From NCBI GenBank assembly GCA_001275005.1, contig JWZX01001868.1, forward strand, positions 1 to 34,874: a DNA stretch of 34,874 nucleotides, read 5' to 3'. Below the pieces are notes generated by a model. The model was not told where the DNA came from. It ran no database searches and worked only from the letters and a program-made list of their open reading frames with translations. Both the position numbers and the translations under genes were made by a program. This stretch comes from Chrysochromulina tobinii. Lineage: Eukaryota. Positions 1 through 34,874 of this stretch are shown here, piece by piece. Every line of letters begins with the position of its first letter. Within the stretch, counting starts at the first letter, position 1.

Positions 1-290
1 ACCTCTGATGACCTCTGATGACCTCTGATGACCTCTGATGACCTCTGATGACCTCTGATGACCTCTTGATTGCCTCCTTCATCAGGTTCGATCTCGACGG
101 CGGAGAACCTCTGATGACCTCTGATGACCTCTGATGACCTCTGATGACCTCTGATGACCTCTGATGACCTCTGATGACCTTTGATGACCTTTGATGACCT
201 CTGATGACCTCTGATGACCTCTGATGGTCTCTGATGACCTCTGATGACCTCTGATGACCTCTGATGGCCTCTGATTGCCTCCTTCATCAG
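1..290 (+). repeat. Intronic 10-bp satellite (CTGATGACCT)n with a duplicated acceptor/exon-head block
   Basis: Tandem ACCTCTGATG units at 1-66 and ~107-270. The 33-bp block TGATTGCCTCCTTCATCAG|GTTCGATCTCGACG occurs at 67-99 and 272-304. Confidence 0.95.
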
Positions 291-1006
291 GTTCGATCTC
301 GACGCTGCTCGAAATGGAACGCGAGAACCCTGAGGCGATGCTCGAGCCCGAAGAGCTCGCGCTCGTGCAGGCGGGCGCGCGCGCGCTCCGGTGCGACGTG
401 TGCCTCGCGGCCTCGAAGGTGGGCGTGCAGCGTGCCAAGAAAGGAAAGGCGCTTCAGGACGAGACCGCGCTGAGCTCCATCGTGCAACTCCTGTGCTACG
501 GCACGCCTCCAGACAGCCTGCATGAGTATCCGAAATACCCAGGCAACCCCCCTCTGTGGGGAGAGTTGTATTCTGTCCAACGGCCCAGTAAGGGCGGCGG
601 CGGCGAGGGCGGCGGCGAGGGCGGCGGCGAGGGCGGCGGCGAGGGCGGCAGTGGCGGCGGCGAGGGCGGCAGTGGCGAGGGCGGCAGCGGCGGCGGCGCC
701 GCTGGTGGCCGTGGCAGCGGCGGCTGGCGACTGACGAAACGTCCAAAGGGCTCCAAGCCCGAGGAACGCGGCGGCTCGACGATGCAATACAACGAGCTGG
801 TGATCAAGCATGTAGTCATTAGCCGCGCATGCAAGCACGTGATCCTCGAGCCCGATGCGGACATCGATGACCACGACGGCGCGGTCGACCGGCCCGACCT
901 CGCTCAGACGATCTACGTCCACTCGGCCGAAACCGCTGAACAGATCGCCGCGCGCTACTGCCGCCCGTTTTGCGGCGCGAGGGCAGGCTCCAAGGAAGAG
1001 CTCTGA
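291..1006 (+). CDS. Last exon of an ER-lumen saposin-like (Canopy/MZB1, DUF3456-type) protein; 5' exons lie outside the window
   Basis: Acceptor ttcatcag at 283-290. Six-cysteine saposin-type pattern (LRCDVC...LLC...RAC...YCRPFC), a Gly-rich insertion, and a C-terminal KEEL ER-retention-like signal. Confidence 0.7.
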
Positions 1007-1367
1007 AGGTGTGAAGGTGTAGTCGAACGTGTGAATGGCCGCCAAGGAAGAGCTCTGGGCCGGACCCGAACAGCTGCTTGCGAGCGCGGTCTTGGAGGGC
1101 GTCCAACCTCACCTCTCACGGATCATGCTGGTTGGAGGTTGCTGGAGCGCGTTCCGTGGTGTGGCACATAATTTCAGAAAGATATTTCTCCCCCGCGCGG
1201 GTAACGGTAAGCCTGAAAGCCTGTAGGGTGGTAGTAGGGTGCGCTGATCGCCGCCCGCCCTGCAGCCGCAGGTCCCAGGCTACCTTCCGCGTCCACTTGC
1301 GACTACTCCAATCTCCAAAACAAAGCGGTTGAGCAAGGCGCGCCTGTCGCTCCCTGTGCGGCGCGCC

Positions 1368-2171
1368 TCAGCTACGATAGCGCTGGAGCAGACCCTCGAG
1401 CGCATGCACCTCCATCGTCAGTCTCGCCAGGTTCGCCTTGCCGCCGTCAGGCGCGATGGCCGTCGTGCTGGCGTCCATCAGACGGTTGAGGTAGAGCTGT
1501 GTGATGCCGATTGTCTCTAGGGCCTTATGCACATCCTGAAACTTTTGGATCGCCGCGCACAAGGCCTCGCGACGGCGCAGGAGGCGCTTCGCCTCCGCAT
1601 CCACCCAAGCGATCGTTTTGGCAGAGGCGCTGCGTAACGTCATCGGCCGGCCGAGGACGTCAAGCGTCGCGCCGACGAAGAGTTCATGTGGACGCACTGG
1701 TGTGCCGTCGGTATGCTCGATCGAGAGCGTGAGCGCCGCCTTGACATCCTCGGTGAACAGCTGGAAGCAATCCGTCGATGGCAGGTAGTGCAGCTTCACA
1801 TTCCGGCGGACGCCCATGCCCTGCCCGGAGGTCGTATAATCCGGGTGCGTGGCGAGCTCCTCGTTCCACCACGAGTAGAAGACGAGCGGATCGGGGATTG
1901 TAGTCACCGCAGCCGGCCGTGCACCCGGCCGCGGATCTCGTAGCAAGCCGTGGCACACAGTCTCCATCCCGATCGGTCCCAGGCGCGAGCTACGCTCGGC
2001 TACGGACATGGATGTCGCCGCGGCAGCCCGGGGCGAATTGCTCATGCTGGTCTGCATCAAGGCGGTGCCGGAAGGAGGGTCGCGGGGCGGGGCGACCAGA
2101 AAGGATTTGGTGAATCCCGTCTCCGGACGCGGCCGGAGGTCGGCTGGCCGATGTCGTGGCGAGCCGGCCAT
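1368..2171 (-). CDS. DM10-domain-like protein (EFHC/NME7 N-terminal type), probably axonemal
   Basis: Uninterrupted 267-aa ORF. The segment LVFYSWW...RRNVKLHYLPSTDCFQLF...ELFVGATLDVLGRPMTL resembles the DM10 consensus and is followed by a helical region. Confidence 0.6.
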   Translation of the reverse strand: MAGSPRHRPADLRPRPETGFTKSFLVAPPRDPPSGTALMQTSMSNSPRAAAATSMSVAERSSRLGPIGMETVCHGLLRDPRPGARPAAVTTIPDPLVFYSWWNEELATHPDYTTSGQGMGVRRNVKLHYLPSTDCFQLFTEDVKAALTLSIEHTDGTPVRPHELFVGATLDVLGRPMTLRSASAKTIAWVDAEAKRLLRRREALCAAIQKFQDVHKALETIGITQLYLNRLMDASTTAIAPDGGKANLARLTMEVHALEGLLQRYRS

Positions 2172-2508
2172 GTCAACGGAGTCGGATCAACGACGGGCGT
2201 GTGAACGGGCTGTTAATACGCGGCCGCCGACACCCAGGCCACACACGAACGATATTTCCGATTACGGGCGAGGCGTCCGCGTCAAAACGGTTTGACCGGA
2301 ATCAAGTGTGAAGTGAAACGGCTCTTCATGTAATGAAGTCTAGTTTCACAGCACGAGAGACGCACGCCGCACGGACGTCGAGCGACACGGCACGACATTC
2401 AACACCAGGTCGTAGCGAGCGACGCACCTGCCATGGCCCTGCCACAGTGTGATAACGAGAAGCAACTCCCAGCGACTCACCGTAGCGCACGGGCACAGCT
2501 TGTCAGCT

Positions 2509-3420
2509 TCAGGCGAGGCCTTGGGCTTGGCCACGTCCGTCCCCCATCATCTGCAGCTCTACGGCCGCCGGCTTCTTCCCGCCAAACCAGTTCGAAAGCC
2601 AAGCGCCCAAACCCGCCTCCTCCTCCGGCGCATGCATTGGCGTCGCGTCTCGCGACAGTTTCGTTTCCTCCTCCGGCGCATGCATTGGCGCCGCGTCTCG
2701 CGACCGTTTCGTTTCAGTGGCGGCCGGCATGGCGCCCGTTGCCTTGAGCGCCTCTTCGCCGCTCGGCGTGAGGCATAGCTGAAGGGCGAGCTCGATGTCA
2801 CCGTCGGCCTCGTCGTAGTAGAACTCCGCCTCGAGCAAGCTCATATCCGCCCCGATCATGAGCCTCCGTAGGCCCGTGGCACGCTTCTCTTCAGTTGTTG
2901 GCTCGCGCGCTGGTCGTACTCGAAGCTTCCGGCCTGGATACAGCTCCGACGTGAGCAGCTTGTTCAGCCTCATCAGCTCGTGACGGCGCATGCCGTGCCG
3001 TAGGCACACGGAGGCAAGTGTGTCGCCCAGCCCCACCTCGTAAAAATCGGTGCAGTCAGACGGAAGAGGCACTGCGGCCGCCGTGGGGCTGACGACGTTG
3101 GAGGTATCTCGCTTGGAACGCTGCCGCAGGCCGGCGACAAGTCCGCCTTCCGTGGCCGGGGCATCGAAGGAGGCCAGCGCGCGCGCTGTGATCTCGCAAC
3201 GTAAATGCGTAGCGTGCTTCGCGCAGCCACGTGACCGCTCGTCGCTGGCGTTGCAGCACGTCCACCCGATGGGCCCGTGAGGCGGAGACGCCGTGGGTCC
3301 GCCCTGGAACCTACCCGGGTGATGCATGCACGGGGTGCACTCGGACTCGTCGTAATGCTTCATGCAGCGCTTGCAGCGTGCAAGCCGCCCCTGGATGCCT
3401 GGTTGTTGGGCGTCCTCCAT
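2509..3420 (-). CDS. LysM-domain protein with an N-terminal Cys/His zinc-binding motif and a UBA-like segment
   Basis: CKRC...CMHHPG...WTCC...GC motif; LysM YEVGLGDTLASVCLRHGMRRHELMRLNKL...LYPGRKLRV; UBA-like EAEFYYDEADGDIELAL. A 48-bp in-frame duplication lies at 2618-2715. Confidence 0.8.
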   Translation of the reverse strand: MEDAQQPGIQGRLARCKRCMKHYDESECTPCMHHPGRFQGGPTASPPHGPIGWTCCNASDERSRGCAKHATHLRCEITARALASFDAPATEGGLVAGLRQRSKRDTSNVVSPTAAAVPLPSDCTDFYEVGLGDTLASVCLRHGMRRHELMRLNKLLTSELYPGRKLRVRPAREPTTEEKRATGLRRLMIGADMSLLEAEFYYDEADGDIELALQLCLTPSGEEALKATGAMPAATETKRSRDAAPMHAPEEETKLSRDATPMHAPEEEAGLGAWLSNWFGGKKPAAVELQMMGDGRGQAQGLA

Positions 3421-3629
3421 TAGCTCACAGACTTACGAGAAGGAGAAAATGGACGAAACGCGGTGTGAACCTAAGGACGCGTATTCAAGCTCTTAGACGG
3501 CGTTATTGTAGATTGTAGCGGTCATCTCATGGTCGAGCGTGGAGGTCGGGTTGGACAAAAATGGGCCTTCGCAAACCGCGCGCCTGAACACTATAAGGGT
3601 GCTTCGCGCTCAGACTGTCACGCTCGAGA

Positions 3630-4729
3630 TGGTTGATCGCCATGCCTCTGGCCAACTAAGTAGCACGGCTCCTTCGGGAAGCCCCACACCGGCATCTCAT
3701 CCTTTACCCCTTTACAACCGCATCTTGTGGGACTGTGGACGCCATCAAGGTGCTGCAATGGTTGCGTACTGCAATGCGTCAAGCAATGCTCAGAACATCG
3801 ACTGGCTTCGTAAGTTTGACACCGACGCAACCATTTTTGAATCCTATTTTGCGGGCATCTACGGTGGCTCGGCAATTGTGACATCAGCGCATCTCGAGTT
3901 TGTGTACAATTCAGTACCACAGCGCGGCAGCTTTTCGGCCTTGTGGACGTGCACCATTTGCACACCCTATCGGCAGTATGGCTGGCTATGGGCACCGCTC
4001 CAGGACGCAGTCCTCAACCCGTCACACTTGAGTGATCGGCTGCAGCCAACGCCGCCGAGCTTCAACATCTCGTTCGCTCGGTTACGGACTGAAGACGCCA
4101 AGCGCCGCGGCGTGTCCGTCATGGCCGATGAGTCCAACGGGCATTCGGCGTTTCCGGGATTCTTCATCCATCGACTAAACGGCACATGCCAACACGCATT
4201 TTGCGACGACTCGTCACACCGCAAACCGGTGCCCGACAACGCATGGGTGGAGGTGATGCGGATCAGTCGCTTCGAGTCGAACACGCTTGCATCGGAGAGA
4301 TGCACGATCGGCCAGGTGTTCTATTGGGTCGCGTTCGGCTCAGGATTCTGGATCAACGTGGGTCGCTCGGTTCGGCCATCGCGCCCTCAGTCACCGCGAG
4401 AGCACATAGGCTGGACCCACAGCTGGAATTGCGATCGGGCACATGAGCTCGGATTTGACACAATTCAGAGGCTGGGGGACCTTTCCTTTGAGCTCGTCGA
4501 CTGCCGCGGACTCGCTGAGCGTGCGGCCAGAGCCAATGAGACCATCTGGGAGGACGCGTGCCCACCGAAGCACACCGAGCTGCTGACGGGCGGATTGCCT
4601 CTCGGCTTCTTCTCTCCGGCCGTGCATCTGCCTGCTCACCAGGGGTTTGCTCACGCGCAGAATCAGAGTGCGCGCCGCTGCCAGTGCGACCCGACCTTGG
4701 ACTACCTCAATTGTCGACGGGGAGTATAG
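3630..4729 (+). CDS. Uncharacterised Cys/Trp-rich protein (start uncertain: ATG 3630 or 3758)
   Basis: Long ORF with globular-protein composition (WVEVMR, GSGFWINVGRS, GFDTIQ, ELVDCR, C-terminal CQCD...LNC). No family recognised with confidence. Confidence 0.7.
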
Positions 4730-5533
4730 ACGAGGAGCACGTCCGATAGGGGGACTTGGGCGCTTGCGCGGCTCGTGGCGGCGGCGGGCAACGCTCTGAT
4801 AGCGCTGGGCCGTTGGCCAGCGGCTTTCTGTAACTCAGGATCTGACAAACGTGAAAGATAAAGTCGGCGAGGGTTTAGTACGACGGTATGCTTTCGTTTA
4901 GTATGCACCGGTAATAGCGTAGGTAAATCCTCGGTCCATCTCCAAGCCCCCGCGGCGCGCGCGCGCGCGTGCGGGCCCCGCCCGGCGCCCCCAATAGTCC
5001 GACGTCCGCTCGTCCGGCGCCGTCGTCCCGGGACGCGGCGAGCCGTAGGCCGAGGCATCCGCGAGCCGCAGCGGCGTAGGAACGCGAATGCGCGAAACTT
5101 CAACTAACTCGAAACTCGGTGTGGGGGTCGCGCCGTCCCGTCCGCTCCCGGCGAAAGCGCTGCGGGGCGCGGGCGCGTGACCGGAATCCGTAACGCTCTC
5201 GGTATGGCGGACTGTGTAAGTGTGTGCGATGCTGAATCGTCAATCGCGTTATATCTCGTTCGGTATCCATACAGCGGTGTCCGGGTTCTCGGTTACGAGC
5301 AACTACGGAATAATGAACTCCTGCACCTTGGAGCTCGGGTTCGAGAACGAACTCGACAAGCCCCGCGGTACGCGACATGCTGAGCGACCATGTGAGCGAC
5401 AACCTGAGCGACAACCGTGAACCGACATCCTTCACAACTTCACTACCGTGGCGGACTACCAGGGGCAGGCGAGCACATCCTTCACTGGCGGGCGAGCAGG
5501 CGCGCAGGCCGCAGCGGCCCGCTGTGCGCGCGG

Positions 5534-5580
5534 AGAGAGATTAGGGAGATTAGGGAGATTAGGGAGAGAGATTAGGGAGA
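5534..5580 (+). repeat. (GAGATTAGG)n minisatellite containing four TTAGGG hexamers
   Basis: TTAGGG at 5541, 5550, 5559 and 5572. Confidence 0.85.
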
Positions 5581-5880
5581 TACACCGGCCGCTCGGCTGT
5601 CGAGTGTCCGTATGAGTATGAAACGTGTGAACGAGCACGGGCCATCATGGAGCCCGGGAATTGACCCGATTTGACATCACTAATGACCTCACTCTGACAT
5701 CACTAATGATCTCTAATGGCCCGAATTGACCCACTGGTCCGCCGCCTGGCTGGCCACCTTGGTCGCGCCCTCCGCCGCCTGCAGCAGCGAGCCGACGAAG
5801 ACCTCGAGGCTTCGGACGGCGGGTGGCGGACCCCCGGGCGGCGGCGTATAAGGAAACAAGGAAGGTGATCATCCCCGACG

Positions 5881-8800
5881 TTATCCCCGACGAGCACGGG
5901 CCACGAGCCAGTCAGCCTCTCGCGGGGCGTGCTGTTCAGTGGCCTTGAAGGCCCCTCGAGAGGCCACCTCCGCGCTCGTGTCGCATGCCTTCGACGAGCA
6001 CCACTTCCTAACATGGGAGGTGTCGCATGCCTTCCACGAGCACCACGGCTCAATTGCCGGGGCACTCAGCGCATTGACGAGACCGAGAAAGGGCAGCCGC
6101 GCCCGCCAGAGTTCGCGTCGCTCACCTAAGTGAAAGGCACATCAGGGAGGTCATCAGGGAGGTCATCAGGGAGGCCATCAGGGAGGTCATCAGGGAGGTC
6201 ATAAGCGCCGCTCACCTAGGTGAAAGGCGACGAGCTCGGCCGCGGCGAAGTTGCGGTCGTACGCTTGCTCTTGCTTGGGCGCCGCGCCAAAGTAGGCCAC
6301 GTCATCGACCACCATGAGCCCTTTGGTGAACCACTTGCCTCCGGCTGCACACGCGGGCGGACGAGGTTGAATCACGCGGGCGGACGAGGTTGAATCACGC
6401 GGGCGGACGAGGTTGAATCACGCGGGCGGACGAGGTTGAATCAGAGGCAATTAGAGGCAATCAGAGGCAATCAGAGACAATTAGAGGCAATCAGAGGCAA
6501 TTTGAGGCAATCAGAGGCGATTAGAGGCGATCTTGGATGTCAGCAGAGACGTCATCACGTCATCAGGGAGGTCATCAGGGAGGTCATCAGGGAGGTCATC
6601 AGAGACGTCATCAGAGACGTCATCACGGAGGTCATCCGGGTGGTCCTCAGGAATCTCACCGGTCCAGAGCGTCGACGAGGTGCCGTTGGGCGCGAGCAGC
6701 CCGAGACCTCCGATCTGCGAGAGGAGATAGAGCACCTGTGGGGAAGGGGCGCCGTGGTGAGCATGCGCATGCAGCCCGAGGCCGCCGAACTGCGAGAGAG
6801 GAGATCAGAGCACCTGCCCACGATAGAAGAGAGGAGATAGAAGAGAGGAGATCGGAGGAGATCGGAGGAGATCAGAGGAGATCAGAGGAGATCAGAGGAG
6901 ATCAGAGCACCTGCCCACGATAGAAGAGAGGGTTGTGGCAATTGGGTCCTCCGAGTCGCACGCTGCGCCGCGGCTTGCCCGTGCGCCGGTCGACCAGACG
7001 AAGCATGGAGGTTGCGGCGAGATTGTTGTGCAGGCACCAGAGCAGGCGCGGCGTGGCGAGCACGTTGTTCGCGTGCGCGTGTGCGCGGCCGATCGCGGAC
7101 ATGCCCAGCGCGGTGGACACGCTGCGCTTGATCACCAGCCGTACAAATGGACCGCCACCCTCCATCCCGGGGTCCTCTAATCCCAACCATCCACCTTCCT
7201 TATTTGGACCACCTCTCTCAAATCGCAACGGTCGCACGCCGCCGTCGGCGCGCCATACGGTAAAGTTGGCCTCCGGAATCTGACGAATCTTCTTCGAAGA
7301 CCATTCCTTATTCGGACCAGCTTCCTTATTTGGACCAGCCTCCTCATTTGGATCTCCCTTGATTGCCCTTGATGACGACAGTATCTCGATGTCGAGCTCG
7401 AGCACACGCGCGGTAGCGGAGTCGACTACAAGGGGCGCCCATCGTGGTTATCAGTGGTAATCAGTGGTGATCAGTGGTGATCAGTGGTAATCAGTGGCAA
7501 TCAGTGGTAATCAGTGGCAAATCAGTGACCACACCAGAGGTCATCAGGGGCCATCAGAGTTCATTCACGCCTCTCATTCACACCTACAAGGAGCGTCCCC
7601 TCGTCGGAGAGGATTGAGTCATGAAGGTAGCCAGTGGGCAGCCCCCACTCGCCCGCCACACGCCTCGAGCCCGGATCGAGAAGCGTGAGGCCATCCATCC
7701 CGACACCGAGGGACGACGCGTTGCGTGCGGCGGGGCGCGAGTACTTCTCCTGGCTGCGGAGGGGGGTGGGGGGATGAGGATGAGATGAGGAGTGCAATCA
7801 GCATTCGGGACGGGAGTGCTTCTCCGCACGAGAAGCAATCAATCGCACTCATAGAGATCATCCGCGTTGAGTGCTTCTGAGATCTGCAATCAATCGCACG
7901 CAAAGAGGTCATCCGAGATGAGAAGCAATCAATCACACTCAGAGAGATCGTCATAGAGACAGGCCATCAGAGAGGTCATCCGCGTTGATCACCTGCCCAC
8001 GAGCAGCCACGGCGCCGTCCTGGGCAGCGGCACCACGCCATAGTAGTGGCCGTAGCCGCGGCTCAGCCGCCGGATGCAGCCCAGTCCCAAATCGAGCTCC
8101 ATGAGCGCCTGTGGGGAAAGGGCGCCGTGGTGAGCACATGGGTCCCAGCTCGAGCTCGAAGCGCGTCGTGGTGAGCACATGGGTGGCGTCGGGAGGATCC
8201 AAGATAACACTCACTAGCAATCACTTTCAATCACTTTCAATCAATCACAATCAGGAGCAATCAGGATCACTCAGGAGCACCTGGTGCGTCGACAGGAGCA
8301 ATCATGAGCAATCAGGAGCAATCAATAGCAACCAGGAGCAATCAGGAGCAATCAAGAGCACCTGGTGCGTCGACAGGAGCAGGCGAAACGCACTCGTGCC
8401 TCTCCCCGCCCACGCAGGCCACTGGTCGAGCGGGGGAGTGACGGAACACGTACGCCACGCGGGCGATGCAAGCGCGTTGGGTCGGGCGTAGATAGGCAAT
8501 TGCATGCCGATCGCGTTGGGTCGGGCGTAGATAGGCGATTGCCTAAAAAGGGACCCATGCCGATCCAAATTCGGATCCAAATGAAGAGGGCTCGCCCGGT
8601 ACGGCGCCGTGGGTGCGCCCGGTACGGCGCCGCCGATCCCGAGCCAACGAGAGAGGAAGTCTGGTATAGCTGGCATAGCGGCAGCCAGATGAGGCAGCCC
8701 GACGAGACAGCCCACGGCGACCTTGTTGCAGCTCTCGGGCATCGCGGCCGCTTGGCGCAGCCCGACGAGCCAGCCCACGGTGCGCACGAGACCAAATATG

Positions 8801-10779
8801 AAAGGTCCACTGCGCGAAGTGACGCTCGGGACGGCGCTCGAGTCGGCGCAAGTGCGACGGCGTGCTGTGAAGGCGAGCTGTGAAGGCGTCGGCGGCGGCG
8901 AGGGCGGCAGAGAAGGCGGCGGAGGGTGAGCGCCACCTCGCGCCGTCCCGAGCGCCCCCCGGCTGGCCTCGTGGTAGGCGACGGCCGCGACGATCATCGC
9001 GCCGACGACGCTCACGGCGACCAGCACCGTGTGCACGGACGAGAACATGTAGATGAACGTGTCGGCAGCGATACCGGGCAGGCTCTCGAACCGCTCAGTA
9101 CGGCGCGCGAGGGCCTCGATCGCGCTGCGGTTGTACACTGTGGGGAAGGGGCGGCCGAGGCTGAAGTCGGGCACTAAGCCGGGGTACCGACGGCGCACGC
9201 GGGTGGTGTCGTGCCTGTGGGGGTGGGGGCGCCGTAATGAGCAATTGTATGCACGGCGGCTGGCGGAAGGGGAGGCCTTGCAGTGAGGGGGAAGCCTTAC
9301 AGGGAGGCGCCGTGGTGGCAAGAAAGAAGATGAGGGGGGCACTCAGCATGAACACTCCGCGCACCCAAATGGTGAGTCCTCGACCGCAGCTCGCAATCAA
9401 CACGCAATCAACACGCAATCAACGCAATCAACGCAATCAGCGCGCACCCAAATGGTGAGTCCTCGACCGCAGCTCGCAATCAACACGCAATCAACATGCA
9501 ATCAGCGCAATCAACGCAATCAGCGCGCACCCAAATGGAGAGGCCTCGACCGCAGCTCGCAATCAACACGCAATCAACACGCAATCAACGCAATCAGCGC
9601 GCACCCAAATGGCGAGTCCTCAACCGCAGCTCGATGGACTGGCCGTTGCTGAAGCACCTGTGGGGAAGAGGGCGCCGTGCTGAGCACCCGCAGGCAGGCA
9701 GGCAGCTCGATGGACGGGCCGTTGGCGGCGCCGTGCGGAGCACCTTGAAGCCGATCGCGAGGCGCCACTGGTCGGGTTGCAACGCGTGGCTGTCGGTCCT
9801 GTGGATCTCCACCTGTGGGGAAGCGAGGACGCCGTGGTGAGCGTTTGCATGCAAAGGTCGGGTTGCAACGCGTGGCTGTCGGTCCTGTGGATCTCCACCT
9901 GTGGGGAAGCGAGGACGCCGTGGTGAGCGCTTGCATGCAAAGGTCGGGTCGCAACGCGTGGCTGTCGGTCCTGTGGATCTCCACCTGCGAGATCGCGGTC
10001 ATCAGCGCCCATCAGCGCCCATCAGAGGCCATCAGGGGCTATCAGGGGTCATCAGAGGTCATCAGAGGTCATCAGCGGCAATCCGATACCATCTGTGGCC
10101 ATCAGAGGCCATCAGTCGCAATCAGTGGCAATCAGTGGCCATCAGTGGCCATCAGTGGCAATCAGAGGCAATCAGTCTCTCCACCTGCTTGAGTACGAGC
10201 GCATCCCCCGACTGCAACGGCACCTGTGGGGAAGCGATAGGGAAGCGAGGGCGCCGTGGTGAGCACTTGCATGCGTCTGAGCGCATCCCCCGACTGCAAC
10301 GGCACCTTGATCGCCCGTGGCGTGTGAACGCCTCTCAAGGTGGCGCGTGCGCGGGGGGGGACCCATCCCAAGATGCCCTTGGCAGAGAGACGCACAGCCT
10401 GCAATCAAGGACGCACTCGGAGTGCATGCAATGAGGGACGCAATCAGCGGCACTCAGTGGCACGCAGAGGCACACAGAGGCACTCCGAGGCCATCGAGAG
10501 GAGCGGATGCGCCGTCTCGAGCACTCGGGGGCACTCAAGGGCTATCAGAGGCCATCGAAGGCCATCGAAGGCCATCGAGAGGAGCGGGTGCGCCGTCTCG
10601 AGCACCTCTTCCGGCGAGTGAAGCGGCTGCGTGCTCGAAAAGTTGGCGCCCGCTGCGCCGAAACGAGCCGCGTAGCACGCGTCGTACCTGTGAATAATCA
10701 AAGGTCATCAGAGGTCATCAGAGGTCATCAGTGGCAATCAGAGGTCATCAGCGTCGTGCCCATGTTCTCCAAGGCACTC
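5881..10779 (-). CDS. Multi-exon gene, apparently 5'-incomplete: 2OG-Fe(II)-oxygenase-like C-terminal motif, one TM helix, and a beta-propeller-like (TIGR03032/DUF4915-like) C-terminal domain
   Basis: Phase-consistent manual model: exons 10779-10760, 10687-10594, 10223-10185, 9812-9744, 9657-9605, 9214-8362, 8108-7993, 7753-7584, 7425-6911, 6735-6660, 6344-6216, 6125-5881 (TAA); optional in-frame exon 10398-10306. Translation includes VPLQSGDALVLKQVEIHRTD...WRLAIGFKV, TM VLVAVSVVGAMIVAAVAY, and CHNPLFYRGQVLYLLSQIGGLG...WFTKGLMVVDDVAYFGAA. Most exons are missed by the ORF track. Confidence 0.7.
6350..6443. repeat. Intronic 23-bp tandem repeat, 4 copies (CACGCGGGCGGACGAGGTTGAAT)
   Basis: Directly visible, next to the acceptor at 6345-6347 (minus strand). 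It is followed by 10-bp and 12-bp satellites up to ~6650. Confidence 0.95.
6736..6773 (-). mobile_element. Intron 3'-end cassette copy (introner-like)
   Basis: gcatgcgcatgctcaccacggcgccccttccccacag, preceded by a ~40-nt degenerate copy of the next exon's head. Confidence 0.7.
8109..8141 (-). mobile_element. Intron 3'-end cassette copy (introner-like)
   Basis: catgtgctcaccacggcgccctttccccacag; a partial second copy lies at ~8163-8182. Confidence 0.7.
9215..9252 (-). mobile_element. Degenerate intron 3'-end cassette copy
   Basis: gcatacaattgctcattacggcgcccccacccccacag; supplies the acceptor of exon 9214-8362. Confidence 0.55.
9359..9632. repeat. Intronic ~73-84-bp tandem repeat made of an exon tail, its donor and a CGCAATCAA satellite
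   Basis: The block CGCACCCAAATGG..GTCCTC.ACCGCAGCTCG (exon 3' end plus GT donor on the minus strand) occurs four times, separated by 9-11-bp satellite units. Confidence 0.9.
9658..9695 (-). mobile_element. Intron 3'-end cassette copy (introner-like)
   Basis: gcctgcgggtgctcagcacggcgccctcttccccacag, ending the 86-nt intron 9743-9658. Confidence 0.65.
9770..9987 (-). repeat. 86-bp tandem unit: three copies of a 46-nt CAG+exon-head block alternating with two copies of the cassette
   Basis: Head copies at 9770-9815, 9856-9901 and 9942-9987; cassette bodies at 9816-9855 and 9902-9941. Confidence 0.95.
10224..10274 (-). mobile_element. Intron 3'-end cassette copy with an internal duplication
   Basis: gcatgcaagtgctcaccacggcgccctcgcttccctatcgcttccccacag, preceded by an exact 27-nt copy of the exon head GTGCCGTTGCAGTCGGGGGATGCGCTC. 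Confidence 0.75.
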
Positions 10780-10931
10780 CTTGGTCATCAGTGGTCATCA
10801 GTGGTCATCAGTGGTCATCAGTGGTCATCAGTGGTCATCAGTGGTCATCAGAGGCAATCAGAGGCAATCAGAGGCAATCAGAGGCAATCAGAGGCAATCA
10901 GAGGCAATCAGAGGCAATCAGAGGCAATCAG
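10700..10931. repeat. Intronic 10-bp satellites (GTGGTCATCA)n switching to (GAGGCAATCA)n
   Basis: Directly visible; the unit changes abruptly at ~10850. Confidence 0.95.
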
Positions 10932-10941
10932 AACTCCTCAC

Positions 10942-12494
10942 CTGTCCGCCGACCGGCGGCAGCTTCGCATGCAATTTGAGGATCGTGTCGAGATGTCCCG
11001 TGTCGAGCAGCCGGTCAGCTTCGTCGAGCACGAGGAACTGCGAGGGCGAGAGAGAGGGGGAGGAGTGAGTCGAGAGAGAAGAAAACGATCGCAGTCAGAA
11101 GCACTCAGACACTAGAGACGCAAACAGAGGCGCAATCAGAGGCAATCCGAGGCGCAATCAGAGGCAATCCGAGGCGCAATCAGAGGCAATCCGAGGCGCA
11201 ATCAGAGGCAATCCGAGGCGCAATACGAGGCGCAATCAGGAGAGATCGCACCTGGACCCCCGAGAGCACGAGCTTGCCCGAGCTCACCAAATCCCACACG
11301 CGCCCGGGCGTGCCACATACAATGTCGACGCCTGCGCGCAACCGCTTGAGCTGCGGACCTGGATCCACGCCACCTGAGAGGCAATCAGCGGCAATCGGCG
11401 GCAATCGGCGGCAATCAGCGGCAATCAGTGGTAATTCGTGGCGCAATCAGCTCCACCCCACCGGTAAGGAGGGCAGCCTCGAGGCGCGGCTCGGCGAAGT
11501 AACGGCTGAATTGGGCCACGCACTCGTGCACCTGCTCGCACAACTCCCTTGCGGGCTCAAGGATCAGGGCAGTCGGTATGCGCCCCTCGCCATCAGCACC
11601 GCCGCCACCGCCGCCGCCGCCGCCGCTACCGGCAGCGGCAGCGGCGTCCCTGCTGCTAGAGGTGGCGGCCGAGTTGGTGGCCGCGTGTTCGGGAGCGATC
11701 GCGTCGAGAGCATGCGCGCCGCCGGGGAGGCAGTTTCCATAAAAGGGTCGAGCGCCCAAGTTGATGCGCACCGCGGCGCCCTTGAGGCAAATCGCGGGGA
11801 AGAGCGCCGTGCCCTTGAGCGTCGGCGGCACCGAGAACGCTTCTCCGAGGCTCACGCCGTTCTTGTAGAAGGCCATCGAGCCGATCTCGCGATCGAGCTC
11901 GCAGCCGATCACGTCGCCGCGCGCGTACGAGTCTCCGTAGTCGACGAACTGGTTGCCGTTGGACTTCTTGCCGGTCCCCCCAAAACCGAAGCCCATCTTG
12001 TCGGTGCCGAGCGCGAGCTTGGCCGAGAGGGTGGCCCATCCGACACGGCAGAGCCCATCGCCCAGCTGCTCCACCTCGTAGTAGTAACGGCCGCCCGTCA
12101 CGCCCACGCCCGCCCGCCCGCCCGCCCACGCCTGCGCGGCCCCACACGAGCACTCGAGCCCTTGCGCGCTCACCTGAAGCAGACCGTCGCGATCGCTGCC
12201 GAAACCTATGCCACCCGCGGCCTGCGCGCGTGCGGCCGCCGCCGCGAGCGCAGCGATCTTTGGCTGCGATGAGGCGGCTGCCTGCTCGCGCAGTGCCTCG
12301 TGGCAGATCTGGAGAACGGGCAGTGCAAAGGCCCCCGTCTTGCCGCTGCCCGTCTCGGCGGCAGCCATGACGTCGCCGCCGCCGAGGATTAAGGGGATCG
12401 CCTCCTGCTGCACGGGCGTGGGGAGGAGCCAGCCGAGGTCTTCGACTGCGCGCACAATCGGCGCGTCGAGGCCAAGCTCGGCAAAGGCTGCCAT
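10942..12494 (-). CDS. DDX1: DEAD-box RNA helicase DDX1, N-terminal half only (Q motif, Walker A, SPRY insert, motifs Ia-II)
   Basis: Exons 12494-11462, 11373-11252, 11037-10942. MAAFAELG...[35 protein letters not shown], the SPRY insert characteristic of DDX1 (GRYYYEV...CRVGW...[11 protein letters not shown]), [23 protein letters not shown]. No motif III or HelicaseC exons found downstream. Confidence 0.92.
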
Positions 12495-12742
12495 GTGCGG
12501 CAAAGACTCCGAAGAATTTTGCTGCGTGCCTGCGTGAACGCAGCTGTGAACAATTTTTCCAAAAACTTTCCAGGTTTAGGACACAGCTGAATCTCTAAGG
12601 ACGCGTCGCCATGGGCGTTTCACATGAGGTTTCTGCAACAAGAAATGGTCGAGTCGTCGGGCGTATCCCCCCGACACGTAGCGGCGCCATTAGGCTCTGT
12701 ACACGCGCCCTCCTTCTCGCGCCTTTCTCGCGGCCGGCACAC

Positions 12743-14194
12743 ATGGATGCCTTCGTTTGGAGGCGTGAAGGCCCATGGTGGCTAGAAGGAAGCCGCGCAG
12801 CCTCTGCAGTGGCCTCCATACCCGCGCCTGTGACTCCCGTGCTTGCGTCGGTGCCGAGCCGCGTGGCCTCCATCGTGGCGTCTGCTGTCATCCCCGCATC
12901 CAGCACACCCGTGCGCTGCGGCGAGCTGCTTTGCCAACACGACTCGTACGCTCGTACGCTGGACACCGTGGTCGTCTCTTGCGAGCCCAAGGCGGCTCAA
13001 GAGGCTGCAGCCAAGGGCAAGAAGAAGGGCGGTGCCGAGGCTGTGCCGGCTGAGCAGCTTTGGGACGTGGTGCTCGGCAACACGGTCATCTTTCCGGAGG
13101 GTGGAGGCCAGCCGAGCGATTGCGGCACCGTCGGCGGCGTGCCGTGCCTGCGCGTCGACAACGTCGACGGGCTTGCGAAGCACGTGCTCACCGCGCCGCT
13201 CGCGCCCGGTACGCCCGTGACCGTCGCCGTCGAGTGGGCGCGGCGCGAAGACCACATGGCCCAACACTCGACGCAGCACCTCGTCACGGCCATCGCCCTC
13301 AAGAAATGGGGCTACGAGACCACTTCATGGGGCCTCGGCGAACAGACTTCCTTCCTTGAGCTCGGGACCCCCGAGTTCACGTCGGCGCAGATGATGGAGC
13401 TCGAGACAGCGGCGAATGAGGCGGTCAAGGCCGGCACGCCGGTCACCCCCTCGTGGCACTCGGTCGTCGCGGTCAACGAGGGCGCCGTCGCCGGCCTGCG
13501 CAAGTCGTCAAAGGCACTACCGCCGAGCGTCACGGGGCCCGTCCGTGTCGTGTCCTTCGAAGGGATCGACACGAACACATGCTGTGGCACCCATGTGCAG
13601 AACACTGCACGGCTGCAAGCAATCAAGCTGCTCCGCGTCGAGCGTGTCGGCAACAAGGGCGCGTGCCGTGTCCACTACGTCGCCGGCGGACGCGTGGTCT
13701 CGTACCTTGGAGGCGTCTACGAGCGTGCAAGCGCCCTCGCTAGCCGAATGAACGTGCCAATCGAGTCGATGCTCGAGCGCTACGAGGAGAATGCGAGGAA
13801 GGCCCTCGAGCACGAGAAGGCGTCCAAGGCGCTCGCGCTCGAGGTCGTCGGCCTCCTCGCAGAGGGTCTCCTCCAGAGGCTCACCGCGGGCGAGAAGGCG
13901 GTGCTCGTGCGCCGCGCGGCCGCCGACGCCGATTTCGTCAAGGCGCTCGCGACGGCGCTGGACGAGACGCTGGCGGCGAAGCAGGCGCTGCTGCTCGTGG
14001 TGGTCGGCGAGGGCGAGGGCGAGGGCACCTTCACCCTCGCTGGGCCGCCGGCACTGGTTGACGTTGCCAGTGGCGCGGTGGCCCAGGCGCTCGATGGGCG
14101 CGGCGGCGGCAAGGGCGGCCGCTACCAAGGGAAGTGCCAAAAGCTCGCGGGCGCCTCGGAGGCTCTCGCGGCTGCGGTGGCAGCTTTGGCGTGA
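12743..14194 (+). CDS. AARSD1: Alanyl-tRNA editing protein AlaX (AARSD1-like) with a C-terminal DHHA1 domain; in-frame upstream ATG at 12611
   Basis: TVIFPEGGGQPSDCG, zinc ligands HSTQH and CCGTHV, C-terminal GGGKGGRYQG. Intronless and head-to-head with DDX1. Confidence 0.9.
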   Translation: MDAFVWRREGPWWLEGSRAASAVASIPAPVTPVLASVPSRVASIVASAVIPASSTPVRCGELLCQHDSYARTLDTVVVSCEPKAAQEAAAKGKKKGGAEAVPAEQLWDVVLGNTVIFPEGGGQPSDCGTVGGVPCLRVDNVDGLAKHVLTAPLAPGTPVTVAVEWARREDHMAQHSTQHLVTAIALKKWGYETTSWGLGEQTSFLELGTPEFTSAQMMELETAANEAVKAGTPVTPSWHSVVAVNEGAVAGLRKSSKALPPSVTGPVRVVSFEGIDTNTCCGTHVQNTARLQAIKLLRVERVGNKGACRVHYVAGGRVVSYLGGVYERASALASRMNVPIESMLERYEENARKALEHEKASKALALEVVGLLAEGLLQRLTAGEKAVLVRRAAADADFVKALATALDETLAAKQALLLVVVGEGEGEGTFTLAGPPALVDVASGAVAQALDGRGGGKGGRYQGKCQKLAGASEALAAAVAALA

Positions 14195-15340
14195 CACCGG
14201 GCACGCTTGAGGCACGCTGAGAAGTCCACGGGCAGCTTGACTCACTGCTCGTCGGCTCGCGTGTGGGTATGCGTTCGATCTCGTTTCTCGAGCCGTACGT
14301 GTGCGGAGACCGCGCATTGGTGTGCCCCTCTAGTGCCCCTCGTCTAAGGCGCGCGCGTCGTCGATGAGCAGTGGGGTGCGGCGGCAAATCGATGGTGTGC
14401 ATGGCCTTAGGCGGGGGGCCGCGTAGCGGGGGGGATCAGGAGGCACAGGCCGACACGCGAGGGATGCACCGCCGAAAAACTCGACTTCGAGGCACCTCGG
14501 GGAGTTCGAGTTGCGAGGAACGGAAGCGACTAGCACTAGGGGTTCACGGTCTGTAAATTGACGTAAGTTGTGCTCCGAAATAGGGGTGATGGGGGAAAGT
14601 TCAACGGACAACGCTGGTCATCCTAATCGAAACCACAGATGTTATTACACGACACGAATCGTTAACCGTAAATCAAACGGGACGAAAATGTACCGCTATA
14701 ATCGCCAAAACGTGTCAAAACGTGTCCATCTGCCATCATTTCATGTGTGGTTATAATCCTGGGACTTATCTGAAAATAATCATATTAAATGCGGGCAAAT
14801 CCGCTACCGCGATAGCTGGCGTCGGAAGAGCAAGGAGGTGGCTCGAGAGATGGACCCAAAGCTGGGCGTTTTCTGACCCGTTCATCGGCCCGTTCACCCT
14901 GCAGTGCGAACAGCGCCGGCGACAGGTCGGACATCGTGCGGCTTCACGATTGTGCCCTCAAGAAGCAACGTATAGCACCCCCGAGCCCCGTTATTCTCCT
15001 TGGACCTTGGAACTTGCTCAGATATCAACAGATAGCCATTTTAAACATTTTTAGCATCGGCCCAGGCCGCGTTGGTCCACAGGGATTACTCGGTGCGAGC
15101 TGCGAGGCCGCCGCGTTGTCGTTTTTTCTTCATGCGTGTCGTTGCACCCAACTTTGGCTCCAAAAATAGCGTGAAATAAGTGAAACGACATTCTCCCCAA
15201 AACGCACTCGGAGCGAGCTTTCTCGCGGTCCTCACGGTCTTCGTTGCAGGGCTCTTCCTGCCTCCCGTCTGCAGCCTGGTTCTGTGCTGCTTCTTAGTGC
15301 GTCAGCGTGCGTTCAACACCTCCACAATCAGCACCTGACC

Positions 15341-16516
15341 ATGTGGAAAGAGGACTACCAAAGAAATTTGCCGCCGGCGCTGACGCTGATGAAGCAGTGG
15401 CCCCAACCAAGTGCGCCACTATCATCGAGCCTCTCGAGAGAAGACCGAGCCTCTCGAGAGAAGATCGACCAGGCCACGCCAGGTCCACTCGAGACTGGAG
15501 AACCTTCCACGATGCCGCAGACTTCCATATCACCCAAGTTCGAAGAGCCGGACGTGCTTGCCACCTTGATCCGCAACGCAACAACACCACCGAGGATCCA
15601 CAAGTCAGTTCCAACGAGCTCCAGGAGCACGAAAATTGAAGCTCAGAGCGCTACCAAGGCGACACCGAGGAAGCAGGTCGCCAGCCAGGAAGCGACCGGA
15701 GAGAAAAAGACTCCAAGACGTGCAACCTCGGCGCGGCGGCTTCGGCCCGCAGGTGCGACGAGTGCCAGCGCACGCAGCAGTGGCAGGAAGAATTCAGCCA
15801 ATTCATCGCGCCGCTCAGAATCAGGAGAGTCTTCTGAGCGGATTGTGTGGCCAACAGACGCTGAGTATTCATCGCGCTTCAAGAAGCAGTCTTCCTTTAA
15901 TTCGCCGCCAGAGAGTACTTACGGTGCAGGGTTGACGTCGAGGGACCCACACTTGGCTGAGGAGAGGAAACCGTATGGTAGCCATTTGCGCACGGCGGGC
16001 AATTACTCCAACATCGTGCATCCCTTTGGCAGTGCCGTGCCTCGATTTGAGGCGTGGGATCCGAGGCGCGCCTCCTTTGGTGGCGGGGCCTCGAGTGGCG
16101 GGGACAGGCATCCACCTGGTAATGGGACCGGGAGCCGCTTTATGCGTTCTTCGTCTTCGGCGCCCAGCTTGAGCAACCAGCAACCAGAGTGGGACAGCAC
16201 ACCGAGCTACTCAAGGCCGAATGCGCTGCAGGGGCTCAGGCTCTACAAGGCAAACGAGGCGTGGGCGAGGGACGAGATTCTCTATCAATTGCGAGGGGGG
16301 AGATCCTCGAATTACTGGTCAGACTACCACGGAATGTTCGATGTCCCTGGCTTCAGCCAGCTCTCACCTAATCGCGTCTTCAATTGGGAACTGCGTAAGA
16401 CAGACTACTTGGGGCGATGGAACAATAAGTTCGTCGAGACCGGCTCGCAGCTGGGTGGAATGAGAGAGAGCGGAGTGGGCGGTTACGATCGCTTCGACGG
16501 CAACCCCTTTACTTGA
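15341..16516 (+). CDS. Uncharacterised Ser/Arg-rich protein with an aromatic-rich C-terminal region (start uncertain)
   Basis: ~390-codon ORF in a region of moderate GC. No recognisable domain. Confidence 0.65.
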   Translation: MWKEDYQRNLPPALTLMKQWPQPSAPLSSSLSREDRASREKIDQATPGPLETGEPSTMPQTSISPKFEEPDVLATLIRNATTPPRIHKSVPTSSRSTKIEAQSATKATPRKQVASQEATGEKKTPRRATSARRLRPAGATSASARSSGRKNSANSSRRSESGESSERIVWPTDAEYSSRFKKQSSFNSPPESTYGAGLTSRDPHLAEERKPYGSHLRTAGNYSNIVHPFGSAVPRFEAWDPRRASFGGGASSGGDRHPPGNGTGSRFMRSSSSAPSLSNQQPEWDSTPSYSRPNALQGLRLYKANEAWARDEILYQLRGGRSSNYWSDYHGMFDVPGFSQLSPNRVFNWELRKTDYLGRWNNKFVETGSQLGGMRESGVGGYDRFDGNPFT

Positions 16517-17084
16517 GAGTGCTAATAGCATCGCAGAGTTGGGCAGGGAAGCCGAGCGCGCCCAGCCGTGTCCATGGTGCATGGAGGACCGATCTTGAGC
16601 GTACATCTACAAACTACAGCATGTGGTCTTCGGAAACCACCACATTCCAGGAGGCTGCAACAGGTTCGAAGTCGCGCCTCACCGCGCGACGGTAGTTTTC
16701 TGGGCGGCCGTCTCGCAACCGTTTTGGATTTCGTGAAGACTGAAGTGAGGGCTGATCTTGTAGTTATTACGTAAATTTTTCGTCTTCGGGCCCGGGACGC
16801 GCGCCGGATGTGGGGGTTCGCGGGACGGGACGATTATATGACGGTGTGGAGCCGTTGGGCGTTACGTCGTTAGTCGTTGGGTGTGGGCTCTTCGTACGGT
16901 ACTTCGAACTCGACGTACGACGACTCGGTCTCGCCGGCTCCCAATGTTACGGATTCCCCTGTGTGCCGTACGCGCAGACATCGATCGACAAAATAAGACC
17001 GCTCCAATACTCCGCGGAGTGCCACGCATGAGCCATGACGAATCATGCGCGCAATTTGGCCCTGCCCCCTGGGGGGAGCGTGCT

Positions 17085-18179
17085 CTATGCCTTCTTGGTT
17101 TTGCTGACGTGTGTCTGGTAGTCCGGCGTCAGATGTGCGGTGAGAGCTGTCAGAAGGGCCATCGTGTTGTACCCAAGGAGCTGGATCACGAGCCGCAGCC
17201 CCACGCTCACACCGCCCAAGTCCGCGACGATTGCTCCGCGTCCAATGTGGCTGAGGAACTTTTGGGGAAGCACCTCCGGCCCAGAGGCGAACTTGTAAAA
17301 GGCGGCCATGGCCTCGATCTTGCGCTGCTGGACCTGGTTGCCTCCGCCGGCGGTGAAGCGGCTGTTGACAGGCGAGGGGTGGATAGAGTGCACGTGGATT
17401 CCACGCGGCCTCGCTTCGCAAGCGAGGCTGGCGGCAAAGGCCGAGACGCCCGACTTGGTGGCGCCGTACATGACGGCGAATGGGTTGGGGATATACGATG
17501 CGGAGGAGGAGGTAAAGACGATGCAGCCGCGGAGCTGTTTGGCGAGCATGCGCTCGTAGAAAAAGTGGCTCAGCCAGATGTTCGACGTCAGGTTGCAGTG
17601 CAGATTTGCGAGGTGCGCGCCAACGGCATTCTGCTCAAACATGCCAGTAAGGATGTAGCCAGCATTGAGGAAGACGCACTGGACATCGTTGTCGCCGACC
17701 GCGGCCTTGACGCCCTCCATCCACACGCCAGTCCCGTCCGAAAGATTCGCATTCACACGAACTACCTTGCGTGACGGGAACTGCTGCGACAGCTCCGCGA
17801 CGGTGTCGCCGAAGAGGGGCTCGTCGCGGGCAACGAGGATCACGTCGAGCTCCTGCTTGAGCAAGGTGCGCGCAAGCTCCTTGCCGATGCCACTGGACGA
17901 ACCGGTCACAAGCGCCCACTTGGCGCCGTACTTTTTCTTCAGATTTTGGCTGGGGAGCAGCATTGGAATCACGCTGTTCAGCACAAAGTACGCAACCGGC
18001 GCGAAGCCCAACACGCAGAGCCAGAAGGTGGAGGACGTAAGGAGACAGACTAACTGGTCGAGCGTACTCAGGAGTATCGGCTGCACCACAGCCCACGCGT
18101 CGATGGCTGACAAAAAGGCGGAGGCCAACGTATCGGGCGGCGGCGACGGTGGTGGTGGCGGCGGCGCCCTGAAAAACAT
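17085..18179 (-). CDS. Short-chain dehydrogenase/reductase, 17-beta-HSD/ketoacyl-CoA reductase-like, membrane-anchored
   Basis: N-terminal hydrophobic segment, KKYGAKWALVTGSSSGIG, NAG, catalytic S...YGATK. Confidence 0.9.
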   Translation of the reverse strand: MFFRAPPPPPPSPPPDTLASAFLSAIDAWAVVQPILLSTLDQLVCLLTSSTFWLCVLGFAPVAYFVLNSVIPMLLPSQNLKKKYGAKWALVTGSSSGIGKELARTLLKQELDVILVARDEPLFGDTVAELSQQFPSRKVVRVNANLSDGTGVWMEGVKAAVGDNDVQCVFLNAGYILTGMFEQNAVGAHLANLHCNLTSNIWLSHFFYERMLAKQLRGCIVFTSSSASYIPNPFAVMYGATKSGVSAFAASLACEARPRGIHVHSIHPSPVNSRFTAGGGNQVQQRKIEAMAAFYKFASGPEVLPQKFLSHIGRGAIVADLGGVSVGLRLVIQLLGYNTMALLTALTAHLTPDYQTHVSKTKKA

Positions 18180-18310
18180 TGGGCAAAAATTACGTGTGCT
18201 GTTTCAGATCGCAATCTCGAAACGTCGATAGGATGTCGAGCCACACAATGTGGGGAAAACTAGTAGAAGGGCCAAGCTGACCTGTGCGACGCGTCGCAAA
18301 ACTCACGGTC

Positions 18311-19888
18311 TCAGCCGCCCGCCTTCGCCGCCCTGGCGACTTCGCGTTGTACAAAGTCGGTCACGCACCGCGCCGCCTCGAGCTGCTCGTTCTCAGCGCG
18401 GCTCGCGCTTTCGCGCAGCGTGCGCGCCACGTCCGCGACTCCCAGGCGCGCGGCCACCTCCCAATCGAAGCCGTCCAAGTACGCAGCGACTGAAGGCGCA
18501 TTCGGTGTCACGTGCGTCCCGTCGAGGCGCTTGAAGTCGAGACGGCCGCCGAGCCCCGTCGCCTTGTCAGTGAAGCGCGCCTACAGATGCAGCCGGGATC
18601 AGGGGGAGTGAGGGAGGGCAGCGTGCAATGAGGGAGGCCACTCAGCATTCGTCGCCTTGCCCACGGAAGCGCACCTGCAACCGTTTCGCGAGGGCGCTCG
18701 ACTGATCGATCTCGTCATTGACGAAGCGCACGAGGAGATTGCGCCCGACGGCGTAGCTCGATGAGACGAGATGATCCATTTCCGCAGGGCCAGGCGTGAA
18801 CTCGGGGACGCTGGTGGCCGTGCTCGCGCCCGCGCCCGCGCCCGCACCAGTGTCGGCACCGCCGCCGCCGCCAGGGCCACCGACGCCCCCGCCGGCCGCA
18901 CCCGCGGCGGCGCCTGCCGAGCGCCGTGCACGCACGCTCGCGTCAGCGGCGCCTCGGCTAAAGGCATCGAGCTGCGACGCTGTCGTGTCGAGAGCCCGGC
19001 GCACAGCCTCCACGGTCGAGGTGGACGCCGCCCGAGAGCGCTGTGCCGAGCGCTCCTCGAGCGACTCGCTCAGCCCTTGCAGTGTGCTCGCCACTCCCCT
19101 GCCAAGCATCGCTCCAAGCTCACCTGTGGGCAAAATGGCGCCGTGGTGAGCACATGCATGCAAGGCAATAGCGCTCCAAGCTCACCCGCGCTCCCTAGTG
19201 CACTGCCCGCCCCTTGAGCGACCGTCGTGCCGAGCACGTCTGCCAGCCGCCCGCCCTGCGCGGCGTCACTCAGGCGCACGGCCTGCTCGAGCAGCGGGAT
19301 CGACTCCGCCGCGGCGAAGTTGTTGTACGCGATCAAGACGTTCGCCGCCCGCGGGCCGAGCACCTCGATCATCTTGGCGTCCGACCCCAGTAGCACAAGC
19401 AACTTGGCTCCGAGCGAGTGGCCGAGCCCGACCGTTGGGAGCGTGTCTGTGGACGGATCGCCGCGCACAAAGAGCGCCGCGTCGAGCTCGCGCTTCGCGG
19501 CGCACCATCGAAGCAGCACCTCACTCGCAGCCCCCCAGTGGTCGAGGCCGGTCAGGCCCTGCACGGGCGTGGCCACGATGCCCAGGCCCGTGCCGACGGC
19601 GACGGCCTCGAGGAAGGGACTGTAGGCTTGGCGTGGCGCGGCGCCCACGAGTGCGCCACCCACAAAGTGCACCAAGCCGGTGCAGGGCGTGCCTTCCTCA
19701 GGCAGCAGCACGTCGCACTCACCGATCCGCTGCCAGCGGTTGACCGCACGCGGACGACCGTTGTCAGCGCCCGAGGCCTGCCCACCACGGCCCCAATCAT
19801 CCGATGCGTACGCGCCCGAAGCGGTGCATTGCGGTGGCCGCGCACGCACGATGGCGGCGAACGTGGCGACGGCCGCTAAGAAACCCAT
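18311..19888 (-). CDS. DUF1350-family alpha/beta-hydrolase, probably plastid-targeted; 3 exons
   Basis: Exons 19888-19186, 19123-18675, 18580-18311, phase consistent. VHFVGGALVGAAP, GHSLGAKL nucleophile elbow, NLLVRFVNDEIDQS, LDGTHVTP. Signal-plus-transit-like N-terminus. Confidence 0.85.
19124..19185 (-). mobile_element. 62-nt intron = 14-nt exon-head duplication + linker + cassette
   Basis: G|GTGAGCTTGGAGCG ctattgcctt gcatgcatgtgctcaccacggcgccattttgcccacag|GTGAGCTTGGAGCG. Confidence 0.75.
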
Positions 19889-19942
19889 GTTCCTGTTCAA
19901 CACAACGCCGAGGACTCAGAGGCGCTCCCTCCGGAGGATGGT

Positions 19943-19996
19943 AAAAAGACACCGGGGGAGCCGGGACACACACGGGACACACGGACCCTACCGGTA
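19943..19996 (+). repeat. Left copy of a ~54-bp inverted repeat pair
   Basis: AAAAAGACACCGGGGGAGCCGGGACACACACGGGACACACGGACCCTACCGGTA matches the reverse complement of 22723-22776 with few differences. Confidence 0.9.
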
Positions 19997-20603
19997 GCAC
20001 AGGAAGCCACAATCACTATGGACGGAGGAGTGGCCTACACAGCCCGTGGTAACACTTCCGTATTAACACAGGCCGTTACATGTGTAGTCGGCAGCGTGGG
20101 GGAAGAGGAGGCGCCGGGCAGCGCCGGGCCCCCTTTCCTGCTACGCGTCGCACCGGCGGCGTTTTTGTGGAAATGAGAAAGCGAGCTTGCCTGCACATGG
20201 TGGGAGCTCGCTTGCCTTCTCGGGATCTGCAGCGGGACGATCCACCGTTGGTGAGATGCCAGATGGGTACGTATAACGTGAGTTCGTGGTACGACTCAGA
20301 CGCGCTGAGCATTGCCGCTGAGGGCGCGCGAAGAAACTATGACGAAACATGTTTCGTCCCAGTCAACACGAGTTCGCGTAGGGCCCGGTTCAAAAACTTT
20401 ACCGAAAAACACCTTAGGCAGCCGGGAGACGGGACACAGTGACACGAGTCACGACACACGTGGTCACCGGACAGGACAGTGACAGACACACAATTAAACA
20501 CAAAGAAGGAGAATTTCACAACCATGCAAACCGACTAAAACCGACTTCACCCCCGGTACTTCCGGTTCGGGTGTCCGCGCGGTCCCGAGCTGTTCCCAAG
20601 TTC

Positions 20604-22358
20604 TCACATGGATACGGCACAACCGGATCTCGTCACTACGCCAAGCGCCATGCTGGTCATTGCCGCCCACTCGTTCGTCGCCGGATCGTACCGCTCAACG
20701 GAGCTGAGCCGGTTTTGGCCGTCATGGCCGCCCATCACATACAGCTTGCCGTCGATTGCCGCCGCCGGACTGGTCCGTGCCGTGGGCATCGGTGCGACTG
20801 CCTCCCAGGCATTCGTCGCCGGATCGAACCGCTCGACGGAGCTGAGGTAACCATTAGGACCATAGCCACCCATCACATACAGCTTGCCATCGATTGCCGC
20901 CGCCGCCGAAGCGGCTCGTGCCGTGGACATCGGTGCGACTGCCTCCCAGGCATTCGTCGCCGGATCGAACCGCTCAACGGAGCTGAGCCGGTTTTCGAGC
21001 CGGTTTTGGCCGTCCAGGCCCCCCATCACATACAGCTTGCCATCGATTGCCGCCGCCGCCGGCATGACTCGTGCTGTGGACATCGGTGCGACTGCCTCCC
21101 AGGCATTCGTCGCCCGATCATACCGCTCGACGGAGCTGAGCTGGTTTTGGCCGTCATGGCCGCCCATCACATACAGCTTGCCGTCGATTGCCGCCGCCAC
21201 CGGACCGGTCCGTACTGTGGACACCGGTGCGACTGCCTCCCAGGCATTCTTCGCCGGATCGAACCGCTCGACGGAGCTGAGCCTAACTCCATTAGGACCA
21301 TAGCCACCCATCACATACAGCTTGCCGTCGATTGCCGCTGCCGCCGGACAGCTTCGTAACGTGGACGCCGACGCCAGTGCCTCCCAGGCGTTCGCCATGG
21401 AATCGTACCTGCAAAGGTAAAGGGTGGCCAACGCATCGCTCGCAAGCCCGCCCACAATGTAGAGCTTCTCAAAGCCCATACGACGACGCGCCGAGTCGCC
21501 GTGCAGTGCGCCAAAAAAGGTCCGGCTCAGCATCTGCATGCCAGCAACGGTCAAGAGGAGCGGCTCGTTGTGCACCGTCTCTTGGACAAACTCGCGCCTC
21601 AGCAGCGGGAAGCGCACCAGCCGAAGCAGTGCCAGCGCGTCGTCCTCGGCGGGTGGAGGCGCCTGGGCGTGCAGCCACGTGACCGCTGCCGAGTACACAG
21701 CCTCTTCACCAGCCACCTTGAGCCGGTCGGAGGCGAGCAGCGCACGCACGGTCTCTGCCGGCGTGCTCAGCCACGCGGGCGTCGCTGCGATCTGCTCAAA
21801 GTGGCGAGTCGCTGCCGACACCGCGTGAGCCGCGAGCTGGCTCAGACCCTGCCGGTCGGCGACGGCCCAGTAGGCGAGGGCTGTGGTCGCGCTCAGGTGT
21901 ACACTCATTGCCTTGGCCGCGGCGTCCACAAGGTGTGGAATCTGCAGATAGGCCGCCGCCTCAAGCACGACCATCAGCTCTGCCGCATCGGCGACTGTGC
22001 AGCTCCCCGTGTAGATGAACTCGAGGCATGCGGCGAGCCCTTGCTTCGGGACCACGGGCAGCGACAGCGGCCGGCCGGCTGTGTCCGCCCACCGCTCACC
22101 GGCTAGCAGGCGCTCAAAGTACTCCGAACCCGAGGTGATGCACAGGGCGTGAGCGTGGAAGGCGGTGCCGTCCGCCGCCACCACCTCGACGTCGGTGAGG
22201 CGGCCATCGCGAAATTTGGCGATGGTGCTAGGCTTCTCGGCGAGGCCGCCCACGAGCTCGATCGATGCGGCGGAGGGTGCGTCGGCGGAAGCGCGGGCGC
22301 GCTTTCGGGGCGGCATAAAAAGGAGACCTGGTGACGAGCAAACATCTCGTCTTCCCAC
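20604..22358 (-). CDS. BTB-BACK-Kelch protein (KLHL-like Cullin3 adaptor); alternative start MPPRKRAR at 22316
   Basis: BTB (LTDVEV...FHAH...SEYF...LEFIYTG), BACK (EEAVYSAAVTWL...LLRLVRFPLL), six Kelch repeats (KLYVMGG...SSVERYDPATNAW). Intronless. Confidence 0.95.
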   Translation of the reverse strand: MGRRDVCSSPGLLFMPPRKRARASADAPSAASIELVGGLAEKPSTIAKFRDGRLTDVEVVAADGTAFHAHALCITSGSEYFERLLAGERWADTAGRPLSLPVVPKQGLAACLEFIYTGSCTVADAAELMVVLEAAAYLQIPHLVDAAAKAMSVHLSATTALAYWAVADRQGLSQLAAHAVSAATRHFEQIAATPAWLSTPAETVRALLASDRLKVAGEEAVYSAAVTWLHAQAPPPAEDDALALLRLVRFPLLRREFVQETVHNEPLLLTVAGMQMLSRTFFGALHGDSARRRMGFEKLYIVGGLASDALATLYLCRYDSMANAWEALASASTLRSCPAAAAIDGKLYVMGGYGPNGVRLSSVERFDPAKNAWEAVAPVSTVRTGPVAAAIDGKLYVMGGHDGQNQLSSVERYDRATNAWEAVAPMSTARVMPAAAAIDGKLYVMGGLDGQNRLENRLSSVERFDPATNAWEAVAPMSTARAASAAAAIDGKLYVMGGYGPNGYLSSVERFDPATNAWEAVAPMPTARTSPAAAIDGKLYVMGGHDGQNRLSSVERYDPATNEWAAMTSMALGVVTRSGCAVSM

Positions 22359-22680
22359 AGCCCCGCGGAAGCAGAAGTGCTGAAACCGAACTTACGCGTC
22401 AAGTAACGCGTCAAGACGAACAAGTCGTCAGTCTCGTCACTTCTCTTAATTCTCTTAACACTTCTCGACTTCTCGTCACCTCCTCACAAGTGAGTTACCT
22501 CACATTCTTCTAATAACACCCGGATCTCATCAATCTTCTGTGAACGCGGGCACTGGATGTGGGCATGTCGCGTGTCGGCTGGCAGCGCCGGCGGCGGCGG
22601 CCCATGTCAGATCGGTGTGCGACATGTACATGTAGAACAAGTGAACAACCGACAAGTTTTATCAAAACGACAACACAACA

Positions 22681-22730
22681 GTACATGTACCGGTACAGTA
22701 CATGTACCGGTACCGGTACATGTACCGGTA
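22681..22730. repeat. Nested GTAC palindromes, including a perfect 28-bp palindrome
   Basis: GTACATGTACCGGTACCGGTACATGTAC at 22698-22725 equals its own reverse complement. Confidence 0.95.
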
Positions 22731-22776
22731 AGCCCGTGTGTCCCGTGTGTGTCCCGGCTCCCCCAGGAGTCTTTTT
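22723..22776 (-). repeat. Right copy of a ~54-bp inverted repeat pair
   Basis: Near reverse complement of 19943-19996. Confidence 0.9.
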
Positions 22777-22785
22777 TGGCGTTTA

Positions 22786-22828
22786 CTTGACTTGACTTGA
22801 CTTTGGCGTTTGACTGACTTGACTTGAC
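22786..22828 (+). promoter_or_regulatory. (GACTT)n pentamer array upstream of LRRC45; candidate promoter or 5'UTR motif
   Basis: acttgacttgacttgac...tgacttgacttgac ends ~75 nt before ATG 22903. Similar arrays lie at 26122-26147 and 33189-33208. Function is inferred only. Confidence 0.35.
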
Positions 22829-22902
22829 CACCCGCTCGCCTCACGAGCGCATTCCTACCCGTCGCGAGCGTGTGCTAATCCGTGTGCTGCTGCTCCCCTG
22901 TT

Positions 22903-25900
22903 ATGACGGCTGAACCCTCGCCCGATGCATTCGTATTGCCACCCGTGCCCTCTCCAACGCTCTCCTTCTCGGACCGCTGCCTTGGCGACCACGGCGTGCG
23001 CGCTCTGGTTGCCGCACTCTCGGTCCGCCGAGACGTCACCTCGATCGACCTGCGCGGCTGCCATGTGCATGCGGCCGGTGCGCTTGCGCTCGCCGAACTG
23101 CTGCTTGGCCCTGGAGGCAGCCGCATCGGCTCGCTCTCGCTCGAGTGGAACGCGCTCGGCACCTCGGATGCGGGCCCGCGGGCGATCGCCCGTGCTCTCG
23201 CGGCCAACTGTGCCCTCACCGCCCTCGATCTGCGCAACAATCGTATGGGCTCATCGGGGGTCGCATCCCTCGCGGAGGCTCTCGCGTACAACAGCACGCT
23301 CATCACCTTCGACTTGCGCTGGAATTCGGCCGGCGTGAGCGGCGGCTTGGCGCTCGAGTCGGCGCTCGCGCAGAACAGGACGCTGCTGCGGTTGCTGCTG
23401 CAGGGCAACCGCGTGCCCGACGACCTGCTCAAGCGCATCGAGCGGCTGCTCGGACGCAACGGCGCCGCCTCGAGCCTTGTCGCCGGCGCCTCAGCGCCCT
23501 ACTCCGAGGACTCCTCGGACAGGTGGCCTGCGATCATATCCTCCCACGCCCTGCCGGGGGAGAGGCTTCTCGTCGCACCGGCGGCGAGGGTGGGCGCGCT
23601 GTCCGACCGCGCGTGCTCCGCCATTGCGAGCACGGCCGACGTGGCCGTGGACGCCTCTCAGTCGTCGCTGTCGCCGCCGCACGGGCTGCTCCGTGCCGCG
23701 TCAGTGCCACCTGTGCCGCCGTCCACAAGCACGCAAGTGCACCTCCACTTGCATGCAGAGGCCAAGGAGAACGAGGCTGGCCAGCTCATCGCTCTACCAC
23801 CGGTATCGGCCGCTGCCGGTCTCGCACTCTTGCCCCCCGCCGGCGGCACAGCAGCGGCCGCGGAGGGTGCCTCAGCGGCGTCACGCTCGCTCAGTGCGTC
23901 GCTGGCGACGGCCGGCGGTTACGTGGCCGACTCGAGGTCCTCGCTGCCACCCGGCGGCTACGTGGCAGACCCGAGGTCCTCGCTGCCGCCTCCGCCAGGC
24001 TACTCCGCCGACGACCCGTGTGCTTCGGTGCCGTATGCGGCGGAGCCGAGTGCCTGCCTGCCGCCCGGCTACGCCGCCTACTCGATGCCCTACGCGGCGG
24101 ATGCGAGCACGTCCCTGCCGCCCGGCTACGCGCCGCCGTCCTCGCAGATGGGCTCGGTACCGGCGTCGATGCCCACGTCGTGGATGGCGTCGCCAGCCCC
24201 CACGCCGCTGCGCGCAGCGGTGCGCACGCGCACGCTCGAGAACGCCCTGGTGCTGCAGCACGCCGAATTCAGTAACAAGCTGAAGCACGCCTTCGAGCGC
24301 GCGGACGCTGCCGAGGAGATCTTGACCTCGGAGCGATCTCGCGCCGACCAGCAGCGTGAGAAGGCCCTTGTGGCGGCGACTGAGGAGGCGGAGGCACGTA
24401 AGAAGCTCGCGCTGCTGCAGCGCGAGCTCACGGAGGCGCGTAAGAAGGCGGACGAGGAGGTGGCGCGCGTACTCAAGGAGGGGTCGACCCGGGAGCAGCG
24501 CACTGCTCTCGCCGAGGCCGCGCGTGATCACCTCGAGCGCGAGCTGCAGGCGCGAGATGCGCGCCTCGAGTGCACATGATCGCATCTGATGGCCCCTGAT
24601 AGCCTCTGAGTGCCTCGATTGGCCTTTGCATGCAGGCGCGAGATGCGCGCCTCGAGATGGAGCTCAAGGCGATCGCCGATCGCGAGCAGCGGGCGGCGAT
24701 GGCTGAAGCACGCGCGGCCGAGTCCGCGTCGCAGCTGAGCGCGCTCAACGAGCGGCTACTCAACGAGCGGCGCGCGCACGCCACCACGCTCACGGAGCTT
24801 CAGGACCGTCTGAGCGACGCGAACCCGACTGCACCACGGCTCGGCATGCACGTGCTCACCACGGCGCCCTCCTCTCCCCACAGGACCGTCTGAGTGACGC
24901 GGAGGCGGTACGCACCTCCGCGGAGCTCCGCCTCGCCTCCGCCGAGGCGGCGCGTGCTGCGGCGGTCACGGAGGCTCTCTCGAGGCAGTCGCGCCGTCAT
25001 GAGCAGGCGCTCGAGCAGGTGCGCGTGCATGCATGCTGATGGTCCCCTCTCCCCGGTTGCATGCATGCTCCCCACCCTTCCCTCCGCGCAGGTGCGCGTG
25101 TCCGTCGAGCGCGTGCCTGCATGCTGATTGCCCTCCCCATTTGCAGGCTGACTACCCCCGCCCTCCCGAGCAGGTGAAAGAGTCCGTCGAGCGCGCCGAG
25201 GCCGACGCGGCGCGCGCGGCCGAGCAGATCTCCAAGCACCGAGATGAGCTCGAGACGGCGCGAGCCCTCGCGGAGACGAAACAACGGTCGCTCGAGAGCC
25301 AAGCTGTGGAGCGCGAGGCGGCGCTGGAGAAGAGCTACGAGGCGCGCCTCGAGGCGGTGGAGAAGGAGAAGGCGTCGCTGCGCGAGTCGCACCACGCGAC
25401 GCTCAGCCAGATGCGCGAGGCCGAGGAGGTACGCCGGCAACAGCACGACGTGAAGCTCGATACGGCGCGCAAGGCGCATGCAACGCTGGAGCGGCGCTGC
25501 TACGAGCGCGAGGCGCATGCGGAGAGTCTGGAGCGGGAGCTCGCACGCGTGCAGTCCGAGTTGGCGGAGGCGGGGCACGCGGAAGGCGCCCTCAAGGAAG
25601 CCCTCGAACGACAGCGCGAGGCGGCCGCGGAGCAGAGCGCCGCCGCGGCCGCGGAGCTCGCGACGACGCGTCGCCACTGGGAGGAGCGACTGGCGACGGC
25701 CACCGCGGACAACCGCGCGCTCGCGCGCCAGCTGCTCGACACACAGCGCGAGCTCGCCCTCGCCAATGGCCGTTGGGAGGCGTCGGTGCAGACGCTGCAG
25801 CACTCCGTGCTCCAGTGCTTCCAGCATTCAATCGAGTCGACGCGCGGGGGAGGGTCGCCACCACTGATGGCTGGAGAGCTGGGCGACGAGGACGAGGAGG

Positions 25901-25905
25901 AGTGA
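22903..25905 (+). CDS. LRRC45: LRRC45-like leucine-rich-repeat and coiled-coil centriolar protein; 4 exons
   Basis: Exons 22903-24549, 24636-24803, 24884-25018, 25174-25905, all phase 0. RNI-like LRRs SLSLEWNALGT...LDLRNN...FDLRWN...GG...NRTLLRLLLQGNRVP match the LRRC45 pattern; long C-terminal coiled coil. Confidence 0.8.
24844..24883 (+). mobile_element. Intron 3'-end cassette copy (introner-like) in a predicted GA-AG intron
   Basis: gcatgcacgtgctcaccacggcgccctcctctccccacag on the plus strand, again sense to the host gene. Confidence 0.75.
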
Positions 25906-26179
25906 GGTTCTTGTAGCTCTCAGTGGGTGTGGACACGTGGACCCACCGCGTCTTTCAGCGCTCTCGTGATGTGACGGTGGCCGTGTGGTGCGCGTTGCGT
26001 CGCTGCGTTCGTTCAAGGGCGTAGGGCCCACATGCTAGGAAGTTGTTGGGGAGTGACCTGGAGTCCCTGTGTGGCCATGTGGGCACCGTGCACGGGTCGT
26101 GCAGCAAGTAGTTGACAAAAGGACTTGACTTGACTTGTCTTGACTTGTTAGAAGTTCAACAGACTCGAGACTTTTCACG

Positions 26180-28774
26180 ATGGTGCGGTACTATTATGAC
26201 GGGACTGAGAGCAGCAGCAGCCTCGGCGACGGCGAGCAGCCCATGCTCGCCGAGATCTTGCTCTCGCGGCTGCCCACGCCGGTCGTACGGGTCGACTGGA
26301 AAGTGCTGCAGATGGCGGTCCGCCGGCCACAAGCTGCTCCATCTGGCAGTGTCGAGGCGAGTATCATGAGGCGCTATCAGCTGCGGCACTGCGAACGCAT
26401 GCGCGAAGCGCTCGGACGGCTCTGGAACACGGCAAGCCTGGGCGAGGAGGTGATGAGCAAGGGCGACTTTGTCGCGTGGCACGCGCTGCTGTCCCGCGCG
26501 CTGCTCGCGCGCACGGACGAGCGCACGGGGTTGATCGTCGCCGACTGCGAGTGGGCGCTGTACTGCCTAGACAGCCTCGAGGACGGCATGCCGCAGGGCC
26601 CCTTCGAGGAGTGGTGCTTCGAGGTCCTGGAGTCGTGGGCCCCGACCACCTACGCGGGCGCCAAGGCCTCCTCGGAGGCGGAGATCTCGGCGGCCATGTC
26701 CGATCTCGTTGACGAGCTCATCGAGGCGCTGACGGTGCGGGGTGCGAAGCACGAGCTCCGCCCGCTCGACGAGGTGGAGTGGCTCGGGCTCTCGCGCCCC
26801 GAATCGTACATCCACGGTCTTCCCACGCTGTTCAACTGGCCGCAGTGCCGATTTCTTGTGGCTGCCGCCCTCGCATGGCGGGGCCCCACGGAGCCCTCCA
26901 AGGCGCAGCTGATCGAGATTGCGCGTGGACGGATGCAGTCGCCGCCGCCGCCGACCGGTGCGAGCGCGCCGCCGAGCACGCACGCGCTCCAATCGCGCCT
27001 GGCGCAGCCGCAGGCCGGGCTAGGAGCGTCGAGCATGCTCGACACGGCGCTCGGCAGCTCGGTGGCGCCACAAGACGAGTTGCGCCCCTTCGCTCTCGAC
27101 GTGGCGCCGCTGCCGCGGCTGGACGGCATGATGGCGCGCCGCGCGCAGCAGCGCTCGGGGCAGCGCTCGGCTGTGGGCAGCAGCACTGCGTGGAGCAGCG
27201 AGTGCGGCAGCGCCGACGCCAGTTCCAGCAGTCACTTTGGGGTACCCTCGACCGCTGACGCCGATGCCGAGGCAGTCGCTGTATTTGAGCCCTCCGCTCC
27301 CTTTGCGCGCGGAGCGCCGATAGCGCGACGCCGCCGGGCCGAGGTCGTCGCCGTCGCCCCCAGCGGCAGCCAGTCGGCCCGTGCATCGGTCGGTGGCGGC
27401 GGCGGCGGCGGTGGCGCCGGCGGCGGCGGCGGCGGCGGTGCGCGCGCGGGTGCCGCTGCCTTCAAAAGCTCAAGCGCCGCGGTGGGCGCCTCTGGACCGG
27501 TAGTTCACGTGCATGTCGAGCGCCGTGTCGAGCGCCGCGGCGACGGTGCACGGCGGAAGCGCACGTACCCGAGGCCACCGCACGAGGAGCTTGTCGAGGA
27601 GCTGGGCGCCACGCGCGTCGCGGTGCCTCTGACGCAGCCGCAGCCGCCCGGCGAGACGCTCAGTACGACGCTCAGTACGCCACCTGTTCACGCCAAGGGG
27701 GGGGGCAAGGGGGGCAGCGCTGTGCTGAGCGCCGTACCCGCGCCCCCCAAGCCGCCCGGGCGCTGTGCTGGGCGCGAGTACCAGGGTGAACCCTGGGTGT
27801 CTGCCACCACGGCGCGCCGGCGCACCGGCGCCCCGAGCATCACGGCCGGTGTGTCTCCCCGGCATTTCGTGCGACAGCCCCTCGAGCCACTTCATCCGAC
27901 TGACGCCGCCACCGGCCAGCCGCTCATCGTGCCGCCTGCCGATCCCGAGAGGAAGCCGCCCGTCGTCGCCCTCTCGCCGCGGCTGCCGCCCGAGGCAAGC
28001 GGGAGTGGGCCGGGGGCCTTCGTGAGCGCCGACCTGAGAGGCTCGACCCTATTCACAGAGACCCTCAAGAGGCGTGAATACCTTCTCGAGCGTGCTGACC
28101 TTCACATTCACAGCTCTGCGCCGGCAAGTAGCCCGCGCCTCGTCGACGTGGGCGGGCGGCGCGCGCGGCTGCTGCCGCCGCCGCAGCTCCCCGAGCCGAT
28201 GCGTCAGGCGGCCGCGGCTCAGGCGGCCGTGCGCACCGCCCGCGCCGTCCTCGGTCCAGACGCCATCAAGCGCCTCGAGGCGCGCGCGCGTGGCGCCATC
28301 ATGGCGGCCGTCGGGCCCCTTGTACCCGGCGTGCCGCTCAACACGCCCAACACGGCGCTCCACGCGCTGAGCACGCCCGCGACGGCGGACGCCTGCGACG
28401 ACGCGGGAGGGCCTGCGGAGCCGCTCGAGGTCTTCGGAAGCGTAGACGCGACGCTGCTCGATGAGCTCGCGGGCATCGGGCGCTCGGAGCTCGAATCTCC
28501 CGGATGGTCGTCGACGACGAGCCAGCTGCGCAACGAGCTCGCCACGTGGATTACCCTCTCCCGCGGTCGCGTGAGCTACCTGAACCGCGAGAAGAGCAAG
28601 ACGAGCCAGGTCACGGCCTCGAGCGCCAAAGCAGCTCTCAAGGAGGGCGTGCGCACGCCGCTGGAGCTCTCTCGGAACGAGATCCGGACGCGCCTCGAGC
28701 GGCAGCACGGGCCGTTCGAGCTGCTTGCTCTGCGCACGGCCCTCGAGGCGGGCGAGACTGTGACGGGCAGCTGA
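26180..28774 (+). CDS. Uncharacterised 864-aa protein: helical N-terminal domain (possibly degenerate EF-hand-like) and long low-complexity region
   Basis: Uninterrupted 2.6-kb ATG-initiated ORF with GC3-rich codons. Confidence 0.8.
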   Translation: MVRYYYDGTESSSSLGDGEQPMLAEILLSRLPTPVVRVDWKVLQMAVRRPQAAPSGSVEASIMRRYQLRHCERMREALGRLWNTASLGEEVMSKGDFVAWHALLSRALLARTDERTGLIVADCEWALYCLDSLEDGMPQGPFEEWCFEVLESWAPTTYAGAKASSEAEISAAMSDLVDELIEALTVRGAKHELRPLDEVEWLGLSRPESYIHGLPTLFNWPQCRFLVAAALAWRGPTEPSKAQLIEIARGRMQSPPPPTGASAPPSTHALQSRLAQPQAGLGASSMLDTALGSSVAPQDELRPFALDVAPLPRLDGMMARRAQQRSGQRSAVGSSTAWSSECGSADASSSSHFGVPSTADADAEAVAVFEPSAPFARGAPIARRRRAEVVAVAPSGSQSARASVGGGGGGGGAGGGGGGGARAGAAAFKSSSAAVGASGPVVHVHVERRVERRGDGARRKRTYPRPPHEELVEELGATRVAVPLTQPQPPGETLSTTLSTPPVHAKGGGKGGSAVLSAVPAPPKPPGRCAGREYQGEPWVSATTARRRTGAPSITAGVSPRHFVRQPLEPLHPTDAATGQPLIVPPADPERKPPVVALSPRLPPEASGSGPGAFVSADLRGSTLFTETLKRREYLLERADLHIHSSAPASSPRLVDVGGRRARLLPPPQLPEPMRQAAAAQAAVRTARAVLGPDAIKRLEARARGAIMAAVGPLVPGVPLNTPNTALHALSTPATADACDDAGGPAEPLEVFGSVDATLLDELAGIGRSELESPGWSSTTSQLRNELATWITLSRGRVSYLNREKSKTSQVTASSAKAALKEGVRTPLELSRNEIRTRLERQHGPFELLALRTALEAGETVTGS

Positions 28775-28882
28775 CGAAGTTGACGTGACGAGGCGCTGAC
28801 CGACAGGGCCGGGCAGCAGGCATCGCAGCCGGCATACGGGCATACGGGCATATGGCCTCTGCCAGGGCCCCGTCATGGCGCC

Positions 28883-28919
28883 GACCATCACGTGACCATC
28901 ACGTGACCATCACGTGACC
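28883..28919. repeat. 11-bp tandem repeat x3 (GACCATCACGT) creating three CACGTG G/E-boxes
   Basis: Directly visible downstream of the 864-aa ORF. Confidence 0.85.
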
Positions 28920-29693
28920 GCTGCAGGCCGGCGGGATGTTCGGGGCCGTTTGAGGCCGTATGAGGCCGTATGAGACTCTGTGGCCGGGAAAGCGCCGCGG
29001 GCCCGCGAGCCGGGCACACATCCTTCGCGCTTCGGTCCGTCGAAGGTGATACTAATAGAAGCGGGCGGAACGGCACAGCGTCGGCAGACTGGCCTGCACG
29101 CTCGGCATTAGAGTTGCAAGGTTTATCCCTTAGGACGGTACCGCGGTGGCCGGTGCGAGGGACGTGACTCGTGACGGATGTCTGTAAGTCTGAAATTTTT
29201 ATCATGGATATTTTTATTGTTCACCGCACCCGGACCGACCCGCTCACCGGTCGCTGATGCGATGCTCTGTTGTCTGATGTATCGTAGTATCGACTGATCG
29301 AGCGTAATCGTGGCGTTTCCGTTGACCGTGTTGTCCGTTCGTGAGCTTCGACGCCTTCGTGCGAAAACCGTTACAAAACCGAAATTGTGTAATTGCGTGC
29401 TTAATTGATGAGACTGGATTTCGTCTCCACACACATCGGGTATCGGGTACGTGGGCGCGCTGCGGATCCGAGATGGTCTATAATAGGATTCGGTCGCCGT
29501 GGAGCGTGGTCGTCCGCCTCGCGCCGGCGCCCTGCCCCCGCTGAGATGCGCGCTGACGGCGGCACACATGTACAGCCACGCCCGCCGCGCCATAGGTTGC
29601 ATGCAGGCAATATGCAGTCCAATTATCGACCGGGCATCAGAAGCACAGTCTGGGACCCTCTGTGCGAAGTGCATGGCGAAGTGGCGTCCACGA

Positions 29694-30407
29694 TCAGAAC
29701 TCAAATGGTCTGGCATTTGGTATCCCTTGAGCATGGGTGGCGGGCCGCCCCGTTCGCGACGCGAGACGGCGCACAGGCGCCACGGCCGCTAGGAGCATCT
29801 GCTGCGGCGCCGGGTTGCGCAGAACGGCCAGGTGGCGCTCGTGCTCGCGCGCGTGCTTCGTCACGTCCTTGACCGAAATGCCCTTGCTCGCCTTGACACT
29901 GGTCAGCCGGCGTGCCATCGCCGCGTTCTCGCGCGCAATCTGGTCGTTCTTGTGGCGCCGGTTGATGGCGACCGTGCTCTTCGCTGGGTTCTGGCGGAGC
30001 ACCGGCGGGCCGTCGACGAGCGGCCTGCGCCGCTCCGTCGCGATCGCGCCGAGCTTGCTGACGAGGATCTGGTTGGCACGCGTGATCTCGGCAGCGCGCG
30101 CCTCGCTGTGCGTCGAGCCACCCCAGCCGCCATTTTTCGGGCGAGGGACAAGCAGGCCAGCTGCTGTGCGCGGCGGCTGCGCTTGCCGCGCACCCATGGG
30201 CAGCCGCATCTGCGGCTGCTGCAGCCGCTGCTGCTCGGACGCTTCGGCTTGCGCCAGCATGGCCTTGAGCTGCGCATTCAAGGCCATGCTCTCCTGCATG
30301 CGCGAGTTGAAGACTTCCTCGTCCTCCTCCTCCTCCTCCTCGCCCTCCCTGCTGTGCGGAGGAACCTCGTCATAATTCGCTGAATACCCAGCAAGAAGGT
30401 CGGCCAT
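29694..30407 (-). CDS. CFAP97/Hemingway (KIAA1430)-domain cilia-associated protein
   Basis: EITRANQILVSKLGAI...STVAINRRHKNDQIARENAAMARRLTSVK matches the two-helix I.REN..L..RL signature. Confidence 0.8.
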   Translation of the reverse strand: MADLLAGYSANYDEVPPHSREGEEEEEEDEEVFNSRMQESMALNAQLKAMLAQAEASEQQRLQQPQMRLPMGARQAQPPRTAAGLLVPRPKNGGWGGSTHSEARAAEITRANQILVSKLGAIATERRRPLVDGPPVLRQNPAKSTVAINRRHKNDQIARENAAMARRLTSVKASKGISVKDVTKHAREHERHLAVLRNPAPQQMLLAAVAPVRRLASRTGRPATHAQGIPNARPFEF

Positions 30408-30611
30408 CCTCGGTCAACGCTGGCTCTCGGAGCGGTTGCCTTCAAAGAGGACTTTCCGAAGCCAATTTTGGAAATGGATAAAAACCCAATCCCCCCGAAG
30501 CACCACGATCTTCGAAGACTCGGAAGCCTGAGATGGCGGAGGCAACGAGGATTTTTCACGAGAGGACCTCGGAGGACAACGGAGAACCCTCATCGTGCAT
30601 TGTCCGCGAGA

Positions 30612-31559
30612 ATGCCGCCCCAAAGGCACACTACCAAGACGGTCGACTACTCGAAGTGGGACCACTTCGACGACGACGACGATCTGTTGCTGCGCACGGG
30701 ACCTGCGTCCTCGACAGCGCTTGCCAAGCTGCAGAGCAATGGGCAGCCCATCGTGACAGAGCGGCAGCGGATGGCCAACCATGAGGAGTCGCTGCGGCTC
30801 ATCGCCGAGTGGGTCAAGCAGGCATACCCGCGTATCCCGGCCGACAACGTGACACAGCTCATCAGGTTCATCACGCTGCAACACCGGGGCATCCACCCCG
30901 ACAATGCGAGGCGCGCGGCAGAGATCACCGCCTTCCTCGAGACGAGAGATGCGGCGCTCGGCTCTGAGCTCGAGACGCGCAAGGAGGACGATCTACTGCA
31001 CGCACTGCTCGCGCTCGGCCACCTGTGCTCGCAGAAGGCGAGCCTCGCGGACGGCTCAGTCGACGACAACGAAAAGGCCAAGGCGAACGGCGTACTCACG
31101 GTGGTGCACGGCGCGCTCAACACGCTCTGGGCGGCGCGTGTCGAGGGCGGCGCGAGGCGTCTATTCGATCAGCTGCTCAAGGAGCCCGAGGGCACCTTGG
31201 CCAAACGCTACTGCGCCCTCGAGTTCGCGCTCGACTGCGTCCGAAATCCGCCCGAGGACCCGCGCGACCGGCCGCCTGAGGAGCTGACGTGGATGACGAA
31301 GCTTGGGCGCGCCGTGTTCATGCAGGTGGCCATCGGGCTGCTCTGCTCGCTGATCCTCGTGATGGCGATGGCCACCGTCGCCTTCTTCGACCCTGAAGGC
31401 AAGGTCTTTCGAGGGCCTCTTGCCCAGATGCTTCTGCGTCCGGAGGGCGCCGGCACCGCGGGCGAGGCCGTAGGTGGCGGCGTGAGCGACCCGTGGCAGG
31501 CGCTCGAGTGGAATGGCGGCAAGGGCCCGCTCCAGCCGGGCGACAGCCTTGAGCACTAG
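30612..31559 (+). CDS. Uncharacterised membrane-anchored protein with an N-terminal Cdc37-like DYSKWD motif
   Basis: MPPQRHTTKTVDYSKWDHFDDDDD start; C-terminal TM AVFMQVAIGLLCSLILVMAMATVAFF. Head-to-head with the CFAP97-domain gene. Confidence 0.75.
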   Translation: MPPQRHTTKTVDYSKWDHFDDDDDLLLRTGPASSTALAKLQSNGQPIVTERQRMANHEESLRLIAEWVKQAYPRIPADNVTQLIRFITLQHRGIHPDNARRAAEITAFLETRDAALGSELETRKEDDLLHALLALGHLCSQKASLADGSVDDNEKAKANGVLTVVHGALNTLWAARVEGGARRLFDQLLKEPEGTLAKRYCALEFALDCVRNPPEDPRDRPPEELTWMTKLGRAVFMQVAIGLLCSLILVMAMATVAFFDPEGKVFRGPLAQMLLRPEGAGTAGEAVGGGVSDPWQALEWNGGKGPLQPGDSLEH

Positions 31560-31922
31560 AAATGGAGGAGCCGCACAGGGTTGAGACGCGATCCTTCTCT
31601 CTGTCTCACACGTTACCAATGGGTTGTCCTTTGTCCAATGAATGCATCGACCATCGTCGAGGGGCGGATAACGTTACGGTTACCCGACCCTTAGCCGCAC
31701 TCACGTTACCCCGGGCCTAATAAGGATGTGTCAATGTGTTACGTGTCAAGATGACGAAAAATTTCTCACGCACTTCTGAGTGTGCGCATCACCTGTTTCA
31801 TCAAATGGTTCGATCATACATGCCACTGAGATATTAGGTTTACAGCAGCCGGGCCACGCATCGCATCCGTCCGCAACCCGCATCCTCCTGCCCGCGCCCG
31901 CGCATAGAGACCAGTAAGAGGC

Positions 31923-32948
31923 TCAAAAGGCACTGAATTTGCTATTGTCGTTCTTCTTGCGCGTGTAGATGTCATGGCCGCTGCTGTCCTTGGCCTGCGT
32001 CACCAGCCGCATCACCAGCTCCGGGTCGTGCCGCGCCTGGGCGAGCAGCGTCCGCAACAACTCAGGGTCGCGAGGCAACGCGCCCGAGTCGAACTGCTCC
32101 TGCAGCCAGAGCGAGTCGGAGCGCGAGCATATCCACTCGTTGCGCGTGCTCCGGAGTACATCGCGCACAAAGGCGAGCGAAGGGTCGCCTTGCAGCAGCT
32201 GCAGTTCGAGACGATTCAGATCCGCTTCCACCGACTTGCGCAGCAGTCGCGCGTCGTTGCGCCGGCGCGTCGCCTCACCAAGCTGCCAGCCGGCGAGCCA
32301 GCCGGGCTGCCCCTCGACGAGCCGCAGGTACGCCTGCTCACCCTTCGCGCGGTCCGCGTCCTCTTTCGCCTGGTCCTCGCTCAGCTGCAGCAGCCGCACG
32401 ATCGAGTTACGGATCTTCCGCACGTCGTCCAAGGCGCGCATCGCGAGCGCCTTGCGCGACTCCTCGCCCACGCGCTGCGCCCGCTTGAGCTCGCCCCGCA
32501 CGAACTCGGCCGCCATCTCCGATGGCACCCGAGTACTCTCCAGCGCGCACCCGTCCTCGCTCCTGCACGCCTCGAGCTCCCGGCGTGCACTCTCAAGAAG
32601 GAGCTGCTGCAGCGCGCGGCGGGCAGCCATATCCTCGCGGAGGTCGGGCGAGTCAGGAGGCTGCAGCTCGAGTAGCGCCTCGTACGCCATGATCAACCTC
32701 GGCAGATCCTGCGCCTCCTCGGCCTCCTCGATCTGACCCTCCAAATTGGCCATCGTGAGGCAGCGCTCGAGAGCCTGAACCTCAAGCATTCTTCGGCCGT
32801 CGCTGGGCAACGCGCAATCGTCCGCATCTTCGAATGCCATGCGCGGCGAAGCGCATGGCTGTCGTGTGCGGCATCGAATGTCATGCGTGGCCGGTCCGGA
32901 CGGCGGCACTAGCAGCGCGAGCAGCATCGGATATTGAAGCATCGGCAT
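31923..32948 (-). CDS. Uncharacterised helical/coiled-coil protein, probably plastid-targeted
   Basis: 341-aa ORF; hydrophobic N-terminus followed by an Arg/Pro-rich transit-like segment ending SPRM. Confidence 0.75.
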   Translation of the reverse strand: MPMLQYPMLLALLVPPSGPATHDIRCRTRQPCASPRMAFEDADDCALPSDGRRMLEVQALERCLTMANLEGQIEEAEEAQDLPRLIMAYEALLELQPPDSPDLREDMAARRALQQLLLESARRELEACRSEDGCALESTRVPSEMAAEFVRGELKRAQRVGEESRKALAMRALDDVRKIRNSIVRLLQLSEDQAKEDADRAKGEQAYLRLVEGQPGWLAGWQLGEATRRRNDARLLRKSVEADLNRLELQLLQGDPSLAFVRDVLRSTRNEWICSRSDSLWLQEQFDSGALPRDPELLRTLLAQARHDPELVMRLVTQAKDSSGHDIYTRKKNDNSKFSAF

Positions 32949-33277
32949 GACCCTCCGTCACGTTGCGCAAGTAGGCAAGTTCCTGGAAGCGAATCCAAGC
33001 ACGACCTTTTCACTGTGAAATTGTGCCATCTCGATGCCTCCGCAAGCTCGGAAACCGCAAGCTCCGGCTCACAGCCGTTTCACACAGAGCTGGAAGGATT
33101 GGAGAATTGCAGGAACCGTGAACGAGTGAGAACTCACACACATTCACATTCACACATACCGATACATGCTCGTGTGCTGCATCAAAATAAGTCAAGTCAA
33201 GTCAAGTCCAGGGGGTATGATGGTCCCGCATGTGATGTCAATCCCAAGGTCGAAGGGGGCATGTGTTTGTCTCCGCA

Positions 33278-34874
33278 TCAGCAGCTCCTGTTAATCGGGT
33301 GGTTGATCTCATGGAGCGATTCTACATATGGCGAGTACCAGCTGTTTCGGCGCCAAAGATACCCCGGAAGCTTCGCCGCCGGATGGATCCGGAAGCGAAA
33401 CGGTGCAATGTCCAGCGGCACGTGCAGATCGGTGAGCGCATTAGTGAGCTCGAACTCATTGCAATGGGGCCATGCCTTTGAGTGGCACACGGTGCACAAT
33501 TCGCACGGCGAGCCCGGCCGAGATGAGCTTCCCCACAGGTGGTGACCAAGGATCGCATGTGACGCGTTGCCACCTGGTCGAGTGTGGCGAGCGCGACCAG
33601 GCCACTGGTCATCAGCCCTCGCGATATGTCGTGGCCCGTTCTCCGCGGGGGAGGAGGAGGGCCCCAGGTGGCGCGGAGGTCGTGTGAGCGTAAAGTATGC
33701 CCACGCCAAAGGCCGGGGCACGATTGCAAACTGATCGTCAACGACGACACAGGCTGGTCCCCTTGCGCTCACGCACGATGAGCTCAACGGCCACTCGTTG
33801 CAGCCGCTCTCAAAGTGTGTCATATGGTCGACTGTGACGAGTAGCGGCTCGGATCCGCCGTGCAGCATACGCGCCCTGGACGTGACGGCTGACTTCGAGA
33901 GCGCACTCAAGGGTAGCATGTCCGCAAACCACCACACGTCCGGCCGTAGACGCACGAAGAAACTAAAGGGCATCTGTTCGCGCTGTTCGTGTTCGAGCGC
34001 AGCGTCAAGAAAGCAGTCCTTCCACCTCTGGGCTTGCAAGAGAAACGAGCTATTCTCACGCAGCAACGGATAGTCTCGGTGGATCGTCTTCGCGATCCGC
34101 AGTCTCGCAACCGCCGATGGAGATGGCTTGCTGGCCGCGCCGTCAATGCACAGGAAGGATGTGACAGCGCTGCGAGACGAACCGTCCGTGCGCTCCAGCA
34201 CGTCGACGACATGAGTGCCGAGCGTGGTCCACACGTCCTCTCGCAATGCTCCTCCGAGCCTAGCTAAGCTGCCGGACAAGAGCATGGCATGATTCACGGG
34301 CGCAGGCGCCCATAGCTCGTGGAAGGCCTTACCCTGCAGCGCAAGATCTGGGCTGGAGGTGCTGATTTTGCGCCGCCAGCTTCGTTGTGTTGTCGCCTCC
34401 ACTGGCGCCGTACGAAAGCCATGGACGTCGTTGCGCAACGAATCGACATCGCAAAATGAAAACCAGCTGCAATCCCCATACACAACAGAGATGGAGACGT
34501 ACTTGCACGGAGCGCACCTTTGGCAGAAGGACAGGCAATGCTCGACCGCAGCCGGCCAAGTGCTTTCATGGATGCTGAAGCTTCCTTTCTTCCCATTGCA
34601 GCCACCGCCGGTTACGGTGGTGTCGCAAAATCCTCGCAGCGACACACGCAGCCATGCCGCCGAAGCGTTCTGCATCACACAAGAGCAGCAAGCTCCAGTC
34701 TTGAGGGGAGTCGAGGAAGTCGACCTTCGTCCACGAGCGTGAAGAGGGCACGAGAGGGGAAACCTCTTCTGGGTACGGTACTTTTTGTGGCGTCGGGTGG
34801 CCTTGTGCTTCGCCGTCGCCGTCGCTATTTTGTCGTCGCCACCAGCTCTTGGTGGGGCGGTGCTGGTGCTCGCA
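33278..34874 (-). CDS. Cys-rich (PAN/apple-like) module plus putative glycosyltransferase-like domain; 5' end probably beyond the window
   Basis: The frame of ORF 33278-34678 stays open to the window end. GFC...GC...KGSF...CLSFCQRCAPCKYVSIS...DCSWFSFC module; FVRLRPDVWW and VDDQFAIVPR motifs. Confidence 0.65.
   Translation of the reverse strand, partial: ASTSTAPPRAGGDDKIATATAKHKATRRHKKYRTQKRFPLSCPLHARGRRSTSSTPLKTGACCSCVMQNASAAWLRVSLRGFCDTTVTGGGCNGKKGSFSIHESTWPAAVEHCLSFCQRCAPCKYVSISVVYGDCSWFSFCDVDSLRNDVHGFRTAPVEATTQRSWRRKISTSSPDLALQGKAFHELWAPAPVNHAMLLSGSLARLGGALREDVWTTLGTHVVDVLERTDGSSRSAVTSFLCIDGAASKPSPSAVARLRIAKTIHRDYPLLRENSSFLLQAQRWKDCFLDAALEHEQREQMPFSFFVRLRPDVWWFADMLPLSALSKSAVTSRARMLHGGSEPLLVTVDHMTHFESGCNEWPLSSSCVSARGPACVVVDDQFAIVPRPLAWAYFTLTRPPRHLGPSSSPAENGPRHIARADDQWPGRARHTRPGGNASHAILGHHLWGSSSRPGSPCELCTVCHSKAWPHCNEFELTNALTDLHVPLDIAPFRFRIHPAAKLPGYLWRRNSWYSPYVESLHEINHPINRSC

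What the first reader, a model, noticed from the sequence alone, without database searches (positions are those of the whole stretch)
67..25195. Nearly every intron is bracketed by direct repeats copied from its own exon junction
Seen, including introns without the cassette: 86-290 (33-bp repeat spanning CAG|GT); 6215-6126 (GCCTTTCACyTAG|GTGAGCG at both ends); 7583-7426 (intron end gggcgccccttgtag mimics exon tail gggacgctccttgtag); 10759-10688 (GCACGACGC vs GTACGACGC); 11461-11374 (GTGGGGTGGA vs GTGGCGTGGA); 18674-18581 (~25-nt degenerate copy); 24550-24635 (26-bp TGCAG|GCGCGAGATGCGCGCCTCGAG repeat). Simple units fall at 62-94 nt. Established: tandem duplication of a proto-splice site (AG|GT) is a long-proposed but rarely documented route to intron gain. 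Inference: it is the dominant route here, and the range from perfect to degenerate copies gives an age series.
Basis: partly seen in the sequence, partly recalled or inferred. Interest (0 to 1): 0.8.

Follow-up and report, generated by a model that had tools for sequence, protein, structure and literature searches.

The report
Introns copied from neighbouring introns' ends
In this alga many short introns consist of a 20-50-base copy of the gene's own next exon joined to a shared splice-signal piece, which in a few young cases matches a nearby intron letter for letter; new introns are therefore likely being made by a copy-and-paste repair slip, a route to intron gain that could be watched happening in natural populations.

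Summary
The repeats are real: all 7 cited are in place, and 19 modelled introns score 202 against 82±5 for shuffled pairs. "Nearly every" is too strong (12 of 19). They are not pure tandem duplications of AG|GT. In 127 related loci, 121 of 190 copies of one acceptor module sit directly behind a copy of the next exon's head (null 0.09%). That copy is 20-54 nt when near-perfect and is a median 41% of the intron; only 30 of 98 exonic sites have AG before it. One 81-nt intron is present in L058 and exactly absent in 98%-identical L029/L008; its module equals that of the next intron 524 nt away. Five of 28 young modules match a neighbour in full, 0 of 51 degenerate ones. RNA contigs support 7 window introns. 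Best reading: templated insertion of an existing intron's 3' end with a long, variable target duplication, probably by microhomology template switching. The enzyme, DNA versus RNA template, and age against distant haptophytes are untested.

The parts
86..290 (+). 14-nt exon-head copy + 10-mer array + second acceptor motif, stacked behind an identical acceptor (67-85) inside a larger intron that starts before base 1
   Evidence: no RNA test
6126..6215 (-). intron B12, 90 nt, repeat on both sides (13 tail, 11 head), 12-mer array filler most like the neighbouring intron B11
   Evidence: bridged by RNA contig X16 record 13
6345..6659 (-). intron B11, 315 nt, arrays, no junction repeat
   Evidence: RNA by record arithmetic
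6736..6910 (-). intron B10, 175 nt: about 46-nt degenerate exon-head copy + acceptor module (core 6750-6762), plus an internal second copy of the donor junction and an array grown from the copy
   Evidence: RNA by arithmetic, 69 letters expected and seen
7426..7583 (-). intron B9, 158 nt, opposite polarity: exon-tail copy (13/15) supplies the acceptor
   Evidence: bridged exactly by RNA contig X14 record 8
7754..7992 (-). intron B8, 239 nt, only a weak internal exon copy
   Evidence: RNA by arithmetic, 115 letters in X12 and X14
8109..8361 (-). intron B7, 253 nt: internal donor-junction copy, two module cores (8164-8176, 8123-8135) around a degenerate exon-head copy
   Evidence: RNA by arithmetic
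9215..9604 (-). intron B6, 390 nt: three internal copies of exon tail + donor, degenerate module (9230-9242)
   Evidence: open frame after removal; no RNA depth at 9348-9533
9658..9743 (-). intron B5, 86 nt: interrupted exon-head copy + module (9673-9685)
9813..10184 (-). intron B4, 372 nt: array intron followed by two stacked units of 43-nt exon-head copy + module (9916-9928, 9830-9842)
10224..10305 (-). intron B3, 82 nt: perfect 27-nt exon-head copy + module (10252-10264)
   Evidence: RNA contigs of X14 and X16 leave the genome at 10279, the end of the copy
10399..10605 (-). intron B2, 207 nt, internal 81-nt duplication, no junction repeat
   Evidence: RNA piece boundary at 10397 fits
10688..10759 (-). 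candidate GC-AG intron B1, 72 nt, 8/9 head copy; upstream exon doubtful
11038..11251 (-). DDX1 intron C2, 214 nt, no repeat
   Evidence: orthologues read through without an indel
11374..11461 (-). DDX1 intron C1, 88 nt, 9/10 head copy + array
   Evidence: the RNA contigs listed carry the unspliced form in three runs, one breaks at the acceptor
18581..18674 (-). intron D2 of a DUF1350 gene, 94 nt, degenerate 23-nt head copy
   Evidence: no RNA test
19124..19185 (-). intron D1, 62 nt: perfect 14-nt head copy + module (19139-19151)
   Evidence: no RNA test
24550..24635 (+). GC-AG intron E1, 86 nt, perfect 5+21-nt repeat around a degenerate 10-mer array
   Evidence: no RNA test
24804..24883 (+). 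intron E2, 80 nt, GA donor, 37-nt degenerate head copy + module (24854-24866)
   Evidence: open frame only if removed; no RNA test
25019..25173 (+). intron E3, 155 nt, nested, internal copy of the junction
   Evidence: no RNA test

Best explanation
Many introns here are a copy of the next exon's first 20-50 bases followed by a shared splice-acceptor piece, and they likely arise in one step when a DNA-copying enzyme slips from an exon onto the 3' end of an existing intron and back. Inferred steps: a nascent strand ending in a 2-4 nt match jumps to an intron's 3' part (branch point, pyrimidine tract, CACAG; sometimes a 10-mer array with another acceptor), copies about 32-59 nt through the AG and the following G/GT, then re-anneals 20-54 nt upstream at a G|GT, so those bases are made twice. 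The first copy gives the donor, the pasted piece the acceptor, and splicing removes both, restoring the original coding sequence. Selection would keep only inserts that are on the sense strand, start at a usable donor and reach about 63-89 nt. The same slip onto the adjacent acceptor or donor gives the stacked copies. I favour a DNA repair or replication polymerase (polymerase-theta-like; recalled) on a DNA template, in cis in at least some cases.
For: Shown: architecture in 121 of 190 modules. Copy length 20-54 nt with no fixed value, insert 32-59 nt. An exact empty site: 81 nt in L058, absent in L029 and L008. That insert has 0 edits to the next intron's module in L029/L008, 1 edit in L058, and at least 3 edits to every other of 269 modules. 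Whole-insert matches to a same-strand intron within 3 kb: 8 of 102 pairs for near-perfect copies against 21 of 17148 other-contig pairs; 0 of 205 for degenerate copies. Microhomology at the copy/module join: at least 2 nt in 20 of 34 (16 of 30 without four stacked or coincident cases, my count) against 9% null. 18 of 21 stacked pairs are within 3 edits. Donor compensation: +5 G in 59 of 68 sites without upstream AG against 15 of 30 with it. DDX1 orthologues read through C1 and C2 without indel.
Against: Only 5 of 28 young modules with local candidates have a local template, and they come from 3 loci; the overall rank test of local against distant similarity is not significant (p 0.29); array similarity at 300-1500 nt is weak (0.082 against 0.058). 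The empty site is a single case and has no polarity: recombination between the repeats could have removed the intron instead. Neighbour likeness could also come from later gene conversion. No enzyme was identified. DNA and RNA templates give the same footprint.
Confidence: 0.5

Rival explanations
1. Same outcome, but the template is RNA: a nicked template strand primes on unspliced pre-mRNA (often the gene's own) at an acceptor junction, a reverse transcriptase copies the intron's 3' end and rejoins downstream, as in target-primed reverse transcription.
For: Variable long duplication, ragged 5' end with microhomology and fixed 3' end are the footprint of target-primed retrotransposition (recalled). 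Strong co-linearity: arrays on the same strand as the nearest module in 96 of 96, neighbouring modules within 1.5 kb on the same strand in 100 of 104, spliced junctions score as sense in 83 of 98 against a calibration of 107 of 124. Templates in the same gene.
Against: Selection and same-strand DNA slippage explain the strand bias equally. One module with its own short copy lies antisense between two modules of the other strand (L052). No poly(A) or reverse transcriptase was seen or searched for genome-wide.
Confidence: 0.25
2. A classical introner: a non-autonomous transposon moved by a transposase, carrying the 3' splice site and taking the donor from its target duplication.
For: One conserved module at about 1.4 per 10 kb in flanks (59 in 409 kb, biased upward); splice-site logic as in Symbiodinium and Polarella classes 4/5; introners occur in other Chrysochromulina MAGs.
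Against: Duplications of 20-54 nt against 3-9 nt; no terminal inverted repeats (at most 4 of 8 matches in 40); ragged 5' end; first 15 nt of introns 43% alike on average; neighbour templating.
Confidence: 0.1
3. One reading: an exon segment holding AG|GT is duplicated in tandem, and the middle is later overwritten or expanded.
For: Stacked acceptor and donor copies inside introns are true local tandem duplications; B10 is 78% exon-derived; B12 and E1 have repeats spanning AG|G[TC].
Against: Exon copy is a median 41%, at most 62%, of 117 module introns; AG precedes the copy in 30 of 98; the L029/L058 pair differs by copy plus module at once.
Confidence: 0.08
4. The introns are old and their 5' ends are overwritten from spliced mRNA or cDNA (aborted intron loss), so the repeats date repair, not gain.
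For: Gives the same head copy and conserved length; internal copies spanning the spliced junction occur (B10, B7); 31 of 129 copies follow intron-like sequence.
Against: Does not explain a new acceptor added behind a retained old one, nor the neighbour-identical module at a site that is empty in a sister population.
Confidence: 0.07

Closest known systems
Introners with TSD-derived donor (Symbiodinium; Polarella glacialis classes 4/5, 6/8/10; Aureococcus). PMC9860276 passages and supplement rows; bioRxiv 10.1101/2020.10.14.339549 abstract and section 5
   Same: Insert carries the 3' splice site, the 5' end of the duplication is the donor, coding sequence unchanged, many copies, GT/GC/GA donors.
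   Different: Their duplications are fixed at 3-9 nt and the family is alike end to end; here 20-54 nt, variable, about 40% of the intron, no inverted ends. The published pipeline requires likeness at both ends, so it would miss this; C. tobinii appears in the supplement only as an input genome (file cut when stored).
Daphnia pulex neointrons from staggered double-strand-break repair (PMC4202315, passages)
   Same: Direct repeat shared by intron end and adjacent exon, repeated secondary events inside young introns, population polymorphism.
   Different: Repeats are 4-12 bp and the filler is mostly of unknown source; here the repeats are several times longer and the filler is another intron's acceptor.
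Tandem genomic duplication and intron transfer/transposition (review PMC3443670, passages)
   Same: Donor recruited from duplicated exon; intron sequence taken from another intron.
   Different: Here both happen in one event, and only the 3' half of the source intron is copied.
Target-primed retrotransposition of non-LTR elements (recalled; search gave no usable paper)
   Same: Variable duplication, 5' truncation with microhomology, constant 3' end.
   Different: No poly(A) or tail, 32-59 nt only, ends exactly at a splice acceptor, template can be a neighbour.

Membership tests
Introner (DNA-transposon type) | Family of introns alike up to both splice boundaries | tested here: not met
   First 15 nt average 43% identity, 3 of 780 pairs reach 80%; only the 3' part is shared
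Introner (DNA-transposon type) | Short fixed TSD (3-9 bp) | tested here: not met
   20-54 nt in 40 near-perfect cases, selected at 20 nt or more; 9-54 nt plus one 70-nt stacked case among 138
Introner (DNA-transposon type) | Terminal inverted repeats (in part of families) | tested here: not met
   0-4 of 8 matches at insert ends in 40
Introner (DNA-transposon type) | Many copies creating introns at unrelated sites, with empty orthologous sites | tested here: met
   190 non-redundant modules; one exact empty site
Tandem genomic duplication | Whole intron derived from flanking exon | tested here: not met
   Median 41%, max 62% of 117; 1 of 20 window introns above 60%
Tandem genomic duplication | AG|GT inside the duplicated segment supplies both sites | tested here: not met
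   AG before the copy in 30 of 98 exonic sites; met in single cases such as B12
Intron gain by break repair / templated insertion | Direct repeat around a filler, microhomology at the joins | tested here: met
Intron gain by break repair / templated insertion | Filler copied from nearby sequence | tested here: inconclusive
   5 of 28 young modules, 3 loci; rank test not significant
Intron gain by break repair / templated insertion | Dependence on a repair polymerase | not testable with these tools
   no genome held, no genetics
Target-primed retrotransposition | RNA intermediate and a reverse transcriptase partner | not tested
   no genome-wide search possible; no Rfam match in the window
Spliceosomal intron | Removed from mature RNA | tested here: met
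   2 junctions bridged directly, 4 by exact record arithmetic, 1 by departure at the repeat end; C1 seen unspliced; genes A, D, E untested

The most novel reading that the evidence does not exclude
A self-propagating splice acceptor with no transposase: introns seed new introns, often in the same gene, by having their 3' end pasted into exons together with a 20-54 nt duplication that becomes the new intron's 5' half. It is active now, has produced thousands of introns in this lineage, and is invisible to introner searches that need likeness at both ends.
Probability: 0.45. Interest if true: 0.85.

Novelty: new variant of a known kind. Interest (0 to 1): 0.7.

Why it matters
Most recently gained introns have no identifiable source (review PMC3443670, passages). 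Here source, join and empty site can all be read, and the process segregates between populations about 2% apart, so rate, template choice and enzyme can be tested. The footprint decays within a few percent divergence and fails the two-ended test of introner screens, so the route may be undercounted elsewhere. The long repeats also offer a precise deletion route, a built-in gain-loss cycle (inference). I found no description of this architecture in haptophytes in nine searches; subscription papers are not covered.

Tried and rejected
No whole genome is held, so genome-wide figures rest on 634 kb of loci picked by the module itself, which favours module-rich genes. Module and array patterns found nothing in viral or prokaryote collections; DDX1 queries found no haptophyte loci there, so intron age against distant haptophytes is open. 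RNA evidence covers 6000-11560 only; contigs show presence, not splicing level, and unspliced or DNA pieces occur at depth about 3, so the unspliced C1 form is not evidence of retention. Priming by microhomology at a target CAG: rejected as a general rule (tail-side extension 0-1 nt in 23 of 40). Assembly artefact: unlikely, since the DNA run bridges several repeats in single contigs (records 22-25) and two assemblies agree on the empty site; copy numbers of stacked units may still be assembly-dependent. Rows dropped before counts: 262 raw modules to 190 (redundant or short flanks); 129 with score 9 or more, 110 nt or less and 40 nt flank; 117-118 without stacked copies; 54 to 34 with a consensus-like linker for microhomology; redundant loci skipped. 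The sense calibration reuses its training genes and includes one mis-framed gene. Outputs were cut in the middle. Rfam: no match.
Full report
Setting. The window is GC-rich eukaryotic DNA. The first DDX1 exon is identical over its first 108 residues to a protein named Chrysochromulina tobinii RNA helicase (P0008), so the organism is Chrysochromulina or very close. I modelled 19 introns in four genes; with them removed the frames are open (B2 corrected by one base). RNA contigs bridge 7426-7583 and 6126-6215 directly, fit 8109-8361, 7754-7992, 6736-6910 and 6345-6659 by exact record arithmetic (69 and 115 letters), and leave the genome at the end of the repeat in 10224-10305.

Observation. All seven cited repeats exist. 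The summed junction score is 202 against 82.3 +- 4.7 in 5000 derangements; 12 of 19 introns exceed the null 95th percentile, three show nothing. The signal is mainly intron start against next exon start. At 86-290 the upstream half of the repeat is a shared acceptor motif, not exon.

Beyond the window. Of 190 non-redundant modules, 121 have a copy of the following exon head upstream at score 12 or more (null 0.09% of 1130 shuffled pairs; same-locus control 8); 114 of 138 copies start with GT, 9 with GC, 4 with GA. In 40 near-perfect cases the copy is 20-54 nt, the insert 32-59 nt, the intron 63-89 nt, with no inverted ends. Module-free arrays also have flanking repeats (48 of 82 against 0.9%), in both polarities.

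Against pure duplication. The copy is a median 41% and at most 62% of 117 introns. Of 98 sites with exonic sequence upstream, 30 have AG and 73 have G before the copy; +5 G is found in 59 of 68 non-AG against 15 of 30 AG sites, as expected if selection keeps only usable donors (reading recalled from splice-site biology).

Gain caught between populations. L058 and L029 are 98.3% identical (1494 matches, 26 substitutions). L058 carries 81 extra bases, a perfect 33-nt copy plus a 48-nt module; L029 and L008 have the single copy. L094 has an extra stacked unit that L009 lacks. All other modules compared between population pairs were shared, partly by ascertainment. Polarity is unknown.

Source of the insert. 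The L058 insert is identical to the module of the next intron, 524 nt downstream, as it stands in L029/L008, and at least 3 edits from all other modules among 269. After removing homologous contexts, modules within 2 edits make up 11 of 216 same-strand pairs within 3 kb against 309 of 22875 other-contig pairs. Whole-insert matches to a neighbour occur for 5 of 28 young modules (L040 three, L047, L058) and 0 of 51 degenerate ones. Against: 23 of 28 have no local template, and the overall rank test is flat (p 0.29). The join between copy and module shows at least 2 nt of microhomology in 20 of 34 against 9% expected.

Strand. Arrays and modules are co-linear in 96 of 96, neighbouring modules within 1.5 kb in 100 of 104; one antisense module with its own short copy exists (L052). 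This does not separate DNA from RNA templates.

Mechanism. Shown: architecture, precise restoration of coding sequence, one empty site, neighbour identity in a few young cases, microhomology. Inferred: one-step template switching, selection on strand, donor and length, and local slippage for stacked copies. Untested: enzyme and template type. I give DNA template switching 0.5, RNA templating 0.25, classical introner 0.1, duplication then overwriting 0.08, overwriting of old introns 0.07.

Comparison. Introners have 3-9 bp duplications and two-ended family likeness (PMC9860276 passages; bioRxiv 10.1101/2020.10.14.339549 section 5); Daphnia neointrons have 4-12 bp repeats (PMC4202315 passages); PMC11782384 (abstract and passages) reports 4-30 bp repeats near splice sites generally, with no haptophyte. 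The C. tobin genome paper mentions introns once (PMC4580454 passages). It works like an introner in splice-site logic and like break repair in footprint, and fails the membership tests of introners and of tandem duplication. An earlier unchecked note on this genome (e1-2577349) saw a similar footprint and read it as a mobile family; the empty site, neighbour template and microhomology were found here before I saw it.

Verdict. Real, widespread in the lineage and apparently ongoing; a new variant of intron gain. Interest 0.7.

Noticed in passing
window 10760-10941: DDX1 stops after motif II at a 10-mer array and an unrelated gene follows. Orthologues continue for about 400 residues, RNA contigs run on 150-237 letters beyond the last DDX1 exon, and DNA contigs break in the array: probably a chimeric join in the assembly.
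   Followed up: partly
P0001, P0008: A separate Chrysochromulina gene fuses the DDX1 N-terminal DEAD/SPRY half to La and EF-hand domains; P0008 looks like a mosaic of it and true DDX1.
   Followed up: no
window 24804-24883: Intron with a GA donor; 4 of 138 copies in other loci also start with GA.
   Followed up: partly
window 5975-6050 and 7150-7350: In-frame exon duplications (27-nt repeat around a 15-nt filler; EAGPNK-type repeats) whose opposite strand resembles pyrimidine-rich acceptor sequence; retained in RNA contigs. Possibly exonised antisense inserts.
   Followed up: no
window 6736-6910: The 10-mer array here appears to have grown from the exon-head copy after a one-base insertion created TGAT; arrays across loci are TGAT-based units of mostly 10 nt, perhaps repeated branch-point-like motifs.
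   Followed up: partly
L052 1000-1029 (+): Module with its own short exon-like copy on the strand opposite to the flanking modules.
   Followed up: no
L027 9314-9640; L063 8371; L006 8575-9200: Copy number of stacked acceptor or donor units and array length differ between closely related loci, so introns expand and contract quickly.
   Followed up: partly
window 12779-14191, 17088-18179, 20607-22316: Long intronless frames (alanyl-tRNA-editing-like, short-chain dehydrogenase-like, BTB-kelch-like; names recalled from motifs) lie beside a gene with 12 introns: intron gain is strongly clustered by gene, as local seeding would predict.
   Followed up: no

Follow-up and report, generated by a model that had tools for sequence, protein, structure and literature searches.

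Introns of Chrysochromulina tobinii with a shared acceptor tail probably arise when the 3' end of an older intron is copied into a donor-like site in an exon

The window analysed here (contig JWZX01001868.1, 34,874 nt) contains three host genes in which a short acceptor cassette recurs. Host gene 1 (5880..10687, minus strand, ends approximate) has at least 12 exons and an 812-aa open frame, and carries seven copies. Its residues 389-811 match the homologue P0134, and no homologue of residues 1-388 was found among 2 database matches. Host gene 2 (18312..19888, minus) encodes a DUF1350 protein with an open frame of 473 aa, and host gene 3 (22903..25868, plus) an LRR and coiled-coil protein with one of 881 aa. 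Placement of the minus-strand copies inside DDX1 was ruled out: the DDX1 homology stops at 10943 and the copies lie in the downstream gene. The first-pass annotation had reported the cassette at nine positions in these three unrelated genes (6736, 8109, 9215, 9658, 9813, 9899, 10224, 19124 and 24844), and it is indeed present at all nine. Each copy is sense to its host and terminates at the acceptor AG of the open-frame gene models. The copies at 9813 and 9899 are two units of a single 86-nt tandem repeat, and the window therefore holds eight sites rather than nine.

In most cases the cassette was said to be preceded by a head copy, i.e. a duplicate of the head of the next exon. This is clear at 9813, 9899, 10224, 19124 and 24844; at 6736, 9658 and 8109 the copy is degenerate and at 9215 it is absent. 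At four of the nine positions the head copy is the only donor. The 86-nt intron 9658..9743 (minus) consists of a degenerate head copy with a GT donor and the cassette; both splice sites are predicted, and retention cuts the frame from 812 to 153 aa. In the 82-nt intron 10224..10305 (minus, splice predicted) an exact 27-nt head copy supplies the GT donor, the cassette holds an internal 11-nt duplication, and retention leaves 133 aa. The DUF1350 gene contains a 62-nt intron (19124..19185, minus) with a 14-nt head copy, a GT donor and again a predicted splice. The 80-nt intron 24804..24883 (plus) of the LRR/coiled-coil gene combines an 18-nt head copy (17/18 identical, with an inferred GA donor) with the cassette at 24844-24883. 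Its spliced product aligns without gaps to P0127-P0131, and retention truncates the protein at 634 of 881 aa.

The copies at 6736, 8109, 9215, 9813 and 9899 stand at the end of longer, composite introns, in which the first donor is found upstream. The cassette at 6736..6772 (minus) closes intron 6736-6910, which is built from a tail duplicate with a microsatellite donor, followed by a degenerate head copy (6773-6813). Three RNA contigs (X12 rec 2, X14 rec 10 and X15 rec 16) depart from the exon at 6904, a position compatible with no AG other than that at 6736, and this splice gives a gap-free alignment to P0134 and P0135. The copy at 8109..8141 (minus), which lacks GCATGC, closes intron 8109-8361 behind a decayed head copy (8142-8165). 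Here, X14 rec 10 has, by length arithmetic, 115 letters left for exon 7993-8108, and the splice aligns gap-free to P0134. A diverged cassette at 9215..9252 (minus) closes intron 9215-9604, with an 83-nt tail-plus-donor tandem repeat upstream of it; X15 rec 19, which carries 165 letters from elsewhere, joins the exon at 9213. The tandem units at 9813..9984 (minus), each a 43-nt head copy (exact at 9813, near-exact at 9899) plus cassette, have their AGs at 9813 and 9899 and sit inside intron 9813-10184, behind an older acceptor. Acceptor use is supported by RNA contigs at three of the nine sites (6736, 8109 and 9215). Among the RNA contigs listed, none spans any of the four stand-alone junctions, which counts against the reading proposed below; at 19124 and 24844 this absence carries no weight.

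Several other introns of the window have a related build with a different filler. The 86-nt intron 24550..24635 (plus) joins a head copy of about 21 nt, with a GC donor, to a microsatellite-type tail; a single RNA contig, X14 rec 23, crosses it in unspliced form. The 155-nt intron 25019..25173 (plus) combines head copies that have decayed with tails of another family that contain GCATGC, and its GT..AG joint is found in RNA run X15. Intron 18581..18674 (94 nt, minus) of the DUF1350 gene has a decayed head copy and a non-cassette tail. In the 90-nt intron 6126..6215 (minus) the duplication spans the junction, with both tail and head surrounding a microsatellite filler, and P0134 aligns across it. 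A mirror build is seen in the 158-nt intron 7426..7583 (minus), which ends in a decayed copy of the upstream exon's tail and is flanked by adjacent RNA pieces in X14 rec 10 and X15 rec 17. This tail-duplicate class is claimed for window examples only, as most rows classified automatically as tail duplicates are head duplicates a few bases longer.

Beyond the window, a pattern scan found at least 120 distinct cassette copies in unrelated coding contexts among the matches listed. The pattern required 23 exact bases in conserved blocks, which inflates the apparent conservation. The 40-nt consensus as written, searched with a tolerance of up to 3 mismatches, recovers only 4 of the 9 window copies (shuffles: 0 matches in 100), because the pyrimidine tract varies in length and the copies at 8109, 9215 and 9658 have no intact GCATGC. 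Extrapolation suggests that the whole genome probably holds thousands of cases. Cassette copies are strictly sense to coding sequence: Pfam matches occur in 22/142 sense flank pieces and in 0/150 antisense ones, and the ferrochelatase and PP2C profiles continue across the cassette junction. Coding-like sequence lies downstream of 109/130 sites, as compared with 104/121 for reference CDS and 5/138 for intergenic DNA, and a mixture estimate from these flanks puts about 97% of the sites in coding sequence. The earlier claim of a cassette in host-sense orientation that stops at the acceptor AG thus holds both in the window and, by the Pfam and coding flanks, in the wider family. Viral contigs yielded 0 matches to the cassette.

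The two ends of the cassette behave differently. Copies end in CAG without a tail, GT directly follows the AG in 105/120 distinct copies among the matches listed, and only one candidate overrun (L008, 6 nt) was seen among 114 duplicated sites. Such a precise 3' end would suit a fixed element end or the RNA of an excised intron, which speaks against the copying of half an intron. The 5' ends are ragged, and in 29/145 copies they are common to different loci for 8-21 nt (controls, >7 nt: 0/162).

The head duplicate was found upstream of 82/115 distinct copies among the matches listed, against 2/570 in other-locus and 8/113 in same-locus controls. Its length spreads continuously from 15 to 53 nt, in agreement with the long, variable duplications proposed earlier, and the insert (filler) measures 27-84 nt. 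The 5' part of the intron, a locus-specific exon copy, has a median of 29 nt out of 76 nt. With 95 differences over 2,591 nt (3.7%), the head copies are young. For 34 perfect copies, head and insert length trade off against each other (rho -0.74); a length floor explains this only in part, a further point against half-copying. Filler-free tandem duplications of 14-53 nt were also counted: 96 in 241 kb, of which 65 are multiples of 3.

Cutting from the duplicate to the AG gives a continuous frame in 35/37 testable cases. Where the length is not divisible by 3, the frame is continuous in 23/24 cases when spliced and in 0/24 when unspliced. Together with the homologue alignments, this bears out the proposal that splicing restores the coding sequence exactly. 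The first head copy had also been proposed to become the donor. This applies to the stand-alone introns, which make up 72/88 head events and have no preceding microsatellite intron, and fails for the composite ones; the other 16/88 events follow a microsatellite intron. The stand-alone targets are ready-made donor sites, G|GTRCG: position -1 is G in 57/72 (background 27%), +3 is R in 65/69, +4 is C in 48/69 and +5 is G in 52/69, with A at -2 in only 27/72. Homology between target and cassette end beyond -3 was not found, save for an isolated C at -6.

The empty site with one head copy that the first-pass annotation called for was found in a single pair for the cassette tail: the empty allele in L006 and L022, the filled one in L049. 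The empty allele has no intron whatever at this position. The gain in L049 measures 81 nt: 33 nt are a perfect duplication, and the other 48 nt match without a difference the tail of the adjacent intron, which lies about 0.5 kb downstream in the same gene. Microhomology of 2 nt and 4 nt is present at the two joints. A single assembly contributes the filled allele, whose 81 nt keep the reading frame and hold no stop codon, and whose splicing is predicted. Precise loss would be an alternative origin of the empty allele, and counts against half-copying at this locus.

Near-identical tails (score >=0.9) occur in 4/133 same-locus pairs and in 10/14,573 other pairs. Overall tail similarity is not raised within loci (median 0.52 within, 0.54 between, P=0.87), the enrichment being confined to the upper end of the distribution, so most parents should be old or distant. 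Loci whose flanks are unrelated, such as L060 and L112, can also have near-identical tails. The stretch of head start that similar tails have in common is not extended (mean 2.6 vs 2.4 nt), although a microhomology step predicts that it would be; this and the unraised median similarity are observations against half-copying. The build and length recur with unrelated tails, microsatellite-type ones included, and one of the unrelated tails is likewise polymorphic (L029 vs L072).

From these observations, we consider it probable that new introns form at a staggered break or upon a template switch, with an older intron's 3' end serving as the sequence that is copied into an exonic, donor-like site. 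Neither an element nor an enzyme dedicated to the process would be required. The target is the ready-made donor G|GTRCG in sense coding sequence, as observed. At this target a strand end may then find an existing AG|GT junction, pair with it over a few bases and copy 30-85 nt of the tail of that intron, after which the copied strand would rejoin by microhomology further along the exon, so that the exon head is made twice. In the one allele pair, the copied piece is the same as the neighbouring intron's tail. Coding sequence is restored by splicing that runs from the first head copy to the AG of the copied tail, as frame, homology and in part RNA show. Selection may subsequently keep products of at least about 62-65 nt with a branch point and a strong donor, and every new intron would offer a fresh template ending in AG|GTRCG, resulting in a self-feeding family. 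As to the template, RNA (pre-mRNA or intron RNA, used by a repair polymerase or a borrowed reverse transcriptase) is slightly ahead of DNA, because copies are almost absent from neutral non-coding DNA. A narrower version, plausible but held with less than even confidence, does without any transposon: RNA from the 3' end of one intron would act as template for repair at a cryptic donor, this donor lying in an exon that is transcribed and often belongs to the same gene, and each product would serve as a template in turn.

The portable acceptor tail that makes introns, as first proposed, is supported; its description as a discrete element is not. The 5' end is ragged and parent-inherited, the only parent resolved is the adjacent intron in the same gene, and this build is also seen with unrelated tails. 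A non-autonomous transposon, either SINE-like and mobilised by target-primed reverse transcription (TPRT) or a Replitron-like HUH element, is considered unlikely, though it fares best among the alternatives. It would account for the precise AG end, the ragged opposite end, the variable duplication, the fixed orientation, the target motif and the near-identical tails with unrelated flanks. In addition, Replitron-1 of C. reinhardtii leaves matching marks (an RG target, a parent-derived fuzzy end and a variable duplication), and one Replitron protein is reported from C. tobinii (PMC10288648). Against this stand the near absence of intergenic copies and the size of the cassette, which at only about 45 nt contrasts with 0.9-3.6 kb for Replitron-1/N1. 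The structural hallmarks are also missing. No terminal inverted repeats were found in five introns, as had been claimed, and five folds from the window revealed no stable hairpin (z -0.9 to +0.6; cassette fold z -0.44); the L049 intron alone was more stable than shuffled sequence (z -2.4), via complementarity of donor and branch point. The copies inspected have no poly(A) or simple-repeat tail and no direct terminal repeat, and the window gave no tRNA or Rfam match that would point to a tRNA/5S/7SL-derived head. A master or longer autonomous element ending in the cassette, for which the first-pass annotation suggested looking, was not seen in 237 kb of locus flanks.

It is rather improbable that these are old introns with a homogenised 3' end, whose head copies stem from later tandem duplication across the acceptor at no new positions. 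Such duplication explains 9813/9899 and the extra tandem unit of L110 relative to L069, and probably some of the 16 events behind microsatellite introns. For the stand-alone sites this explanation is already contradicted by the absence of a preceding microsatellite intron, the exact joining of frames, the intron-less empty allele and the 3.7% divergence of head copies.

Reverse splicing of an excised intron into a transcript, followed by partial reverse transcription and recombination into the gene, appears very improbable. This 5'-truncated intron transposition would fit the sense-only and coding-only copies, the exact AG end and the local bias. By itself, however, it yields no long duplication and should bring the parent's donor, and the targets show a donor signature at +3 to +5 rather than an exon-junction signature alone. 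Inserts also extend past the presumed branch point, on which ground the idea of a lariat branch fixing the 5' end was rejected. Convergent splice signals or an assembly artefact would draw on the exact blocks of the search pattern, but are already refuted by the 23 exact bases of that pattern, the 0 chance matches in shuffles, the recurrence of the structures in independent assemblies, DNA contigs running through 8111-9387 and 10246-10725, and the mutated head copies.

The sequence source of new spliceosomal introns is a long-standing question: for the gains in Daphnia the source is not known, and introners depend on a transposase. In the present case the source, the duplication and the target are all legible, and in one allele pair the parent lies about 0.5 kb from its daughter. 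If partial copying is correct, existing introns seed new ones without a conventional jumping gene; on the narrower RNA version, this would be a form of intron gain that is self-sustaining, transcription-coupled, still segregating in nature and invisible to introner screens. C. tobinii is a cultured species with a public genome. The break-repair and RNA-template models are directly testable in this system.

Local intron transposition is known from Oikopleura, and Emiliania huxleyi has 10-11-bp intronic repeats and GC donors. Intron transposition and reverse-transcription template switching, as far as described in PMC3443670, resemble the present case in using an existing intron, often of the same gene, as source; whole introns are moved there and no long duplication is made, whereas here only the 3' half is copied. 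The closest introners, with their own 3' splice site and a donor from the target-site duplication, are those of Symbiodinium, Polarella (classes 4-6, 8 and 10) and Aureococcus (PMC9860276, 10.1101/2020.10.14.339549). In both systems the repeat gives the acceptor, the duplication gives the donor, the mRNA is unchanged and one orientation is possible. The introners have fixed 3-9 nt duplications and fill the intron, whereas the cassette introns have variable duplications of 15-53 nt, about half of the intron is exon copy, the 5' end is ragged and inverted repeats are absent; neither hallmark of MITE-type introners (terminal inverted repeats, a short fixed duplication) is thus present. The introners of a Chrysochromulina sp. 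TARA MAG, according to a figure legend (PMC9860276, Fig. 2C), have a 4-bp duplication and no terminal inverted repeats; by description, they bring along the 5' splice site and take over the 3' one, the reverse of the cassette. By the definition of Gozashti et al., the cassette introns show similarity among introns of unrelated genes and a new intron upon insertion (one empty/filled pair and the frame tests, with splicing of the newest copy predicted), and lack similarity over approximately the whole intron including both ends. The 2022 pipeline filters out similarity limited to sub-portions of introns, and in a 2025 introner screen the entry for C. tobinii is 0 families (PMC12130899, supplement file 7), a blind spot of screens that require end-to-end similarity. 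Replitron-1/N1 shares an oriented short target, one precise end, one fuzzy parent-flank end and a variable duplication; it differs in its 6-bp direct terminal repeats, hairpin and HUH transposase, and the parts of its description considered here make no mention of intron-making (PMC10288648). In the Rogers tandem-duplication model (reviewed in PMC3443670) a duplicated exon also turns intron and supplies a splice site. Both sites derive there from the duplicated AGGT without foreign filler, whereas the cassette introns import branch point, pyrimidine tract and AG. Daphnia neointrons arise by staggered double-strand-break repair, with 4-12 bp repeats and mostly unknown AT-rich filler (PMC4202315). 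They likewise repeat the exon end at the far end of the new intron, exist as presence/absence alleles and undergo secondary internal duplications. The cassette introns fit this staggered-break type, but with longer repeats than reported there and with a filler that can be traced to the tail of another intron.

The half-intron tail family to which the cassette (an intron tail of about 40-45 nt ending at the acceptor AG) belongs is real, recent and family-wide. The cassette was found at all nine positions claimed by the first-pass annotation (6736, 8109, 9215, 9658, 9813, 9899, 10224 and 19124, minus strand; 24844, plus strand), although not as nine separate copies, since those at 9813 and 9899 form one tandem repeat. 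A strict consensus recovers four of the nine and gave no matches in 100 shuffles. Four stand-alone introns, with the duplicated exon head as sole donor, measure 62, 80, 82 and 86 nt; the remaining five copies close composite introns. The gene models joined by coordinate are open frames of 812, 473 and 881 aa, and retention of any single intron shortens the frame. The 881-aa model aligns without gaps to five homologues over all three introns. The donor at 24804 is inferred to be GA, backed by this alignment; that at 24550 is GC. The homologue P0134 aligns across six junctions with residues 389-811 of the 812-aa model, while for residues 1-388 (junctions 10224, 9813, 9658 and 9215) a homologue was absent among the protein matches.

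The RNA data comprise assembled contigs, one set from three RNA runs and one DNA run, the other from four RNA runs. Record 10 of X14 consists of pieces at 8361-8698, 7584-7753 and 6904-7425; its 115-letter gap matches exon 7993-8108 and thereby implies use of the AG at 8109 (by length arithmetic, the middle piece being unlisted). At 6904, three contigs among the matches listed exit the exon, compatible with the AG at 6736 and not with the nearer one at 6814. The RNA check proposed for cassette junctions supports acceptor use at 6736, 8109 and 9215, the stand-alone window junctions being uncovered among the matches listed. Record 19 of X15 enters at 9213, the basis for 9215, and then reads through CCCCACAG at 9138; the last eight cassette bases are therefore insufficient as acceptor. 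In the matches listed from the four RNA runs, 25019-25173 is the one GT..AG joint, whereas 24550-24635 is retained in one contig. At 19135-19166, all four hold contigs from another locus with two cassettes 24 nt apart (depth 5.6-9.8), which may reflect intron retention or a source RNA of high abundance; their spacer is similar to the ragged ends of metagenome loci L001 and L004.

One metagenome scan yielded at least 128 related loci with at least 152 matches, at least 120 of them distinct by downstream flank; the viral collection gave no cassette match. Of 120 copies among the matches listed, the AG is followed by GT in 105, by GC in 6 and by GA in 4. A copy of the exon head was detected upstream in 82 of the 115 listed copies with adequate flank (5 were left out), versus 2/570 and 8/113 in two controls. 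With a looser pattern (at least 162 sites), the duplicate begins at the AG in 88 and 2-14 nt later in 26 more. At L008 (oriented position 1417), six additional in-frame bases separate AG and head; they may have been copied from exon sequence of the parent beyond its AG. The predicted long, variable duplications were borne out by the listed matches: the duplicate measures 15-53 nt (median 29), the insert 27-84 (45) and the two together 55-99 (76). The duplicates are young: they show 95 mismatches to the exon in 2,591 nt, and 34 of the 88 listed are perfect. The exon at 72 listed stand-alone sites reads G|GTRCG, well over background, so a cryptic donor existed there before the event. In the 34 perfect events, head and insert lengths are inversely related (rho -0.74), and inserts >50 nt are never paired with long heads; a minimum intron length does not by itself explain this trade-off. 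GCATG(C) marks the 5' edge in several tail families unrelated to one another (the cassette, window 25019-25173, L029) and may be an intronic enhancer; it may resemble the RBFOX motif.

A model of coding sequence, trained on eight genes of the window, was correct in 91/121 windows of known sense sequence. It called the downstream flank sense at 99/130 listed sites, which at that accuracy fits nearly all sites being sense. Among 54 listed events with clean flanks, both sides were called sense in 37 and a side antisense in 17, a number matching the error rate. Pfam matched 22/142 sense pieces (two low-complexity) versus 0/150 antisense (the first 150 of 174), in agreement with the claim that the cassette is always sense. 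That splicing restores the coding sequence is likewise upheld, the frame being intact in 35 of the 37 both-sense events. Coding-like sequence follows about 97% of listed sites; neutral intergenic copies are thus rare, a scarcity for which blind insertion with later selection does not account well. The exact search pattern favours functional copies, though probably not sufficiently at 3.7% divergence. The sole listed cassette noted antisense to its near neighbours (L045:821-1100) adjoins inverted partial copies and looks like a DNA-level fold-back event.

An empty site with one head copy, sought from the outset, was found: 81 nt in L049 are missing from L006 and L022, which are identical and come from two assemblies. 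Of these 81 nt, 33 duplicate the head exactly; the other 48 are identical to the tail of the following intron, about 0.5 kb downstream, down to that parent's ragged 5' end and its pyrimidine-tract variant, and the joints share 2 and 4 bases. Gain is likelier than loss, although the filled allele comes from one assembly. Near-identical tails make up 4/133 same-locus pairs (the L049 parent-daughter pair included) versus 10/14,573 others, about 40-fold, among the matches listed, where median similarity is the same within and between loci. Of the seven best local pairs, four or five have the cleaner copy upstream and one has it downstream (by eye, weak). Since loci with unrelated flanks can also have near-identical tails (L060, L112) and share ragged ends of up to 21 nt, copying goes beyond local. 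A second tail family is likewise polymorphic (L029 versus L072), head-duplicate introns with microsatellite tails (62-84 nt) occur, and duplications of head-duplicate size without filler are common. In-frame, tail-free coding duplications of this size (18-48 nt) lie at 2618-2715, 5975-6050, 7304-7352, 8460-8545 and 23912-23987. Cassette copies are clustered (at least 60 extra in 177 kb of flank), as within-gene contagion would predict. Long intronless genes (12599-14194, 17085-18203, 20604-22391, 26180-28775; AlaX-like, short-chain dehydrogenase, BTB-Kelch and one unknown) adjoin a gene that has 11 introns or more.

What has been observed is the architecture, the target motif, the orientation, the restored frame and one parent-daughter pair. 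For the origin of new introns, a tail-copying class of mechanism is reasonably probable. A strand end at the cryptic donor would prime on an existing AG|GT junction, from which the intron tail would be copied; rejoining via microhomology would make the exon head twice, selection would impose a length floor, and each product could serve as a new template. An RNA template for the copying is slightly more probable than a DNA one. Against this copying stand the high precision of the 3' end, the unaccounted head/insert trade-off, and similar tails without an excess of shared head starts among the matches listed. That a non-autonomous transposon makes these introns is rather improbable, the chief reason to consider it being that Replitron-1 leaves the same marks.

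Intronic 10-12-nt microsatellites (1-275, 6140-6650, 7444-7527, 10000-10175, 10697-10932, 11114-11428) vary between introns, all with a TGAT core in sense orientation, and resemble branch-point arrays. Longer cassette versions grade into such units (L008, L083, L089, L091). DDX1 homology (10943-12494, minus) breaks off near residue 412 of 770-860. Its join to the following gene is out of frame and spans the 236-nt microsatellite 10697-10932, which no DNA contig bridges among the matches listed. The first 107 residues of the DDX1-like exon 11457-12494 are identical to the C. tobinii protein P0009, which like P0002 is a DDX1 5' half fused to other domains; this identity points to that haptophyte, or a very near relative, as the source of the window. 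In DNA run X2, 11684-12323 also occurs in another version, with many substitutions and roughly half the depth. The region is a truncated gene, a chimeric gene or a mis-join. Short repeats of GGGACAC type (19940-19990, 20425-20445, 22735-22790) and TTGAC type (22775-22828, 26125-26150, 33190-33210) lie immediately 5' of several genes and are a candidate shared promoter or 5' UTR repeat; loose contig ends occur at 19940-19984 in RNA runs.

The comparison with published systems drew on PMC9860276, PMC12130899, PMC10288648, bioRxiv 2020.10.14.339549, PMC4202315, PMC3443670, PMC11282704, PMC4580454, PMC2784329 and PMC11782384. The introner survey lists C. tobinii with 0 introner families (PMC12130899). 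Neither the cassette family nor half-intron copying with long duplications is described in the literature found, subscription papers being largely outside its scope. The cassette introns fail defining tests of SINEs, of Replitrons and of both introner types, yet in how they work they resemble acceptor-carrying introners and staggered-break neointrons.

Follow-up and report, generated by a model that had tools for sequence, protein, structure and literature searches.

Anatomy of the intron stack and its host gene

The window analysed here comprises 34,874 nucleotides of a Chrysochromulina tobinii contig (JWZX01001868.1), and the intron stack under study (positions 9813-10184) is located on the minus strand within an open six-exon gene model. 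In the direction of transcription, an upstream coding exon with an open frame (10306-10398; RNA contigs X11 record 11 and X12 record 18) is followed by a stand-alone 82-nt intron (10224-10305), which consists of an exact 27-nt copy ('echo') of the next exon and an acceptor cassette, and which was shown by length arithmetic to be spliced out in X11. A 39-nt exon (10185-10223), to which contigs of X12 and X14 match with their loose ends, precedes a 200-nt outer intron segment (9985-10184) containing the donor GTGGAGA (a 7-nt echo), a 10-mer array and acceptor 1, the last of which is spanned by record 8 of DNA run X1. Two 86-nt units follow, i.e. unit 1 (9899-9984; X12 record 10 and X13 record 14), with a G at 9950 and acceptor 2 at its end, and unit 2 (9813-9898; X14 record 15 and X1 record 4), which ends in acceptor 3. 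The downstream 69-nt exon (9744-9812) is succeeded by an 86-nt intron in which the echo has diverged and the cassette is a variant form (9658-9743; spliced in X12, X13 and X14, with loose ends at 9739), and a further intron of 390 nt with stacked donors (9215-9604) is supported by length arithmetic in X11.

All three acceptors (9987-9985, 9901-9899 and 9815-9813) and the donor at 10184 run directly into GTGGAGA, in agreement with the first-pass annotation of this sequence, and CAG|GTGGAGA is read on the minus strand at 10187, 9987, 9901 and 9815. This 10-mer has four matches in the window compared with 0.04 expected, a number reached in 0 of 100 shuffles; one repeat accounts for three of the four matches, and what is independent is the agreement of the outer donor with the exon start over 7 nt. 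The two units differ from each other at 9950, near which the same annotation had placed a sequence difference, and additionally at 9930. TRF assigned the stack a period of 86 nt and 2.5 copies, and the 86 nt upstream of acceptors 2 and 3 are the same except for one base.

The annotation had overlooked that the first half of each unit copies the exon (9812-9770), and that this design recurs across the genome. Each unit consists of a 43-nt copy of the start of the next exon and a 43-nt branch-point/acceptor cassette, and the repeat unit of the 9813-9984 stack straddles the exon-intron boundary. The focal cassette comprises a GCATGCA head, a CTCACCACGGCG core, pyrimidines and CAG, with a CTCAC motif that we take to mark the branch point. 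Each unit represents a full GT-branch point-AG intron, and at each internal site a branch point, pyrimidine tract and AG are directly followed by a donor, which is the layout of a zero-length exon. Splicing to acceptor 1 alone would add 172 nt and splicing to acceptor 2 alone 86 nt, and either would throw the downstream exons out of frame.

Reads were assessed as assembled contigs from four of six RNA runs (X11-X14) and one of ten matching DNA runs (X1, which may be the source of the window itself). Junctions were deduced from contig pieces and loose ends, which do not phase a splice junction with the 9950 variant; the RNA libraries may contain DNA, and coverage extended to other intronic pieces. 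In mature mRNA, the outer donor is joined to the last acceptor. In X11 record 11, position 10400 of the window corresponds to contig position 1 and position 9213 to contig position 258, a span that fits 2+93+39+69+53 nt of exons and thus use of the last acceptor, and X14 record 15 is a single contig that runs from exon 10185 into 9812-9744 and on into the next exon.

The reality of the tandem follows from X13 record 14, a 131-nt fragment (9968-9838) that crosses from unit 1 into unit 2 with 0 mismatches and carries both variants in window order. That the stack was generated by misassembly is very improbable, even though the assemblies are short-read, the G-allele piece of unit 1 is absent among the X1 contigs listed (depth 0 at 9945-9954) and a probable misjoin is located 500 nt away; apart from the X13 fragment, X1 contains a unit-2-specific contig at depth 29, compared with depths of 61 and 76 for shared and 37-45 for unique pieces, and other stacks were found again in several assemblies. 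In X12, a unit-1 contig (depth 5.8) is linked only to nodes common to the mature path, and the graph contains neither an unspliced acceptor-1 path nor a unit-2 path. This contig fits a one-unit splicing intermediate, but a short unspliced fragment would explain it just as well, its ends having been clipped during assembly, judging from assembler behaviour.

The probable misjoin falls in a 10-mer array at 10697-10932, a region that is unbridged among the X1 DNA contig pieces listed. The neighbouring DDX1 gene (12494-10941, minus strand) breaks off at about residue 412 of a relative with 859 aa, and the exon that comes next is part of a different gene; among the 7983 candidates scored (605-2000 residues), the best named match of the DDX1 exon is from Chrysochromulina tobinii (72% over 75% of the query). 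Pfam returned no match for five exon pieces tried (four from the host gene and one from DDX1), while the first DDX1 exon alone was matched. At 10440-10601 (minus strand), two 81-nt repeats (family D7) start with the donor region of intron 10605-10399. Elsewhere in the window, an intronless gene (20607-22349, minus strand) has a BTB-like start and 141-nt repeats, which are presumably kelch-like by their appearance.

Echo-plus-cassette introns across the genome

Many introns in this genome consist of a copy of the first 11-54 bases of the next exon and a common splice signal of ~40 bases, and are often stacked. A search pattern of two cassettes in a row identified at least 121 stretches, and 120 loci (887 kb), many of them redundant, were analysed. 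Together with the window, these loci contained 394 cassette instances, corresponding to 267 non-redundant instances in unrelated genes, among the matches listed. An upstream echo of the exon start (score of at least 10) was observed for 181 of these 267 cassettes among the matches listed, compared with 0.8% under shuffled pairing; a null based on downstream sequence (11.5%) was set aside because stacks inflate it. Cassettes located more than 400 nt from a search-pattern match, i.e. those found independently, carried an echo in 52 of 98 cases (<1% in shuffles), with some of the 98 representing chance motif matches, and clean cassettes away from matched stacks did so in 43 of 67 among the matches listed. 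No AG was seen by eye before 20 of 40 unascertained echoes, and a crude filter detected AG and intron-like sequence upstream in 10 of 40 such units.

Echo length varied from 11 to 54 nt, which is not a short fixed target-site duplication. The 5' half of the intron is copied from the exon at the same locus, so that similarity among copies does not extend to both intron ends; the acceptor is supplied by the cassette, so that the two splice sites do not both derive from a duplicated AGGT. Among the matches listed, internal units measured 62-94 nt (n=67), the lower limit being imposed by the search pattern and not counted as evidence, and units that come first or stand alone spanned 45-94 nt (n=79), while the exon began with GT after 179 of 204 clean cassettes. 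Stacks were present at dozens of loci and contained up to five cassettes (L005, L054 and L061). Viral contigs contained no match to the stack pattern.

A mirror type, in which the end of the upstream exon and its donor are repeated, was also identified in the window (9358-9633 and the 6816 region). At 9358-9633 (minus strand), TRF detected an 83-nt repeat in 3.4 copies that includes the exon end and donor, an F7-like mirror image of the acceptor stack. The first-pass annotation had reported the focal layout at 85/86, 6813/6814 and 25091/25092 as well; these sites exist, but their builds differ from that of the focal stack. Site 85/86 (plus strand) combines an acceptor copy, a 14-nt exon echo and a 10-mer array, 6813/6814 (minus strand) was formed from the 3' end of the upstream exon copied together with its donor, and at 25091/25092 (plus strand) the outer donor is repeated over 9 nt and the real exon begins otherwise.

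In intron gain by tandem genomic duplication, where an exon segment that contains AGGT is doubled, as described in the accessible text of Hellsten 2011 (PMC3265369) and Yenerall and Zhou 2012 (PMC3443670), the intron likewise opens by repeating the next exon directly, and the coding sequence after splicing is unaltered. In contrast, the branch point, pyrimidine tract and AG are here derived from a copied cassette rather than from the duplicated exon, and what is a rare event there is genome-wide here. Introners of the 'co-opt 5', carry 3'' class likewise combine a common element that provides the acceptor with a duplicated target that provides the donor. However, the duplication here is variable (11-54 nt), compared with 2-5 nt in the haptophyte families listed in the available part of the source (one with 10-bp terminal repeats), and the locus-specific 5' half implies that a search requiring similarity at both intron ends, as in standard Introner searches, would overlook this class. 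The echo-plus-cassette design works like a cross between tandem-duplication gain and this Introner class, and departs from each in a defining property.

Other systems share individual features. According to the accessible portion of PMC1557585, the minisatellite in human F7 IVS7 extends over an exon-intron boundary and its repeat unit includes a splice site, generating identical tandem pseudo-sites; F7 repeats the donor only, whereas the units here each include a branch point and an acceptor as well. New Daphnia introns attributed to staggered break repair also exhibit direct repeats at the intron ends and a DNA repair origin, yet neither a recurrent acceptor cassette nor a long exon echo is described for them in the text available (PMC4202315). 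Stwintrons, as presented in the available part of PMC8469720, are nested, whereas the units here abut. A published description of echo-plus-cassette introns was not found in a search of mainly open-access papers and of the available parts of the PMC12130899 supplement and the PMC9860276 table, where a similar family may yet be listed. In the accessible text of the C. tobin genome paper (PMC4580454), introns appear once, as an average count.

The echo-plus-cassette architecture looks like an overlooked way to build introns by local copying, and is more interesting than the ratchet sites. Most gained introns have no traceable source, as stated in the accessible part of PMC3443670; many introns here bear their own target in the form of the echo, and several also bear the mark of the source intron, making the mechanism testable allele by allele. 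In practical terms, echoes in these algae confuse gene prediction as well as the mapping and assembly of reads.

Origin of the units

The units very probably originated when DNA synthesis switched templates, guided by microhomology. At the focal stack, synthesis would enter the exon for 43 nt and then jump to a cassette, probably that of intron 10305-10224, which would be copied through its AG before a return to the exon start at the shared CAG|GTG; unit 2 would arise by a second, local duplication. The same event would produce a new intron within an exon, with its donor from the duplicated exon start, and a stack at an existing acceptor. Ratchet-like sites follow from such duplication of the exon start, and no recursive function is needed to account for their existence.

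Junction microhomology, a cassette tail in common with the neighbouring intron only, and captured segments are the signature of microhomology-mediated template switching (FoSTeS/MMBIR-type). At direct junctions between echo and cassette head, an overlap of at least 2 nt was observed in 18 of 23 cases (2 of the 18 being artefacts), compared with 14.8% expected, and across all 82 junctions the excess of overlaps corresponded to P=0.054 (at least 2 nt) and P=0.0003 (at least 3 nt). The focal entry junction lacks clean microhomology, with three extra nucleotides preceding the cassette head. Cassette tails were more similar within a locus than between loci (0.19 versus 0.085; 3 of 1000 permutations), while cassette heads provided a weak test (30 of 1000 permutations). 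The focal tail motif CCTCGCTTCCC was present in 3 of 258 cassettes among the matches listed, namely the two units and the neighbouring intron 10305-10224, which is, by this sequence resemblance, the likely source of the cassette of the stack.

The 5' end of the cassette is not fixed, linkers measuring 0-34 nt, and several linkers can be traced to the echo of another intron, both within a locus (L028, L030 and L033) and between loci. In loci L011, L045 and L059, the cassette of a myosin-gene unit from L028 is present together with its flanks between two 6-nt shared words, and L089, L104 and L015 contain the echo of the L096/L073 locus; each of these between-locus captures is present in three assemblies. 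In the insertion copied from the myosin locus (L011:538-700, L045 and L059), the first echo has no GT, which suggests that copying is blind to splicing. Unit number differed between assemblies in four comparisons (L002 two versus L026 three, L090 two versus L028 one, L096 two versus L073 one, and L022 three versus L078 four), differences that may reflect assembly collapse, and most other multi-assembly stacks agree.

It is unlikely that the cassette instead represents a true transposable Introner, SINE-like or non-autonomous, with long and variable target-site duplications. Duplications of variable length would be compatible with such an element, as would a conserved cassette of 40 nt that occurs hundreds of times among the matches listed, and Introners of the 'co-opt 5', carry 3'' class have been described, including from Emiliania and Pavlovales (accessible part of PMC12130899). 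The lack of a fixed 5' end, with linkers in part taken from the echo of another intron, argues against it, as do tails that are variable and locally correlated; moreover, the part of the literature available gives the number of Introner families in C. tobinii as 0.

No intron-less allele was detected among 15 aligned locus pairs (pair L031/L079 being left out), and for this reason intron gain under the template-switching model is inferred only. Loci L009 and L016, in which four to five of the L028 introns are missing, were considered as intron-less alleles and rejected, as both are best interpreted as transcripts that have been spliced in part.

Splicing of the stacks

Drosophila ratchet points are a form of zero-length-exon recursive splicing. 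The regenerated-donor geometry pointed out in the first-pass annotation does permit stepwise removal, but the sites are explicable by exon-start duplication without any recursive function. Its view of recursion as a trait of long introns was overstated, since a zero-length exon is known in a 336-nt intron of S. pombe (SPNCRNA.445; 10.1101/226894, accessible text). As in that intron, acceptor and donor abut here with no exon between them, whereas the sites described here are recent exon-start duplicates, spaced 62-94 nt apart and without clear sign of selection.

Taken as a whole, the account that best explains the data, and that is favoured with reasonable rather than strong confidence, is that the units arose by template switching, that the last acceptor is used and that the internal CAG|GT sites are mostly skipped by-products. 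The internal sites are likely by-products of duplication and mostly skipped; for single-step skipping to the last acceptor the chances appear about even, and such a choice would need exon definition, given that acceptors 2 and 3 are nearly identical. Although every stand-alone echo intron regenerates its own donor on splicing, mRNA contigs retain the exons of 39 nt and 69 nt, indicating that regenerated donors are inactive when a downstream donor competes; inside a stack, the regenerated donor has no downstream competitor. The identical tandem donors of human F7 remain silent (accessible part of PMC1557585), and in flies the EJC represses regenerated 5' and 3' sites (accessible part of PMC8184009).

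Removal of the stack unit by unit as the normal route, either 5' to 3' via ratchet points or innermost first, would be compatible with the same origin and is judged somewhat short of an even chance. Innermost-first removal would amount to the splicing of ordinary 86-nt introns that regenerate an acceptor, and any complete order leads to the same mRNA. The units are complete introns whose size is normal for this genome, the stand-alone twin at 10305-10224 is spliced, acceptors 2 and 3 are near-indistinguishable, stacks of five cassettes are tolerated, and the X12 unit 1 joins only nodes common to the mature path; the short S. pombe intron (10.1101/226894, in part) provides a precedent. Conversely, a phased intermediate was not found in the RNA contigs (X11-X14), which cannot phase a junction with 9950, and X13 has both units within one unspliced fragment. 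Short human introns with recursive sites are mostly spliced conventionally, according to the accessible text of PMC10156609.

Sequence conservation at the regenerated donors bears on the same question. At positions +2 to +6, internal echoes mismatched the exon at 1 of 330 positions, a change away from the donor consensus that destroys GT, with none towards it; outer or stand-alone echoes did so at 27 of 430, of which 14 were towards and 6 away from the consensus (p=0.12; author-made score). That internal donors do not drift towards the consensus speaks for skipping, although the difference falls short of significance overall. Compared with the remainder of the echo, internal +2 to +6 positions were conserved to a slightly higher degree (1/330 versus 20/1364 mismatches; Fisher p=0.10, with CAGG forced by the pattern), in the direction expected of stepwise removal. 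Across 39 stacks, the outer donor was the stronger in seven and an internal donor in two, by the same type of author-made score. Overall divergence from the exon was 1.5% for internal and 4.4% for outer or stand-alone echoes, and the internal echoes may simply be younger. Some internal junctions have no GT (L022 +6169, GA where the exon has GT, and L043 -7615, GG), which counts against stepwise removal.

The transcript-like loci L009 and L016 also count against it, as both keep a two-unit stack whole with other introns gone, although the search pattern finds only two-unit forms. In both, a focal-type stack has been removed whole and the next two-unit stack kept whole. Comparison of L016 with L028:6315-6610 shows a two-unit stack retained while the introns on both sides are removed, a pattern-ascertained case; stacks may be slow to splice.

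Random use of all three acceptors, with the two frameshifted products destroyed by nonsense-mediated decay, is quite unlikely. The near identity of acceptors 2 and 3 and the unit-containing contigs in two of four RNA runs (X12 and X13) would fit such use, but the mature contigs of X11 and X14 are unbranched, and 22 of 67 internal units among the matches listed are multiples of three, with neither reading-frame bias nor depletion.

It is doubtful, though conceivable, that intron building genome-wide is transposon-free (a borrowed 40-nt cassette plus an 11-54 nt exon duplication) and that stacks are in addition spliced one unit at a time; if true, this genome would hold hundreds of natural short-range recursive-splicing substrates. 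In either case, stacks of near-identical complete introns represent a natural test of acceptor choice by the spliceosome and of the re-splicing of regenerated sites.

Candidate non-canonical donors also occur beside echoes. At 24804-24883 (plus strand), a candidate 80-nt GA-AG intron is composed of an 18-nt echo and a cassette, and a coiled-coil frame is open only on its removal; GA follows 5 of 204 clean cassettes among the matches listed, hinting that GA donors may be used in this genome. At 24550-24635 (plus strand), a GC-AG intron carries a 21-nt echo that matches the next exon exactly.
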